From Phaeosaccion multiseriatum (Eukaryota; Protista; Ochrophyta, other classes): a DNA stretch of 64,000 nucleotides. The notes beneath the pieces are model-generated. The model searched no databases. It saw only the letters and a program-made list of their open reading frames with translations, and was not told the DNA's origin. Position 1 is the first letter of the stretch; the number at the start of each line of letters is the position of its first letter. Shown piece after piece: positions 1 through 64,000 of this stretch. The translations under genes were made by a program, and so were the position numbers. The stretch lies in contig OZ218950.1 in the NCBI GenBank assembly GCA_965112735.1, positions 2,356,001-2,420,000 on the forward strand. Reading direction: 5' to 3'.

Positions 1-634
1 TGCGCTTCGTTCCGAGCATCCTTTCCGCCCCGCAGCCGCTACTGCTGCTCCAGCTGCTTCCCTCGAAGGAGGCGCGACAGCTTCTTGCGCGAAAGTGAGT
101 TGGGGAGGCACTTGTGGTCCTGAAAGCCGGGGAGAATGCGTGTGTCGTTGTCAACAGCATGAGTAGGAGGCAAGGGAGGAGCGGAAAGAGAGGCTCCATA
201 GTGCAGCCAACTAGTGGTGTGCCAAAAGGGGGTCAAAGAGGGAGAGAGAGACCAGATGGAGAGGAAAAAGAGAAGAAAAATTGAAAAAAATATGAGAGCT
301 GAAATTTCAAACTCCGCCGTCGGAACTGGCGTTACATACACTTGTGTCCCCTCAGGTGACTCCGCCCGCCCGCACGATTACGCTTTGTTTGTATCCTCTC
401 CAATTCGCTGTAGACTAAAACCAACGCCAGAGCAGACGTCAGCAGTGAGAGCAGACGCAGCAACCAGCAGCAGTAACAGCAGCAACAGGAGGAGAGAAGG
501 AAGACGAGGAGAGAGGCACTCTCTTCGTGAGAAGCGAAAGTGAGAGAGGAGAAGAGGTGGTGGAGCAGCAGCCGCAGGAATCTCGCACACGAACAATCAA
601 TACCTGAAGCGGAAGCAGTGAGAGCAGTAGTGAG

Positions 635-671
635 AGCAGCAGCAGCAGCAGCAGCAGCAATAGCAGCAGCA
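635..671. repeat. (GCA)n microsatellite
   Basis: Direct reading. Confidence 0.85.
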
Positions 672-781
672 AGAGGGAAGCAACAAGGCGAGAAAAGGCG
701 GCACCCCCTAGAGGCAATAATACCTGAAGGCGAGGTAGTGCGAGGGTCAAGCACCAAGAGGAAAGCGAGAGAAACCAAACC

Positions 782-2099
782 ATGAATACCAGCGGCTTCC
801 TTTCTCGCAACTCGGCTGCTGGCCTTGCGTCTCTCCTACTTCTGCATGGAGCATTGCTCGCAGTGAGAGCGACAGCCCCGCCTCAGGCTTCCTGTGACGT
901 GGAGTCCCTCCAGAGCCTTATCAACATGTGTGACGAGTGCGAGATGGCGTGCGGGGAGCAAGGAAACTCATGCTTTTTCGATCCATTGTGCCTAAGCTTG
1001 CCAGGTGAGTGAGCAAACCCATCCTCCTCTTCCCCACCCACTCTTCTATTTCACTGCTCATCCAACCACCGTCACTCACTCACTCACTCACTCTTCTATT
1101 TCACTCCACAGGCATAGGCTGCAATGCCATGGGTCTTCGAGGCTGCCGAGAGTGCGAGTTCGGGAGAGCAGATGAGATTATTTGCAGATTGTGCCCCTGG
1201 AACGTAGGTGCGTGGGTGCGTGGGTGCGTGCGTGGGTGGGCGGGTCCGTGGGTGAGTAGACAGATGGAAAGAGGAGATGGATAGACATATGCATGACCGG
1301 ATGGATGGGTGGGAAGGAGGAGGAGAACCAGCCTGCCCGAAGTTAGAAGAGGAGGCCCGCGCCTCCTCGTCACCTCCCCTCGTCTCCTCCCTCGCTCCCG
1401 CCTCTGCCTACCCGGGTCACCACGACTTTCATCAGCCCGCCGTTGCAAACACTTGCCGTTGTTAGCCACGCGAAGCTAAGTCGCGCCCGAGTGCAGATTC
1501 AGGAAAGTTCACTCTTTCCAGCCTGTTCGGTTCCAGCTACAGCTCATCGTACCCCTCCACCTTCCCTCCCTCCCTCCCTCCCTCCCTCCCTCCCTCCCTC
1601 CCTCCCTCCCTCCCTCCCTCCAGACGATTGCATCCCCAACCCCGAAGCAGCGCCGCCAACGCCGGCCCCCTCACAAACACCTGCGCCAATCGTTCCAGGC
1701 CCTTCTGTTCTCGCACCAAGCCCTACACCGACGGGAGCGCCCTCCTTCATGAGCGTTACTTCTCTAGCCACGGAGGACGGGGAGTCAGGGGATCCCGCTG
1801 ACGGAGAAGAGACTCCCTCGATGGCACCTTTCGTTTCGTCCGCTCCCTTCCAGACGGCGGGGTACTTCTCGTCGGGGGCACCAACCGCTTCACCGTTCGG
1901 GTCAGGAGGAGGGGAATGGTTTTCCACCGGTGCGCCAACTGCTTCACCAATGGATTGGACCTTCTCAACCTTTCCCACCGGAGCTCCGACGGCCTCCCGG
2001 GAGATGATGTTCGCCACACACACTCAACAGGAAGAAGACCCTGCTGTGCCGTCTCCTACCCCTGCTCCTTTCCTGGGGCCCCTTCCGCCCCCTTCTTAG
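782..2099 (+). CDS. Secreted protein, about 264 aa: signal peptide, Cys-rich domain, Pro/Thr/Ser-rich mucin-like tail. Exons 782-1004, 1112-1207, 1624-2099
   Basis: ATG at 782 with hydrophobic N-terminus (AAGLASLLLLHGALLAVRA). GT-AG junctions ccag|gtgagt, cacag|gc, gtag|gtgcgt and ccag|ac give consistent phases. Spliced product has CFFDPLC..GIGCNAMG..CREC and repeated PTPAP/TGAPTASP motifs; stop TAG 2097-2099. Confidence 0.7.
1562..1620. repeat. (CCCT)n microsatellite at intron 3' end
   Basis: Direct reading. Confidence 0.95.
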
Positions 2100-2161
2100 G
2101 TCATGATTCATTCTTTCTGAGCCCATCCCCTCGTTGGAAGCAAGGTTTCGGTAGGGTGGAG

Positions 2162-2162
2162 T

Positions 2163-2222
<60 letters not shown>
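2162..2222. repeat. (GAT)n microsatellite
   Basis: Direct reading. Confidence 0.95.
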
Positions 2223-2489
2223 GGGAAGGGATGGCTTCAGAGCCTCGCCCTGTTTGGGTAGCTCGTGGCTTCGTGGCTTAGCTTAGCTTCACGCGTGGTG
2301 TGTGAACGTTGAGATATCCGCCATTTTTTGTGATCGTGTGTCTGTATCTGCCTGCCTTTTTTCCTTCTCGTATCTGTCTGCAGTCTTTTTGCCATGGTAT
2401 TTTGTATGTGTACCTGTTGCGGTTACTCGGGCCGGGCAGAACGTACCGTCCGTAGCTACGCATCTCCATGGTGTGGGATACGTATGAGC

Positions 2490-2700
<211 letters not shown>

Positions 2701-3234
2701 GCGTGGGTGTGATGCGCGGTTTTTGGCGTGTCCGCCATACATTTCCCTCCTTCTTCTCTCTCTCCCTCTGCCTGTTGGGCTAGCCAGCACGGCACTTTAA
2801 ACTTAAATTTTGAATCAATTTATGCGTCAACACGACGATACGTGAACATGCTTCCTTCCCCTCCTCGTGCACGCACAATGCTTCGACTTACTGCATATGT
2901 CTCCCCTGCCATCCCCTCCACTGCCTCCTCTCCACTTCCACCGTCCTTAAATGCCTGCCCCTAAAGTGGACCCCTGACGCACTATCGCCCACATTCGATA
3001 GCGGATAGCGGATCGGCTGGCGCCGGCCATAGGGGACCGGATCATCAGGGGTTGAATAAAACTCAGCCTCGCTCGCTACCAGGTACTGTACTGTAGAGCG
3101 AAAAATGCAAATATTTTTATTTTTATTTAATTTGATTAATTTCTCTTACTGGACCTCTCCGATACCACGATACCACCTAGCCAATGATTGTCAATCAAGA
3201 GATCGACGATCCAAAGTCGATATCGTCAGTCAAT

Positions 3235-3460
3235 CTACGCCATTTTGAGCGGTTCCCCCACCCAAAGCCGTACGGCGTCGAGGAGAATGAGGATGAGCAT
3301 TGACCCTCCGAGGGAGTCCACGCAACAGTCCCACAGGCCCTTGGGAGGAGCACTTGCACTCTCTTCGAACATGTAGAACATAGGGAAGCTGTTGGTGGTA
3401 CAGAGACGGACGGACGGACGGACGGACGGATGGAGGGTGGGGGAGAGAAAGGTCAGAGAG

Positions 3461-3548
<88 letters not shown>

Positions 3549-4956
3549 CAGGCAAACACACGCACGCACACATTCGCACATCCACACAGACCCTGTAAGT
3601 CACACACACCTAACGATGAAGTAAATGCCATAAAAGGCCGAGCCCACTGTGTAGGCCATATCTCTATCCTCGAAGGAATAGTAAGGGAAGCCGCTGATGG
3701 TGAGAGTCTCCATGAAGGCAGTGCAGTACGCCATTGTAGCTACGAGTACGACAAGAAACAGTTTCCGAGCCCACGTGTCGGAGTAGGACGTCATGGCCTG
3801 CGTGTGGGGGAGGGGAGGGAGAGAGGGAGAGAGGGAGGGAGGGAGGATGGAAATTGTGTGCGTATTTGTGTGTGTGTGTGCGAGACAAGAAGAGAGGGAG
3901 AGAGAGAGGACAAACGTAGACGGAAACGGAGCGGGGGCGTGGGGGGTGGGCTTAGAACGAAAGAGCAGGAGGAGGACTGAGGCAGAACGAAGGCACACGA
4001 ACTCCCAGGCCCCAAGACCATACCCACAGGCCCTTTTGCTTGGACTTGTCACCTTTCGAATGATGAGATTGGATAGTGTGTGGTAGGTACAGAAGTAGAA
4101 GAATGTTGCAAAGTAGAGGGGAATGGGGACGTCATTGAGGCGCCAGGAGGGGAAGGTGTACTTGGCTTTGAGCACGCTGTAGAAGTAGTGCGTGTACCTG
4201 TTGGTGAGACAGGAAGGGAGGGGGGAGGGTAGGGAGGGAGGGAGGGAGGGAGGGAGGGTGGGAGGGACGAAAATGTGGTGTGGGAGAGAAGAGAGCGCCA
4301 CCGGCAGGGTCAGGGGGGTGCCGTGGGCGTTGGCGAGATGCACGCAGTAGTCCCCCCTCTCTCTCAACACTCCCCCCTCTCTTCTTTAGGGGCATCAAGA
4401 GCCTGCCACCTGTCCACACACACACCCTCATGTTTTGTCAGCTCCAAACAAAGGGTGATCTTCTGAACCCTTCCAGTCTCTCCTTTCCCCTCCGGTCCCG
4501 AGAGCTGGCTGAGCCCTGCTCCACTCACCAATAATTGCCAATGTGGCTGTAAATGGCCAGCCACAAGATGGCCTTGGTGGCGAATCGCTTAGTGAACGGC
4601 AGCTTGCTGTCCGGCCTACTCGGATAGAGCCACGGGAAGAGGAAAATGGGTAGGCACAGCCCCACGCAGACAACCATGTAGGCAACCTCGGCCATCTCTT
4701 CGTACAAGCCTAGACCGATGATCACAGCGAACACGAATATCCACACAGCAGAGTACACGAGGGTGAAGGCTTCCCAGGCCCTCTTCCCTGGGTTGTCGTC
4801 GGACCCGGTGGCGAACCAACGACTGCCGATCTCCCCTTCATCATCATCGGATGATCCTACTGCTGATGCTGCTGCTGGTGTGAGGAGCTGCTGCAGCAGG
4901 AGGAGGAGCGTAAAGAGACCCGCCAGGATGCTCGCCATGAGCTGTATGGTGTCCAT
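3235..4956 (-). CDS. CPI1: Cycloeucalenol cycloisomerase (cyclopropyl sterol isomerase), about 304 aa. Exons 4956-4529, 4197-4053, 3797-3610, 3388-3235
   Basis: Recognised motifs: NPGKRAWE, GNYW-YTHYFYSVLKAKYTFPSWRLNDVP, AFMETLTISGFPYYSFEDRDMAYTVGSAFYGIYFIVSFPMF, DSLGGSMLILILLD. Canonical GT-AG introns with consistent phases; multi-TM composition. Confidence 0.9.
3404..3544. repeat. (GACG)n and (CA)n microsatellites in CPI1 intron
   Basis: Direct reading. Confidence 0.9.
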
Positions 4957-5675
4957 CCTCAATCGTGCTTATCGTCCGATCGTGCCCACTTCGCTCCACT
5001 CTACCTCCCCCCTTTAGTGTCACTATCTCCTACCTACGCCTCTCTGCGCCTTGCAGCAGTTTTTGCCTTGACATCCACCCGCTCCTTGACCCGGTGTGTA
5101 TTATCCATTGACTTAGTCGCAGTGCTGGCAAATGCAGCTGTTGGTGATACAGGCGTGTCACAGCTGGGGTACCGTTGAGTTGCCCTCTTTGTTCTCTTGC
5201 ACCTGCTCGATCCTGGGCCTTGTAACCCTCCGGCGAAGACTGGGCCATTGGTCCCTAAGCCCTCTTTCGGTTTACTTCTTCCTGCCCCCCGTTCTGTGCT
5301 CATCTTCACACAACCTCCTCCTCCTCTTCCCTTCCCTCCTGCGCCTCTTCTACTTCCCGCCAAATTCGCGACGCTAGCAGGCGTCGCAGATGGTGAGATA
5401 CCAGTCGCACTACCACTTGCACTGTCCTACCTAAGGTGATGGCCAGACAGAGGCTGCAGTGTGGCGCCCCAGTTCTCCTTGTCTACGTGCTGCATTCCCG
5501 TATCAGCAGCAGAGTCAAAGCAAGAACCGTGGGCCTCCTGCTGCCGAGGCCGCCCCCCCGCCCGAGTTGAGCTGAGACTGGTGGTGCGGCTCCTTCTTTC
5601 CCCGCCATCTTCGTCGACGTACTCGCTGTCATAGTACCGTCTACTTTGGGGTTAGCTGCACGCGCCGACACGTCT

Positions 5676-6372
5676 GCCCTAGGCGGCCTATAAATAGGCC
5701 GAGGGCCTACGGCCCTCGCTAGGCGTGCACGGGGCCGAGTTTCAGGGCATCTCTCTCCTTGTTGCAGACGTATCAACACTCCAGCTCTTAACAGAAGGTA
5801 GTCAAGATCACTCTGTAACTTCTGCGAGAGCTTGGGCTGATGAAGATGCCGATTGTAGCACATACGCTCGTTCCGCTCCGGGCATAGCTCCTTCCCGCGT
5901 CTTCACGGAGGAGGTCGGCAAACGCCATGCAGACGGGCGCACAGCAGCGCAAGATGGCTCAGGAGCCTTCGACGTCATACGTAAGGAGAACGGAGAGGAA
6001 ACGGAGGGTGAATCCCTGGTTTAAGGATGGCAATGGCTGTGGCCGATAGTGGGTCAGCGGAACAGCGGAAACCAGGACAGGGGGGAGAATAGAGCAAGAG
6101 AAGAAGGAGGGCAACTAGGCGCAGGTCCAGGGCGGGAATATGCTTATATGCCCCTGGGCTGGCCCGGAACCCGCCCAAGTGTCGTCAGTTGTAAGCAAAT
6201 GTATTGCATGGGATGTGTTGTCTCTTTCCGCCTCGCTGGCCCTACGAGGAGTGCAGGCCTACAGGTGTGCTGCTACCCACTGGCTGGGCGGCACCACGCA
6301 CGCGCCCACGGTCACTGGGAGGCTGCCTAGAGGCGGGCTATAGGCCGCCGGCCTAGGCGTGCACGGGGCCGA
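5676..6372. repeat. Two related palindromic elements, each ending in the same 20-bp sequence CTAGGCGTGCACGGGGCCGA (5719-5738, 6353-6372)
   Basis: Exact 20-bp direct repeat, each copy preceded by inverted repeats. Confidence 0.7.
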
Positions 6373-6475
6373 TGAAACAAGAGGCAAAAAAAGGCGCTTA
6401 AGATAATTTATTTTCCCATGTACAGTATCTCTAAAACTAAGAGAAGGAAAATGCCGGGGCCTCGCTCCAGCAGTC

Positions 6476-9080
6476 TCACGACAGCTTGCTCTTGAGCAAT
6501 CCTGGCACTCCGCGGCCACCGTACTTGCCTCCATCGCGCAGCCTCTGCCCCATGAGCGGCGGGCTGTAGGCGAAGAGCTCGGCCCGACTGCCGACCGTGC
6601 CGTGGGTGACACGGGCGTAGGGGTGAAGGACTGCCCCTGCCTCCACTCTACAGGGTGACATGACCAGCAGCCCGGCAGTACTGTCTTCCCCAGCACCAGC
6701 AGCTCTTGGGCGAAGCACGTGACCAAAGACTTCACTACGCATGTCAAGTATGGCACCCGCCTCCAGGGTGAGGAAGTCAAAGTCAAACACATCGGCGGCC
6801 AACACCAATGCCTCGAGCGAGATATCCTTCGGCCGCGAGCACGACATTCGAACGTACAGATTGTATAGCCATGTACCGCGAAATACAGGCCACAGAACAT
6901 AAAGCAGGAAGAAGTGGCGCAGCCTGGTCAGAAGGCGGAAGTACTGCGTCCGCGCGCTCCGAGAAATATTCTGTGAGGACATGCACGCTCCCGTGATTGG
7001 GTCTGCGCCACGGCTGAAGTCACCGACGAGCAGCCACTTGGAAGCCACCAAGAGAAGAGTGAGGGCAAGGGCTCCTGCACACCCGCACACGGCCCCGTAC
7101 AGGGGCAGCATGGCCTCGAAGCTCATGCCCCGCTTCTTCCCCAAGCTTTGGTTTAGGTGCCTCCCCACCTCCACCACCACCACCAGAGTCCCAATATGGG
7201 TCGCCAGCATCAGCAGCGTGGCCCATGTCTCTCTGGCGACAAAGGCGGCCCAACGCTGGACGTCTCCGTTTGTGAGTGCGCCGGGTCCCGAGAGCGCAGC
7301 AGATGGGGCCGCATTCTCCCTCCCTCCACCCTCTACTGCGCCCTGCCCCCACGATGTCGACACGACTGTGTCCCCAGCTGCTACAGCGGTGAACATTTCA
7401 ACGCCTTGCTGTGCCGGAATGGCAGCACCAGGCTCCATGACGCACATGTACCCGAGTAGCGCTTCGTCCCCAACGGTGCAGGTCCCTCGCACACGTGTTG
7501 GCCCCACGGCGCTGCCTGCAGTGGCACTACCAACGCTGGTACTGGCTCTTCTCAGCGGCTCATCGGTAGCGAATGCGGCATACGACGCGAAAGAATCATT
7601 TCCTGTGGAAGTATTTGGGGTAGATGGAAAAGGAAAAAAGGAGAGAGAAGGGATGAGAGACAAGTTACATCTTCGCATCATTACACGGGTCTTCGCTCCA
7701 AGCAACGCAGAGCATGGCGGAGAGCCGTGGTGGCAAAGCGCGGTACCAAGCACCCCCCCCTCCTCCCACATACACTTCCCTAGACCTGTCCTCCCTTCTT
7801 ACCAAACGTAATGAGGTGGGCCGTCTCAGGATTGTACGCGCCATCACCAGAGTTGATAGCCCCCCTTCCCATGCGCACACCCAGGGCCTTGCCCCACCAG
7901 TCGAAGAGGCGCCAGCGGGCGAACACGAGCACGTACCCCGACACTTGGCTGTGAAGCTTGCCGAGGTACCATCGACGAAGCGCCCTTCCAAAGTTGTCGG
8001 TGTACACGCCGGGTCGAAGCAGGCAGCTCGGCGCAATGACCCACTTGAGCAGGACCAGGTACAGGGCAAGCGTCAGGAGGGCCCCATACACTCTAAACAC
8101 CGTGCTCATGACTCCTGCGTATCGAAAGTCTCTTGACACACCAAGGAAGGTGTACGCAACGGCGGGCATCCAGCTAAAGAAGGCCGTGAGCATGACAGAA
8201 GCCGTAATTAGCACCACACGCGCCCCGCCTTGCAGGAGTTGGAGGGCTTCCTTCGCCCATCCGTCACTGCCCTTTGCCAAGTGTCTCTCTCTGTCGGTCA
8301 TCACAGCTCGTCCACCCCCCTCCTCCTCGGCGCTGGGGCGGCTCTGCTTCCTCTGCGCCGGGTTGCCCTCCCACACACCATCACCAGCAGGAATGCGCGT
8401 CAGGGGGTATACAACGGACAGGCGAGCGACCCGTGTGCCCTCGCCCACCTTCACCCCACCGTACACCACAGCCCCGGCCTCCACCTCTGCGCCTGCACCC
8501 ACAACAATGCTGCGAAAGACCATGCTTGACGGCGTGAAGGAGCGAGGACACAGCGAGCCAGTCACCGAAGCGCCCGCCCCAATCGTGATGAGGTCAAACT
8601 CTCGAAGAAAGGTGGAGATGGAGCAGCGCCAGGAGACGTCGGCACCCAGAAGCTTGTAGAACAAAGTGATGCCCGGTGTTCCGAGGGTAACAAAGCCACC
8701 AACCACTTCCCACACATTGATGCACGCATTCACGTACCACCAGCGGTGATAGTACGATGCGTGGAGTGCGACGGTGCCCTCAAAATATGTCCCCACGACA
8801 AGCCACTTGACGCACAGGATGGAAGCGGAGTACGTCAGGAACCACAGGACGATGCTGAAGGAGACCAGAGGGCCCCAACCCACAACTCCACCTGGAGAGG
8901 CGTAAGATGACTCCGGATTGGCGAGATGACTCAAGTCCTTCCCTACCCACACCGAAGTCTCGATGTCAGAGTCCGTCTGGAGCCAGCGGAGGTAGCGGTA
9001 AGCTGGAATCATGCAAGCGAAGACCTGCGCCAAGAGTACCGCAATGAGTACCACTTGCGTCACCTTGAAGCCCACAGAGG
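6476..9080 (-). CDS. C-terminal membrane domain with three TM-pair plus hexapeptide (LbH) repeats; resembles the epsilon-poly-L-lysine synthetase C-terminus / NRPS terminal domain
   Basis: Three repeats each start after TM helices with KW(L/V)(V/I/L): VKWLVVG..YYHRWW..GTPG..YKLLGADV..DLITIGAGASV..VGAGAEVEAGAVV..WEGNPA; LKWVIAP..PGVY..RRWY..ALGVRMG; SKWLLVG..FRGTWLYNLY..FDFLTLEAGAILD. Stop TGA 6476-6478. Confidence 0.75.
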
Positions 9081-12000
9081 ACATCATCTTTGCGCACAGC
9101 AACGGCTCCTGCTCCTCTATCACCCCCTCGTGAGCCGCTGCCCCTTCGCCGTGGCTCTGCCTTCCCTTTCCCCCACCGGTAACGAGGTCGCGATGCCGCT
9201 GCTCCACCACCAGTGTGGCGAGGCCCTCTGCGGTGGGGTTCTGTAGCACCTCCGCCAGCGGCAGCTCCTCCTGCAGCTCAAACTGGTCCTGGAGCGTGTT
9301 GACCAGCTGCACCACGGCCAGAGAGTCCATACCCAACTCCAGGAAGGAGACAGTACTGTTGATACTCGTATCCGTACCAACAGCTTGGAGCTGGGCCTCG
9401 AGGTCCGCCTCCTTCAGAGGAGAGACAGCCCGCCCTTCTCTCATCTGCTGCTGCTGCTGCTGCTGCTGCCTCTCCATCTGGAAAATACGTGCAATCTCCA
9501 GGCAGGCATCCACCGCCTTCTCATGCACGTCTTCTTCGCTCTCGATCACCACTCGACCCCTGTGCGGAGAGTCATCTGGCTCATAGAGACCAGAGCACAT
9601 GAATACCAACGGCGGCCTTGCCGTTGTCTTCTTCCCTTCAGTTCTGCCTTCACCCGCACTTCCCCGCGGTACCGCCGCTGCCAATGCTCCCCAATTACTC
9701 AAGATAACGTGAGCATTCGTTCCGCCCACGCCATACGAGTGCACCGCGGCGATGAGCGTGCCTGCCCGAGCTCGCGCTCCACCTCCATCCTCGCTGCTGC
9801 TGCTGCCCTTCCAGTCCACGGGAGTCTTGAAAGTAGTGAGCTGCGAGCAGAGGGCGATGCGCGACTGCTCAATGTAGCCGAGCTCTGGGGACAAGTGCTC
9901 TCCATGCAGATTGGGCGGTGTCTGCTGGTGCTGAAGTACTAAAATGGCCTTAATGAGCTGCCCCAGTCCCGACGCACCCTCCATATGCCCCACACTGGTC
10001 TTCACCGCACCCACGCAGAGTGGATATATCCGCTCCCCGTTAACGCGTTGCTCCTCCTCAACGTAGACCCCGTGCAGAGCGCCCATCTCAATGCTGTCGC
10101 CCAGCACCGTGCCCGTCCCGTGTGCCTCCACGTATCCCACCTCACACGCTCGACGACTTGCGTCTCTCAATGCCCTCCTCATCACCTCTCGCTGTGCCAC
10201 GCCATTGGGGGCCGTCATCTGAGCGCTTTGCCCGTTGTGGTTGACTGCGCATCCTTCAATGACTGCCAGGATGTTGTCATGGTCCGCTTCCGCGTCCGAG
10301 AGACGCTTCAAAACGAGAGCTCCGCAGCCTTCCGCTCGGACATAACCATCAGCTCCGGCAGCAAAGGACGCCGTGCGACTGAGATGGATAGGAATCGATG
10401 GGGGGAAGACAAAAGGAAGGAATGAGAGAGAGAGTCGTCAAAAGCGGTGCCGCAACCAAGAAATCAATCATATGCGCCACAAAGCTTCCGCTTACCCTTT
10501 CTTAGAGAGCAGACCGGCCTTCCGGAGGGTAACAAAGCCTTGGGGGTGAAGAAGTAAGTTCACCCCCCCCACCACGGCTGTCTTGCACTTGCCCAGTCTG
10601 AGCTTGTCGCACGCGGCCTCCAGCGCAACAAGCGAGCTCGAGCACGCAGTGTCCAGCGTTAAGCTTGGCCCCACGAGTCCAAGCCGATTGCTGATGCGTC
10701 CGGCCACCAGAGAGGTACTCGTTCCCCCGAGGGTGTACGCATCAGGCTTCTGTGCACTGTCCGTCTGTACGGTCGCCCAGTCACTGCCGGATAGACCGAT
10801 GAAGACGCCCGTGTCTGAACCCTTCATGGCATACTTGTCCCAGTTCTTTGCCGTCATATTCCTCTCTTCCGGCGTCCCCTCGCGAAAAGCCTGCAAAGCC
10901 CGCCTCTGCAAGTGCTTCGTACGCTACTTGGAGCATCAACCGCTGATTCGGGTCCATGGTGCTGGCCTCGCCGGACGGAATGCCAAAGAGTTCATTATCG
11001 AAGCTCTGCAATTCATCATCCAAAAAGCCCCCGTGCAGCCCTAAAGTCTCCTCGCCCCACCCCTCGAAGGGGAGCCGAGTGGCACAGTCGACTCCATCGA
11101 CAAGATTCCCCCAGAAAGCGGCAGGGTTGTCTGCGCCGCCCGGGAAGCGACAAGCCATGCCCACCACCGCCAGCCCACGACGGCGGCGCTGACTCTCTGC
11201 CGTGAGCTCTCCTCGCGCTTGGTGGAGAGACTGCTCCTCTTCGAGCTCCGCACAGACTCGTTGCTGCGGTGCCCCTTCTTTGCTGCCATCATGCCCAGCA
11301 ACTCCGTGAGACAGTACTTCATCTTCGACCCATGCCGCCAATGCTGCCACCGTTGGATACGAGAAGAGTACGTCGCTGGTCACATTCACTCCAAAGCGAG
11401 ACTGCAGCCGGCCGCGCAGCTCCGCCGTTGCCAAAGAGTCAAGGCCTGCCTCCATCAGCGGGGTGGTGTCGGTCAGCTCTTCGGCACCCTCCCCAATCAG
11501 CTCCTTGGCTATATCCATCACCGCAAGGCTCACCATACGTTTCCGGTCTTCGGCGGACAGCCCCAGCAGCTCCTCGCGCACTTCATTGTTGAGTTCGGTG
11601 TTGCTGGACACGCCTGCTGCTGTTGAGACAAGCCCTGACAGCAGGAACGAGCCGCGGGACGCACCCAAGCTGTCTGCAAACTTGCTCCAGTCCATCCCAG
11701 GCAGAACGGCATAATCGCCCAAATGCGCTGACGACATCGCAGCGGCATCTAAGGCAGCCATGCCCAGCTCAGCTGACACCGTGCCCACACCAGCCAGCTC
11801 CAACTGTTTTTGAACGATATCGAGCTGGGCGGCCATACCAACGTCAGCCCACGGCCCCCACTGCAATGACGTCCCTGCGAGCCCGAGGTGTCGCCTGTGC
11901 CGCATCAGCCCGTCCACAGCCGCATTCGCTGCAGCGTAGTTGGCCTGTCCAGCGTTACCCAGTACTCCGGCCATGGATGTGAAGCAAAAGAAGAAGTCAA

Positions 12001-15000
12001 GGCCAGGAGCGCGCCCATCCTCCTTTGCCCAAGCCAACGAAAGCTCGTGCAAGTTCATCGCCCCCTGCACCTTCGGTCGGAAGACGTTCGTCACGCTCTC
12101 CACCGTTTGCTCTCCCAGGAGCTTATCATCCAGCACCCCGGCAGCATGCACCACACCGCGCACAGGGGGTAGCAGAGGCAGCACGCCCCCCAGGCAAGTC
12201 CGAAGTGCCTCAGCGTCAGCAACATCGCAAGTAGGAGTATGGATAGTCAGCTCCACATCGTTTCGAAGCTGCTGCCACTGCTGTCTCATGCTATTGGCGA
12301 CCTTCCTACTCCTTGACAACAGCACCAAGTGACGAGCGCCCCTCGACGCGAGGTGCTGGGCCGTCACGAGGCCGAGAGCCCCCAGACCGCCGCTGATGAC
12401 GTATGTGCCATCCGACACCACTGGCACACCATACGAGGGGTTGGTCAGCACCACCTTGCCGATGTGCTTCGCTTGGCTCATGTATACCATGGCCTTCTGA
12501 GTATCCTCCCTCATGTCAAAGGGTATGGTCGGCAAGGGCCTCACATTGCCAGACATGCAGTCTTTAGCAAGACGCTGCAGCCCGGCACTGATCCAGCCTG
12601 GCTCACCCGCCGAAAAGCCGACCTCGATAATGGCGTCCACAGCGACGAGGTTGTACCTCACATCGGGCCGGGCGGTGTGCATCTGCTCGTGACTCCATAC
12701 ACCTCTCTTCCCAATCTCCACGAATCTGCCTCCCTCTGTCAGCATGTCCAATGAGAAGGGAATGTAGTCTTCACTCAGTGAGTTGAGCACCACGTCCACC
12801 TTCATCTCACCCATGGACTGCTTGAATGCCTCTGCGTCTCTCGATGACGCAATGTGCTGCACTCCCAAGCTCCGGAGGAAGTCATGCTTCACAGCAGCAC
12901 CGGCAGTAGCGTACACGTCTGCGCCCACCCGCTGAGCATACTGCACGGCGGCAAGGCCCACACCGCCCGATGCGGCATGAATCAACACCTTCTCTCCAGC
13001 CTTAAGGTCGTGGAAGGCCTTCACTACCGTCAAGCACACCGTGGGAAGTGCAGCGGCCTGCTCGAAGCTCAGCCCGGCCGGCATCACGGCCAGACACACA
13101 TCACTCGTCGTCACATAACTGCGCAAACATCCTCCGTCCGCAAAACCAAACACTGCATCGCCGACACTGAAGCGCGAGCTTCCTCCCACACTGATCACCT
13201 GCCCGGCGAACTCGGAGCAAGGATCTCCAGGGTCGCCAGGGTACATGTCAAGCACATTCAGCACGTCTCGGAAGTTAAGGCCAACTGCCCTCACTGCCAC
13301 CTCTACGGAGCTGCCAGCTGGGTCAAGGGGCTGATGTTTGCCATGGTTCACATCATCGCGAAGGGCGAAAGCGTCGGCAATGCTGCCTCTTGCCTTTAAA
13401 TCAAGTGAGAAGGGAAGCTGCATGGGCTGACGTACAAGCTGAGGAGCCCAGCACTGTCCGTCGCGTACCCACACATCTTCTATGGCAGTAGGGAAGGCCA
13501 AGCCTAAGGCAAGCTCGCTGTCTTGGTCCTTCTTGCCGCTGAGGTCCACCACGCCAATCTGCAGGGAGGGGTGCTCCACTCTCGCAGTCCGCACCAGCCC
13601 AGTCACCCAGCTGTCACGCCAGTCCTCGCCGCTTTGGACGCCCCTCGTCAAGACCGTCAGCGGCACAGTCGACGTAGTGGACATGCTCCTGAGTAGCGAT
13701 AGCAGAGCGTAGACCGCTCGTGCTTGCGGGCTTCCTTCTGCTTCTTCTTCGCCAGCTCCGGGTACCAGCACGTACAACACGCGAGCCCACTCGTCCTGTC
13801 CAAGAAGAAGGGCACCATCGTCCCAGGAGGCGTCCACCCCCCCATATCGAGTGTGTATGTGCACGTTCTCCGGAACACAGTGCCGCACTGCAGCAATGAT
13901 TGAAATCTCTTCCTCCCTCTCGTCCTGTGGAATAACCACGAGCCACTTCTCAGCAGGGTCAGTATCACTACCAGGGGCCTCCTCCTGTGTAGACGACTCA
14001 GTGGTCTGCCATTTAAGCGTGTACATCACCCGACGAAGCGGATTGGGGCGCGCAAAGCCTCTCGCCCGCTGAGCCCGGAACCCACGCATCTCCAAAAGAA
14101 TCTGCTTGCTATCAAAGTCGGCAATCTTGATGTCAAACTTGATGCAGTTGCCCCCGGGCTCTACTTCACCGAGCGTCGTGTGCACCCAAACCGTCTCTCC
14201 CGTTATGGGGGCAGAAACGATCACCTCGTCAAAGCCAACAGGCAGGAATGGAGCTCCATCCCTCCCTCTCAGCAACTGGCGTGGGATTGCGTGCAAAAGT
14301 GAGTGAGTCGCATTGTCGAGCACCGCAGGGTGCAGAGCAAAGCCCGTCGCCTCCCAAGGCTCGCACAGGTCCGAGTCGAGAGCACGCACGACCGATAGCA
14401 CCTCTCCGTCATTGGCGAACATCTGTAAATTCCGCTCAAAGCGAGGGCCATAGTTGAAGTTGGCATCCGCCATGGCCTTGTACAGGCCATGGGCCAAGTC
14501 CAGAGTCCCTACCCGCCCCTTGATTCCCTCTATATCCAGCATTTCACGCGGCTCGGTTCGCTCCATGACAGACACGTGTTCCATCCTCGCGGTCGCTCCC
14601 TTGTCACCCTCAACGCCTCCGAAAAACTGCATGCTTCCATCGCTCGCGTGTAGAGCACTCAAGCCGTCACAGACAATAGTATTGCGGCTCTGCGCTTGGT
14701 CCGTGCCCGTGTGCTGGAAACCCTCAATCTCCAATGGAGCCACAAAGTTGGCTCCTTGCAGGACGACTTGCTGCTCCGCCCCGAGCCGTCTTCCTCCTAG
14801 AGCAGTGACAACACCCACTTCAATGTACGTCACCCCTGGAATGATCACTACGTTGTTGACTGCGTGGTCCTTGAGAAGGTCCTTGATGTGAGGCGAGAAG
14901 GGGCAAGAGAGCCGCATTCCGTCTCCCTCTTGGACCACCTCGCCGCTGGGCATGAATGCCAGTGGAGGCCTGAACCAACGAAACGCTTGGCGTGTGCGGT

Positions 15001-18000
15001 ACAATGCGCCACGCTCTGACTCGCTGTCCTTCTGAAGAGCATCGTTGAGACTGACGCCCTCTCTGTCGGCATGCGCGGCCGTACTCCCAGCTCTGGGACC
15101 GGATAGCACGGCGTGAGCATTGGTTCCGCCGGCACCGAAAGAGCTCACGGCAGCAACGAGCGCTCCTGTCCACCCGCCTTGACCCACGGGCTCCATGGTC
15201 ACAGGTAACGTCATAGGGACGCCCGCGAGCTCCAGCTCGGGGTTGATGTCCTTCAAATGCAGGTTCGGAGGGGCGACGCGGTGCTGCAGCACCAGTACGG
15301 TCTTGATGAGGCCTGCAATACCTGCTGCACCCTCCAGATGGCCGATATTGGCCTTTAGCGCACCTACCACCAAGGAATTTGCCTCGCTGCGGTCCGGTCC
15401 GCAGTACACTGCCTTAAGGGCGCTCATCTCGATGGGGTCTCCCAGCGCCGTTCCCGTGCCGTGCGCCTCCACGAAGCTCACCTCTGCGGGGTCCCTTCCC
15501 GCCTCTGCCAGAGCGGCAGACAGGAGCTGCTGCTGAGCAAGAGGACTGGGTGCCGTCAGACGAGCGCTGGCCCCATTGTGGTTGGCAGCACAGCCCTCGA
15601 TCACCGCTAGCACAGTGTCCCCGCTGGCCACAGCATCATCAAAGCGCTTCAGCACAATGGCACCACATCCTTCGCCTCTGACGTAACCATTTGCCGATGC
15701 GTCAAACGTCTTGCAGCGCCTGTCAGAAAGGTAGGTGAGGTGTGAGTGGGGTGCAACGGGAAGGTTTTGTTTAACTGTAGAGAAGACGCCCAAGAATGAG
15801 CTGCATGAGCAGCAATAGGATAAATGAATCAGAGTACGCTAGCGGCCAGTGCAACTTACCAGTCGGGGGAGAGGAAGGTCCCCGCAATCAAGGACTGAAA
15901 GGTGCTCTTCCCGAGCAGTAGGTTCACGCCACCGACCACCGCCGAGTCGCACTTGCCCAGGCGGAGGTTGCTGCAAGCAACGTCCAAAGCCACCAGGGAC
16001 GACGAGCATGCTGTCTGCAGCAACGCGCTGGGGCCGCAGAGACCCAGAGTGTAGGATACGCGATTGGCAATGTTCGAAGCCGTCAGGCCCATTCCACCGA
16101 AGGCGCTCTGAGCAGCGGCATCTCCTGCCACGAAGCCCCAGTCCGTGTCCGACAAGCCCACGAACACGCCGGTGTTGCTGCCCCGCAGGCTGCTCTTGCG
16201 GTGGCCCGCGCGATGGAGGGCCTCACAGGCCACCTCCAGCATGAGGCGTTGATTGGGGTCCATTACCTCTGCCTCGGCAGCACTGATACCAAAGAATGCA
16301 TTGTCGAACATCTCCACGCCCTCGATGAACCCTCCCTGTAGCTGCAGCTCGCCCGTCTTACTCTCCCACCTGTCGGGTGGCGCTGCCATAATGCAGTCTC
16401 TGCCCTCGCACATCATCGACCAGAACTGCTCCGGGCTATTGGCTCCACCGGGGAGGCGACACGCCATACTCACCACAGCGATGGGGGCTCGAGAGCTCGA
16501 GGACAAGTGCTGTCTTGTCAGCACCTCTTTACCCCCCTCTACATCATCCCGCACCTCAAGAATCTGGGCCTCGAGCCACGCGGCCATTGCAGACACTGAT
16601 GGATACGAGAAGAAGGCGCCATTCGAAACGGTGACACCACACCAGGCCTCGATTCGCTTGCGAAACTCTACGGACGCCATCGAATCGAGTCCGGCTTCCA
16701 TCAAGGGCATCGTTGCTGCCAAGGTGAAGTCCTCGCCAACGCACTCCACCACCATGTCCGTCAGGACTTGCTCGATCCTCTCCCGCCGTGCTGACTCCGG
16801 TAAGAGCAGGAGCTCCTCCTGCACCTCGGCGTTGATGCTGTAGCCCTTTGACGCCTCACCATTTTCTCCGCGGTCTGTCAATTGCCCGAGGAAATCGCTG
16901 TGCACAGGGGACAAGCTCGCTCGAAATTTGCCCCACCTCATGGCCGGCATGATGGCCACCTCCTGCACGTTGGCTTGCATTTGACTTGCAAGGACGGCAT
17001 CCAGAGCCTTCATACCCAGCGCCGATGAGATTAGGCCCACTCCGGCCATCTCCGCAGCTTTGGACACCATTTCAAGCCGCACCGCCATACCCACGTCGCC
17101 CCATGGGCCCCACTGAATGTTGGAACCAGGAAGGCCAAGCTGGCGTCGGCGGTACCGCATCAGCCCGTCCAAAGCAGCATTGGCCCCGGCATAGGCGCTC
17201 TGATTGGACAAGCCAAGCAAAGCGGAGGTCGATGAGTACGAGACGAAGAAGTCGATCTCGTCCCTGCCGCTCGCCACCCACTCAAGGCACAGCGCGTGGA
17301 GATTCCAACCCCCCTGGATCTTGGCGGCAAAGACATTTCGCACGTTCTCTTCCGTCTCGCCCGACAACATTCCCTTTTCGCCCGTCACACCCGCTGCGTG
17401 AATCACACCCCGAACATGAGGCAGCCCCATCAAGGCCGTTGCTACAGCCTCTCGAAGCTGGCCCATATATGACACATCGCAGGCCACGGCCACAGCGGTG
17501 ACACTCTCCATGCTCTGCAGGGCCTGCCACAGCTCTGAAACTTCTTCCGCCGCCTGGCCGCTTCGAGATAGGAGGAGCAGGTACCGAGCACCCTGGGAGA
17601 CCAAGTGATTCGCCGTCGCCAGACCCAGCCCCCCCAGGCCACCGCTGATCAGGTAGGTCCCATCCTCCCTGTACGCGAAGCGATCGACTCCTGCCGATGT
17701 CAGATGGAGTGTGCTGGGCACCAGCCTCGGAGCGAGGATCTTACACCCTCGAACCAGCAGGTCCACGCCTCGCGCTCCGTCGTGAGCTTCTGCAGCCAGC
17801 GTCACAGCCTGGGAGACAGTTTGGGCTTTCATCTCCTCTACTCTAGGTTGAGCACCCTCAGACTGTGGAGACATGGCACACTCAAGGTCCACGTGGTTCA
17901 CGGAGAGGTCGCCCCTCTCCAGGCGTATGCTTCTCACCAGTCCCACTGCCCAGCTATCCTGCCAACCAGCACCGCTGTACACACCCGTTGTCACCACGGT

Positions 18001-21000
18001 GATCGGCATCACTGCCTCGTCCCCGCCTAAGCTCTGTACAGTTTGCACAAAATGCATTGCGCCATCGGTAGGAGAGCACGTCCCTGACGCCAAGTAGAAG
18101 AGATGGGCCCCACGTGGCTGGGCGTTGGAACCGACTGCCTCCACCATGTGCACCTCTACGCCACTTGCTGTCGCCGCGCTTCCGATAGCTTCCAACGCTC
18201 TGTGGTTGCTCCATGCGTCCTGTTCTTCGGCTGCCTGGGGAATCACGACGAGCCACGGAAGGCTGCCGGTCAGCAAAGCCTGCTGCGAAGCCGTGGGCAC
18301 CTCCACCGCCTCCCACTCAACAACATAAAGCGGGCCCTGCTCCTCTTCACTCCACGTCTGAGGCGCTGCTGTGACTCGCGCTGTGCACCAAGGAAAGGCT
18401 TTGCGCGTTGGGAACAGGATGTGCTCCTTACACTTTCGCTGCTGTACTGTGCTCAGAGCCGCTCCAAACGAATCCTCAGAGCTCTTCCCGCGCGTGAGAG
18501 AGGAGATCCACGCCAGACCCTCGCGACGCTCGCACTTGGCTCCCATGCTGCTCAGCACAGGGTTGGGGCCCAACTCAACGACGCTCAGGTCAGCCCCCCT
18601 CCCGTCTCCCATCCAGTGCTCTACCAGCGTGTGGATGCCTTCTGCGAACAGCACCGGCGACAGCATGTGTTGCACCCAATACGTCGCCTGCGTCACCTCC
18701 TCCTCTCTCACCACCTCACCCGTCACGTTGGACACCAGGGGAAGGCGTGGGGTGCTGAATGACACCTGCCTCAGAACCTCCTCCAGCGCATGTACAGCGG
18801 GCTGCATCAGGGGCGAGTGGAAGGCGTGCGACACCTCCAGGGCCTTGCAGCCCACCCCATCTGCCGTGAGCTTCTCCACCACCTTGTCCACAGCGCTGCG
18901 CGCTCCAGAGATCACGCTCGCGCTCGGTCCGTTTGAAGACGCCAGCACCACCTCCGCGGCCCCCCCTGCAGCGTCGATGCTTGCCAAAGTCGCCTCCTTG
19001 CCTGCCCTCACTGCGAACATCACTCCCTTGCCCTCGGGGCAGGCCTGCATGGCGGCTCCTCTCTTGGCGGACAGCATCAGCCCGTCCTCCAGCGACATGA
19101 CGCCGGCCACGCACGCCGCCACTACCTCGCCCAGGCTGTGGCCCATCACCATGGAAGGCTCCACGCCCTCCGACTTCCACAGCTCACACAGGGCGTACTC
19201 CAGCACAAACAGGCACGGCTGGCAGTAACGCGTCTCCTTCAGCAGCGCTTGTGCACTTTCCTCTCCCTCAGCTGTAGGGTACATGAGCTCCACCACAGAC
19301 TTGTCCAGCCAGGCCCGCTCCATGAGCAGCCTACTGCACTGCTGCACGCACTCGCGGAACACGCCCTCCTTCTCGTACAGCTCCCTGCCCATGCCCACGT
19401 ACTGCGAGCCCTGTCCGGTGAACAGAAACGTCACCGGTGAACTCTTCTTGCCTCGCTGTCCATCCAGCTGCAGCAAGGCTTCGCTCTCGCTCTCCTCTAC
19501 CATCGTCGATCTGAAACTGCTGAGCACCGCATGGACGTTGGCTCCTCCCGCGCCGAAGGAGCTGACAGCAGCAGTGCGCCTCTCCCCGTCCCTGGCACTT
19601 AGTGGCACCATCGTAGACGGCAAATTCACCGGAAAGCCATCCAAACGAAGCTCCGGATTGAGCTTCCTCATGTGGAGATTGGGGGGAGCAGATCCGTGCT
19701 GAAGGACCAGCAGAGCTTTGATGAGGCCAGCGATTCCGGACGCACCCTCTAGATGCCCGATATTGGTCTTCACCGCCCCAACCACCAGGGGCCGGGCTTC
19801 CTCGCGGCCGTGGCCATACACGGCTCTCAAAGCACTCATCTCGATGGGGTCGCCGAGAGAAGTCCCGGTGCCGTGCGCCTCCACGTAATCAACCTCCAGA
19901 CCGCTCACGCCGGCCTCCGCCAGTGTCTGCTCCATGAGACGCTGCTGAGCAGATGGGCTCGGGGCAGTGTAGCGCAAACTTCTCCCGTTGTGGTTCGCAG
20001 CGCAGCCATTGACGACAGCGAGGATGTGGTCGCCATCGGCCTGTGCATCGTCCAGTCGCTTCAGTACCACGGCGCCGCAGCCCTCACCTCGAACATAACC
20101 GTTGGCCGCAGCGTCGAACGTCTTGCAGCGCCTGACCATGAGGAATTGAGGGTTTGCAAAAGTGAAGAACAGACAAGAGGTAATCCATCAGGAACAGGGG
20201 CCTTTCAGATAGCTTGGGCCTTTTGATATGGCTCTCGTAGCGGCCCTAAGAACAAGCTCCGCCCACACAAAAGAGACACGCACTTACCAGTCAAGACTCA
20301 GGAAACCTCCTTCGGCGAGGGTCTCGAACGTCTGTGTACCCAGCAGCAAGTTGACGCCTCCCACCAAGGCGATGTCACACTTGCCCAGTCGTAAGCTGCT
20401 GCAGGCCCCCTCCAGTGCCACCAAAGACGACGAGCACGCCGTGTCGACACTCATGCTCGGCCCTCCGAGGCCCAGCACGTAAGACATCCGATTTGCCGGA
20501 CTCGCATTGGACATGCCCATGACGGAGTACGCACCCTTGTTCGCATCGTCTACCACTGAGCCCCACTCGCTGCCGGACATACCCACGAACACACCGGTGT
20601 TGCTGCCATGTAGTGTATCCTTGCGGTATCCCGCCCTGTGCAGAGCCTCGTACCCCACCTCCAGCATGACGCGCTGATGAGGGTCCATGGCACCCGCTTC
20701 GGCCACAGAGATGCCGAAGAAGGTGTTGTCAAAAGCCTCCACTCCATCAATGAAGCCCCCTTGCCACTGCTTCTGACCCTCATCGGCCCAGCGACCAACA
20801 GGGCTGGCTCCAATACAGTCTGTCCCTGCACAGAGCATAGCCCAGAAGTCCTCGGGGCTCTTCACCCCTCCAGGGAAGCGACAGGCGATCCCGACGACGG
20901 CCAGCGGCGCCCTTGAGTCAGCGCGGTGCGCTTCAGCCGCGATCGCCGCAGAGCGACTGCTAGAGGGTTCCTCTACCTCGCCAAGCACCTCCGCTTCGAT

Positions 21001-24000
21001 CCACACTGCCAGCGCCGCTACCGTGGGATACGCGAAGAGCACGTCAGTGGTCACTACAACCCCGAAGCGAGCCTGTAGCCGGCCGCGCAGCTCCACTGTT
21101 GACAAAGAGTCAAGGCCTGCTTCCATCAAAGGCGTGTTCGCGTCCAGCTCGTCGGCACCCTCCCCAATCAGCTCCTTGGCGATATCCATCACCGCCAATC
21201 GCACTGATTGCTGTCGCTCGCCAGGGGGCAGTCTCAAGAGCGCCTCGCGCACTTCATTGTTGAGTGCGGTGTTGCTCGACGCGCCTGCTGCTGTTGAGAC
21301 AAGCCCTGACAGCAGGAACGAGCCGCGGGACGCACCCAAGCTGTCTGCAAACTTGCCCCAGTCCATGCCAGGCAGAACGGCATAATCGCCCAAATGCGCT
21401 GACGACATCGCAGCGGCATCTAAAGCAGCCATGCCCAGCTCAGCTGACACCGTGCCCACACCGGCCAGCTCCAACTGTTTTTGAACGATATCGAGCTGGG
21501 CGGCCATGCCCACGTCAGCCCACGGCCCCCACTGCAATGACGTCCCTGCGAGCCCGAGGTGTCGCCTGTGCCGCATCAGCCCGTCCACAGCCGCATTCGC
21601 TGCAGCGTAGTTGGCCTGTCCAGCGTTACCCAGTACTCCGGCCATGGATGTGAAGCAAAAGAAGAAGTCAAGGCCAGGAGCGCGCCCATCCTCCTTCGCC
21701 CAAGCCAACGAAAGCTCGTGCAAGTTCATCGCCCCCTGCACCTTCGGTCGGAAGACGTTCGTCACGCTCTCCACCGTTTGCTCTCCCAGCAGCATATCAT
21801 CCAGCACCCCGGCAGCATGCACCACACCGCGTACAGGGGGTAGCAGAGGCAGCACGCCCCCCAGGCATGTCCCAAGTGCCTCAGCATCAGCAACATCACA
21901 AGTAGGAGTATGGGTGGTCAGCTCCACCTTATTCTGAAGCTGCTGCCACTGTTCTGTCATGCTTTCGGCGACCTTCCCACTCCTCGACAGCAGCACAAGG
22001 TGACGAGCGCCCCTCGACGCGAGGTGCTGGGCCGTCACGAGGCCGAGAGCCCCCAGACCGCCGCTGATGACGTACGTGCCATCCGACACCACTGGCACAC
22101 CGTACGAGGGGTTGGTCAGCACCACCTTGCCGATGTGCTTCGCTTGGCTCATGTATAGCATGGCCTTCTGAGTATCCTCCCTCATGTCAAAGGGTATGGT
22201 CGGTAACGGCTTCACATTGCCAGACATGCACTCTTTAGCCAGATGCTGCAGCTCGTCGCTTATCCAGCCCGGCTCACCCGCCGAAAAGTCGAAGTCGATA
22301 ATGGCGTCCACGGCGACGAGGTTGTACCTCACATCGGACCGGGCGGTGTGCATCTGCTCGTGACTCCATACACCTCTCTTCCCAATCTCCACGAATCTGC
22401 CTCCCTCTGTCAGCATGTCCAATGAGAAGGGAATGTATTCCTCGCTCAGTGAGTTGAGCACCACATCCACCTTCATCTCCCCCATGGACTGCTTGAATGC
22501 CTCTGCGTCTCTTGAAGACGCAATGTGCTGCACTCCCAAGCTCCGGAGGAAGTCATGCTTCACAGCAGCACCGGCAGTAGCGTACACGTCTGCGCCCACC
22601 CGCTGAGCATACTGCACGGCGGCAAGGCCCACACCACCCGACGCGGCGTGAATCAACACCTTCTCTCCAGCCTTAAGGTCGTGGAAGGCCTTCGCTACCG
22701 TCAAGCACACGGTGGGAAGTGCAGCGGCCTGCTCGAAGCTCAGCACGGCCGGCATCACGGCCAGACACACATCACTCGTCGTCACATGACTGCGCAAACA
22801 TCCCGCATCGCCAAAGCCAAACACTGCATCGCCGACACTGAAGCGCGAGCTTCCTCCCACACTGATCACCTCTCCGGCGAACTCGGAGCAAGGATCTCCA
22901 GGGTCGCCAGGGTACATGTCCAGCACATTCAGCACGTCCCGGAAATTAAGCCCAACAGCCCTTACTGCCACCTCTACGGAGCTGCCAGCTGGGTCAAGGG
23001 ACTGATGTTTGCCATGGTTCACATCATCACGAAGGGCGAAAGCGTCGGCAATGCTGCCTCTTGCCTTCAAATCAAGCGCGAAGGGAAGCTGGAGGGACTG
23101 ACGTATTAGCTGAGGAGCCCAGCACTGTCCGTCGCGTACCCATACATCTTCTGTGGCAGGCGGGAAGGCCAAGCCTAAGGCAACCTCGCTGTCTTGGTCC
23201 TTCTTGCCGCTGAGGTCCACCACACCAATCTGCAGGGAGGGGTGCTCCACTCTCGCAGTCCGCACCAGCCCAGTCACCCAGCTGTCACGCCAGTCCTCGC
23301 CGCTTTGGACTCCTCTGGTCAAAACTGTCAGCGGTACCCTTGATGCAGTACACAGGCTCCTGAGTAGGGCCATCAGGGCGTAGGCCGCTCGTGTTTGCGT
23401 GCTTCCTTCTGCGTCTTCTTCGCCAGCTCCGGGTACCAGCACGTACAATACGCGAGCCCACTCGTCCTGTCCAAGAAAAAGAGTACCATCATCCCAGGAG
23501 GCGTCCTTCCGCCCATATCGAGTGTGTACGTCCACGTTCTCCGGAACACAGCGCCGCACTGCAGCAATGATTGAAATCTCTTCCTCCCTTTCGTCCTGTG
23601 GAATAACCACGAGCCACTTTTGATGCGCCGCCGCCTCAGCAGGGTCAGTATCACTACCAGGGGCCTCCTCTTGTGTAGACGACTCAGCGGTCTGCCATTC
23701 AAGCGTGTACATCGCCCGACGAAGCGGATTGGGGCGCGCAAAGCCTCTCGCCCGCTGCACGCGGAAGCCCCGCATCTCCACGAGCACCTCTTTGCTGTCG
23801 AAGTCTGCAATGCGGATGTCAAACTTGACGCTGTCCACCACTGACTGGCCCTCACTCAGCTTCGTGTGCACCCACACGTTCTTTCCCGCCATGGAGGCGG
23901 AAACAACCACTTCGTCAAAGCCTGCAGGTAGGAATGGAGATTCCCCCCCCTCCTTGAGCAGCTTCCTTGGCAGCGCTTGCATGATGGTATGGGTAGCATT

Positions 24001-27000
24001 GTCCAGCACTGCGGGGTGCAGAGCAAAGCCCTTCATCTCCCACGGCTCGCACAGCTCCTCATCCATGGCACACACGATCGACAGAACCTCTCCGTCCCCT
24101 CCGTACATGTGGCGGGTCCGCTGAAAGCGGGGGCCGCACTGGAAGCCGGCGTCTGCGAAAGACTTGTAGATCTCACTCGATACGTCCTGCTCGCCAACTC
24201 TAGCTCGAATGGATTCCACGTGCAAAGAAGCTCGCGCCGTGCTACGCTCCATGACAGACACGTACTTCATTCTTGCCGTGGTGCCCTTGTCGCCCGTGGC
24301 ACCTCCGAAGAACTGCATGCTTCCATCTGCCGCGTGAAGGGCACTCATCCCGGCACAGACCATTGTATAGCGGCTTAGAGCTTGGTCCATGCCCGCCTGT
24401 TGGAAACCCTCAATCTCCAGTGGGACCACAAGGCTGGCTCCGTGCAGGACTACCTGCTGCTCCACTCCGAGCTGTCTGCCTCCTAGAGCAGCCACGACGC
24501 CCACTTCAATGTACGTCACCCCCGGAATGATCACCATATTGTTGACGGCATGGTCCTTGAGAAGGTCCTTGAGATGAGGGGAGAAGGGGCTGGGGAGCCT
24601 CATTCCGTCTCTCTCCTGGACCATCTCACCACTGGGCATAAAAGCCAGCGGAGGCTTGTACCAAGGAAATGATCGGCGAGTCGGATAAAGCTCAAGATGC
24701 TCCGGCCCCGCTATACTGCCCAGGGCTGCTCCAAACGAATCCTTGGAGTTCTGCCTTCGCGAGAGGGAGGAGATCCACGCCAGCCCCTCGCGACGCTCGC
24801 ACTTGGCTCCCATGCTGCTCAGCACAGTGTTGGGGCCCACCTCAACGATGCTCAAATCAGCCCCCCTCCCGTCTCCCATCCAGTGCTCCACCAGCGTGTG
24901 GATGCCTTCTGCGAACAGCACCGGCGACAGCATGTGCTGCACCCAATACGTCGCCTGCGTCACCTCCTCCCCTCTCACCACCTCACCCGTCACGTTGGAC
25001 ACCAGGGGAATGCGTGGGGCACTGAATGACACCTGCCTCAGAGCCTCCTCCAGCGCACGTACAGCGGGCTCCATCAGAGGAGAGTGGAAGGCGTGCGACA
25101 CCTCCAGGGCCTTGCAGCCCACCCCATCTGCCGTGAGCTTCTCCACCACCTTGTCCACAGCGCTGCGCGCTCCAGAGATCACGCTCGCGCTCGGTCCATT
25201 CGATGACGCCAGCACCACCTTCCCTGCCCCCCCCGCAGCGTCGATACTTGCCAAAGTCGCCTCCTTGCCTGCCCTCACTGCGAACATCACTCCCTCGCCC
25301 TCGGGGCAGGCCTGCATGGCGGCTCCTCTCTTGGCGGACAGCATCAGCCCGTCCTCCAGCGACATGACGCCGGCCACGCACGCCGCCACTACCTCGCCCA
25401 GGCTGTGGCCCATCACCATGGAAGGCTCCACGCCCTCCGACTTCCACAGCTCACACAGGGCGTACTCCAGCACAAACAGGCACGGCTGGCAGTAGCGTGT
25501 CTCCTTCAGCAGCGCTTGTGCAGTTTCCTCTCCCTCAGCAGTAGGGTACATGAGCTCCACCACAGACTTGTCCAGCCAGGCCCGCTCCATGAGCAGCCTG
25601 CTGCACTGCTGCACGCATTCCCGAAACACGCCCTCCTTCTCGTACAGCTCCCTGCCCATGCCCACGTACTGCGAGCCCTGTCCGGTGAACAAAAACGTCA
25701 CCGGCGAACTCTTCTTGCCTCGCTGTCCATCCAGCCGCAGCAAGGCTTCGCTCTCGCTCTCCTCTACCATCGTCGATCTGAAACTGCTGAGCACCGCATG
25801 GACATTGGCTCCTCCCGCGCCGAAGGAGCTGACAGCAGCAGTGCGCCTCTCCCCGTCCCTGGCACTCAGTGGCACCATCGTAGACGGCAAATTCACCGGA
25901 AAGCCATCCAAACGAAGCTCCGGATTGAGCTTCCTCATGTGGAGATTGGGGGGAGCAGATCCGTGCTGAAGGACCAGCAGAGCTTTGATGAGGCCAGCGA
26001 TTCCGGACGCACCCTCTAGATGCCCGATATTGGTCTTCACCGCCCCAACCACCAGGGGCCGGGCTTCCTCGCGGCCGTGGCCATACACGGCCCTCAAAGC
26101 ACTCATCTCGATGGGGTCGCCGAGAGAAGTCCCGGTGCCGTGCGCCTCCACGTAATCAACCTCCAGACCGCTCAAGCCGGCCTCCGCCAGTGCCTGCTCC
26201 ATGAGACGCTGCTGAGCAGATGGGCTCGGGGCAGTGTAGCGCAAACTTCTCCCGTTGTGGTTCGCAGCGCAGCCATTGACGACTGCGAGGATGTGGTCGC
26301 CATTGGCCTGTGCATCGTCCAGTCGCTTCAGTACCACGGCGCCGCAACCCTCACCTCGAACATAACCGTTGGCCGCAGCGTCGAACGCCTTGCAGCGCCT
26401 GACCATGAGGAATTGTGGGTTTGCAAAAGTGAAGAACAGACAAGAGGTAAGTATTAGGGGCCTTTCAGACAGCTTAGGCCTTTTGATCTTGCTCTCATAC
26501 CGGCCCTAAGAACAAGCTCCGCCCACACAAAAGAGACACGCACTTACCAGTCAAGACTCAGGAAACCTCCTTCGGCGAGGGTCTCGAACGCCTGTGTGCC
26601 CAGCAGCAAGTTGACGCCTCCCACCAAGGCGATGTCACACTTGCCCAGTCGTAAGCTGCTGCAGGCCCCCTCCAGTGCCACCAAAGACGACGAGCACGCC
26701 GTGTCGACACTCATGCTCGGCCCTCCGAGGCCCAGCACGTAAGACATCCGATTTGCCGGACTCGCATTGGACATGCCCATGACGGAGTACGCACCCTTGT
26801 TCGCATCGTCTACCACTGAGCCCCACTCGCTGCCGGACATACCCACGAACACACCGGTGTTGCTGCCATGTAGTGTATCCTTGCGGTATCCCGCCCTGTG
26901 CAGAGCCTCGTACCCCACCTCCAGCATGACGCGCTGATGAGGGTCCATGGCACCCGCTTCGGCCACAGAGATGCCGAAGAAGGTGTTGTCAAAAGCCTCC

Positions 27001-30000
27001 ACTCCATCAATGAAGCCCCCTTGCCACTGCTTCTGACCCTCATCGGCCCAGCGACCAACAGGGCTGGCTCCAATACAGTCTGTCCCTGCACAGAGCATAG
27101 CCCAGAAGTCCTCGGGGCTCTTCACCCCTCCAGGGAAGCGACAGGCGATCCCGACGACGGCCAGCGGCGCCCTTGAGTCAGTGCGGTGCGCTTCAGCCGC
27201 GATCGCCGCAGAGCGACTGCTGGAGGGTTCCTCTACCTCGCCAAGCACCTCCGCTTCGATCCACACTGCCAGCGCCGCTACCGTGGGATACGCGAAGAGC
27301 ACGTCAGTGGTCACTACAGCCCCGAAGCGAGCCTGTAGACGGCCGCGCAGCTCCACTGTTGATAAAGAGTCAAGACCTGCTTCCATCAAAGGCGTGTTCG
27401 CGTCCAGCTCTTCGGCACCCTCCCCAATCAGCTCCTTGGCGATATCCATCACCGCCAATCGCACTGATTGCTGTCGCTCGCCAGGGGGCAGTCTCAAGAG
27501 CGCCTCGCGCACTTCATTGTTTAGTGCGGTGTTGCTGGACGCGCCTGCTGCTGTTGAGACAAGCCCTGACAGCAGGAACGAGCCGCGGGACGCACCCAAG
27601 CTGTCTGCAAACTTGCTCCAGTCCATGCCAGGCAGAACGGCATAATCGCCAAAATGCGCTGACGACATCGCAGCGGCATCTAAAGCAGCCATGCCCAGCT
27701 CAGCTGACACCGTGCCCACACCAGCCAGCTCCAACTGTTTTTGAACGATATCGAGCTGGGCGGCCATACCAACGTCAGCCCACGGCCCCCACTGCAATGA
27801 CGTCCCTGCGAGCCCGAGGTGTCGCCTGTGCCGCATCAGCCCGTCCACAGCCGCATTCGCTGCAGCGTAGTTGGCCTGTCCAGCGTTACCCAGTACTCCG
27901 GCCATGGATGTGAAGCAAAAGAAGAAGTCAAGGCCAGGAGCGCGCCCATCCTCCTTCGCCCAAGCCAACGAAAGCTCGTGCAAGTTTATCGCCCCCTGCA
28001 CCTTCGGTCCGAAGACGTTCGTCACGCTCTCCACCGTTTGCTCTCCCAGGAGCTTATCATCCAGCACCCCGGCAGCATGCACCACACCGCGTACAGGGGG
28101 TAGCAGAGGCAGCACGCCCCCCAGGCATGTCCCAAGTGCCTCAGCATCAGCAACATCACAAGTAGGAGTATGGGTGGTCAGCTCCACCTTATTCTGAAGC
28201 TGCTGCCACTGTTCTGTCATGCTTTCGGCGACCTTCCCACTCCTCGACAGCAGCACAAGGTGACGAGCGCCCCTCGACGCGAGGTGCTGGGCCGTCACGA
28301 GGCCGAGAGCCCCCAGACCGCCGCTGATGACGTACGTGCCATCCGACACCACTGGCACACCGTACGAGGGGTTGGTCAGCACCACCTTGCCGATGTGCTT
28401 CGCTTGGCTCATGTATAGCATGGCCTTCTGAGTATCCTCCCTCATGTCAAAGGGTATGGTCGGTAACGGCTTCACATTGCCAGACATGCACTCTTTAGCC
28501 AGATGCTGCAGCTCGTCGCTTATCCAGCCCGGCTCACCCGCCGAAAAGTCGAAGTCGATAATGGCGTCCACGGCGACGAGGTTGTACCTCACATCGGACC
28601 GGGCGATGTGCATCTGCTCGTGACTCCATACACCTCTCTTCCCAATCTCCACGAATCTGCCTCTCTCTGTCAGCATGTCCAATGAGAAGGGAATGTAATC
28701 CTCGCTCAGTGAGTTGAGCACCACATCCACCTTCATCTCCCCCATGGACTGCTTGAACGCCTCTGCGTCTCTTGAAGACGCAATGTGCTGCACTCCCAAG
28801 CTCCGGAGGAAGTCATGCTTCACAGCAGCACCGGCAGTAGCGTACACGTCTGCGCCCACCCGCTGAGCATACTGCACGGCGGCAAGGCCCACACCACCCG
28901 ACGCGGCATGAATCAACACCTTCTCTCCAGCCTTAAGGTCGTGGAAGGCCTTCGCTACCGTCAAGCACACGGTGGGAAGTGCAGCGGCCTGCTCGAAGCT
29001 CAGCACGGCCGGCATCACGGCCAGACACACATCACTCGTCGTCACATGACTGCGCAAACATCCCGCATCGCCAAAGCCAAACACTGCATCGCCGACACTG
29101 AAGCGCGAGCTTCCTCCCACACTGATCACCTCACCCGCGAACTCGCAGCAAGGATCTCCAGGGTCGCCAGGGTACATATCCAGCACATTCAGCACGTCCC
29201 GGAAATTAAGCCCAACAGCCCTTACTGCCACCTCTACGGAGCTGCCAGCTGGGTCAAGGGACTGATGTTTGCCATGGTTCACATCATCACGAAGGGCGAA
29301 AGCGTCGGCAATGCTGCCTCTTGCCTTCAAATCAAGCGCGAAGGGAAGCTGGAGGGACTGACGTGTTAGCTGAGGAGCCCAGCACTGCCCGTCGCGTACC
29401 CATACATCTTCTGTGGCAGGAGGGAAGGCCAAGCCTAAGGCAACCTCGCAGTCTTGGTCCTTCTTGCCGCTGAGGTCCACCACACCAATCTGCAGGGAGG
29501 GGTGCTCCACTCTCGCAGTCCGCACCAGCCCAGTCACCCAGCTGTCACGCCAGTCCTCGCCGCTTTGGACTCCTCTGGTCAAAACTGTCAGCGGTACCCT
29601 TGATGCAGTACACAGGCTCCTGAGTAGAGCCATCAGGGCGTAGGCCGCTCGTGCTTGCGTGCTTCCTTCTGCGTCTTCTTCGCCAGCTCCGGGTACCAGC
29701 ACGTACAACACGCGAGCCCACTCGTCCTGTCCAAGAAGAAGAGTACCATCATCCCAGGAGGCGTCCTTCCGCCCATATCGAGTGTGTACGTCCACGTTCT
29801 CCGGAACACAGCGCCGCACTGCAGCAATGATTGAAATCTCTTCCTCCCTTTCGTCCTGTGGAATAACCACGAGCCACTTTTGACGCGCCGCCGCCTCAGC
29901 AGGGTCAGTATCACTACCAGGGGCCTCCTCTTGTGTAGACGACTCAGCGGTCTGCCATTCAAGCGTGTACATCGCCCGATGAAGAGGATTGGGGCACGCA

Positions 30001-33000
30001 AAGCCTCTCGCCCGCTGCACGCGGAAGCCCCGCATCTCCACGAGCACCTCTTTGCTGTCGAAGTCTGCAATGCGGATGTCAAACTTGACGCTGTCCACCA
30101 CTGACTGGCCCTCACTCAGCTTCGTGTGCACCCACACGTTCTTTCCCGCCATGGAGGCGGAAACAACCACTTCGTCAAAGCCTGCAGGTAGGAATGGAGA
30201 TTCCCCCCCCTCCTTGAGCAGCTTCCTTGGCAGCGCTTGCATGATGGTATGAGTAGCATTGTCCAGCACTGCGGGGTGCAGAGCAAAGCCCTTCATCTCC
30301 CACGGCTCGCACAGCTCCTCATCCATGGCACACACGATCGACAGAACCTCTCCGTCCCCTCCGTACATGTGGCGGGTCCGCTGAAAGCGGGGGCCGTACT
30401 GGAAGCCGGCGTCTGCGAAAGACTTGTAGATCTCACTCGGTACGTCCTGCTCGCCAACTCTAGCTCGAATGGATTCCACGTGCAAAGAAGCTCGCGCCGT
30501 GCTACGCTCCATGACAGACACGTACTTCATTCTTGCCGTGGTGCCCTTGTCGCCCGTGGCACCTCCGAAGAACTGCATGCTTCCATCTGCCGCGTGAAGG
30601 GCACTCATCCCGGCACAGACCATTGTATGGCGGCTTTGAGCTTGGTCCATGCCCGCCTGTTGGAAACCCTCAATCTCCAGTGGGACCACAAGGCTGGCTC
30701 CGTGCAGGACTACCTGCTGCTCCACTCCGAGCTGTCTGCCTCCTAGAGCAGCCACGACGCCCACTTCAATGTACGTCACCCCCGGAATGATCACCATATT
30801 GTTGACGGCATGGTCCTTGAGAAGGTCCTTGAGATGAGGGGAGAAGGGGCTGGGGAGCCTCATTCCGTCTCTCTCCTGGACCATCTCACCATTCGGCATA
30901 AAAGCAAGCGGAGGCTTGTACCAAGGAAATGATCGGCGAGTCGGATAAAGCTCAAGATGCTCCGGCCCCGCTATACTGCCCAGGGCTGCTCTAAACGAAT
31001 CCTCAGAGCTCTTCCCGCGCGTGAGGGAGGAGATCCACGCCAGCCCCTCGCGACGCTCGCACTTGGCTCCCATGCTGCTCAGCACAGTGTTGGGGCCCAC
31101 CTCAACGATGCTCAAATCAGCCCCCCTCCCGTCTCCCATCCAGTGCTCCACCAGCGTGTGGATGCCTTCTGCGAACAGCACCGGCGACAGCATGTGCTGC
31201 ACCCAATACGTCGCCTGCGTCACCTCCTCCCCTGTCACCACCTCACCCGTCACGTTGGACACCAGGGGAATGCGTGGGGCACTGAATGACACCTGCCTCA
31301 GAGCCTCCTCCAGCGCACGTACAGCGGGCTCCATCAGAGGAGAGTGGAAGGCGTGCGACACCTCCAGGGCCTTGCAGCCCACCCCATCTGCCGTGAGCTT
31401 CTCCACCACCTTGTCCACAGCGCTGCGCGCTCCAGAGATCACGCTCGCGCTCGGTCCATTCGATGACGCCAGCACCACCTCCCCTGCCCCCCCCGAAGCG
31501 TCGATACTTGCCAAAGTCGCCTCCTTGCCTGCCCTCACTGCGAACATCACTCCCTCGCCCTCGGGGCAGGCCTGCATGGCGGCTCCTCTCTTGGCGGACA
31601 GCATCAGTCCGTCCTCCAGCGACATGACGCCGGCCACGCACGCCGCCACTACCTCGCCCAGGCTGTGGCCCATCACCATGGAAGGCTCCACGCCCTCCGA
31701 CTTCCACAGCTCACACAGGGCGTGTTCCAACACAAACAGGCACGGCTGGCAGTAGCGTGTCTCCTTCAGTACCGCTTGTGTAGTCTTCTCCTCCTCCTTC
31801 CCATCCTCAGCGGCGGCAGGGTACATGAGCTCCACCACAGACTTGTCCAGCCAGGCCCGCTCCATGAGCAGCCTGCTGCACTGCTGCACGCACTCGCGGA
31901 ACACGCCCTCCTTCTCGTACAGCTCCCTGCCCATGCCCACGTACTGCGAGCCCTGTCCTGTGAACAAGAACGCCACTGGAGTCGCTGCTTGCCCCGGATT
32001 AGGGCCTGGCGCACCCTCACTCTTCTCCCCATAGCTCCTCAACAGCACGTGTGAATTCGTTCCTCCTGCCCCGAACGAGCTCACCCCCACCAAGACATCT
32101 CCCTCGTCCTCCAGCAGCACCATCGCCGACGGGAGCTGCACGGGGAAGCCGTCCATGTCCAGCTCCGGGTTGATACTCTCGAGGTGGAGGTTGGCGGGCA
32201 CCGCGCGGTGCTGCAGCATCAAGACGGCCTTGATGAGCCCAGCAATGCCCGCCGCACCCTCCAGATGGCCAATATTGGTCTTGGCCGCACCCACTACCAG
32301 CGGGAAAGAGTCGGCGCGGTTCTTTCCGTACGTGGCCCTGAGAGCGCTCATCTCGATGGGGTCGCCGAGCGAGGTGCCCGTGCCGTGCGCCTCCACGATG
32401 CGTACCTCGGAGCCCTCTCGACCGGCCTCACGCAGCGTCGCCTCGATGAGTCTCTGCTGGGCGGCGGGGCTGGGGGCAGTGAGGCGGGCACTGGTTCCGT
32501 TGTGGTTCACGGCACAGCCCTCAATCACAGCGAGGACCGTGTCTCCGGCAGCGAGGGCGTCATCTAGGTGTTTCAGCACAACGGCACCGCATCCTTCACC
32601 ACGCACGTATCCGTTTGCCGACGCGTCGAACGTCTTGCAGCGCCTGAGAAGGGCATGGGAATTGTGGGGTGGGGTGAGGTAAGTTGACTTCAATGGCACT
32701 CAAGTCGTTCTCACTGTGCGACTTGCCAGAGAGGCGATGGCCAAAGGGGGAAGAACAACAGGAATGGAAGCACTCCACACTCACACGCACATACCCGTCG
32801 GGCGATAAGAAACCACTTCCCTTCAGCCTTTCGAAGCTCTGCGTGCCGAGCAACAGATTCACTCCGCCCACCACGGCTGCGTCGCACTTGCCCATGCGTA
32901 AGCTGCTGCAAGCGCTGTCCAGGGCCACCAGAGAGGACGAGCACGCCGTGTCAGTGGTCATGGACGGGCCCTGCAGTCCGAGCGTGTACGACAGACGATT

Positions 33001-36000
33001 GGACACGCTTGCCCCTGCTGCGCCCATGGTGCTATACACGCCTGTCGACGACGAGCCTTCCCCGCGTGCTCCCCAGTCACTGCCGCTCATGCCCACGAAC
33101 ACTCCGGTCTGACTGCCACTCAGGCTTTGCTTGGTATAGCCCGCAGTCACAAGCGCCTCCAGTCCCACCTCCAGCATCACCCGTTGGTGTGGGTCCATGG
33201 CAGAAGCCTCAGCACTGGTAATGCCGAACACAGATGAATCGAACATTTCCACGCCGTCGATGAAGCTTCCTTGCCACTGCTGCTCATCCTCCTCCTTGCT
33301 CGCCCAGCGGTCGAGCGGAGCAGGCTGGACACAGTCCTTGCCATTGCTAAGCATGGCCCAAAACTCCTCTGGGCTGTTCGAACCACCTGGCAAGCGGCAC
33401 GCCATGCCCACCACCGCCAACGGTGCCTTCATGTCGCCCCTCTGGTATCCAATCGACTCACTCTCACCCTCATCATCCTCCTCAGATCCCATCACCAAGG
33501 CTTCCAGCCAGGTAGACAGCGCTACGATTGAGGGGTGACTGAAGAGCACGTCGTTGGGGACGGACACGCCGAAGCGAGCTTGGAGTCGACTCCGGAGCTC
33601 CACCGTAGACATGGAGTCCAGCCCAGCCTCCATCAAAGGCGTATCAGCCTCGAGCACGGTGCCCGCTTCACCAATGCATGCCGTTGCGATCTCCGTGATG
33701 ACGCCTTCCAGCATGGGCTTCCGACTCGGCTCTGGCATCTCCAGCAGGTCACGCCTCACGGCAGCAGTAACGTTATTCCCCACCCCGTTTCCCGCGCGGC
33801 TACCCAAGCCCGCATCCTCTACGAGGGCCTCAAGCATTGTCGAGCCACCAAAAGCCCCCGGCGCAGATACTTGCCAGTCCATTCCCGGCGCCACCAGGAG
33901 CTCGCGTGATGCCGCAGATGGGGATGACACGCTGGCATCAAGCGCCGCCATACCCAATGCATTGCTGATGAGCCCAACGCCGGCCATCTCCAGACTGGCC
34001 ATGGCAACTTCGGACCGAGCGGCCATGCCAGCTTCGCCCCACGGCCCCCACTGGAGGGCCACAGAGCTGGAGTGACCGAGGCGCCGACGATGCTGCATCA
34101 GCCCGTCCACAGCAGCGTTGGCTGCAGCATAGTTGGCCTGGCCTGCATTGCCAAGCACACCTGCCATGGATGTGTAGGACACAAAGAAGTCCAAGGGCCA
34201 GGCCATCTGCACCGACAGCTCGTGCAGATTCCAAGCGCCCTCCACCTTCGGCTTGAAGACCTCTTCGATACTCTCGGGCGTCTGGTCCACCAGCAAGCGA
34301 TCGTCGAGCACGCCAGCAGCATGGATGACACCTCGCACGGGCGGCATGCAGCTGAGCGCCGTGCCTAGGGCCTTCTCAAGCGACTGCGCGCTAGACACGT
34401 CGCACGATACAGCCTTGGTGCTCACCCCGCCGGCCACGGTGAGAAGCTCCTCCCACAGCGCCTGGGAGTCCGCCTTGACTTTTCCCCCTCGCGAGAGCAG
34501 TACAAGATGATGAGCTCCTTTATCGGCCAAATGCTTCGCAGTCGCCAGCCCCAGCGCCCCCAGCCCACCGCTGATGACATAAGTCCCGTCTCGCACGACG
34601 GGAATACCACACTCAGGGCTTTTGAGCACAACCTTCCCTATGTGCTTCGCAGTTCTGAGGAAGTTCATTGCATCCGCAAGCTCATCCCTCAAGTCGAATG
34701 TCTTCACTGGTAGCGCCTCGGCCCTGCCCGCCTCGCTGCCCGCTGTCAGCTGCTCCAGCCCAGCGAACGCCCAGCCCTGCTTCTCGGCCTTGAAGTCGTC
34801 TGCTATCATGCAGTCCAGCGCAATCATCTCGTACAGCACGTCGGGCCTGGCAGCCTTCATCGCCTCCCTGGTCCACACGCCTCGCTTGCCAATCTCCATG
34901 AAGCGCCCGTTCTTCGTCAGCAGCTCCAGAGAGTAAGGGATGAAGTTGTCCGACAGGCAATTGAGTACCACATCCACCTTCGCAGCTCCAATGGAAGCCT
35001 TGAAGGCCTCCGCATCTCGCGACGACGCAATGTGCTTCACACCCAGGCCTCGCAAGTAGGCGTGCTTCTCAACGGATCCAGCAGTGGCGTAGATCTCCGC
35101 TCCGATGCGCTGAGCAATCTGCACGGCCACCAGACCCACTCCACCTGACGCGGCATGGATGAGCACCTTCTCACCACGCTTCAAGCCAGCGAGTTGCTCG
35201 AATGCATGCACCACTGTGAGCCACGCGATAGGCAGCGCTGCCATGTCCTCGAAGGTCCTGTTGGAAGGCATGTTGGCCAGACACACGTCACTTGTCGTTA
35301 CGTGGGAGCAGAAGCAGCCCTTGTCCGGAAACCCGTAGACCTTGTCTCCCACTTGAAAGCGCGACTTTCGCGATGATCGAGTGACCACCCCCGATAGCTC
35401 GATGCCAGGCTGTCCAGGGTCGCCAGGGTACAGGTCGAGCACATTCAGCACGTCTCTGAAGTTGAGCCCCACCGCCTTGACACAAATTTCAATCTCCCCG
35501 TCCTGCAAGGCAGTGTCTCTCTCGGAAGGGAGTATGTCTCTGCGCTTCAAGCCTCCCTCGATGGTTCCCCTCGCCATGAGATCGAAAGAGAAGGGAAGGC
35601 TGACTACCGAGGAGCGAGTCAGCTGAGGCGTCTTGCATTCTCCTCCTTGCACACGCACATCTTGACTCTGGAGGGGAAGACCCAACGCCAAGCTCAAGTC
35701 CTCCACGTTCGCTTCCACGACCATGATGTGCATCTCTGGCCGCTCGATGCGAACGGAGCGAATCATGCCAAACACCAGCATGTGTGCCCATCCCTCGCCT
35801 CCCCCGCTCAGCGTGTCTTGTAGTAGCACCATCAAGGGGACTGGTCTCTTGGCCAACTGCTGCGTTACCGCCAGCAGCTTCTGTGCTCCCTGCTGAGCGG
35901 CGCTGGCTGATGACATTGCCGTCTGTCCCTCCCCTCCTCCACCGCCGAGCACGTAAAGCACTCGCGACCACTCGCTCCTCTCCAAGCCTCTCACCACATG

Positions 36001-39000
36001 CTGGTCATAGGCACACTCCTGCACACGCAGCGTCACGTGCTCGGGCACGGATTGCTCAATACGCTTCACCAACGCTGCAGCTGTACTTACTCTATCTACC
36101 AAAGCCAGCCACGTCTCCTTCTCCATACAAAACTTCCCCGGGGTGGTTGCCAGAGCCAGAGCCTCGTCTGGCTGCCACTCCAGATAGTATAAGGCTCGAC
36201 GAAGAGGGTTCAGGAGCGTAAAGCCCTTGGCCCTCTGCAGCTTGACGCCCTTCATGGTCACGAGCACGTACTGGCTGTCAAAGTCGGCAATAACAATGTC
36301 AAAGTTGACGCTGTCGCGCTTGTCGCTGATCTCGGTGAGCACGGTATGCACCCACACCTTTTCTCCTCTGATGGCGCCCTTCGCAACGACGTCTTTGCAT
36401 CCAGCTGGCAAGAATGTAGCACCCTGGGTCAGCTCAGAAGGCAGAAGCGCAAGCATGGTGTGTGCGGCACTGTCCAGCACGGCGGGGTGGAGGTAGAATC
36501 CACGCACCTCCCACTCAGAGCACAGGCTGGGGTCCTGCGCTGTCGCCACGGACAGAGCCTGTCCCTCGGCAGCGTACAAGCGCTCTGTCCGCCTGAAACG
36601 GGGGCCGAAGTTGAAGCCGACCTTAGCGAACGTGGCGTACAGCTCACCCGAAATGTCGCGCTGCCCCACTGCCTCCTGGATGCTCCTCACGTCCATCATT
36701 GCAGTAGCCTCTCTTGCCTCCAGCACCACTGACGCCGCCCTGGCTACAGCCTCACCTGCCTTGCCGCGGGGGCCGCCCGTGATCCGCGTCTTGCCGTGGG
36801 CAGAGAGGAACACGTTTACCTCCGAGCATGCCACTGTCGTGGACCCATCCACCAATCGCTCCACGCCAGGCACACTGGCGCCTGCCACCTCCAGCGGGGC
36901 CGTGAAGACGAGGCCCTTCATGCACGCCTGGCCATCGGCGGGGAAGGCCTCGCCCCTCAGTAGCGTGGCCAGGGCCAGCTCAATGTAGCCCATGCCCGGC
37001 ATGAGCACCACCCCCCCCACTGCGTGCTCCTGCAGCAGGCCCTTGAGCCTTGGAGAGAATGGGCAGGACAGCAGCACCCCGCCCTTCTCATCTCGCACCC
37101 CTCCACTCGGGCAAAAAGCGTGATTATCGCTCTTGTACCACGGGAAGGCCACACGATTCGGGAAGAGCGCCTCCTCCTTGACGAAGGGGCCCCCATCGCC
37201 ATTCATGCCAGCCATCGGTACGGACTCACGCTTGTTCCCGTAGCTCCTCAGCAGCACGTGTGAATTCGTTCCTCCTGCCCCGAACGAGCTAACCCCCACC
37301 AACACGTCTTCCTCGTCCTCCAGCTGCACCATCGCCGACGGGAGCTGCACGGGGAAGCCGTCCATGTCCAGCTCTGGGTTGATGCTCTCGAGGTGGAGGT
37401 TGGCGGGCACCGCGCGGTGCTGCAGCATCAAGACGGCCTTGATGAGCCCAGCAATGCCCGCCGCACCCTCCAGATGGCCGATATTGGTCTTGACCGCACC
37501 CACTACCAGCGGGAAAGAGTCGGCGCGGTTCTTTCCGTACGTGGCCCTGAGAGCGCTCATCTCGATGGGGTCGCCGAGCGAGGTGCCCGTGCCGTGCGCC
37601 TCCACGATGCGTACCTCGGAGCCCTCTCGACCGGCCTCACGCAGCGTCGCCTCGATGAGTCTCTGCTGGGCGGCGGGGCTGGGGGCAGTGAGGCGGGCAC
37701 TGGTTCCGTTGTGGTTCACGGCACAGCCCTCAATCACAGCGAGGACCGTGTCTCCGGCAGCGAGGGCGTCATCTAGGTGTTTCAGCACAACGGCACCGCA
37801 TCCTTCACCACGCACGTATCCGTTTGCCGACGCGTCGAACGTCTTGCAGCGCCTGAGAAGGGCATGGGAATTGTGGGGTGGGGTGAGGTAAGTTGACTTC
37901 AATGGCACTCAAGTCGTTCTCACTGTGCGACTTGCCAGAGAGGCGATGGCCAAAGGGGGAAGAACAACAGGAATGGAAGCACTCCACACTCACACGCACA
38001 TACCCGTCGGGCGATAAGAAACCACTTCCCTTCAGCCTTTCGAAGCTCTGCGTGCCGAGCAACAGATTCACTCCGCCCACCACGGCTGCGTCGCACTTGC
38101 CCATGCGTAAGCTGCTGCAAGCGCTGTCCAGGGCCACCAGAGAGGACGAGCACGCCGTGTCAGTGGTCATGGACGGGCCCTGCAGTCCGAGCGTGTACGA
38201 CAGACGATTGGACACGCTTGCCCCTGCTGCGCCCATGGTGCTATACACGCCTGTCGACGACGAGCCTTCCCCGCGTGCTCCCCAGTCACTGCCGCTCATG
38301 CCCACGAACACTCCGGTCTGACTGCCACTCAGGCTTTGCTTGGTATAGCCCGCAGTCACAAGCGCCTCCAGTCCCACCTCCAGCATCACCCGTTGGTGTG
38401 GGTCCATGGCAGAAGCCTCAGCACTGGTAATGCCGAACACAGATGAATCGAACATTTCCACGCCGTCGATGAAGCTTCCTTGCCACTGCTGCTCATCCTC
38501 CTCCTTGCTCGCCCAGCGGTCGAGCGGAGCAGGCTGGACACAGTCCTTGCCATTGCTAAGCATGGCCCAAAACTCCTCTGGGCTGTTCGAACCACCTGGC
38601 AAGCGGCACGCCATGCCCACCACCGCCAACGGTGCCTTCATGTCGCCCCTCTGGTATCCAATCGACTCACTCTCACCCTCATCATCCTCCTCAGATCCCA
38701 TCACCAAGGCTTCCAGCCAGGTAGACAGCGCTACGATTGAGGGGTGACTGAAGAGCACGTCGTTGGGGACGGACACGCCGAAGCGAGCTTGGAGTCGACT
38801 CCGGAGCTCCACCGTAGACATGGAGTCCAGCCCAGCCTCCATCAAAGGCGTATCAGCCTCGAGCACGGTGCCCGCTTCACCAATGCATGCCGTTGCGATC
38901 TCCGTGATGACGCCTTCCAGCATGGGCTTCCGACTCGGCTCTGGCATCTCCAGCAGGTCACGCCTCACGGCAGCAGTAACGTTATTCCCCACCCCGTTTC

Positions 39001-42000
39001 CCGCGCGGCTACCCAAGCCCGCATCCTCTACGAGGGCCTCAAGCATTGTCGAGCCACCAAAAGCCCCCGGCGCAGATACTTGCCAGTCCATTCCCGGCGC
39101 CACCAGGAGCTCGCGTGATGCCGCAGATGGGGATGACACGCTGGCATCAAGCGCCGCCATACCCAATGCATTGCTGATGAGCCCAACGCCGGCCATCTCC
39201 AGACTGGCCATGGCAACTTCGGACCGAGCGGCCATGCCAGCTTCGCCCCACGGCCCCCACTGGAGGGCCACAGAGCTGGAGTGACCGAGGCGCCGACGAT
39301 GCTGCATCAGCCCGTCCACAGCAGCGTTGGCTGCAGCATAGTTGGCCTGGCCTGCATTGCCAAGCACACCTGCCATGGATGTGTAGGACACAAAGAAGTC
39401 CAAGGGCCAGGCCATCTGCACCGACAGCTCGTGCAGATTCCAAGCGCCCTCCACCTTCGGCTTGAAGACCTCTTCGATACTCTCGGGCGTCTGGTCCACC
39501 AGCAAGCGATCGTCGAGCACGCCAGCAGCATGGATGACACCTCGCACGGGCGGCATGCAGCTGAGCGCCGTGCCTAGGGCCTTCTCAAGCGACTGCGCGC
39601 TAGACACGTCGCACGATACAGCCTTGGTGCTCACCCCGCCGGCCACGGTGAGAAGCTCCTCCCACAGCGCCTGGGAGTCCGCCTTGACTTTTCCCCCTCG
39701 CGAGAGCAGTACAAGATGATGAGCTCCTTTATCGGCCAAATGCTTCGCAGTCGCCAGCCCCAGCGCCCCCAGCCCACCGCTGATGACATAAGTCCCGCCT
39801 CGCACGACGGGAATACCACACTCAGGGCTTTTGAGCACAACCTTCCCTATGTGCTTCGCAGTTCTGAGGAAGTTCATTGCATCCGCAAGCTCATCCCTCA
39901 AGTCGAATGTCTTCACTGGTAGCGCCTCGGCCCTGCCCGCCTCGCTGCCCGCTGTCAGCTGCTCCAGCCCAGCGAACGCCCAGCCCTGCTTCTCGGCCTT
40001 GAAGTCGTCTGCTATCATGCAGTCCAGCGCAATCATCTCGTACAGCACGTCGGGCCTGGCAGCCTTCATCGCCTCCCTGGTCCACACGCCTCGCTTGCCA
40101 ATCTCCATGAAGCGCCCGTTCTTCGTCAGCAGCTCCAGAGAGTAAGGGATGAAGTTGTCCGACAGGCAATTGAGTACCACATCCACCTTCGCAGCTCCAA
40201 TGGAAGCCTTGAAGGCCTCCGCATCTCGCGACGACGCAATGTGCTTCACACCCAGGCCTCGCAAGTAGGCGTGCTTCTCAACGGATCCAGCAGTGGCGTA
40301 GATCTCCGCTCCGATGCGCTGAGCAATCTGCACGGCCACCAGACCCACTCCACCTGACGCGGCATGGATGAGCACCTTCTCACCACGCTTCAAGCCAGCG
40401 AGTTGCTCGAATGCATGCACCACTGTGAGCCACGCGATAGGCAGCGCTGCCATGTCCTCGAAGGTCCTGTTGGAAGGCATGTTGGCCAGACACACGTCAC
40501 TTGTCGTTACGTGGGAGCAGAAGCAGCCCTTGTCCGGAAACCCGTAGACCTTGTCTCCCACTTGAAAGCGCGACTTTCGCGATGATCGAGTGACCACCCC
40601 CGATAGCTCGATGCCAGGCTGTCCAGGGTCGCCAGGGTACAGGTCGAGCACATTCAGCACGTCTCTGAAGTTGAGCCCCACCGCCTTGACACAAATTTCA
40701 ATCTCCCCGTCCTGCAAGGCAGTGTCTCTCTCGGAAGGGAGTATGTCTCTGCGCTTCAAGCCTCCCTCGATGGTTCCCCTCGCCATGAGATCGAAAGAGA
40801 AGGGAAGGCTGACTACCGAGGAGCGAGTCAGCTGAGGCGTCTTGCATTCTCCTCCTTGCACACGCACATCTTGACTCTGGAGGGGAAGACCCAACGCCAA
40901 GCTCAAGTCCTCCACGTTCGCTTCCACGACCATGATGTGCATCTCTGGCCGCTCGATGCGAACGGAGCGAATCATGCCAAACACCAGCATGTGTGCCCAT
41001 CCCTCGCCTCCCCCGCTCAGCGTGTCTTGTAGTAGCACCATCAAGGGGACTGGTCTCTTGGCCAACTGCTGCGTTACCGCCAGCAGCTTCTGTGCTCCCT
41101 GCTGAGCGGCGCTGGCTGATGACATTGCCGTCTGTCCCTCCCCTCCTCCACCGCCGAGCACGTAAAGCACTCGCGACCACTCGCTCCTCTCCAAGCCTCT
41201 CACCACATGCTGGTCATAGGCACACTCCTGCACACGCAGCGTCACGTGCTCGGGCACGGATTGCTCAATACGCTTCACCAACGCTGCAGCTGTACTTACT
41301 CTATCTACCAAAGCCAGCCACGTCTCCTTCTCCATACAAAACTTCCCCGGGGTGGTTGCCAGAGCCAGAGCCTCGTCTGGCTGCCACTCCAGATAGTATA
41401 AGGCTCGACGAAGAGGGTTCAGGAGCGTAAAGCCCTTGGCCCTCTGCAGCTTGACGCCCTTCATGGTCACGAGCACGTACTGGCTGTCAAAGTCGGCAAT
41501 AACAATGTCAAAGTTGACGCTGTCGCGCTTGTCGCTGATCTCGGTGAGCACGGTATGCACCCACACCTTTTCTCCTCTGATGGCGCCCTTCGCAACGACG
41601 TCTTTGCATCCAGCTGGCAAGAATGTAGCACCCTGGGTCAGCTCAGAAGGCAGAAGCGCAAGCATGGTGTGTGCGGCACTGTCCAGCACGGCGGGGTGGA
41701 GGTAGAATCCACGCACCTCCCACTCAGAGCACAGGCTGGGGTCCTGCGCTGTCGCCACGGACAGAGCCTGTCCCTCGGCAGCGTACAAGCGCTCTGTCCG
41801 CCTGAAACGGGGGCCGAAGTTGAAGCCGACCTTAGCGAACGTGGCGTACAGCTCACCCGAAATGTCGCGCTGCCCCACTGCCTCCTGGATGCTCCTCACG
41901 TCCATCATTGCAGTAGCCTCTCTTGCCTCCAGCACCACTGACGCCGCCCTGGCTACAGCCTCACCTGCCTTGCCGCGGGGGCCGCCCGTGATCCGCGTCT

Positions 42001-45000
42001 TGCCGTGGGCAGAGAGGAACACGTTTACCTCCGAGCATGCCACTGTCGTGGACCCATCCACCAATCGCTCCACGCCAGGCACACTGGCGCCTGCCACCTC
42101 CAGCGGGGCCGTGAAGACGAGGCCCTTCATGCACGCCTGGCCATCGGCGGGGAAGGCCTCGCCCCTCAGTAGCGTGGCCAGGGCCAGCTCAATGTAGCCC
42201 ATGCCCGGCATGAGCACCACCCCCCCCACTGCGTGCTCCTGCAGCAGGCCCTTGAGCCTTGGAGAGAATGGGCAGGACAGCAGCACCCCGCCCTTCTCAT
42301 CTCGCACCCCTCCACTCGGGCAAAAAGCGTGATTATCGCTCTTGTACCACGGGAAGGCCACACGATTCGGGAAGAGCGCCTCCTCCTTGACGAAGGGGCC
42401 CCCATCGCCATTCATGCCAGCCATCGGTACGGACTCACGCTTGTTCCCGTAGCTCCTCAGCAGCACGTGTGAATTCGTTCCTCCTGCCCCGAACGAGCTA
42501 ACCCCCACCAACACGTCTTCCTCGTCCTCCAGCTGCACCATCGCCGACGGGAGCTGCACGGGGAAGCCGTCCATGTCCAGCTCTGGGTTGATGCTCTCGA
42601 GGTGGAGGTTGGCGGGCACCGCGCGGTGCTGCAGCATCAAGACGGCCTTGATGAGCCCAGCAATGCCCGCCGCACCCTCCAGATGGCCGATATTGGTCTT
42701 GACCGCACCCACTACCAGCGGGAAAGAGTCGGCGCGGTTCTTTCCGTACGTGGCCCTGAGAGCGCTCATCTCGATGGGGTCGCCGAGCGAGGTGCCCGTG
42801 CCGTGCGCCTCCACGATGCGTACCTCGGAGCCCTCTCGACCGGCCTCACGCAGCGTCGCCTCGATGAGTCTCTGCTGGGCGGCGGGGCTGGGGGCAGTGA
42901 GGCGGGCACTGGTTCCGTTGTGGTTCACGGCACAGCCCTCAATCACAGCGAGGACCGTGTCTCCGGCAGCGAGGGCGTCATCTAGGTGTTTCAGCACAAC
43001 GGCACCGCATCCTTCACCACGCACGTATCCGTTTGCCGACGCGTCGAACGTCTTGCAGCGCCTGAGAAGGGCATGGGAATTGTGGGGTGGGGTGAGGTAA
43101 GTTGACTTCAATGGCACTCAAGTCGTTCTCACTGTGCGACTTGCCAGAGAGGCGATGGCCAAAGGGGGAAGAACAACAGGAATGGAAGCACTCCACACTC
43201 ACACGCACATACCCGTCGGGCGATAAGAAACCACTTCCCTTCAGCCTTTCGAAGCTCTGCGTGCCGAGCAACAGATTCACTCCGCCCACCACGGCTGCGT
43301 CGCACTTGCCCATGCGTAAGCTGCTGCAAGCGCTGTCCAGGGCCACCAGAGAGGACGAGCACGCCGTGTCAGTGGTCATGGACGGGCCCTGCAGTCCGAG
43401 CGTGTACGACAGACGATTGGACACGCTTGCCCCTGCTGCGCCCATGGTGCTATACACGCCTGTCGACGACGAGCCTTCCCCGCGTGCTCCCCAGTCACTG
43501 CCGCTCATGCCCACGAACACTCCGGTCTGACTGCCACTCAGGCTTTGCTTGGTATAGCCCGCAGTCACAAGCGCCTCCAGTCCCACCTCCAGCATCACCC
43601 GTTGGTGTGGGTCCATGGCAGAAGCCTCAGCACTGGTAATGCCGAACACAGATGAATCGAACATTTCCACGCCGTCGATGAAGCTTCCTTGCCACTGCTG
43701 CTCATCCTCCTCCTTGCTCGCCCAGCGGTCGAGCGGAGCAGGCTGGACACAGTCCTTGCCATTGCTAAGCATGGCCCAAAACTCCTCTGGGCTGTTCGAA
43801 CCACCTGGCAAGCGGCACGCCATGCCCACCACCGCCAACGGTGCCTTCATGTCGCCCCTCTGGTATCCAATCGACTCACTCTCACCCTCATCATCCTCCT
43901 CAGATCCCATCACCAAGGCTTCCAGCCAGGTAGACAGCGCTACGATTGAGGGGTGACTGAAGAGCACGTCGTTGGGGACGGACACGCCGAAGCGAGCTTG
44001 GAGTCGACTCCGGAGCTCCACCGTAGACATGGAGTCCAGCCCAGCCTCCATCAAAGGCGTATCAGCCTCGAGCACGGTGCCCGCTTCACCAATGCATGCC
44101 GTTGCGATCTCCGTGATGACGCCTTCCAGCATGGGCTTCCGACTCGGCTCTGGCATCTCCAGCAGGTCACGCCTCACGGCAGCAGTAACGTTATTCCCCA
44201 CCCCGTTTCCCGCGCGGCTACCCAAGCCCGCATCCTCTACGAGGGCCTCAAGCATTGTCGAGCCACCAAAAGCCCCCGGCGCAGATACTTGCCAGTCCAT
44301 TCCCGGCGCCACCAGGAGCTCGCGTGATGCCGCAGATGGGGATGACACGCTGGCATCAAGCGCCGCCATACCCAATGCATTGCTGATGAGCCCAACGCCG
44401 GCCATCTCCAGACTGGCCATGGCAACTTCGGACCGAGCGGCCATGCCAGCTTCGCCCCACGGCCCCCACTGGAGGGCCACAGAGCTGGAGTGACCGAGGC
44501 GCCGACGATGCTGCATCAGCCCGTCCACAGCAGCGTTGGCTGCAGCATAGTTGGCTGCAGCATAGTTGGCCTGGCCTGCATTGCCAAGCACACCTGCCAT
44601 GGATGTGTAGGACACAAAGAAGTCCAAGGGCCAGGCCATCTGCACCGACAGCTCGTGCAGATTCCAAGCGCCCTCCACCTTCGGCTTGAAGACCTCTTCG
44701 ATACTCTCGGGCGTCTGGTCCACCAGCAAGCGATCGTCGAGCACGCCAGCAGCATGGATGACACCTCGCACGGGCGGCATGCAGCTGAGCGCCGTGCCTA
44801 GGGCCTTCTCAAGCGACTGCGCGCTAGACACGTCGCACGATACAGCCTTGGTGCTCACCCCGCCGGCCACGGTGAGAAGCTCCTCCCACAGCGCCTGGGA
44901 GTCCGCCTTGACTTTTCCCCCTCGCGAGAGCAGTACAAGATGATGAGCTCCTTTATCGGCCAAATGCTTCGCAGTCGCCAGCCCCAGCGCCCCCAGCCCA

Positions 45001-48000
45001 CCGCTGATGACATAAGTCCCGCCTCGCACGACGGGAATACCACACTCAGGGCTTTTGAGCACAACCTTCCCTATGTGCTTCGCAGTTCTGAGGAAGTTCA
45101 TTGCATCCGCAAGCTCATCCCTCAAGTCGAATGTCTTCACTGGTAGCGCCTCGGCCCTGCCCGCCTCGCTGCCCGCTGTCAGCTGCTCCAGCCCAGCGAA
45201 CGCCCAGCCCTGCTTCTCGGCCTTGAAGTCGTCTGCTATCATGCAGTCCAGCGCAATCATCTCGTACAGCACGTCGGGCCTGGCAGCCTTCATCGCCTCC
45301 CTGGTCCACACGCCTCGCTTGCCAATCTCCATGAAGCGCCCGTTCTTCGTCAGCAGCTCCAGAGAGTAAGGGATGAAGTTGTCCGACAGGCAATTGAGTA
45401 CCACATCCACCTTCGCAGCTCCAATGGAAGCCTTGAAGGCCTCCGCATCTCGCGACGACGCAATGTGCTTCACACCCAGGCCTCGCAAGTAGGCGTGCTT
45501 CTCAACGGATCCAGCAGTGGCGTAGATCTCCGCTCCGATGCGCTGAGCAATCTGCACGGCCACCAGACCCACTCCACCTGACGCGGCATGGATGAGCACC
45601 TTCTCACCACGCTTCAAGCCAGCGAGTTGCTCGAATGCATGCACCACTGTGAGCCACGCGATAGGCAGCGCTGCCATGTCCTCGAAGGTCCTGTTGGAAG
45701 GCATGTTGGCCAGACACACGTCACTTGTCGTTACGTGGGAGCAGAAGCAGCCCTTGTCCGGAAACCCGTAGACCTTGTCTCCCACTTGAAAGCGCGACTT
45801 TCGCGATGATCGAGTGACCACCCCCGATAGCTCGATGCCAGGCTGTCCAGGGTCGCCAGGGTACAGGTCGAGCACATTCAGCACGTCTCTGAAGTTGAGC
45901 CCCACCGCCTTGACACAAATTTCAATCTCCCCGTCCTGCAAGGCAGTGTCTCTCTCGGAAGGGAGTATGTCTCTGCGCTTCAAGCCTCCCTCGATGGTTC
46001 CCCTCGCCATGAGATCGAAAGAGAAGGGAAGGCTGACTACCGAGGAGCGAGTCAGCTGAGGCGTCTTGCATTCTCCTCCTTGCACACGCACATCTTGACT
46101 CTGGAGGGGAAGACCCAACGCCAAGCTCAAGTCCTCCACGTTCGCTTCCACGACCATGATGTGCATCTCTGGCCGCTCGATGCGAACGGAGCGAATCATG
46201 CCAAACACCAGCATGTGTGCCCATCCCTCGCCTCCCCCGCTCAGCGTGTCTTGTAGTAGCACCATCAAGGGGACTGGTCTCTTGGCCAACTGCTGCGTTA
46301 CCGCCAGCAGCTTCTGTGCTCCCTGCTGAGCGGCGCTGGCTGATGACATTGCCGTCTGTCCCTCCCCTCCTCCACCGCCGAGCACGTAAAGCACTCGCGA
46401 CCACTCGCTCCTCTCCAAGCCTCTCACCACATGCTGGTCATAGGCACACTCCTGCACACGCAGCGTCACGTGCTCGGGCACGGATTGCTCAATACGCTTC
46501 ACCAACGCTGCAGCTGTACTTACTCTATCTACCAAAGCCAGCCACGTCTCCTTCTCCATACAAAACTTCCCCGGGGTGGTTGCCAGAGCCAGAGCCTCGT
46601 CTGGCTGCCACTCCAGATAGTATAAGGCTCGACGAAGAGGGTTCAGGAGCGTAAAGCCCTTGGCCCTCTGCAGCTTGACGCCCTTCATGGTCACGAGCAC
46701 GTACTGGCTGTCAAAGTCGGCAATAACAATGTCAAAGTTGACGCTGTCGCGCTTGTCGCTGATCTCGGTGAGCACGGTATGCACCCACACCTTTTCTCCT
46801 CTGATGGCGCCCTTCGCAACGACGTCTTTGCATCCAGCTGGCAAGAATGTAGCACCCTGGGTCAGCTCAGAAGGCAGAAGCGCAAGCATGGTGTGTGCGG
46901 CACTGTCCAGCACGGCGGGGTGGAGGTAGAATCCACGCACCTCCCACTCAGAGCACAGGCTGGGGTCCTGCGCTGTCGCCACGGACAGAGCCTGTCCCTC
47001 GGCAGCGTACAAGCGCTCTGTCCGCCTGAAACGGGGGCCGAAGTTGAAGCCGACCTTAGCGAACGTGGCGTACAGCTCACCCGAAATGTCGCGCTGCCCC
47101 ACTGCCTCCTGGATGCTCCTCACGTCCATCATTGCAGTAGCCTCTCTTGCCTCCAGCACCACTGACGCCGCCCTGGCTACAGCCTCACCTGCCTTGCCGC
47201 GGGGGCCGCCCGTGATCCGCGTCTTGCCGTGGGCAGAGAGGAACACGTTTACCTCCGAGCATGCCACTGTCGTGGACCCATCCACCAATCGCTCCACGCC
47301 AGGCACACTGGCGCCTGCCACCTCCAGCGGGGCCGTGAAGACGAGGCCCTTCATGCACGCCTGGCCATCGGCGGGGAAGGCCTCGCCCCTCAGTAGCGTG
47401 GCCAGGGCCAGCTCAATGTAGCCCATGCCCGGCATGAGCACCACCCCCCCCACTGCGTGCTCCTGCAGCAGGCCCTTGAGCCTTGGAGAGAATGGGCAGG
47501 ACAGCAGCACCCCGCCCTTCTCATCTCGCACCCCTCCACTCGGGCAAAAAGCGTGATTATCGCTCTTGTACCACGGGAAGGCCACACGATTCGGGAAGAG
47601 CGCCTCCTCCTTGACGAAGGGGCCCCCATCGCCATTCATGCCAGCCATCGGTACGGACTCACGCTTGTTCCCGTAGCTCCTGAGCAGCACGTGTGCGTTC
47701 GCTCCTCCTGCCCCGAACGAGCTCACCCCCACCAACACGTCTCCCTCGTCCTCCAGCTGCACCATCGCCGACGGGAGCTGCACGGGAAAGCCGTCCATGT
47801 CCAGCTCCGGGTTGATGCTCTCGAGGTGGAGGTTGGCGGGCACCGCGCGGTGCTGCAGCACCAATACGGCCTTGATGAGCCCGGCAATGCCCGCCGCACC
47901 CTCCAGATGGCCGATATTGGTCTTGACCGCACCCACTACCAGCGGGAAAGAGTCGTCACGGTTCTTGCCGTACGTGGCCCTGAGAGCACTCATCTCGATG

Positions 48001-51000
48001 GGGTCGCCGAGAGAGGTGCCCGTGCCGTGCACCTCAACGTAGTGCACGTCCAAGCCATCAAAGGCGGCCTCGGCAAGAGCCTCCTTAATCACCTCCTGCT
48101 GTGCAAGTGGGTTGGGTGCAGTAAAGCGCACGGACCTGCCGTTGTGGTTCACAGCAGACCCAGTCACCACGGCGAGAATGTTGTCACCATCGGCCTCGGC
48201 ATCATCCAGTCGCTTCAGCACAACGGCACCACAGCCCTCACCCCGCACGTAGCCGTTGGCCGATGCATCAAAGGTTCTACAGCGCCTGATGGCGCGGATA
48301 GGGCATGACAGAGGCAATGAGATGGATATTTGTGAGCAATCCACAGAGGGGTATCAACCGTACAGGTGCATAGCTGCAAGCCGTTCCCTCCCCCACGCGA
48401 GATGCCCTGCCAGAAAACAAGAGAAAAGAGCACGCCCACTCAATGCACTTACCAGTCAGGTGAAAGGAATCCCCCCGCTGCGAGAGCTTCGAAGTCATCG
48501 GTACCCAGGAGCAAGTTTACGCCTCCCACCACGGCGAGATTGCTCTTGCCCCGTCTCAAGCTGCTGCATGCGGCATCCAGCGCAACCAATGATGACGAGC
48601 AGGCAGTGTCTACACTTAAACTCGGTCCCCTCAGCCCGAGGACAGAGGACATTCGGTTGGCAGGACTTGCGTTGGACGTGCCCATCACGGAATATGCGCC
48701 TTTGTTCTCATCTGCAACCACCAAGCCCCAGTCGCTCCCAGACATGCCCACAAACACGCCTGTCTTGCTGCCCTGTAGTGTGCCTTTCTCGTATCCAGCC
48801 TGGTGAAGGGCTTCGAATCCCACCTCCAGTATGAGTCGCTGGTTGGGGTCCATGGCCTGTGCCTCGGCGGCCGAGATGCCGAAGAAGGCGTTGTCGAACA
48901 TCTCCACTCCGTCAATGAAGCCCCCGTGCCACTGCTTCTGCTTGCCATCGTCTGCCCAGCGGTCGACAGGCGCCGCACCAATACAGTCCGTACCTGCAGA
49001 CAGCATGGCCCAGAAGGCCTCGGGGCTGTTCGCACCGCCAGGGAAGCGGCACGCCATGCCAATAACGGCCAGCTGCGCGGTCGAGTCGGCTTGGTTCCGT
49101 AGAGTGCTTGCACCGCCAATAGAGCGAACAGTGGGAGATCCTGTGTCCGCTCCAAGCACTTCCGCTTCCACCCACGCAGCCACCGCTGCTACGGTCGGAT
49201 TGGAGAAGAGCACATCGCTGGACACGTTCACCCCAAAGCGAGACTGCAGCTGGCCACGCATCTCTACCAGTGCCAGCGAATCAAGGCCTGCCTCCATCAG
49301 TGAAGTATTGTCCCTCAGCTTCTCCCCGTTCTGCCCTAGATAACTCCTCGCTATGGCCATCACTTCGGTCGTCGTTGAGCGTTGACTCTCGTCGCGAGGC
49401 GGCTTCAAGGCCATCTCCGTCTCATATGTCTCTTTCGCCGAGGCCAGATTTATCGGAGGACGACGCATCTGAGTACAAGGGACTGCGGGCCACGGGAAAG
49501 CTGTCTTCATCCTCGTGTCGTCCTTTCCTCGCTCGAAGTGAGCAACCTGTGCAGCTCCCTTCCGGATTAGAACATGGGCGTTGACTCCCGATATGCCATA
49601 GCAGTGCATGCCCGCCACACTCCCCTCAAAGGGAGCGTTCCCTGCGCCAGCAGAGGGCAGCCGTATTGCTGCATTGTCCACTTCCAAGCGAGGATGAGGC
49701 GTATAAAGGTGAATATTCGGCGGGACAAAGCCGTGCTGAAGCGCGACCACAGTCTTGATCAGCGCCAGCATGCCTCCGGCGCCCTCCAGATTTCCCATGT
49801 TGGGCTTGGTGGTGCTCACGAGAAGAGGCGCCACCACTGATGTGGATGAAGTGCTGGTCCTGCTACTGCGCAGCTCGCTCTGCAACACGCGGAGCTCCAT
49901 GGCGTCTCCCATCGGTGAGCCCAGACCATGTGCCTCGACAAAGCCCACCTCTGAAGGCGCCACACCCGCCTGCGCGAGCGCCTGCTTCACGGCCTTCCGT
50001 TGAGCGTTTTCATTCGGGGCAGCGATGCTGGCCTTTTTGCTGCTGCTGCTGCTGCTGCCGCTGCTGCTGCTGCCGCTGCTGCTGCTGCCGCTGCTTTGCC
50101 CCTCGTCCTGACACCCGTTGTGCGTGAGGGCGGACGCAAGAATGACCCCGAGCACTCTGTCGCCGCTCGCCTCGGCGTCCTCCAAGCGCTTCAGCACGAC
50201 CGCCCCGCACCCCTCACCCCTCGCGTAGCCATCACCGGCGATATCGTAAGCAGCGCACCGCCCAACCTTGGACAGTAGCTGCAGCTTGGCCATCCAGTCG
50301 AATGCGAAAGGCAAGGACATGATGTTGACACCGCCCACCACTGCAGCAGTCACCTCGCCGCTGCGCAAGCTCGATACGGCCGCGTGGATGGCACCAAAGG
50401 AGGACGAGCAGGCCATGTCGAATCCCATAGAGGGCCCTCCGAGACCGAGGTGATGACTGAGCCGGCTTGCCACGAAGCTTGGAGCACCGCCCACCAGGGT
50501 GTAGGCCCCAGTCTTTGGCACCCTCGCAACGCCCAGCTTCGCCTCCTCACCCTGGTCCTCGATACATTGGGATAGAAACCACTCGACGTTGTTGCACCCC
50601 ACGAACACACCCGTGGAGCTGCGACCGTGCTTTGACTCTGAGCTGGTGCCTGACAACTCTCCGCCTCCCATACCCGCATTGATCATGGCCGCGTCCGCAA
50701 CCTCCAACATTATGCGGTGGTTCACATCCATGTGCTCAGCCTCTCTATGCGTGAGCCCGTACTTTCTGTAGTCGAAGAGATGTGCGTCGTCCAAGAACGC
50801 TCCCATTCTGGCATACGTGTGCTGTCCGCTGCCCACCTCTCCCCACCGGTCTGTGGGAAAGGGCCCGACAGCATCGATGCCCTCGCAGAGGAGCTGCCAC
50901 AGACGCTCAGGGCTGTCAGCGCCCCCGGGGAAGCGGCACGCCATGCCCACAATGGCGATGTGCTTCGATGCAGAGGGATGTGGTGGCACTGCAGCTGGTG

Positions 51001-54000
51001 CCAGCCGCAGAGGAAGTGGCATGACAGCTTCGCCATCTAATGCCACGGAGACTTGCTCAAGGGGGACGATGGGGCTGTCGGCGCCCAGTGTACTATACTG
51101 GGCGTAGCACCGCACTCCCGCAGCATCCACCGACTGCAGGAAGAAAGTGCCCGGCAGCAGTCCCTCCGGCTCGAGCGTGTAGTCTGCGCTGTGCAGCAAC
51201 TCCACGCGCCTTCTCATGCTCGCCTGCATCACCTCGGGATGCACCACCTCTCGCTGGCGCAGCCGCTCCATCATGCCCATGCCTCTTCCGCCCTTAATCG
51301 CAGGCGGAGTCCGCACCTTGAGCGAGTACAGAGTAGCGGCCGATCCTGAGCCGTACGAGTACACCAACACGCGCTTGTCTCGCAAGTCCAGTCCGTCCCT
51401 TTCCGCGTTAACGAACAGCGAGTAGAGGCTCACATACGCCGAGGCGGCGAAGGTGGAGCCCAGCTGCTTGGTGACTCTTGTGGATGGCTCGCAGCGCTCG
51501 TCGTACAGCGCCTTCTTGGCCTCTGTTTCACGTGAGAAGGAAAGTAGACAGACAAACCGACAGGCCATTGGCATGGGGCGACAAGTAAGAGAGTGGTAGA
51601 GCACAACATACATGTGCCACACAGACAAGAAGGGGGTGCTGTCTATGACAACAATTCCGGGCAAACGTACCGAATCCCAGTCCCTTCACCCCCGTGGTTA
51701 GGACCTTGAAGCCACGCTTGCACAGGTACGTGCTGGTGCAGTGGAAGGCGAAGTAGTCTGTCACGCCGCCATCCCCAACGAGCGGCGCCTGGAGCTCTCT
51801 CTGAAGGCGACAGAGGCACTGCCTGAGCGACTCCTCGTACAGCTTCACGCTGACCCCTCCATCGTTGGCAAGGAAAAAGGGGTAGGGGTCGGGCCTGCCA
51901 GCAGGCTTGTAGAAGTCGTGACTATGCGTCATATGAGTCGCTCGGCAGGGCTCCAGCACCACTGGTGCCTCTGGACCCACCAAAATGGCGATAGCAGCAG
52001 CACCGTTCAAAAAGTCTTGCGGTGGGCGGAGGAAGGCGCAGTCCGAAGCAATTACTACCGCCCAGCGCCCGTCCCAGGCTTCGCTGCCGCACCAAGCCGC
52101 GGCGTTGAGGAGTGCCGCCGTCCCGCCATAGCACGCGTTGATGCTGTCCACGCCCTCCACGTCGTTGCACCCGGCGTTGTCAAAGAGCTGCATCAAATAT
52201 GTCTTGATGCTCTTGCTGTAGTCCACAGAGGACTCCGTGCCAACCTGGTCGGGGCGATGATTAGCAGCAGCAGGAGCAGGCGGAGCACGCGTGGGGAAAT
52301 CGATTAAGCTCATCCTCTCACACAATCCTCTCACTCACACCTTCGGTATCATCTGCTGACATGGTTGTGCTCACTGTGAGCACGCATTGCCCCGTCTTAC
52401 CTCCAGCCTGCCCACGTCTTGCCAGCGAACGCCATGCTTGGTCAGAAGTCCGTGTAGTGCCGTCATGGCCATGGAGACAGCATCCTCGCAGGGGTGGCAG
52501 AAGCCCAGCGCCTCCTGCCCCAGGCCGACGGTGAACTTGCCGGGGCACTCGTACAAAGCCTCCATGTCGGTCTGCTTGACGGACAGGTTGGGCACGTACA
52601 GTTCCATGGCATGGATGCCGACATTGGCCCCTGCTCCTCTTCTACTCCGGCTCTGCTTCCCACCCTGCTCTGAAGCCAAGGGGGGCTGCGTGGGCTTGCT
52701 GGCGGTGGAAGGCTCTGGCGGTGGGCTTGTCACAGCAGGCTCTGCGGTGAGTGGGCCGGGGCTTGGCGGCTGGAGTTGCTGTGTTGGGGGTGCTGTGTTC
52801 GCCCCTCCTCTCTCCGCTACCAAAGCAGTAGGAGCGGTCAGAGCCTCCAGCCCCTCCCTACCCTTTCGACGAAGCGCCTCTTGGAAAGCTGTCGAACTCC
52901 ACTGTGCAGAGTCCGAAAACGCATTTCCCGAAGTCACGCACATGGCGATGCCCTACACGTGACAAGAGAAACATTCGCGGATTATTAGATGGAGGACGTG
53001 GAGCTCAGAGCAGTGTACTGAGGTGATGAATGAAGCTCCAGATGTGCGATCATGTTGCGCTTACCAGGGATTCCGTTGCCAGGCGAGCCCGATCAAAGTC
53101 TGGCCTCATGAGCATGAGCGTCTGATCCACACCGCCCTTTGCAGAGGAGGAAATGGTCTCAGCAAGCTCCAGAGCTCGATCCTGAGCCTCCTGTAGGGTG
53201 GGGCACACCTCGTGCACGAGCCCGGCAGAGAGAGCGTCGCTGGAGCTCAGCACATCGTCACGGAGGTACAGCGCCATGGCGGCAGGGGCTCCTACAGTGC
53301 GCTCGAGGTTACGGGACAGGAGCAGGCCTGGGCACACACCCCGCGGGAGGTTTCCGTGGTTGTAGACGCTCCCCGCCACTGCGATACGGAAGTCCGAGTT
53401 CAGCATTGCGGCAAGCCCTCCTCCAAGCACCTGGTGCACAAGAGGGACCGCAAGGAGCGAACGATAAGGGCATTTCAGCGACGGCTAATCGACGTAGAAA
53501 CACAACAACGTGCGAGAAATAGAGCAACCAACACCTCTTGATGCCCAACACCTTCATACCTTGCCGTGGCTCACACATACGACGGGGAGTTTGAGCTCAC
53601 ACAGCCGCGCAAAGGGCTCGTACACCTCGAAGACGAGCTGAGCAGCTGCCATCACGGGGAGCGTTTTAAGAGACTCCGCAAATTCCGCAGGGTTTACTCC
53701 GGTACAGAAGTGCCGCCCTCGCCCCTGCAGCACCACGGCGCGAACCCTTTTGCTGCTGTTCACCTCCTCCAGGGCCTGCGTCAGGGCCGAGGACAGGCTG
53801 CGAGAAATAGCATTGAAGTGCTGCAGGTCGGCGAGCTCCACCACCGCCACGCCCCCTCCTTCACCCCTGTACGACACCTCCACCAGCTTCGCATCGTGCG
53901 CGGGAGGAGGAGGTGCCATGAACCGGCCCATCTCCACTGCTGCTTCCGCCGGGGTGGTCAATGGATACTGCGTCACACAGCGCTCGAGCAGGTCGGGTTG

Positions 54001-57000
54001 AATGCTACGGAAGCGCTGCACCAGGCGCTTCATCTCCACATGCGCCTCCTCCTCATTGGCTGTGACGATATCAACAAGCCCCAAGTTGAGTGCGCTTGCC
54101 GCAGTGATGACGTCAGCAGTGCACATTAGCCTCGTCACTTGCGCTTTCGTCATGCGCAGCTGAGCGGACACCGACACCAAGCCGGGCAGCCCCCCTCGGC
54201 GGATCTCTGGGAAGGCAAAGGAGGCGTTCTCGTTATCCGCAATGGACACGGTCGAGCAGCAGGGGAAGAGCATGCCCCCTCCTCTGCACGCGCCGTTCAC
54301 CACCACGATGATCGGAGAAGGGTACGCGTTGAGCACCTCCTGGAGCCGTCGGAAGCTCTCTAGCGTTTCCGCCATAGCGTCGGTACCAAAGCCCCCCGCA
54401 CCCTCGAGATCCGCTCCCAGGCAGAACGGCTCGGTGGCGCTTCCTCCGCTGAAGACAATCACGCCCTTTGCGCGCTTGATCTCGGCCAGAAGTCGCTGGG
54501 TACTCTCCACTGTCAGCTTGGGCGGCACAGCAATGCTCATATAAGCGAGAGTGGGTGGAAGTGTGGACAGAGGGGCCGCCTTCTCCACTCGCTCAGGCAC
54601 TGCAGTTGGGCGCAGCGATTGCTGTCGTGAGCGCTGATACCCGTTTCCAGCGTAGCTCTCTCGAGCACGTCCGTCCGCAGTGATCACGTTGACAACATCG
54701 CTCGCTGATGCACCGTCCAGAAGCTCGCTCTGGGACAGTGTCACACCATACTCCCCCCCCACCCAGTTCACCAGCTCCAGCGACGCTAGGGAGTCCAGCC
54801 CGAGCTCGGGCAGCTTGACCATTGGGTCCACCTCATGCACCTCCGCTCCCAACAGGGCGGCGACTTGGGCCATCACAGCGGACTCCACGGCAGAATGCGA
54901 GGCGGGTTCATTGGCTGCAACACTGGCGGGAGAGCTGACGCCTTGCCGGGGTGACTTTGCGACTGTCGAAAGCTTGGAAGGTGCAGGCACAGTAGCAATG
55001 CCCTCTCCTCCGCTTGAGCAGATCGTGTTGACAACATCGCCCGTTGATGCACCGTCCAGAAGCTCGCTCTGAGACAGTGTCACACCATACTCCTCCTCCA
55101 CCCAGTTCACCAGCTCCAGCGCCGCTAGGGAGTCCAGCCCAAGCTCGGGCAGCTTGACCATTGGGTCCACCTCATGCACCTCCGCTCCCAACAGGGCGGC
55201 AACTTGGGCCATCACAGCGGACTCCACGGCAGAACGCGAGGCGGGTTCATTGGCTGCAACACTGGCGGGAGAGCTGACGCCTTGCCGGGGTGACTTCACG
55301 ACTGTCAAAAGCTTGGAAGGTGCAGGCACAGTAGCAATGCCCTCTCCTCCGCTTGAGCAGATCATGTTGACAACATCGCTCGCTGATGCACCGTCCAGAA
55401 GCTCGCTCTGAGACAGTGTCAAACCATACTCCTCCCCCACCCAGTTCACCAGCTCCAGCGCCGCCAGGGAGTCCAGCCCGAGCTCGGGCAGGCTGGCCGT
55501 TGGGTCCACCTCATGCACCTCCGCTCCCAACAGGGCGGCAACTTGGGCCACCACAGTGGGCTGGACTACAGAAGCAAGCCTTGCGTGTCCCTCCGAGAAA
55601 ACTCTCCGATGCTGCTCTTTCTCCTCATCCAATCTGGTTTCCAATAACTGTTGCGCTCCTGTGTGCTGGGGCTGCTGGCGTGCTTGAGGCGTCTCTCTCT
55701 CAGAGATAGGTGTGTGTGTCTGCAAACGCCCTTCCTCATCCACGAGATCGTACAAGCTCTCATTGGAGCTGGCCTTGCGATATGCGTCCAAGAGCGGCCG
55801 ATCGATGCTCATCTCTGCAGGTATCTGTTGGTTATACAGGAGCAGACGCCGAAGGTGTGCAAAGACGAGCTCAACCTCAACCCCGCTGAGCCCCGTGCCC
55901 GACGTGTCCGAATGCCGCTGCCGCAATTGCCTCACGTCGTAGAGGCCAGCCCCGAGTACTAACGGAAGGTTGACGACCATGGCAGGGAGTCCCATGGCCC
56001 GGCGGTGCGTCGCCAGCGCTGCAAGAGAGGCGTGTGCCCCCACATCGTCGGCCTGCTTGGTGCTGCCGTGAGCAGCTGCCAGAGACGAGAAGAGTACAAA
56101 GTAGCGCACTCGGTCTCGGTGCTCAGGGGCAGCAGAGAGGCGGTGAAGATTCTCGGCCTCTACCGCCTTCACATCTGACATTTGAAACGTCGCTTCTTCC
56201 CCACGGGCAGGTGTGGTGGTCTCGTGGCCTGAGGACAAGTGGAAAACACCCGTGAGCGGCGGGTGCGAACATGCCTCCTTGAAGAGCGCGGCAAGGGCCC
56301 CCGCGTCTGCCACATCACACTTTCGCACGAGCAGATGAGCGCCGGTCTTGCGGAGATTCTCCACTCGAAGCTGTATGGAGCGGGAGAGACTGCCCTCTGG
56401 CCTTGACACCAGCAGGACGACATGTCGTGCCCCGTTGGTCACCATCCACTCCACGAGGGAGATTCCCATCCCACTCGCTCCTCCCGCCACCACCTGTACA
56501 GCCGTAGGAGAGATACGAGACAAGAGGGAGAGAGAGATGGAGCGAAGGCAGGCCGTCAGATGACCGCACAGTTGAAAGGTGAGAGAGAGCAAATGATCGA
56601 CTGCTCCACTCTGACGGAAGGCGTGGTGAGTGCTACCCTTGACGTCCTCATCTCTGATCTTACCAGCGTTTCGGCACTGTGGAAGATTTGAGACGAGCGG
56701 GCTGTCCAGTCGGCGCTGAGCTGCGGGACGAAGCGTGCCTGCGTCATGGGTGGGGAGGATGGGACATGGTGGGACATGATGACAGCGTTGAGGTAAAGCT
56801 CATACAGCATAATCGCCGGAACGCCGGATACAGACAAACACAACAGAGGAGGACAAAAAGGGAGGTATACGCACATTGCGAGTTGGAGTGCTCTTCTCGT
56901 CCCCCTCGGGCGCCGTCATGACGATGGCGAGCTTGCCTGTGTGCGACCCCATGCGCATCAGCTTGAAGGCCTCCGTCGCATCGGCTGCGGCGAAGGCAGT

Positions 57001-60000
57001 CGTGGGCACAGGAGAGAGCTTCCCCTCCTCCAGCAGCTGCTGACAGTCTGACACGAGCTGCTGCACCACCTCCGGGTGAGACTCCGTCAGCAGGTCAATG
57101 TGCACACTCAAGAGAGACACGTTTTCCTTGAGGCCTCCCATGCGCACCGTGTTATCGCTTAGAATATCGCGCTTGCCAATCTCCACGAAGCGCCCGAGCG
57201 GAGCCATGGCCTTCAAGCTCTGCTCCATGCCCTCCCCGGCGATGCTGTTCAGCACCACGTCCACCCCCCTACCTCCCGTCACGCCTCGAATCGCATCGAC
57301 GAACTTGGAGGGTGCGCGGGAATCAATCACGTGCTCTACACCATAGCGCTCTCGCAGCAGCTCGCGCTTTGCTACGGATCCGGCCGAGACGATGATGGTG
57401 GCGCCGGTGTGCTTGGCAATCTGGACCGCAGCCAGCCCCACACCGCCCGCTGCGGAGTGCACGAGCACAGTGTCGGAGGGCTGCAGCTGGGCCTTCACGA
57501 TGAGTGCGTAGTAGGCCGTCACCGTCACACCGTAGAAGCCAGAAGCATCCACCATACTAAGCTTGGCCGGCTTGGGCCGCAGACTCCACACGGGGGCGAT
57601 GGCCTCTGTGCCCATCAGCGAGTAGCGCGCGTCACTGGAGGCTGCGGTCATGGTCATGCTCACCACCTCGTCGCCTACCGAGTACATGCAGTGCTGTTGG
57701 GTGCTCCCCTCTCCGCCTGCTCCCACTTCGATGACACGTCCTGCGGCCTCCAATCCCAGCACGGGGTGGAACCCAGGCAACATGCTCATGGCCAGCAGCA
57801 AGTCCTTGAAGTGCAGCGAAACGGCGTGGATCTCCAGACGCACCTCGCCCTCCTGCAAGGGCCAGCGAGGAAGCACGTGCCAGCGCAGGCTGGACAGCTG
57901 CCCGGGGCGGTCCACTTGCAGCTGGAAGGCGGGCGCGGCACGTTCCTCCGGTGTGACGGCCTGCTCTTTCGGCAGCAGCTGCAGTCGAGGCACACGCCAC
58001 GCGTGAGTAGTGGGAGCAGCGGTGCCTGGGAGGAGATGCCACTCCTTGTCTGCGGGTAACCTCTCCATCCGCATGTAGGGAAGGACGTGTTGCCACCCGA
58101 CCGAGAGCTGCATGTCGGGAGGAAGCAGAAAGCAGTAGATTGGTAGAAAGGGGTTCTCGCAGCGCGCAGCACGAGTCAATCCCAGCATGAGAGATGGGGA
58201 AGCTCTTCGCTCCTCCTGTGCCTTCTCCTGCCGCGTGTGCGGTGCCTGCACGACCAGCCACACGAGGGCTTTCAGAGTTTGCCCAACACGGCTTGCCTCC
58301 ACGCACTTGAGCAGCAGCTCGGCAGCCTGCTCGACGGACTGTCGTGCGTCAACCACGACATCAGCCTCAGCCAGGTCAGCGCACAGCACGCCGATGCTTT
58401 CCTCCGTCTCCTTGTCCATCCCTAGCACGCACACGCGACGCGACGGCACGGCTGCCGCTGCTGCTGATGCTGGCAGAGGCGTCTCCGGAGACTCTACGGG
58501 GGCTGCGAAGACAGTGTGGTACACACTCAGCTTCAGCCATGCATTCGGACTCTGAGGTAGCTGCATGAGCACCAGTCCGTCCACTCTCCAATACACCTCT
58601 CCTCGGGGGGACATGGTCACCACGTCGGCGGTGATGCTGGTGGCAGTCCTGTCGATGAGCTTTGTATGGCACAGCAATTGCGGCCCCACAGCCTCTGTTA
58701 GCACAACAAGGCGTCGTAGCTTGGTGGGCACAAACGCTGCGACGCCGTCGAGCAAACCCGCCATTTGGAAGCAGCTTTCCAGCGCCATGGGGTCGAGAGC
58801 GAACGGCGCCACTCCTTGCACCCGTACGCGCCCGACCATCTCGCCGTCGCCCACCTTTGCCTCAACAATGTTCCGGAAGGCAGGGCCGAAGCGGCTGCCC
58901 GTGTGCCGCTCCAGCTCCTCGTACAGCAGACTGACATCCACCGTGTCCGGGCAAGCCTTCCATAGCACGTCTACGCCGTTATGTACATGCGCAGGGCTCT
59001 CGCTCTCGCTGTCGCTCACGAGCTTCGCTGTCATGTAGGGCAGCTCCTTCTTGTCGGGCTTGCACAGGGAGACGCTGCCACTCCTGCCACTACCAGACCC
59101 ATCGTCGCACACCACGAGAGCTTGAGCCTCGGACTGCTTCACTGGGAAGAAGCGAACGAACTCCGCGTCGCAAATGGTCCTCTCACCACCACCCTCTTCA
59201 CCCCCGGCCCCTGACGTGCTGCAGCAGCGCGTGTCATAGAGAATTGCCAGCATGACGGCCGCTGGCAACACCACTCCACCATTGACTGCGTGATCTGCAA
59301 GGTACGGGTGCTGCTCCACCGACAGCCTCACTCCTCCTCTTTCCTCCCAAGCGGTCTGTGGGGGAAGAGCTTTGACAAGGCCCTTTCCCCTCTTCTTCCT
59401 CTTGCCACTACTCATGATATCGTACCAAGGAAACGGTCTGCGCGTCCGATACAGCTCCACGTGCTCCGGGCCAATCACTTTACTCAGGGCCGCTCGAAAC
59501 GCCTCGTTGGAGTTTTGTCCTCTCTTTAGAGTAGAGACCCACACCAGCCCCTCGCGACGCTCGCACTTGGCTCCCATGCTGCTCAGCACAGGGTTGGGAC
59601 CCACCTCAACGATGCTCAGGTCAGCCCCCCTCCCGTCTCCCATCCAGTGCTCCACCAGCGTGTGGATGCCTTCTGCGAACAGCACCGGCAACAGCATGTG
59701 CTGCACCCAATACGTCGCCTGCGTCACCTCCTCCCCTCTCACCACCTCACCCGTCACGTTGGACACCAGGGGGATGCGTGGGGCGTTGAGTGACACCTCA
59801 CTTAGAGCCTCCTCCAGAGCACGTACAGCAGGCTGCATCAGGGGCGAGTGGAAGGCGTGCGACACCTCCAGGGCCTTGCAGCTCACCCCATCTGCCGTCA
59901 GCTTCTCCACCACCTTGCCCACAGCAATGCGCGCTCCAGAGATCACGCTCGCGCTCGGTCCATTTGACGACGCCAGCACCACCTCGCCTGCCCCCCCCGC

Positions 60001-63000
60001 AGCGTCGATGCTTGCCAAAGTCGCCTCCTTGCCTGCCCTCACTGCGAGCATCACTCCCTCGCCCTCGGGGCAGGCCTGCATGGCGGCTCCTCTCTTGGCG
60101 GACAGCATCAGCCCGTCCTCCAGCGACATGACGCCGGCCACGCACGCCGCCACTACCTCGCCCAGGCTGTGGCCCATCACCATGGAAGGCTCCACGCCCT
60201 CCGACTTCCACAGCTCACACAGGGCGTACTCCAGCACAAACAGGCACGGCTGGCAGTAACGCGTCTCCTTCAGCAGCGCTTGTGCACTTTCCTCTCCCTC
60301 AGCTGTAGGGTACAGGAGCTCCACCACAGACTTGTCCAGCCAGGCCTGGTCCTGCAGGAGGCCATCGCACCGACGAACAGCTTCACGAAAGACCTCACGC
60401 TGTTGAGGCACCGAAAGGGAGACACGCAAACCAGAGACAAGAAGAGAGAAAAGCAGATGAGATAGAGGGCAGGTGGCCGAGGTGATGCGATGCGACGGAG
60501 AAAACAAGAGCAGCATAGATACATAGAAAAAGCGAGCAAGCGAACTCACCTCATCGTAGAGCTCCTTGCCCATGCCGGGGTACTGCGAGCCTTGCCCCGT
60601 GAAGAGAAAGGCGACCGGAGATGTGGCGACCTCCGTCTTCCTCCTCGTCGCTGTCTTCGAACCCTCCCTCTCCACTCTCGGCCCAGCGCTGCTCAGCACC
60701 ACGTGGGCGTTGGTGCCTCCTGCTCCGAACGAGCTTACTCCTGCGTACAAGGGCTCGCTGCTGTCATTGGGGTGTCCCTCGCCACTCAAGGGGGTTAGTC
60801 TGGACGACGGGAAGGCCACCGCAAATCCATCAACGCCCAGCTGAGGATTGAGCGTGCCGAGGTGCAGATTGCCTGGAACAGCTCTGTGCTGAAGAGCCAT
60901 GACGGTCTTGATGACTCCCGCGATGCCTGCGGCGCCCTCCAAGTGACCAATGTTGGTCTTGACCGCTCCCACCATGAGTGGGAAAGAGCTCTCCCGCCCT
61001 TCTCCGTAGGCGGCTTTGAGAGCGCTCATCTCGATGGGGTCGCCAAGAGCCGTGCCGGTGCCGTGTGCCTCCACGAAGTGAACTTCCCTGCCCGCTACAC
61101 CCGCCTCCTCCAAGGCTGCCTGCATCAGCGTCTGCTGCGCGTCTGGACTGGGTGCTGTGAGCCGCATAGAGCGCCCATTGTGGTTCACGGAGCTTCCCCG
61201 CACGACGGCCAGGATGTTGTCTCCGTTGCGCTCCGCGTCGTCAAGCCGCTTCAGCACAACGGCGCCGCAGCCCTCTCCTCGGACGTAGCCGTTGGCCGAT
61301 GCGTCGAACGTCTTGCAACGCCTGAGAAAGGCATGGGAATGGCGGGGTTGGGAGCGGGGGAGAGGGATTGAGCTTCATGGTCTGCCCATCAACACACTAC
61401 AACTCTACTACTTCTGCACGAACTCGATGCTCTCCAAGGCAAGCTCCCCCATTCGGCCGTACGTACCAGTCCTTGGACAAAAAACCTCCCTTGTCGAGCT
61501 GTTCGAAGGAACGGGAGCCGAGCAGCAGGTTCACTCCTCCGACAACCGCAGCATCGCACGTGCCGAAGCGAAGGTAGCGACAAGCCGTGTCCAAGGCAAC
61601 GAGCGAGGAAGAGCAAAGCGTATCAACCGATATGCTTGGGCCTCGCAAGCCCAGTGCGTAGGACAGGCGATTTGCAGGGCAGCCCGCTGACTCACCCATC
61701 ATGGAGTAAGCCTTAACGGCCACGTCTTTGTTCAGCGCGGCCCAGTCGCCGTGCTGCATGGAGCCCACGAACACTCCAGTGTTGCTGTTGCGCAGCGCGG
61801 CCATAGAGAAGCCTGCCTCGTGCAGCGCCTCGTAGCCGACCTCGAGCATGATGCGCTGAGTGGGGTCCATGGCCTCGGCCTCGACCACGGAGATGCCAAA
61901 CGTGGCGTTGTCAAACATCTCCACGCCGCCGATGAAGCCTCCGTGCCACTCCTTCGCCGCACCAGGGAGTCTTCCCGGGGGCATGGCGGTGATACAGTCC
62001 CTTCCCTCCAGCAGCATGGACCAGAAAGCGTCGGGACTGTCTGCGCCTCCAGGGAAGCGGCACGCCATGCTCACTATTGCAAGCGGGGCAGAAGCGTCGC
62101 CCCCCCCTTGAGGCGATGGCATCATCCTGGGCAGGCGCAGGCTGCTCGCACATCCCTCCATAAGCGCCGAGCCCAACCACTCCGCCAAGGCCGCCACGGT
62201 GGGGTGGGCGAAGAGGGCGGCACTGCTAACGGGAATGTCCGTGAGCAGGTGCAGACGCTGCCTCAGCTCCATGAGCGCCAACGAATCCATGCCAGCCTCC
62301 ATGAGAGGCTTGTCCATGTCGATGCCGACAGAGCCTGCCGTGCTAGAGAGGGCGATGTCGGAGATGACGGATCGAAGCCTCTCTTGGCGTTCAGCTGGAC
62401 TGACACCGCGGAGCTCTGCTGCCAAGGAGTTTCCGGCCGCCGATGTCGGTGGGGCGGGCAGCAGCTTGAAGGCCTTTCTGCTCGTGAACGGGGAGGCTCT
62501 GACGTTGGTCTTCTCCGCTTGTGATATAGCCGTCCCCTCCAGGATGACGTGGGCGTTGACACCACCAAACCCAAAGGAGTTTACAGCTGCAAAAGAAGCA
62601 GAAGTAGCCACAGCGAGCAGAAGGGTATGGTGAGAACGGGTTCAGCAATTTACCATCATACTATAGCTCATACTCTCTAAAGTCCTCTTTGACTTGTCCC
62701 GAGAAGAAGCGAGTGAGTGAGTAAGAGTGGGTGAGTGAGTTATTGGGTGGGTGAGTGAGTGAGTGAGTGAGTGAGTGAGGGAGTGAGTAAGTGAGTGAGT
62801 GATTGAGGGAGTGAGGGAGAGAAGGAGGGAGGGAGTGCGTGAGTGCGGGAGTGAGTAAGTGATTGAGTGAGTGAGTGCGTGAGTGAGCGAGTGGGTGAGT
62901 GAGTGGGTGAGTGAGTGAGTGAGTGATCACAGGAAACGTTTTTGAGTAAGGGCCCCAACGCACCTCCGATTCGGGTGGAGATGGGGGTCATGCGTCCGGG

Positions 63001-63473
63001 GATGGGCAGCAGAGCGCTGTTGCCCTCCGTTTTCAGTGCAGGGTTCAGCGTGGACAAGTTGAGGTTGGGAGGCGCTTGGACATGCCTGAGCACCAGCACC
63101 GTCTTGATGAGCCCCGCAATGCCTGCCGCAGCCTCCGCGTGACCAAGGTTGGTCTTGATCGCTCCAACGACGAGACGGCGGGCTGTCGCCAGGTCGTGGT
63201 CTCCGTAGGTGCCGGCGATGGAAGCCCACTCCGTGCGGTCCCCGAGCGGCGTGCCCGTGCCGTGCGCCTCGATGAAGCTCACGTCGGACAGAGCGATGCC
63301 CGCCTCTGCTACGGAGTCCAAGACCGCGGCCTTCTGTGCCGCTTCGTTGGGGGCGGTGAGGGTCGTGCCGAGGCCCGTGTGATTGATGCAGGAGCCTCGA
63401 ATCACCGCCAATATGTTGTCTTGGGCCTCTATGGCGTCTTCGAGGCGCTTTAGCACGACGGCGCCACAGCCCT
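6476..63473 (-). CDS. Giant multimodular type I polyketide synthase, 5'-partial, about 18,000 aa in window, 11 KS / 4 AT / 13 ACP. Exons: 63473-62964, 62586-61467, 61321-60550, 60399-56875, 56738-56664, 56493-53560, 53430-53065, 52952-52401, 52244-51671, 51522-48453, 48285-43213, 43061-38004, 37852-32795, 32643-26548, 26398-20288, 20131-15860, 15719-10496 (contains +1 discontinuity near 10885), 10378-7803, 7602-6476
   Basis: Consecutive large minus-strand ORFs stop and restart in the middle of KS domains (..FLSxDG/W | RCKTFDAxANGYVRGEG..) across short GT-AG introns. Hand-checked exon lengths give consistent phases. Motifs: KS DTACSSS/HGTGT/KTNIGHLE, AT GHSLG/HAFH, DH HxVxxxxxxP, ER HAASGGVG, KR GGLGALG/YAAAN, ACP GLDS. 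Confidence 0.85.
9200..11170 (-). CDS. Module K: KS-ACP (KS has a +1 frame discontinuity near 10885)
   Basis: LAVVGMACRFPGG, DTACSSS, EAHGTGT, KTSVGHMEG; ACP ELGMDSLAVVQL; poly-Gln linker. Confidence 0.75.
11320..16480 (-). CDS. Module J: KS-DH-ER-KR-ACP (no AT)
   Basis: KS QTACSSS/HGTGT/GHLE, short linker, then DH DHAVNNVVIIP; ER and KR nearly the same as in G/H. Confidence 0.85.
16560..20910 (-). CDS. Module I: KS-AT-KR-ACP (hydroxyl-leaving module)
   Basis: AT followed directly by the KR structural and catalytic parts (GGLGGLG, HAAGVTGEK, SAYAGAN); no DH or ER motifs; ACP GLDSM. Confidence 0.85.
18470..31970. repeat. Tandem repeat of about 2.1 copies, about 6260-bp unit (cis-AT module plus intron)
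   Basis: ORF ends 20284 vs 26544 (offset 6260); similar introns 20132-20287 and 26399-26547; the AT and KS half of module I match those of H. Confidence 0.9.
20990..27170 (-). CDS. Module H: KS-AT-DH-ER-KR-ACP
   Basis: Near-identical to module G from AT to the next KS, at a 6260-bp offset. Confidence 0.85.
27250..33425 (-). CDS. Module G: KS-AT-DH-ER-KR-ACP
   Basis: FLFTGQGSQY, GHSLG, HAFH, DHAVNNMVIIP, HPAVLD, HAASGGVG, VLDD, YAAAN, GLDS. Confidence 0.85.
33497..38634 (-). CDS. Module F: KS-DH-ER-KR-ACP (no AT)
   Basis: Same motifs as modules D and E; 5209-bp tandem copy. Confidence 0.85.
38706..43843 (-). CDS. Module E: KS-DH-ER-KR-ACP (no AT)
   Basis: Same motifs as module D; 5209-bp tandem copy. 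Confidence 0.85.
43915..49075 (-). CDS. Module D: KS-DH-ER-KR-ACP (no AT)
   Basis: KS followed by a short linker and DH EHAVGGVVLMP..HPAVLD; ER LIHAASGGVG; KR HAAGVLDD with duplicated NYAAA; ACP GLDSM. Confidence 0.85.
49160..50960 (-). CDS. Module C: divergent, intronless KS (second His replaced by Asn) plus ACP
   Basis: IAIVGMACRFPGG, DMACSSS, EAHGLGS, KPNMGNLEGAGG, poly-Ser insert; ACP EAGLDSLALVEMR. Confidence 0.8.
51095..52625 (-). CDS. HMG-CoA synthase domain fused inside the PKS
   Basis: VGIHAMELYVP, GKFTVGLGQ, GRLE|VGTESSVDYSKSIKTYLM, NACYGGTAAL (catalytic Cys), FAFH (catalytic His), YSYGSG. The last HMGS exon runs in frame into the next KS. Confidence 0.9.
53065..54540 (-). CDS. 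Tandem crotonase (enoyl-CoA hydratase) domains, ECH1-like then ECH2-like, inside the PKS
   Basis: ECH1: FCLGADL, VNGACRGGG, FAFPEIRRG. ECH2: FNAIS, FCTGVN, HGK|VLGGGLA, SDFRIA, SVYNHGNLPRGVCPG. In frame with the ACP triplet. Confidence 0.85.
54680..55555. repeat. 360-bp period repeat encoding the ACP triplet
   Basis: VAALLGAEVHEVDP..LGLDSL..ELVNWV..YG.TLSQSELLDGAS occurs three times, with a duplicated linker. Confidence 0.9.
54680..62100 (-). CDS. Module B: KS-AT-DH-ER-KR(degenerate)-ACP-ACP-ACP
   Basis: KS DTLCSSS/EAHGTGT/GHLE; AT GHSLG..HAFH; DH LADHAVNGGVVLP; ER VHSAAGGVG; KR VVAGGASGMG with GSTKQADDVGAH in place of GQANYAAAN; three LGLDSLA(A/S)LEL ACPs. Confidence 0.85.
62160..63473 (-). 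CDS. Module A (partial): C-terminal half of KS plus ACP
   Basis: EGCGAVVLKRL, EAHGTGT, KTNLGHAEAAAG, AVNSFGFGGVNAH (joined across intron 62587-62963); ACP LMEAGMDSLALMELR. Confidence 0.8.
62710..62925. repeat. (GAGT)n degenerate microsatellite in PKS intron
   Basis: Direct reading. Confidence 0.9.
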
Positions 63474-63609
63474 CTGCTCGCAGCCGCAGGGCACACGCAG
63501 CAAATGGAGGTGACTGGAGGGTGAGCTAGGGGGTGGTCGAGCCGTGCTCATCAGGCTCATAAAAAAAGGACAATCTCAGACCCAAAGAAACACTCCCTGC
63601 TCATCCTGC

Positions 63610-63890
63610 ACTTATCTCCTCCCTTATTTCCCCCCCTTCCTCTCCCTTTCCCTTTCTCCCTGTCTGTGCCCCTGCTCCTCTCCATCTCTCCCTGTCTCGC
63701 CCTCTCCCTCTCTCTCTCCCGCTACTACCTCTCTCGCTCTCCCGATCTTTCTCTCCATCTCCCCTTCTCTCCCTCCCTCTCTCATTCCCTCTCCCTCTCC
63801 CTCTCCCGCTCCTGCTCCCTCTCCCCCTGGCGCCTCTCTCCTTCTCCCCGCCTCCGCCTTTCCGTCTCCCTCTCCCTCTCCCTCTCACCG
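63610..63890. repeat. CT-rich low-complexity tract, probably intronic
   Basis: Direct reading; lies upstream of the first visible PKS exon. Confidence 0.8.
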
Positions 63891-64000
63891 CCCTCCTTGC
63901 GGAGCTGGAAAGGGCCGTGAATCAGAGCGCTGCGGCAAGCAAGCTCTACCACATGCCAATCTCATTCTCGTCCTTCTAGTCTTCTATACAGTCTCGCAGG

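Follow-up and report, generated by a model that had tools for sequence, protein, structure and literature searches.

A predicted giant, intron-split modular PKS gene of the ochrophyte Phaeosaccion multiseriatum carrying an HMG synthase cassette in cis and a Pls/PosA-type terminal domain

The characterization of PKZILLA-1 and PKZILLA-2 in Prymnesium parvum (Fallon et al., bioRxiv 10.1101/2024.01.29.577497) revealed giant modular PKSs encoded by single algal genes with large exons and few short GT-AG introns, as well as recently duplicated modules and AT-less modules, all of which recur in the locus described here. In bacteria, the HMGS (HCS) cassettes of curacin/jamaicamide (CurA-F), bacillaene (PksG/H/I) and mupirocin act through a logic that this locus also follows: an unreduced beta-ketone, tandem ACPs, an HMG synthase and two crotonase-fold enzymes. 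The third likeness is to the epsilon-poly-L-lysine synthetase Pls and the delta-poly-L-ornithine synthetase PosA, whose C-terminal domain comes right after the carrier and shows six TM helices in three pairs together with three beta-helix segments (PMC10522769). Both are characterized members of their family and work as iterative polymerases using a free acceptor chain (PMC10522769). Our study concerns a window of 64,000 nt, the whole stretch of DNA analyzed, from Phaeosaccion multiseriatum, a brown-alga-related ochrophyte, in which an intron-split PKS gene encodes more than 18,000 residues. We consider it probable that this single ochrophyte nuclear gene encodes a highly reducing modular type I PKS, which would build a long, mostly saturated, lipid-like chain by the steps proposed below and release it at the membrane.

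The minus strand holds all large ORFs of the window and, like every feature given below, the gene itself (6479..63477), with strong Pfam matches to PKS domains (E down to 1e-127). The part within the window comprises 17 exons and 16 GT-AG introns for 18,117 codons and closes with a stop codon at 6479-6481, whereas its 5' end lies beyond 64000, as judged from a stop-free spliced model, the intron table and the Pfam matches. The sequence-only reading had proposed that the large ORFs splice in phase into one frame of ~54 kb, and the spliced model largely bears this out, its 54,352 nt of predicted exon giving 18,117 residues with zero stops. It had also counted 18 introns, a number that has to be corrected to 16 complete introns plus one cut at the 5' edge. 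The introns measure 112-377 nt each (2,647 nt summed) and differ from the exons in composition (CT 0.60 and GC 0.52 versus CT 0.46 and GC 0.61). Nine of the ORF breaks interrupt a KS domain, always at one particular codon and in phase 2, with D(W/G) before and RCKTFD after the junction, except that the last KS reads KKG before RTASF. Another cuts the first KS at its C-terminal end (IG, then A-VNSFGFGG), one interrupts ECH-2 (PVVCVSHGK, then VLGGG), two interrupt the HMGS domain (GRLE followed by VGTES in one case, the donor of the other being uncertain), and one interrupts the terminal domain, across which homologues align straight. For three introns (56874-56677, 53064-52953 and 51670-51523), the boundaries chosen are no more than best guesses. 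At the 5' edge, the first exon begins in the middle of a KS at ~63477 and is preceded up to 64000 by GA-rich non-coding sequence; as had been claimed, the N-terminus of the PKS is thus missing from the window. On this gene model, the locus is a eukaryotic intron-bearing giant modular PKS gene.

Several adjacent genes or transcripts could in principle give the same series of ORFs, and two junctions, ER1-KR1 (~56.8 kb) and ECH-2-HMGS (~53.0 kb), do fall in linkers where the splice sites are best guesses. Nevertheless, the gaps at both are just 112-198 nt with GT-AG ends, too short to accommodate a terminator, a promoter and a start; every other break splits a domain, and a plausible N-terminus is absent from the start of every ORF piece. 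Moreover, one uninterrupted ORF spans KR1 to the N-terminal part of ECH-2, and another the HMGS end to ACP2. We therefore regard a division into several genes as extremely improbable.

The earlier claim that the large ORFs break inside domains at GT-AG introns holds for most breaks but not for the one near 10841 in the last KS (KS10), where frame 0 gives way to frame 1 by a one-base frame break. An intron at this site was rejected, as no plausible GT-AG pair retains both flanking KS motifs. As a result of this break, the assembly does not carry an entirely continuous reading frame. Four sequencing runs were considered, which cover introns and intergenic DNA evenly and contain no splice joints, and which are thus DNA; RNA-Seq runs were absent from the listing. 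Contigs from three of these four runs, from the same sample, are one base shorter exactly at the break, which is consequently either allelic or an assembly error. The frame break, together with a search that found no transcripts, could also mark the locus as a pseudogene, that is, a decaying or non-expressed copy in a large paralogous family. This is very unlikely, given a single break across 54 kb, the one-base-shorter form in the contigs of three of the four runs, catalytic residues retained throughout, and dN/dS values of 0.27-0.32 between duplicated modules, which are under purifying selection.

The PKS comprises 11 KS domains (10 complete, one cut by the window edge) and four malonyl-type ATs, as identified by Pfam and motifs, in agreement with the at least 11 KS modules first proposed. 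The active-site Cys is seen in 10 KSs and both His in all except KS2, the four ATs carry GHSLG/HAFH motifs, and 14 carrier sites (DSL/DSM) are present, a triplet included. With four modules bearing a cis AT and seven without AT, the predicted enzyme is a mixed cis-AT/AT-less system, which confirms the mixture noted earlier; no free-standing AT gene was found in the window. Domain order, catalytic residues and intron structure come from the sequence, and the pathway is our inference and assumes colinearity.

Module 0 is represented by the C-terminal half of KS0 (63055..63411; Ketoacyl-synt_C 9e-36, KS alignment), which retains both His and whose N-terminal half is outside the window, and by its ACP (62174..62323; PP-binding 1.8e-10). 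The first part of module 1 (56926..62086; Pfam, motifs) contains KS1 (C-H-H), the malonyl-type AT1 (GHSLG/HAFH), a divergent DH1 and ER1, and is followed by KR1 (55957..56499; KR alignment), in which the catalytic Tyr and Asn are substituted (ADDVGAH aligned to ANYAAAN of other KRs). KR1 is therefore predicted to be inactive and the beta-keto group to be retained. Module 1 would extend the chain with malonate and leave the beta-keto group unreduced, since a KR without its catalytic Tyr cannot reduce it.

A fused ACP3-ECH-ECH-HMGS cassette had been read from the ORFs, and all its domains were found in cis with Pfam/NCBIfam profiles. The three tandem ACPs (54580..55602; PP-binding x3), encoded by DNA repeats 95% identical to each other according to the repeat analysis, would serve as acceptors in this very module whose KR lacks the catalytic Tyr, and a PDB sequence search places them nearest to mitochondrial/type II ACPs rather than PKS ACPs. 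ECH-1 (54013..54474; ECH_1 3e-32) is a crotonase domain retaining one of the two hydratase Glu (in FPE). ECH-2 (53092..53802; Pfam, NCBIfam, sequence), also a crotonase domain, contains the intron 53559-53431 and lacks both hydratase Glu, as do decarboxylases. The best NCBIfam models for the ECH domains are generic crotonases, with PRK07112 (3.7e-19) and PRK07110 (3.7e-5) ranking lower, and the domains are not specifically PksH/PksI-like. The HMG synthase domain (51101..52628), split over three exons, is predicted to be of the eukaryotic mevalonate type (TIGR01833, 69.7, 167.7 and 78.6 bits); these three pieces add up to 316 bits for a cutoff of 286.2, with profile positions 234-308 (~75) unmatched. 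It retains the Glu/Cys/His catalytic residues and matches plant HMGS at 5e-42 and human HMGCS at 1e-38, against 1e-5 (1.4e-5) for PksG. Neither a donor ACP nor the decarboxylating KS (Cys to Ser) of the bacterial cassette was found in the window; these could lie elsewhere, or acetyl-CoA could be used. With a eukaryotic-type HMGS, mitochondrial-like ACPs and generic ECHs, the cassette looks independently assembled: the branching unit appears to be built from parts of eukaryotic primary metabolism (a cytosolic-type HMGS, generic crotonases and a mitochondrial-type ACP), independently of the bacterial HCS cassette.

We propose that, with the chain held on one of the three tandem ACPs, the in-cis HMG synthase would add an acetyl unit onto the ketone, after which ECH-1 would dehydrate and ECH-2 decarboxylate the product, and the ER of module 1 would perhaps saturate it to a beta-methyl branch; the role of the DH and ER of module 1 beside a dead KR is a guess. 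The chain would then be handed on or extended by KS2 in module 2 (49169..50965; Pfam, KS alignment), which consists of this KS, with a Cys-His-Asn triad and a Ser/Gly-rich insert, and an ACP, and which shares its ORF with the HMGS end. Alternatively, the HMGS-ECH-ECH unit may make no beta-branch at all, the HMGS (or the HMGS-KS2 pair) having another role, such as a Claisen-type condensation leading to a carboxymethyl side chain, or being inactive through an internal deletion. The ~75 absent HMGS profile positions, the unusual Cys-His-Asn triad of KS2 and the generic nature of the crotonases could be explained in this way, and an Atlas cluster of ~800-residue, mostly oomycete proteins with HMGS and ketoacyl-synt domains hints at an older HMGS-KS unit. 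However, the HMGS retains its Glu/Cys/His, and it stands in a textbook branching context, with a dead KR, three tandem ACPs and two crotonases, the second without both hydratase Glu. We hence hold this alternative to be unlikely and retain beta-branching as the preferred reading.

Downstream of the cassette, modules 3-5 (32795..48285; Pfam, DNA repeat) are three tandem AT-less KS-DH-ER-KR-ACP copies of a 5,209-nt repeat, in which dN/dS is 0.27 between copies 1 and 2 and one codon separates copies 2 and 3; modules 4 and 5 are near-identical and may represent an assembly duplication. Modules 6-7 (20288..32643; Pfam, DNA repeat) are two KS-AT-DH-ER-KR-ACP copies of a ~6.27-kb repeat with 95% identity and a dN/dS of 0.32. 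Together, these five fully reducing modules would contribute ten saturated carbons, the three without AT being loaded by a neighboring or a separate AT. Module 8 (15860..20131; Pfam), with the order KS-AT-KR-ACP, is predicted to leave a beta-hydroxyl, and its exon closes with the N-terminal part of KS9. The AT-less module 9 (10496..15719; Pfam), (KS9)-DH-ER-KR-ACP followed by the N-terminal part of KS10 with the frame break near 10841, would again achieve full reduction. Finally, module 10 (9208..10378; Pfam, KS alignment), which has the rest of KS10 (its C-terminal part, C-H-H) and the last ACP but no reductive domains, would yield a beta-keto thioester on this ACP.

ACP10 (9208-9369) directly precedes a terminal domain that extends to the stop at 6479 (6479..9120, two exons, intron 7802-7603; TIGR02353 8e-17, hydropathy, AF2 model). 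Hydropathy of its 825 residues shows three pairs of hydrophobic helices, six in all, and a left-handed beta-helix segment comes after each pair. Against TIGR02353, its first exon scores E 8.4e-17 and its second a weak 5e-3; as the match stays under the 423-bit cutoff curated for the whole domain, the domain is a distant member, by homology, of the Pls/PosA (TIGR02353) family. Among its 934 relatives, the named Pls/PosA NRPSs are matched at ~1e-27. An AF2 model of its first two-thirds (pLDDT 82.6) contains helices and one beta-helix and has PosA 598-1007 as best Swiss-Prot match (E 9.6e-14, TM 0.57), its soluble part matching CoA-thioester O-acetyltransferases (hexapeptide acetyltransferases); the third helix-pair/beta-helix unit was judged by sequence only. 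Altogether, the profile match, the six predicted membrane helices and PosA as best fold match uphold the membrane Pls-like terminus first suggested, and agree with the build of this family, in which helix pairs set apart three soluble stretches of ~180 residues folded as left-handed beta-helices. Closest to it are AMP-ligase/FAAL-carrier-terminal proteins and PKSs of eukaryotes (Ectocarpus, Amorphochlora, Bigelowiella, Stygiella), so that the terminal domain is always fused to acyl-activating enzymes; identity is 26-33% to this eukaryotic group and ~19-22% to bacterial members.

We propose that the terminal domain is a pseudo-trimer in which hexapeptide-acyltransferase-like beta-helices sit on six membrane helices, and that it would pass the acyl chain from the ACP to a membrane acceptor, at an amine or hydroxyl, replacing hydrolysis by a thioesterase. 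Alternatively, the terminal domain could be a genuine polymerase like Pls and PosA: a chain released earlier would attack the ACP-bound chain over and over through its hydroxyl or another nucleophile, linking hydroxy-oxo fatty acids into an oligo- or polyester, e.g., wall- or cuticle-like material. Iterative polymerization onto a free acceptor chain by both enzymes (PMC10522769), the hydroxyl that module 8 would leave in the chain, and the common build of 6 TM helices and 3 beta-helices are consistent with such an activity. Nevertheless, the closest relatives are the eukaryotic proteins fused to fatty-acyl-type ligases and PKSs and not the bacterial polymerases, the acceptor is not readable from the sequence, and a single transfer to a head group fits the data equally well, which makes polymerization rather improbable in our view. 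A bolder hypothesis, to which we give a similarly small chance, would be a class of membrane-anchored "lipid polymerase" megasynthases in stramenopile algae: a giant reducing PKS would make a branched hydroxy-oxo fatty chain via an independently invented cassette (mevalonate-pathway HMGS, crotonases and mitochondrial ACP), and the Pls-type end would export the chains while linking them to one another as a polyester or to an acceptor in the wall or membrane. If such a class exists, resistant algal biopolymers or unknown lipid classes could be made by this route.

The known systems differ from this locus in several respects. The PKZILLAs are haptophyte and all trans-AT, while the Phaeosaccion PKS is from an ochrophyte and has four cis ATs; PKZILLA-1 has an ANL ligase-ACP as its initial loading module and PKZILLA-2 terminates in ST-TE, in contrast to the Pls-type end found here; and the text of the preprint has zero mentions of "HMGS", whereas the Phaeosaccion PKS has the cis HMGS cassette and mostly full reduction (bioRxiv 10.1101/2024.01.29.577497). 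Bacterial HCS cassettes use a trans-acting HMGS and ECH1 from dedicated clades; here, one predicted polypeptide carries the whole set, and the HMGS falls outside the PksG/CurD/MupH clade, with the eukaryotic TIGR01833 as best model. The bacterial donor ACP/KS-DC has no counterpart seen in the window, where the ACPs are mitochondrial-like and the ECHs generic. Pls and PosA are single A-T NRPS-like enzymes polymerizing a diamino acid (PMC10522769), whereas the predicted donor here is a long polyketide on an ACP.

No published description of a giant PKS with a cis HMGS cassette and a Pls-type end was found in the literature, and the sequence-only reading had likewise not recognized the combination as a characterized system; it is less singular than that reading held, in that PKS-Pls fusions occur in predicted proteins. 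The terminal domain has its nearest relatives (E 6e-61 to 1e-19) in eukaryotic ligase-carrier-Pls-type predicted proteins (Ectocarpus CBJ30872 "long-chain acyl-CoA synthetase", Amorphochlora, Bigelowiella, Picozoa, Salpingoeca, Chrysophaeum), in which it also follows a carrier, and in a 4,380-residue PKS of Stygiella and one metagenome protein it comes after PKS modules, as in Phaeosaccion. Both kinds are much smaller than the Phaeosaccion PKS, and those scanned have no HMGS cassette. What appears to be new is a single cassette uniting a eukaryotic mevalonate-type HMGS, mitochondrial-like triple ACPs and generic crotonase ECHs.

The minus strand carries every long open reading frame (ORF) from 6.4 to 63.5 kb, in a window of ~60% GC, and Pfam scans of their stop-free pieces gave very strong PKS domain matches. 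In gene order on that strand, Pfam recognized the C-terminal half of a KS followed by an ACP; a KS-AT-DH-ER-KR-ACP-ACP-ACP-ECH-ECH-HMGS unit; a KS-ACP unit directly after the HMGS; three copies of KS-DH-ER-KR-ACP; two copies of KS-AT-DH-ER-KR-ACP; KS-AT-KR-ACP and then KS-DH-ER-KR-ACP; and a final KS-ACP, which precedes ~825 residues barely recognized by Pfam. As proposed by the sequence-only reading, the ORFs break inside domains at canonical introns, and the splice model bridges these breaks with 16 predicted introns of 112 to 377 nt, all of the GT-AG type, which differ from the exons both in C+T (0.60 versus 0.46) and in G+C (0.52 versus 0.61). The intron-free model comprises 18,117 codons without any stop before the terminal TGA at 6479-6481, and an AATAAA-like signal lies ~70 to 80 nt 3' of this stop codon.

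Nine KS domains are cut at one shared codon, in phase 2 (...D(W/G)|RCKTFD; KKG|RTASF in the last KS), the pattern expected if the modules had been duplicated together with their intron. Introns also fall at the C-terminal end of the first KS (IG|A-VNSFGFGG), within the crotonase motif of ECH-2 (PVVCVSHGK|VLGGG), in the HMGS (GRLE|VGTES), and in the terminal domain, at a site across which homologues, the Ectocarpus protein among them, align continuously. The splice sites at 56874-56677, 53064-52953, and 51670-51523 are best guesses. KSs usually have Gly at the position of the shared junction codon (DGRCK), and here this holds for the last KS and for the modules present in triplicate; in five KSs (donors at 61466, 48452, 26547, 20287, and 15859) the codon is Trp (TG|G), which may be real or may reflect a shifted splice site. 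Exon 1 opens midway through a KS and is preceded by GA-rich noncoding DNA up to 64000, thus placing the N-terminus, already reported as missing, outside the window. The GA-rich low-complexity stretch directly upstream of exon 1 (~400 nt, 63530-63950, sense strand) is unlike the CT-rich introns of the gene in composition and could be a long first intron or, alternatively, mark a boundary region.

The same earlier reading held that all pieces splice in phase; this stands for the stop-free model as a whole and fails in the last KS, where the frame shifts by one base near 10841 (10839-10843). An intron spanning this position was rejected, since no GT-AG pair of credible length preserves both KS motifs and only short GC-AG pairs do so. 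A one-base indel was preferred, and the spliced model reads through the break with an X. Contigs from three of four public DNA runs (same sample) carry a one-base-shorter form exactly at this site, suggesting that the break is allelic or an assembly error, and the shorter form comes with six nearby substitutions, which points to two haplotypes differing at the site. Over 5200-11199, the four runs evenly covered introns and intergenic DNA with no splice joint and are thus DNA-like; a library-restricted search of public runs found no RNA-Seq libraries.

Just downstream of the stop codon, at 5600-5800 and 6000-6400, the depth of the DNA runs was 10 to 100 times that of the surroundings, and the loose ends in these intervals share a TAGGCC-rich motif, both features pointing to a high-copy repeat or mobile element beside the stop. 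No convincing gene was found in 1-6400, which is dense in microsatellites and contains CCCT/GGGA runs, a (GT)n tract at 2480-2700 that forms a 92-nt inverted pair with a (CA)n tract at 3459-3550, and a weak MusI-like membrane match on the minus strand (4528-4968).

Beta-branching appears to have been rebuilt in this eukaryote from its own primary-metabolism enzymes, fused in cis. The domains of the fused ACP3-ECH-ECH-HMGS cassette claimed earlier were found, and most of the fusion can be read directly from the ORFs, since a single unbroken ORF runs from KR1, the KR of module 1, to the N-terminal part of ECH-2 and another from the HMGS C-terminus to ACP2. In alignment, KR1 has neither the catalytic Tyr nor the catalytic Asn, every other KR being intact, and this dead KR followed by triplet ACPs, two ECHs, and an HMGS has the logic of a beta-branching module. 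Judged by their similarities, the parts look recruited from eukaryotic primary metabolism. The three HMGS exons score 69.7, 167.7, and 78.6 bits against the eukaryotic model TIGR01833 (cutoff 286.2), and the domain resembles plant (5e-42) and human (1e-38) HMG-CoA synthases far more than PksG (1e-5); its active-site Glu, Cys, and His are kept, and ~75 profile positions are missing. The triplet ACPs are closer to mitochondrial/type II ACPs than to PKS ACPs, and both ECHs are generic crotonases, not PksH/PksI-like, with one hydratase Glu kept in ECH-1 and none in ECH-2. In the triplet ACPs, moreover, the ninth residue past the Ser is a Trp, absent from the other ACPs; its reading as a branching-ACP "flag" was set aside, the match to the flagged position being unconfirmed. 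Neither a donor ACP nor a decarboxylating KS was found in the window, and acetyl-CoA may hence be the acetyl donor.

Homologue searches with the whole HMGS-KS2 ORF were dominated by bacterial KSs (33 to 42% identity), none with an HMGS, and a search with the HMGS part gave no match, a blank made weak by its length window. The sole match in the ECH-ECH search was a metagenome PKS contig (L001:1-7990, 29% identity) with three abutting ORFs, DH, KR-ECH, and hydrolase-ACP-KS; with one ECH and no HMGS, it was rejected as a counterpart of the branching unit. An ESM Atlas cluster of ~110 eukaryotic proteins, mostly from oomycetes and of ~800 residues, combines HMGS N and C domains with ketoacyl-synt, and HMGS-KS fusions may accordingly be older in stramenopiles.

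The Cys-His-His triad is kept in all KSs (the first represented by its C-terminal half) but KS2 (49706-50965), the KS that directly follows the HMGS. KS2 shows a FabH-like triad, Cys-His-Asn, together with a poly-Ser/Gly stretch of ~25 residues inserted in the domain. It may be an unusual condensing enzyme or one that serves for transfer only. The mixture of cis-AT and AT-less modules was found as described: four modules have an AT, each with GHSLG and HAFH and thus of the malonyl type, and the remaining modules have none. DH and ER motifs were found, the DH of module 1 being divergent. Between duplicated modules, differences are mostly synonymous, and dN/dS values of 0.27 and 0.32 argue for constraint. 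Modules 4 and 5 (32795-43061, tandem copies of 5,209 nt) differ at one codon in 1,685, which may reflect a duplication of very recent date, gene conversion, or a tract collapsed or expanded during assembly.

After ACP10, the last ACP, the region matched TIGR02353, the Pls/PosA terminal domain (NCBIfam, E 8e-17). Hydropathy predicts three pairs of helices, six in all, with a soluble segment behind each pair, which is the defining layout of Pls and PosA (PMC10522769). An AlphaFold model of its first 468 residues (pLDDT 82.6) had PosA 598-1007 as top Swiss-Prot match (E 9.6e-14, TM 0.57), so that the "Pls-like terminus" of the sequence-only reading proved right. The soluble part of this model resembles CoA-dependent hexapeptide O-acetyltransferases, and a PDB sequence search with the domain returned hexapeptide-repeat proteins only and no Pls structure. 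An exhaustive HMMER search gathered 934 relatives, the best being eukaryotic at ~30% identity (an Ectocarpus "long-chain acyl-CoA synthetase," Amorphochlora, Bigelowiella, Picozoa, Salpingoeca, and Chrysophaeum) and all built as AMP-ligase, carrier, and terminal domain; others include a Stygiella PKS of 4,380 residues and a ligase-PKS of 2,920 residues, and bacterial proteins named Pls/PosA match at ~1e-27. Most plausibly, the domain is predicted to move the ACP-bound chain, by single or iterative transfer, to an amine or hydroxyl located at a membrane.

To our knowledge, the Pls/PosA membrane domain is known only as a polyamino-acid polymerase; here it is predicted to release the chain from a polyketide line, which would point to a broader eukaryotic role in membrane acyl transfer or export. 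The predicted long, saturated, hydroxylated product suggests a major lipid or polymer in brown-alga relatives. Moreover, the cis branching unit, if so built, would interest PKS engineers as a compact and self-contained module for branching.

Giant algal PKSs have become tractable only recently, through the PKZILLAs, and we know of almost nothing on giant PKSs beyond haptophytes and dinoflagellates. Our literature searches turned up no description of a PKS ending in a Pls-type domain or of an HMGS cassette encoded in cis in a eukaryote, and nothing relevant on HMGS in algal or dinoflagellate PKSs or on an oomycete HMGS-KS fusion; a brown-algal genome survey covers type III PKS only. PKZILLA-3 was ruled out as the identity of the gene, because the host appears to be an ochrophyte related to brown algae, as the Ectocarpus-like best matches suggest, and because the architecture differs. 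Giant PKS genes of algae have been described before; the PKZILLAs are of the trans-AT type, with a TE at the end of PKZILLA-2 (10.1101/2024.01.29.577497). The text of that preprint nowhere contains the term "HMGS" (10.1101/2024.01.29.577497), whereas the gene described here carries its HMGS in cis.

Follow-up and report, generated by a model that had tools for sequence, protein, structure and literature searches.

A giant polyketide synthase of Phaeosaccion multiseriatum ends in a membrane tail related to poly-lysine synthetases, with a proposed role in chain release

We analysed a 64,000-nucleotide stretch of the P. multiseriatum genome (the window; all positions are those of this stretch), which carries on its minus strand a giant spliced type I polyketide synthase (PKS) gene. 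At least ten PKS modules lie upstream of the C-terminal tail that is the subject of this work, and no FAAL is visible within the window. The tail is preceded by the following two domains.

9904..11173, minus strand: last ketosynthase (KS), located by phmmer with KS queries from the same gene; Pfam Ketoacyl-synt_C, E 2.8e-34
9208..9369, minus strand: last acyl carrier protein (ACP); Pfam PP-binding, E 5.7e-10, residues 357-410 of the segment 10437-7783

The last KS, which is split by presumed short introns, carries the Cys-His-His motifs (DTACSSS, HGTGT and GHMEGASG) and is followed by neither an AT nor reductive domains. Though AT-less, it is probably competent for condensation. The last ACP comes after a poly-Gln linker and has the serine motif LGMDSL in its translation.

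From this ACP the gene runs without a stop codon into a tail of 823 residues. A single stop-free segment (10437-7783, minus strand) comprises the C-terminal half of the KS, the ACP and tail residues 1-448, and the ACP lies in one exon with over half of the tail. The gene end has two further features.

7603..7802, minus strand: predicted intron, 200 nt, GT...AG, phase 1, GTAAG donor and CACAG acceptor
6476..6478, minus strand: stop codon and end of the whole PKS, 8 residues past the end of repeat 3

When left unspliced, the frame meets a stop 7 codons past the donor of this intron; splicing at 7802-7603 joins the first tail segment to 7602-6479 and restores the frame that carries repeat 2 on. 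The tails of Ectocarpus and of other homologues align across this junction without a gap, and homologous tails are likewise C-terminal in their own proteins. Judged by reading frame and alignment, the tail is the genuine C-terminal end of the PKS. A spurious fusion, in which the tail would be transcribed separately, be a pseudogene or result from misassembly, appears highly improbable. The intron is predicted from sequence only, and near-identical 5.2-kb tandem copies in a neighbouring part of the gene could be mis-assembled. Against this stand the complete lack of stops from the ACP to tail residue 448, the gap-free continuation of a homologous repeat once the splice has restored the frame, and the same architecture in two other eukaryotic proteins, a Stygiella incarcerata transcript (P0100) and a metagenomic eukaryote (P0007). 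Independent contigs of four runs (X1-X4, from one sample) also span the region at 95-100% identity; these contigs behave as DNA, reading through the intron unspliced, and spliced joints are absent from them.

The tail contains six hydrophobic helices in three pairs, as identified by Kyte-Doolittle hydropathy, and three soluble repeats.

9007..9063, minus strand: TM helix 1, hydropathy 2.44, tail residues 29-47
8809..8874, minus strand: TM helix 2, hydropathy 1.94, tail residues 92-113
8329..8808, minus strand: soluble repeat 1 (C1), with KWLVVG, RWW, GTP, LGA, DLITIG, hexapeptide coils and WEGNPA; Pfam Hexapep
8161..8238, minus strand: TM helix 3, hydropathy 1.79, tail residues 304-329
8035..8112, minus strand: TM helix 4, hydropathy 2.04, tail residues 346-371
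7352..8046, minus strand: soluble repeat 2 (C2), intron-interrupted, with KWVIAP, RRWY, LGV and HLITFG
7166..7222, minus strand: TM helix 5, hydropathy 1.95, tail residues 576-594, a long helix in the AF2 exon-2 model
7046..7102, minus strand: TM helix 6, hydropathy 2.12, tail residues 616-634, a long helix in the AF2 exon-2 model
6503..7039, minus strand: soluble repeat 3 (C3), with KWLLVG, GTW, DFLTLE and LbH coils

A repeat HMM built from the homologues and run on the tail placed units at tail residues 87-273 (E 9e-62), 341-532 (E 9.4e-21, across the splice) and 611-815 (E 7.5e-22). Repeat 1 scored 201 bits and repeats 2 and 3 scored 68 and 71 bits, which marks the latter two as divergent; in repeat 2 the DL motif has H where D is usual, and the W.G.PA ending is missing from repeat 3. 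The same unit plan occurs three times: a pair of TM helices, then a helical part with KW/RWW, then a left-handed beta-helix. The charge bias of the loops is too weak to orient the helices. All three repeats would nevertheless lie on the PKS side of the membrane, because each TM pair would bring the chain back. An earlier sequence-only reading of this DNA had described TM helix pairs alternating with three soluble repeats and had proposed a TM prediction as a check; the three helix pairs and three repeat-HMM units bear this description out, and every motif that it had listed (the KW, RWW, GTP, LGA, DL and WxGxPA types) is present in the forms given above. Its further claim, that neither a thioesterase (TE) nor a reductase follows the last ACP, also holds: Pfam and NCBIfam detected none in the tail, and testing the larger ORFs of the next 6.4 kb downstream gave zero Pfam matches. 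The gene does not have the canonical ending of a modular PKS, which is a C-terminal TE or thioester reductase.

By sequence comparison, the tail is homologous to the terminal domain of Pls/PosA, as a relative of the poly-lysine synthetases and not as a member. Against TIGR02353 (NRPS_term_dom), whose curated cut-off is 423.1 bits, the exon-1 piece scored 60.8 bits (E 8.4e-17) and the exon-2 piece 15.1 bits, the pieces being scored separately; the tails of the FAAL-associated clade described below scored 105-173 bits, and the control P0017 (Sulfuriferula WP_147073502) scored 622 bits. In total, 906 HMMER matches to the tail were obtained, of which 361 lay below 1e-10, most showing three matching stretches. 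Membership in the Pls/PosA family was rejected on the score (61 vs 423 bits), on the position of the tail outside the amino-acid clade and on the lack of a single A-T module upstream. We call the tail a relative because its score is below the cut-off and its separate clade is tied to FAAL or PKS partners. The earlier label "poly-lysine-synthetase-like" therefore stands as regards homology and the layout of six TM helices and three repeats, but not as regards the cut-off and the clade. The sequence-only reading had named the absence of any match to the Pls/NRPS terminal family as the result that would count against it, and the TIGR02353 match above is what was obtained instead.

In the tree of the tail domain, the window falls in a 65-row FAAL-associated clade (SH-aLRT 95), for which NCBIfam FAAL models bore out the FAAL labels; the other clade, with 53 rows (SH-aLRT 96), holds all 42 proteins with amino-acid-type A domains. 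The window tail is sister to the tail of Ectocarpus P0001 (SH-aLRT 99; about 32-35% identity). Where partners can be identified in the FAAL clade, they are PKS modules or fatty-acyl-AMP ligases; all named members are eukaryotes. The window fits this feature of the clade, with its tail fused behind a lipid-type carrier (a PKS ACP in the same exon). Many relatives are simple FAAL-ACP-tail proteins. Relatives include Ectocarpus CBJ30872, named "long-chain acyl-CoA synthetase", and the "FadD21" proteins of Seminavis, and further FAAL-ACP-tail homologues are found in Chrysophaeum, Bigelowiella, Amorphochlora, Picozoa, Salpingoeca and Creolimax. The clade is thus widespread, extending over brown algae, diatoms, pelagophytes, chlorarachniophytes, choanoflagellates, ichthyosporeans and jakobids, and to our knowledge it has had no characterised member so far; for both of these reasons, a single biochemical result would annotate the whole family. 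Full-text literature searching turned up no publication that treats PKS-Pls or FAAL-Pls fusions, and no further PKS-tail fusion was among the 8 proteins returned by a word-indexed search with the P0007 tail, in which the index needs shared 5-mers. A Cladocopium preprint describes NRPS_term_dom as "of unknown function", and eukaryotic "FAAL-NRPS" and "FAAL-PKS" architectures appear in the FAALPred paper with the tail left unanalysed.

For the fold, models were obtained of the exon-2 piece of the window (6479-7600) and of the complete Ectocarpus tail as the closest whole homologue. The AF2 model of the former has a pLDDT of 79 and a pTM of 0.78, and VIA-align matched its repeat 3 to the GlmU acetyltransferase domain (Z 11.7), QdtC (11.4), WlbB (10.5), LpxA (9.4) and LpxD (9.0). 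The model of the whole Ectocarpus tail (pLDDT 86, pTM 0.88) led Foldseek to the LbH acyltransferase fold too, and the PDB sequence matches of repeat 1 were gamma-carbonic anhydrase and serine acetyltransferase, both LbH proteins. As modelled, repeat 3 is a left-handed beta-helix of the LbH (hexapeptide-repeat) acyltransferase superfamily. Searches by sequence, profile and Foldseek found no solved Pls structure and returned generic LbH proteins only. Soluble LbH acyltransferases carry out thioester-dependent N- or O-acyl transfer, normally via a catalytic His, and a candidate for such a residue is present in repeat 3.

6719..6721, minus strand: repeat-3 His codon (tail residue 743, "GH"), candidate general base

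This His is found in 48 of 52 aligned tails; by clade its frequency is 100% in the amino-acid clade and 98% in the FAAL clade. By its conservation it is a candidate general base. The profile alignments of the tail with PDB chains did not extend over the GH site, and none of them paired this His with a catalytic His of a solved acyltransferase. At the site of the repeat-3 T-H-L-F-E-D motif the window reads GHVLRP, with the His present and the Glu changed to Arg; the conservation of this Glu reaches 98% in the amino-acid clade, and FAAL-clade tails vary in the motif. The window tail lacks the acidic residues that characterise the polylysine-type clade. Six of nine FAAL-clade-specific positions are retained, namely Y105, W130, G135, R166, R186 and H759. 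Alternatively, the tail could serve above all to anchor the PKS in the membrane or to export the product, with catalysis of its own slight or absent; hydrolysis or another enzyme would then free the chain. The low scores of repeats 2 and 3, together with the D-to-H change and the missing W.G.PA ending noted above, point in this direction, as does the Cys that in the window replaces a Gly invariant in all other aligned tails. We consider this unlikely, since 40 of the 46 well-conserved family positions are retained, including the near-invariant C3 His and the KW, RWW and DL motifs, no alternative release domain was found in the gene or in the tested larger ORFs downstream, and 9 of the 17 variant positions listed for the tail leave the amino acid unchanged, a hint of constraint.

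What the tail would act on can be predicted from the order of the modules: a long acyl chain, saturated for the most part, with a 3-oxo and a 7-hydroxy group and, further back, a beta-branch. Module 8 is KS-AT-KR-ACP, and as its only reductive domain is a KR, a hydroxyl should persist in the chain. We propose that the tail is probably a chain-releasing membrane acyltransferase, which would pass this ACP-bound 3-oxo, 7-hydroxy chain to a free acceptor. That the acyl group goes to an amine or a hydroxyl, as the earlier reading had suggested, can reasonably be inferred from the biochemistry of Pls (PMC9205021) and from the LbH acyltransferase fold; the further ideas of that reading, polymerisation and an algaenan- or cutin-like wall product, are speculative. 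With the three beta-helix repeats on the PKS side of the membrane, the last ACP, behind its AT-less KS, would offer the thioester to them; a free nucleophile (amine or hydroxyl), probably activated by the repeat-3 His, would attack it; and the resulting amide or ester would be set free at the membrane, or would enter or cross the six-helix bundle. In this gene a membrane tail takes the place of the normal release enzyme, and the fatty chain is therefore probably unloaded onto another molecule at the membrane.

Pls itself extends a free chain by adding one carrier-bound unit after another (PMC9205021), and the window tail is homologous to its polymerase domain and identical to it in architecture. 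Together with the hydroxyl expected from module 8, this raises the thought of an iterative polymerase, in which the 7-hydroxyl of a released chain accepts the next chain to give an estolide-, cutin- or algaenan-like polyester for extrusion via the TM bundle. We regard such iteration as quite unlikely, given that the tail lies outside the clade of the characterised polymerases, that the acidic residues of that clade (e.g., the Glu of H-L-F-E-D) are not conserved in the window, and that the many FAAL-ACP-tail relatives have fatty acyl donors which do not have to bear a nucleophile. A more ambitious form of the idea, a membrane polymerase-exporter joining very-long-chain polyketide units with hydroxy or oxo groups, either among themselves or to a wall acceptor, as they pass through the six-helix bundle, is a long shot, though if true it would be the long-sought enzyme class behind the resistant aliphatic wall polymers of algae (algaenan- or cutin-like).

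Product release by giant protist PKSs is largely obscure, and many of these enzymes lack a TE. If the proposed acyltransferase role is true, it would represent a third release logic of PKSs beside hydrolysis/cyclisation and reduction, namely a membrane LbH acyltransferase fused to the last ACP. Product release would then be located at the membrane, and the enzyme would be a candidate maker of algal lipid conjugates or aliphatic wall polymers. The conserved clade-specific arginines and the lost acidic residues of the polylysine clade provide testable hypotheses on the acceptor.

Among eukaryotic proteins, the FAAL-ACP-tail proteins share the tail subfamily of the window, but they load one fatty acid via the FAAL, whereas the donor in the window comes from at least ten PKS modules. 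The Stygiella transcript P0100 (4380 aa) leads from two PKS modules directly into a Pls-like tail, as in the window, but this tail branches near the amino-acid clade, unlike that of the window. P0007 (2920 aa) is FAAL-ACP-KS-ACP-tail and has the same AT-less KS-ACP-tail end as the window; both proteins are far smaller than the window PKS. The last KS of the window shares 47-48% identity with the other KS domains of its own gene and 42% with that of P0007, and an inherited KS-ACP-tail cassette is thus unsupported. Soluble LbH enzymes, including the acyl-ACP-dependent LpxA and LpxD, have the left-handed beta-helix in common with repeat 3, but LpxA/LpxD-type enzymes are soluble homotrimers, whereas the window tail has three non-identical repeats in one chain, which unlike those of soluble LbH acyltransferases are interleaved with TM hairpins and fused to the carrier protein of the donor. 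The closest parallel in architecture is Pls, in which the carrier is followed at the C-terminus by six TM helices in three pairs that alternate with three homologous LbH repeats, as in the window, and in which C1-C3 join a carrier-bound unit to a freely diffusing acceptor with neither a TE nor a C domain (PMC9205021). Pls/PosA and the window alike lack both of these domains and have the KW, RWW, GA and DL motifs and the repeat-3 His. They differ in what precedes the tail, a multi-module PKS ending in KS-ACP in the window vs a single amino-acid A-T module in Pls, and in the donor, which is predicted to be a lipid-like acyl chain in the window and is a diamino acid in Pls.

A single very large polyketide synthase (PKS) gene was found in the window, on the minus strand, with long stop-free pieces from beyond 63.4 kb to the stop at 6476-6478; it extends past the window end, where the C-terminal half of a ketosynthase (KS) lies at 63058-63411 and no start is seen. 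Its 3' end carries the following features, and the spliced region after the last acyl carrier protein (ACP), here the tail, has 823 residues.

10437-7783, minus: stop-free segment with the C-terminal half of the last KS, a poly-Gln linker, the last ACP (Pfam PP-binding, E 5.7e-10) and the first 448 tail residues
9435-9482: poly-Gln (CAG/CAA) run, a repeat, in the linker between last KS and last ACP
7802-7603, minus: predicted intron, 200 nt, phase 1, GTAAG donor at 7802, CACAG acceptor ending at 7603
7602-6479, minus: exon 2, connected by the predicted splice
Tail residues 87-273, minus: repeat 1 (repeat HMM, E 9e-62)
Tail residues 341-532, minus: repeat 2, spanning the splice (E 9e-21)
Tail residues 611-815, minus: repeat 3 (E 7.5e-22)

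The frame of the first segment meets a stop seven codons past '...HLITFG'. Alignment with homologues supports the predicted splice, because both flanks match consecutive parts of one repeat (AHLITFG...CTVGDEALLGY in the window, AHLIQIG...ISIGSKALLGF in Ectocarpus). The public runs that hold the locus all come from one sample; their contigs are DNA-like and span the intron unspliced. They also carry variant letters, which are alleles or close paralogues; 9 of the 17 listed tail variants are synonymous, which is compatible with constraint, though not a test of it. The stop falls 8 residues beyond repeat 3, as in homologous tails, which end their proteins.

Directly 3' of the stop, the stretch at 6182-6375, like those at 5600-5793 and 5988-6181, has a contig word-depth 50-100x that of the gene. 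Contigs show many loose ends and rearranged joints at these three stretches, indicating that a high-copy repeat or mobile element adjoins the gene end. Long (CA)n/(TG)n microsatellites lie at 2400-2780 and 3430-3600, and downstream ORFs carry an acidic poly-Asp run and PSLP repeats. Two hydrophobic, multi-pass-looking ORF pieces at 3600-4962 (minus strand), with no Pfam match, probably belong, as exons, to the gene that follows the PKS downstream.

The sequence-only reading had described pairs of transmembrane helices alternating with three soluble repeats, and this architecture holds: the hydropathy profile has six strong hydrophobic helices, arranged as three pairs, three units are recovered with a repeat HMM made from relatives, and the motifs named there (KWxxxG..RWW, GTP..LGA, DLxxIG and hexapeptide/WxGxPA) are all at the expected places. 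Neither a thioesterase nor a reductase was found in the tail by Pfam or NCBIfam, in line with that reading, and the larger ORFs within 6.4 kb downstream of the stop are without Pfam match.

The same reading had likened the tail to the epsilon-poly-L-lysine synthetase (Pls) terminal domain. Homology stands, since the exon-1 piece gives an E of 8.4e-17 with TIGR02353 (the Pls/PosA NRPS terminal domain), but membership does not: the score of 60.8 bits lies below the curated cut-off, 423, and the tail falls in a separate clade. Searched exhaustively with HMMER, 1.84 billion representatives yielded 906 matches (361 below 1e-10), mostly with three matched stretches per protein and none above about 38% identity. 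The top matches are eukaryotic: an Ectocarpus 'long-chain acyl-CoA synthetase', proteins of Amorphochlora, Bigelowiella, Picozoa and Salpingoeca, a Stygiella PKS of 4380 residues, and a 2920-residue protein combining fatty-acyl-AMP ligase (FAAL), ACP, KS, ACP and tail, taken as eukaryotic because its contig also encodes TPX2. KS domains occur in only 2 of 159 tail proteins (150 matches listed plus cluster members); here the KS half, the ACP and the start of the tail share one stop-free segment, and we consider it very improbable that the PKS-tail fusion is false.

N-terminal adenylating domains were typed as amino-acid or FAAL by score against two references and checked with NCBIfam FAAL models. 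A tree was then built from 121 tails. One of its clades (SH-aLRT 96) holds all 42 amino-acid-type proteins; among its members is a Sulfuriferula protein named Pls/PosA by NCBI (622 bits on TIGR02353). The window tail lies in the other clade (SH-aLRT 95), sister to Ectocarpus (SH-aLRT 99). In this FAAL clade all identifiable partners are FAAL-like, the named members are all eukaryotes (including Creolimax, Chrysophaeum and Seminavis), and tails score only 105-173 bits on TIGR02353. Judged from sequence, the weak score and the tree position identify the window tail as a Pls homologue outside the Pls/PosA equivalog, belonging to an uncharacterised eukaryotic sister family of Pls that is coupled to lipid-type carriers.

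Conservation was scored over 52 aligned tails. Nearly invariant are Lys in both KW motifs of repeats 1 and 2, the final Trp of RWW, Gly in every xLGA motif, Asp-Leu in the DLxxIG of repeat 1 and a single His of repeat 3. The window tail retains 40 of 46 positions of at least 70% conservation, including this His (codon 6719-6721). In the 6839-6841 region (repeat 3, 'RMSCS') it has Cys where all other aligned tails of both clades have Gly, which is a lineage-specific alteration of the xLGA turn or else an indication that constraint is relaxed. Several residues conserved only in the amino-acid clade are acidic, including the Glu of T-H-L-F-E-D; these vary in the FAAL clade, and this Glu is Arg in the window tail, which keeps the FAAL-clade residues W130, G135, R166 and R186. 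The pattern fits some acceptor other than the cationic diamino acids of Pls.

The AlphaFold2 model of the Ectocarpus tail, the closest complete one (pLDDT 86, pTM 0.88), has in every unit long helices and then beta-helix coils. Its Foldseek matches are hexapeptide acetyltransferases only, each to a single repeat, with no solved Pls structure among them. The exon-2 piece (pLDDT 79, pTM 0.78) is modelled as a pair of long helices plus a beta-helix that surrounds the conserved repeat-3 His, and VIA-align matches it to the GlmU acetyltransferase domain (Z 11.7), QdtC (Z 11.4), LpxA (Z 9.4) and LpxD (Z 9.0). Left-handed beta-helix acyltransferases take thioester donors, acyl-ACP in LpxA and LpxD. 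That the tail is a non-catalytic anchor or export conduit seems unlikely.

Module order was obtained by local searches with in-gene domain queries and Pfam, and is read from the far window end towards the tail (AT, DH, ER and KR are PKS domains).

Unit 1: KS-ACP
Unit 2: KS-AT-DH-ER-KR, three ACPs, enoyl-CoA hydratase, HMG-CoA synthase (HMGS; beta-branching cassette in cis)
Unit 3: KS-ACP
Units 4-6: three AT-less KS-DH-ER-KR-ACP modules
Units 7-8: two KS-AT-DH-ER-KR-ACP modules
Unit 9: KS-AT-KR-ACP
Unit 10: KS-DH-ER-KR-ACP
Unit 11: KS-ACP-tail
48449-56592, minus: the cassette (KR, three tandem ACPs, ECH_1/ECH_2 enoyl-CoA hydratase, HMG-CoA synthase)

The HMG-CoA synthase lies in two pieces (51528-52334 and the start of 48449-51664), and a divergent KS-ACP comes after it. 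HMGS cassettes in cis are unusual; the one here predicts that the chain bears a methyl or similar branch. The minus-strand coding sequence at ~32200-44400 is a tandem duplication of period 5209 nt, with one mismatch in ~5300 compared positions; it yields the three AT-less modules, two of them virtually identical, and reflects a duplication of modules that is very recent, or else a copy-number uncertainty of the assembly. Across 10500-49100, AT is present in three of the last eight modules and missing from five (the three duplicated, module 10 and the final KS-ACP), so that these must be loaded with malonyl in trans or by neighbouring ATs. The last KS has intact Cys, His and His motifs. By colinearity, the usual rule for predicting a PKS product from module order, applied to the modules inside the window, the chain on the last ACP would be long and mostly saturated, with 3-oxo and 7-hydroxy groups.

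In the most economical reading, which we hold to be reasonably probable, the tail would unload the PKS by passing the acyl chain on the ACP to an acceptor at the membrane, an amine or a hydroxyl, the repeat-3 His being the likely base. An iterative polymerase forming a polyester through the chain's own hydroxyl, for which the predicted 7-hydroxy group could serve, appears quite unlikely. In Pls, the C1-C3 domain couples the unit on the carrier to an acceptor that diffuses freely, and at no point is the growing chain covalently bound (review PMC9205021). A release domain of this type on PKSs or FAALs was not found described in full-text searches of the literature; one preprint records the domain as 'of unknown function' in a dinoflagellate. 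What the present locus adds is an AT-less KS-ACP immediately ahead of the tail, an HMGS cassette in cis within this gene, and the conserved repeat-3 His alongside an otherwise invariant Gly that is changed to Cys.

Follow-up and report, generated by a model that had tools for sequence, protein, structure and literature searches.

The window (the whole 64,000-nt stretch of Phaeosaccion multiseriatum DNA that was analyzed) contains on its minus strand a giant modular type I PKS gene of an alga, of the stramenopile type, in which Pfam places KS-(AT)-(DH-ER-KR)-ACP sets one after another in a single reading direction. Six module exons, A to F, lie on this strand between 48285 and 15860, and each is one open frame: exon A (43213..48285, 5073 nt), exon B (38004..43061, 5058 nt), exon C (32795..37852, 5058 nt), exon D (26548..32643, 6096 nt), exon E (20288..26398, 6111 nt), and exon F (15860..20131, 4272 nt). 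All six lengths are multiples of 3 and agree with those given in a preliminary description of this DNA. Exon A carries KS-C, DH, ER, KR, ACP, and KS-N without an AT, exon B has the same domains, and exon C differs from B at one base (34589). Exon D contains KS-C, AT, DH, ER, KR, ACP, and KS-N, and past the KS, E matches D at ∼98% identity. An AT is present in exons D, E, and F, and the reducing set is DH, ER, KR throughout but KR only in F, which reads KS-C, AT, KR, ACP, and KS-N. Exon G (10496..15719, minus strand, 5224 nt) follows with KS-C, DH, ER, KR, ACP, and KS-N.

Within each of the exons A to F, the Pfam order is Ketoacyl-synt_C, AT where there is one, the reducing domains, PP-binding, and finally positions 3-222 of ketoacyl-synt. 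The preliminary description had proposed that one exon equals one module, running from the C-half of one KS through the ACP to the N-half of the next KS, and that each ACP is therefore kept with the N-half of its downstream KS; the domain order bears out both statements, and the introns on either side are in phase 2. No further intron interrupts the module exons; the adjoining ECH/HMGS cassette has one every few hundred bases.

The nine introns named in the preliminary description all read GT...AG on the minus strand and measure 117-167 nt: I1 (61322..61466, 145 nt), I2 (48286..48452, 167 nt), the mutually identical I3 (43062..43212), I4 (37853..38003), and I5 (32644..32794) with 151 nt each, I6 (26399..26547, 149 nt), I7 (20132..20287, 156 nt), I8 (15720..15859, 140 nt), and I9 (10379..10495, 117 nt). 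As had been described, all nine split the same G/W codon in phase 2, as TG|G (Trp) or GG|G (Gly). The motif across the split codon is FLSxD[G/W]|RCKTFD, for example FLSKDW|RCKTFD with a Trp codon at I1, and in the last KS, which holds I9, RTASFA lies downstream (LLSKKG|RTASFA). The introns were said to fall just after the active-site Cys; they do lie downstream of it, but the wording is too loose, since the split codon is 49 codons away. The catalytic Cys (in TACSSS, found in each extension KS) is encoded in the exon before the intron and the two catalytic His in the exon after it (HGTGT and NIGH in the C-half, checked in one KS). At position 222 of the 252 of PF00109, the intron falls within the KS, with the Cys on one side and the His pair on the other, and not in an inter-unit linker. 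Removing it restores the frame, with PF00109 positions 3-222 and then 223-252 matched on its two sides. In a local KS profile, which like the coordinate alignments was built from joined KS halves with an X at the split codon, positions 220 and 221 flank the intron.

The same site recurs throughout the genome. We read 28 more junctions with identical codon and phase in 20 other loci of at most 10 kb each, which represent about half of the PKS clusters and make our census of breakpoints a sample. Together with the nine of the window, 37 of 37 junctions have a GTAAGT, GTACGT, GTATGT, or GTGAGT donor and a (Y)nAG acceptor. A strict junction pattern matched the genome 42 times and its reversed control not once, and the pattern is therefore not a product of chance. 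Pfam position ∼222, or the equivalent residue of P0300, is the end point of about 100 KS N-halves, and genome-wide at least about 100 KS domains (∼110) have the intron site, among them members of KS clades that share only 37-50% protein identity. Beyond this genome, a metagenomic ORF 65% identical to one of its KS runs into GTAYGT at the same point; two DNA-pattern scans of metagenomes, one with donor plus acceptor and one with acceptor plus downstream codons, gave no match. A protein search with whole exons and a search across every protein both returned mostly bacterial multi-module PKS, and Chrysoparadoxa australica supplied the only eukaryotic match with a named source (46% identity over 37% of the query).

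Searches with the introns themselves recovered families of 14 and 20 copies. All 34 matches are inside PKS gene clusters, and every match that could be cross-checked sits at a KS junction. We had considered an introner or transposon-derived intron family, and rejected it because no near-identical copies occur in unrelated genes. Substitutions in the introns are about as frequent as third-codon-position differences (0.06-0.09), and those at codon positions 1 and 2 are 3-4 times lower. Intron alignments show that length changes accumulate in the KS introns, unlike in the flanking exons. I6 and I7 are 89% identical between exons of 99-100% identity. Divergence at the level of third positions fits plain co-inheritance under purifying selection. 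Judged from genomic sequence, the intervals are most likely spliceosomal GT-AG introns that would be removed in a constant manner.

A few KS domains depart from the rule. A KS without the intron (49562..50971, minus strand) follows an HMG-CoA synthase domain according to Pfam. At the top of the window lies the C-part of a loading-type KS (62971..63486, minus strand) with a second intron near the KS end; in this type of KS, as read in paralogue L017, the intron is located 14 codons beyond the usual site and in phase 1, and a Ser replaces the catalytic Cys. Exon G has a length of 3n+1, since near 10842 it differs by one base in length from the intact paralogue L009 and its frame shifts there; a second intron in the last KS, which we had considered as well, was rejected in favor of this difference.

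Two tandem arrays on the minus strand record recent growth of the gene. Array 1 (32016..48031) consists of three copies of 5209-5224 nt and array 2 (18500..31980) of about 2.15 copies of ∼6260 nt. Copies B and C are one base apart over 5.2 kb, and identity among neighboring modules reaches 99.98%. The ends of array 1 grade out in coding sequence of the KS C-half (48031-47681 and 32284-32016), not in introns; array 2 begins directly after a KS and stops at the end of an AT domain. The KS around I2 is a mosaic: its N-half is nearest to one type, and its C-half turns ABC-type 250-600 nt further on. Blastn blocks starting at 48289 and 32647 had suggested duplications bounded by the intron. We discarded this idea, because blastn blocks start at the introns only for the reason that the program cannot extend through diverged introns; base-by-base comparison places the starts of the near-identical tracts 250-600 nt further on.

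The pattern is probably explained by one old KS intron that was copied passively together with modules, genes, and gene clusters. A spliceosomal intron would have been gained a single time in a ketosynthase, in phase 2 of a G/W codon 49 residues past the Cys, and each later duplication of a module, gene, or gene cluster would have carried it along. This would account for its presence in nearly all chain-extending KS of the genome and for exons that open with a KS C-half, continue through the ACP, and close with the N-half of the following KS; on this view the exons are symmetric because of their shared origin and not as a device. We infer that the intron is most likely removed constitutively. 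Most module rearrangements, both recent tandem duplications of the window included, used homology in coding sequence (in the KS C-half, the linker after the KS, and the end of the AT); occasionally the intron served as joint or as edge of an exchanged segment and gave rise to a viable chimeric KS, as two lineages show. A single origin cannot be demonstrated from the introns themselves, since they can no longer be aligned between KS types.

Three other accounts of the pattern have to be weighed against passive copying. That the intervals are not introns, or that the identical modules are an assembly error, is hardly credible: although B and C differ by one base in 5.2 kb and the one-base frameshift near 10842 indicates an imperfection of assembly or gene, once the intervals are taken out, the frame is restored and the KS profile matches without a break, their divergence follows that of third codon positions, they gain gaps unlike the exons beside them, the arrays have unique, graded flanks, and the assembly comprises 22 contigs for 67 Mb. 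Recurrent gain, in which many KS domains would have acquired their introns independently at a hot spot (a proto-splice site, or one targeted by a mobile intron), would account for the chance-level similarity (∼50% in global alignment) between introns of different KS types. It also draws on animal-type FAS, where more than 20 near-identical ORFs in public assemblies stop matching right after MLSPDG plus K or E. These tails fit an intron within the corresponding Gly codon whose first bases, GTAAG or GTGAG, were translated as K or E; as far as ORF tails can tell, this putative intron is one base earlier, in phase 1, and the KS intron described here is in phase 2. Its position one base upstream means that the site may attract introns. 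Nevertheless, codon and phase are the same in 37 of 37 junctions, intron families track KS families and are absent elsewhere in the genome, and both the loading-type KS and the KS after HMGS lack an intron at the site, which leaves recurrent gain with very little probability. The third account sees the intron as retained for its use as a frame-safe joint; recombination or gene-conversion edges inside it would then be a main way of inserting, deleting, and re-ordering modules across the many PKS paralogues. In its favor, all exons are symmetric, four different N-half types precede the ABC-type KS C-half, and other loci hold at least two independent chimeric KS lineages with intact frames that are kept under purifying selection. 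In L007_8883 and L013_8820, the C-half shares 98-99% identity with the ABC type from 22 nt inside the intron onwards, and the N-half reaches 68-72%; L016_2002 and L017_7034 match the F type (96-98%) through the first ∼20 nt of the intron, and ∼12 nt ahead of the acceptor they begin to match the ABC type (90-92%). Since two independent lineages switch parent in the intron, it is sometimes the joint. Of ∼8 independent mosaic breakpoints in the 1.2 kb of KS coding sequence, 2 are intronic, against ∼3% expected for a random point, and this excess (p about 0.03, on small numbers) means that the intron may not be wholly passive. However, diverged introns that merely stop gene-conversion tracts would give the same pattern, N- and C-halves are cognate across the intron in 29 of 35 KS domains, and parents switch elsewhere in both recent arrays of the window, which end in exons, and at five to six other breakpoints (-277, +263 to +303, +403, and +463 nt, and the KS end). 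The suggestion of the preliminary description that modules are duplicated or deleted by intron recombination therefore holds for the two chimeric lineages and fails for both arrays of the window, and we regard such shuffling as unlikely to be a main route.

Regulated skipping of module exons, which the preliminary description also raised, would use the same geometry for a different end: putatively, one gene would yield shorter or differently reduced products. Candidates for removal would be, for example, any of the three identical modules with full reduction, or the lone module whose only reducing domain is KR. If true, the outcome would be a product series differing by C2 units or by one hydroxyl. 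Any skip between I2 and I8 keeps the frame, the protein left after skipping B or C would be identical to that of a two-copy allele, and the natural chimeric KS with their intact frames show that mixed halves can be tolerated. Most skips, on the other hand, would create combinations of KS halves absent among the 35 KS examined, and a literature search found no report of module skipping by splicing; to our knowledge, programmed module skipping at the RNA level is known for no assembly-line enzyme. Of the traits of a cassette exon, these exons show a frame that is kept on skipping; they show neither short length nor weak splice sites, since exons of 4272-6111 nt alternate with short introns (117-167 nt) that have consensus GTAAGT, GTACGT, or GTATGT donors and YAG acceptors. 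Typical skipped exons are the opposite of 4-6 kb exons next to short consensus introns. In intron-defined splicing, sites are paired across the short intron, and the usual error is intron retention and not exon skipping. Long exons and short consensus introns thus favor pairing across each intron over skipping, and we consider regulated skipping highly improbable.

Classical exon shuffling, as in the LRR exon cassettes of the brown alga Ectocarpus, relies on flanking introns of the same phase and leaves its joints in introns, and symmetric exons leave the frame intact when units are duplicated, deleted, or moved. The gene described here has the same phase symmetry; its intron, however, lies inside a catalytic domain, where it separates the Cys from the two His, and most of the rearrangements observed bypass it. 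In bacterial modular PKS, modules are exchanged by recombination within or next to the KS, and the tracts end in the KS C-half or the KS-AT linker. The moving unit here likewise approximates "post-KS ... next KS" instead of the textbook KS-to-ACP module; in contrast to the bacterial genes, which have no introns, a second kind of joint exists in the intron inside the KS. Algal multimodular type I PKS contain neighboring modules that are 89-98% identical, which was read as growth by module duplication (Shelest et al. 2015, PMC4661987). Near-identical neighbors are common to both data sets, up to 99.98% in this gene. That study does not report intron positions within modules, whereas here each duplicated unit has one KS intron at a fixed codon and the array ends are mapped to exons. 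The PKZILLA genes of Prymnesium parvum, also giant assembly-line PKS genes, have canonical GT-AG introns and highly repetitive modules, with 34 introns in total in three genes and dozens of modules spread over 17 and 12 exons (bioRxiv 10.1101/2024.01.29.577497). The text consulted makes no mention of a per-module intron periodicity; the present gene carries a single intron in each extension module, at a shared codon.

The fixed intron can serve as a marker with which to trace the history of the family and to help sort metagenomic PKS contigs into eukaryotic and bacterial ones. The near-coincident putative intron of animal-type FAS raises the question of whether the site is old or has been hit repeatedly. 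The chimeras mark a fusion point within the KS, after FLSxD[G/W], that nature tolerates, and provide a testable lead for PKS engineering. Taken together, ∼110 ketosynthases with one intron codon give a concrete picture of how an assembly-line enzyme is built and reshuffled in a eukaryote, in which modules multiply mainly through exonic homology.

The minus strand of the window (G+C content 58-62%) is taken up by one giant PKS gene. From N- to C-terminus within the window, it encodes the C-part of a loading-type KS with a Cys-to-Ser exchange, a first module of ACP, KS, AT, DH, ER and KR, three ACPs with two crotonase-type domains and an HMG-CoA synthase, an intron-free KS followed by an ACP, seven module exons, and a final KS with ACP and membrane tail. 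The source assembly (67 Mb, 22 contigs) is eukaryotic, and among the eukaryotic relatives in the protein search only a Chrysoparadoxa australica protein carried a source name. In the first module, an in-frame stop at 56800-56802 on the minus strand separates the ER from the KR; it looks as if it sits within another putative intron at ~56740-56870 (approximate ends), whose GT donor follows ...TPTRN and whose acceptor is CAG. A tandem paralogue of the gene lies 11 kb past the window (G000:C1:2431001-2458500, loci L009 and L010); it has about half the module number and the KS types in a different order, and it shares 98% identity with the window gene in both the first and the last KS.

All nine KS introns (I1-I9: 61322-61466, 48286-48452, 43062-43212, 37853-38003, 32644-32794, 26399-26547, 20132-20287, 15720-15859 and 10379-10495) have GT...AG borders on the minus strand and split a TG|G or GG|G codon between bases two and three, with FLSxD preceding the codon and RCKTFD following it. 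The preliminary description had placed this codon just after the active-site Cys; it does lie downstream, but at a distance of 49 codons from the Cys of TACSSS. The six exon lengths reported there between 48285 and 15860 (5073, 5058, 5058, 6096, 6111 and 4272 nt) are exact and divisible by three, with one open frame per exon. The proposal that one exon runs from a KS C-half through the ACP to the next KS N-half was borne out by the Pfam domain order, since each exon opens with PF00109 positions 223-252 and Ketoacyl-synt_C and closes with PP-binding and PF00109 positions 3-222. The catalytic Cys is encoded before the intron and both KS His motifs in the exon after it; therefore, each KS active site is built from two exons. 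About five extra introns lie between I1 and I2, mostly in the crotonase/HMGS cassette, and no further introns were found in the module exons across ~37 kb.

The KS intron pattern is real and genome-wide. In a whole-genome Pfam scan, ~100 KS N-parts stop at profile position 220-233, each resuming ~150 nt further on with a short hit that covers positions 218-252, and only three KS are unbroken. A strict donor-gap-acceptor pattern gave 42 matches on 8 contigs, compared with none in the reversed control. Reading 190 kb in 20 other loci revealed 28 further junctions with the same codon and phase and introns of 112-489 nt. The split codon is Trp at 25 of the 37 junctions (window and other loci) and Gly at 12. 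Gly in the PDGRCK motif is the bacterial KS norm, and Trp seems to be a peculiarity of this KS family. The intron is common to KS clades with only 37-50% protein identity, about as distant from each other as from their best bacterial matches (47-52%). P0300, a metagenomic ORF with no more than 67% identity to anything in the genome, ceases to match precisely at FLSPDG and continues with YV..., which is GTAYGT read in phase 2; two DNA-pattern scans of metagenomes (donor plus acceptor; acceptor plus downstream codons) gave no matches.

The rule has exceptions. The KS at 50971-49562 is without the intron. In the loading-type KS (63486-62971 in the window; positions 1-500 of locus L017), NTASSS replaces TACSSS and the catalytic Cys is absent; this KS, the first one encoded by the gene, probably serves in loading or decarboxylation. 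Its intron, which is long, of low complexity and GA/CT-rich, lies 14 codons downstream of the usual site in phase 1, and a second intron is found near the KS end. The last module exon, G (15719-10496), measures 5224 nt. Within the last KS, near 10842 of the minus strand in the N-half, it differs by one base in length from the intact L009 paralogue (98% identical), which shifts the frame, the upstream frame stopping near 10784. What resembles a second intron here is this one-base difference, a frameshift or an assembly error, so that either the gene would be broken before the last KS-ACP-membrane tail or the assembly is wrong at this position.

Two intron families were tested, and their 14 and 20 copies all lie inside PKS gene clusters, at KS junctions wherever cross-checked. 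Dispersed, transposon-derived mobile introns were therefore rejected. Intron substitutions within KS families (0.06-0.09) equal third-codon-position differences, whereas codon positions 1 and 2 show 3-4 times fewer; intron lengths vary between copies, and exons were compared without gaps. The introns thus look co-inherited and unconstrained, within functional genes under selection. Those from different KS types are no longer alignable. I1-type introns, in the window (61459-61466) and in paralogues, start with the palindrome GTACGTAC.

Intron recombination had been proposed as a route of module duplication. Within the window, the array ends are exonic. Array 1 consists of three copies (modules A-C) of 5209-5224 nt each; B and C differ by a single base, and from 47681 onward a 15-nt indel is all that distinguishes A from B. 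Its identity fades gradually over 48031-47681, 250-600 nt downstream of I2, and at the other end over 32284-32016, both within KS C-half coding sequence. Array 2 comprises ~2.15 copies of ~6260 nt, from 31980, directly after a KS, to ~18500 at the end of an AT; the enclosed introns I6 and I7 are 89% identical to each other, compared with 98-100% for the exons. Blastn blocks that seemed to begin at introns were discarded as array ends, as extension merely halts at diverged introns. Elsewhere, the proposal sometimes holds. For 35 KS, we compared the N-half, the intron and the C-half, joining halves only for local comparisons, with X at the split codon. In two KS (L007_8883 and L013_8820), the C-half shows 98-99% identity to the KS type of modules A-C (ABC type) and the N-half only 68-72%, the high identity beginning 22 nt inside the intron 3′ end. 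Two others (L016_2002 and L017_7034) are 88-98% identical to the module F type over the whole upstream exon and ~20 nt of intron, and match the ABC-type C-half (90-92%) from ~12 nt before the acceptor. Both lineages seem to switch parent in the intron. A gene-conversion tract merely stopped by the diverged intron would be indistinguishable from a crossover within it. Scanning the 1.2-kb KS coding sequence for identity switches yielded ~8 independent events, two at the intron and the others at about -437, -277, +263 to +303 (the KS that holds I2 in the window), +403 and +463 nt, with an extra hot spot at the KS end. For two of eight events to fall no more than 20 nt to either side of a single point exceeds chance (~3% each; p ~0.03), albeit with small numbers. 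The two halves form a cognate pair in 29 of the 35 KS, and paralogous genes contain one to three ABC-type modules. The intron may sometimes be the joint of KS mosaics elsewhere in the genome.

Exon lengths and phases agree with the earlier suggestion that any exon skip between I2 and I8 keeps the frame, and skipping B or C would yield a protein identical to that of a two-copy allele. The natural chimeras demonstrate that selection can tolerate KS domains with mixed halves. Against skipping, exons of 4.3-6.1 kb alternate with introns of 117-167 nt whose splice sites are near consensus; in intron-defined splicing, large exons and short introns favor constitutive removal of each intron, as would be expected here. 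If a KS intron were retained, the frame would terminate or be shifted, a GTAAGT donor giving TGG TAA immediately. We regard module skipping by splicing as a low-probability but high-value candidate. A literature search returned no account of a per-module KS intron and none of splicing-based module skipping.

More than 20 animal-type FAS ORFs from public assemblies (P0431, P0475, P0485, P0505-P0525) are near-identical up to MLSPDG, followed by K or E and then wholly divergent tails, which fits a phase-1 intron (GTAAG or GTGAG) in the same Gly codon, one base apart from the phase-2 algal KS intron. Module duplication in algal PKS is already known (Shelest et al. 2015, PMC4661987). In the PKZILLA genes (bioRxiv 10.1101/2024.01.29.577497), intron number is far below module number, in contrast to the KS intron at each module-exon junction in P. 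multiseriatum. Our finding belongs to the known themes of module duplication and exon shuffling. To these it adds the exonic ends of the window arrays, two lineages of chimeric KS whose halves meet at the intron, evidence that the introns of the tested families are not mobile elements, the depth of intron sharing across KS clades together with the exceptions to the rule, and a nearly coincident putative intron in animal-type FAS.
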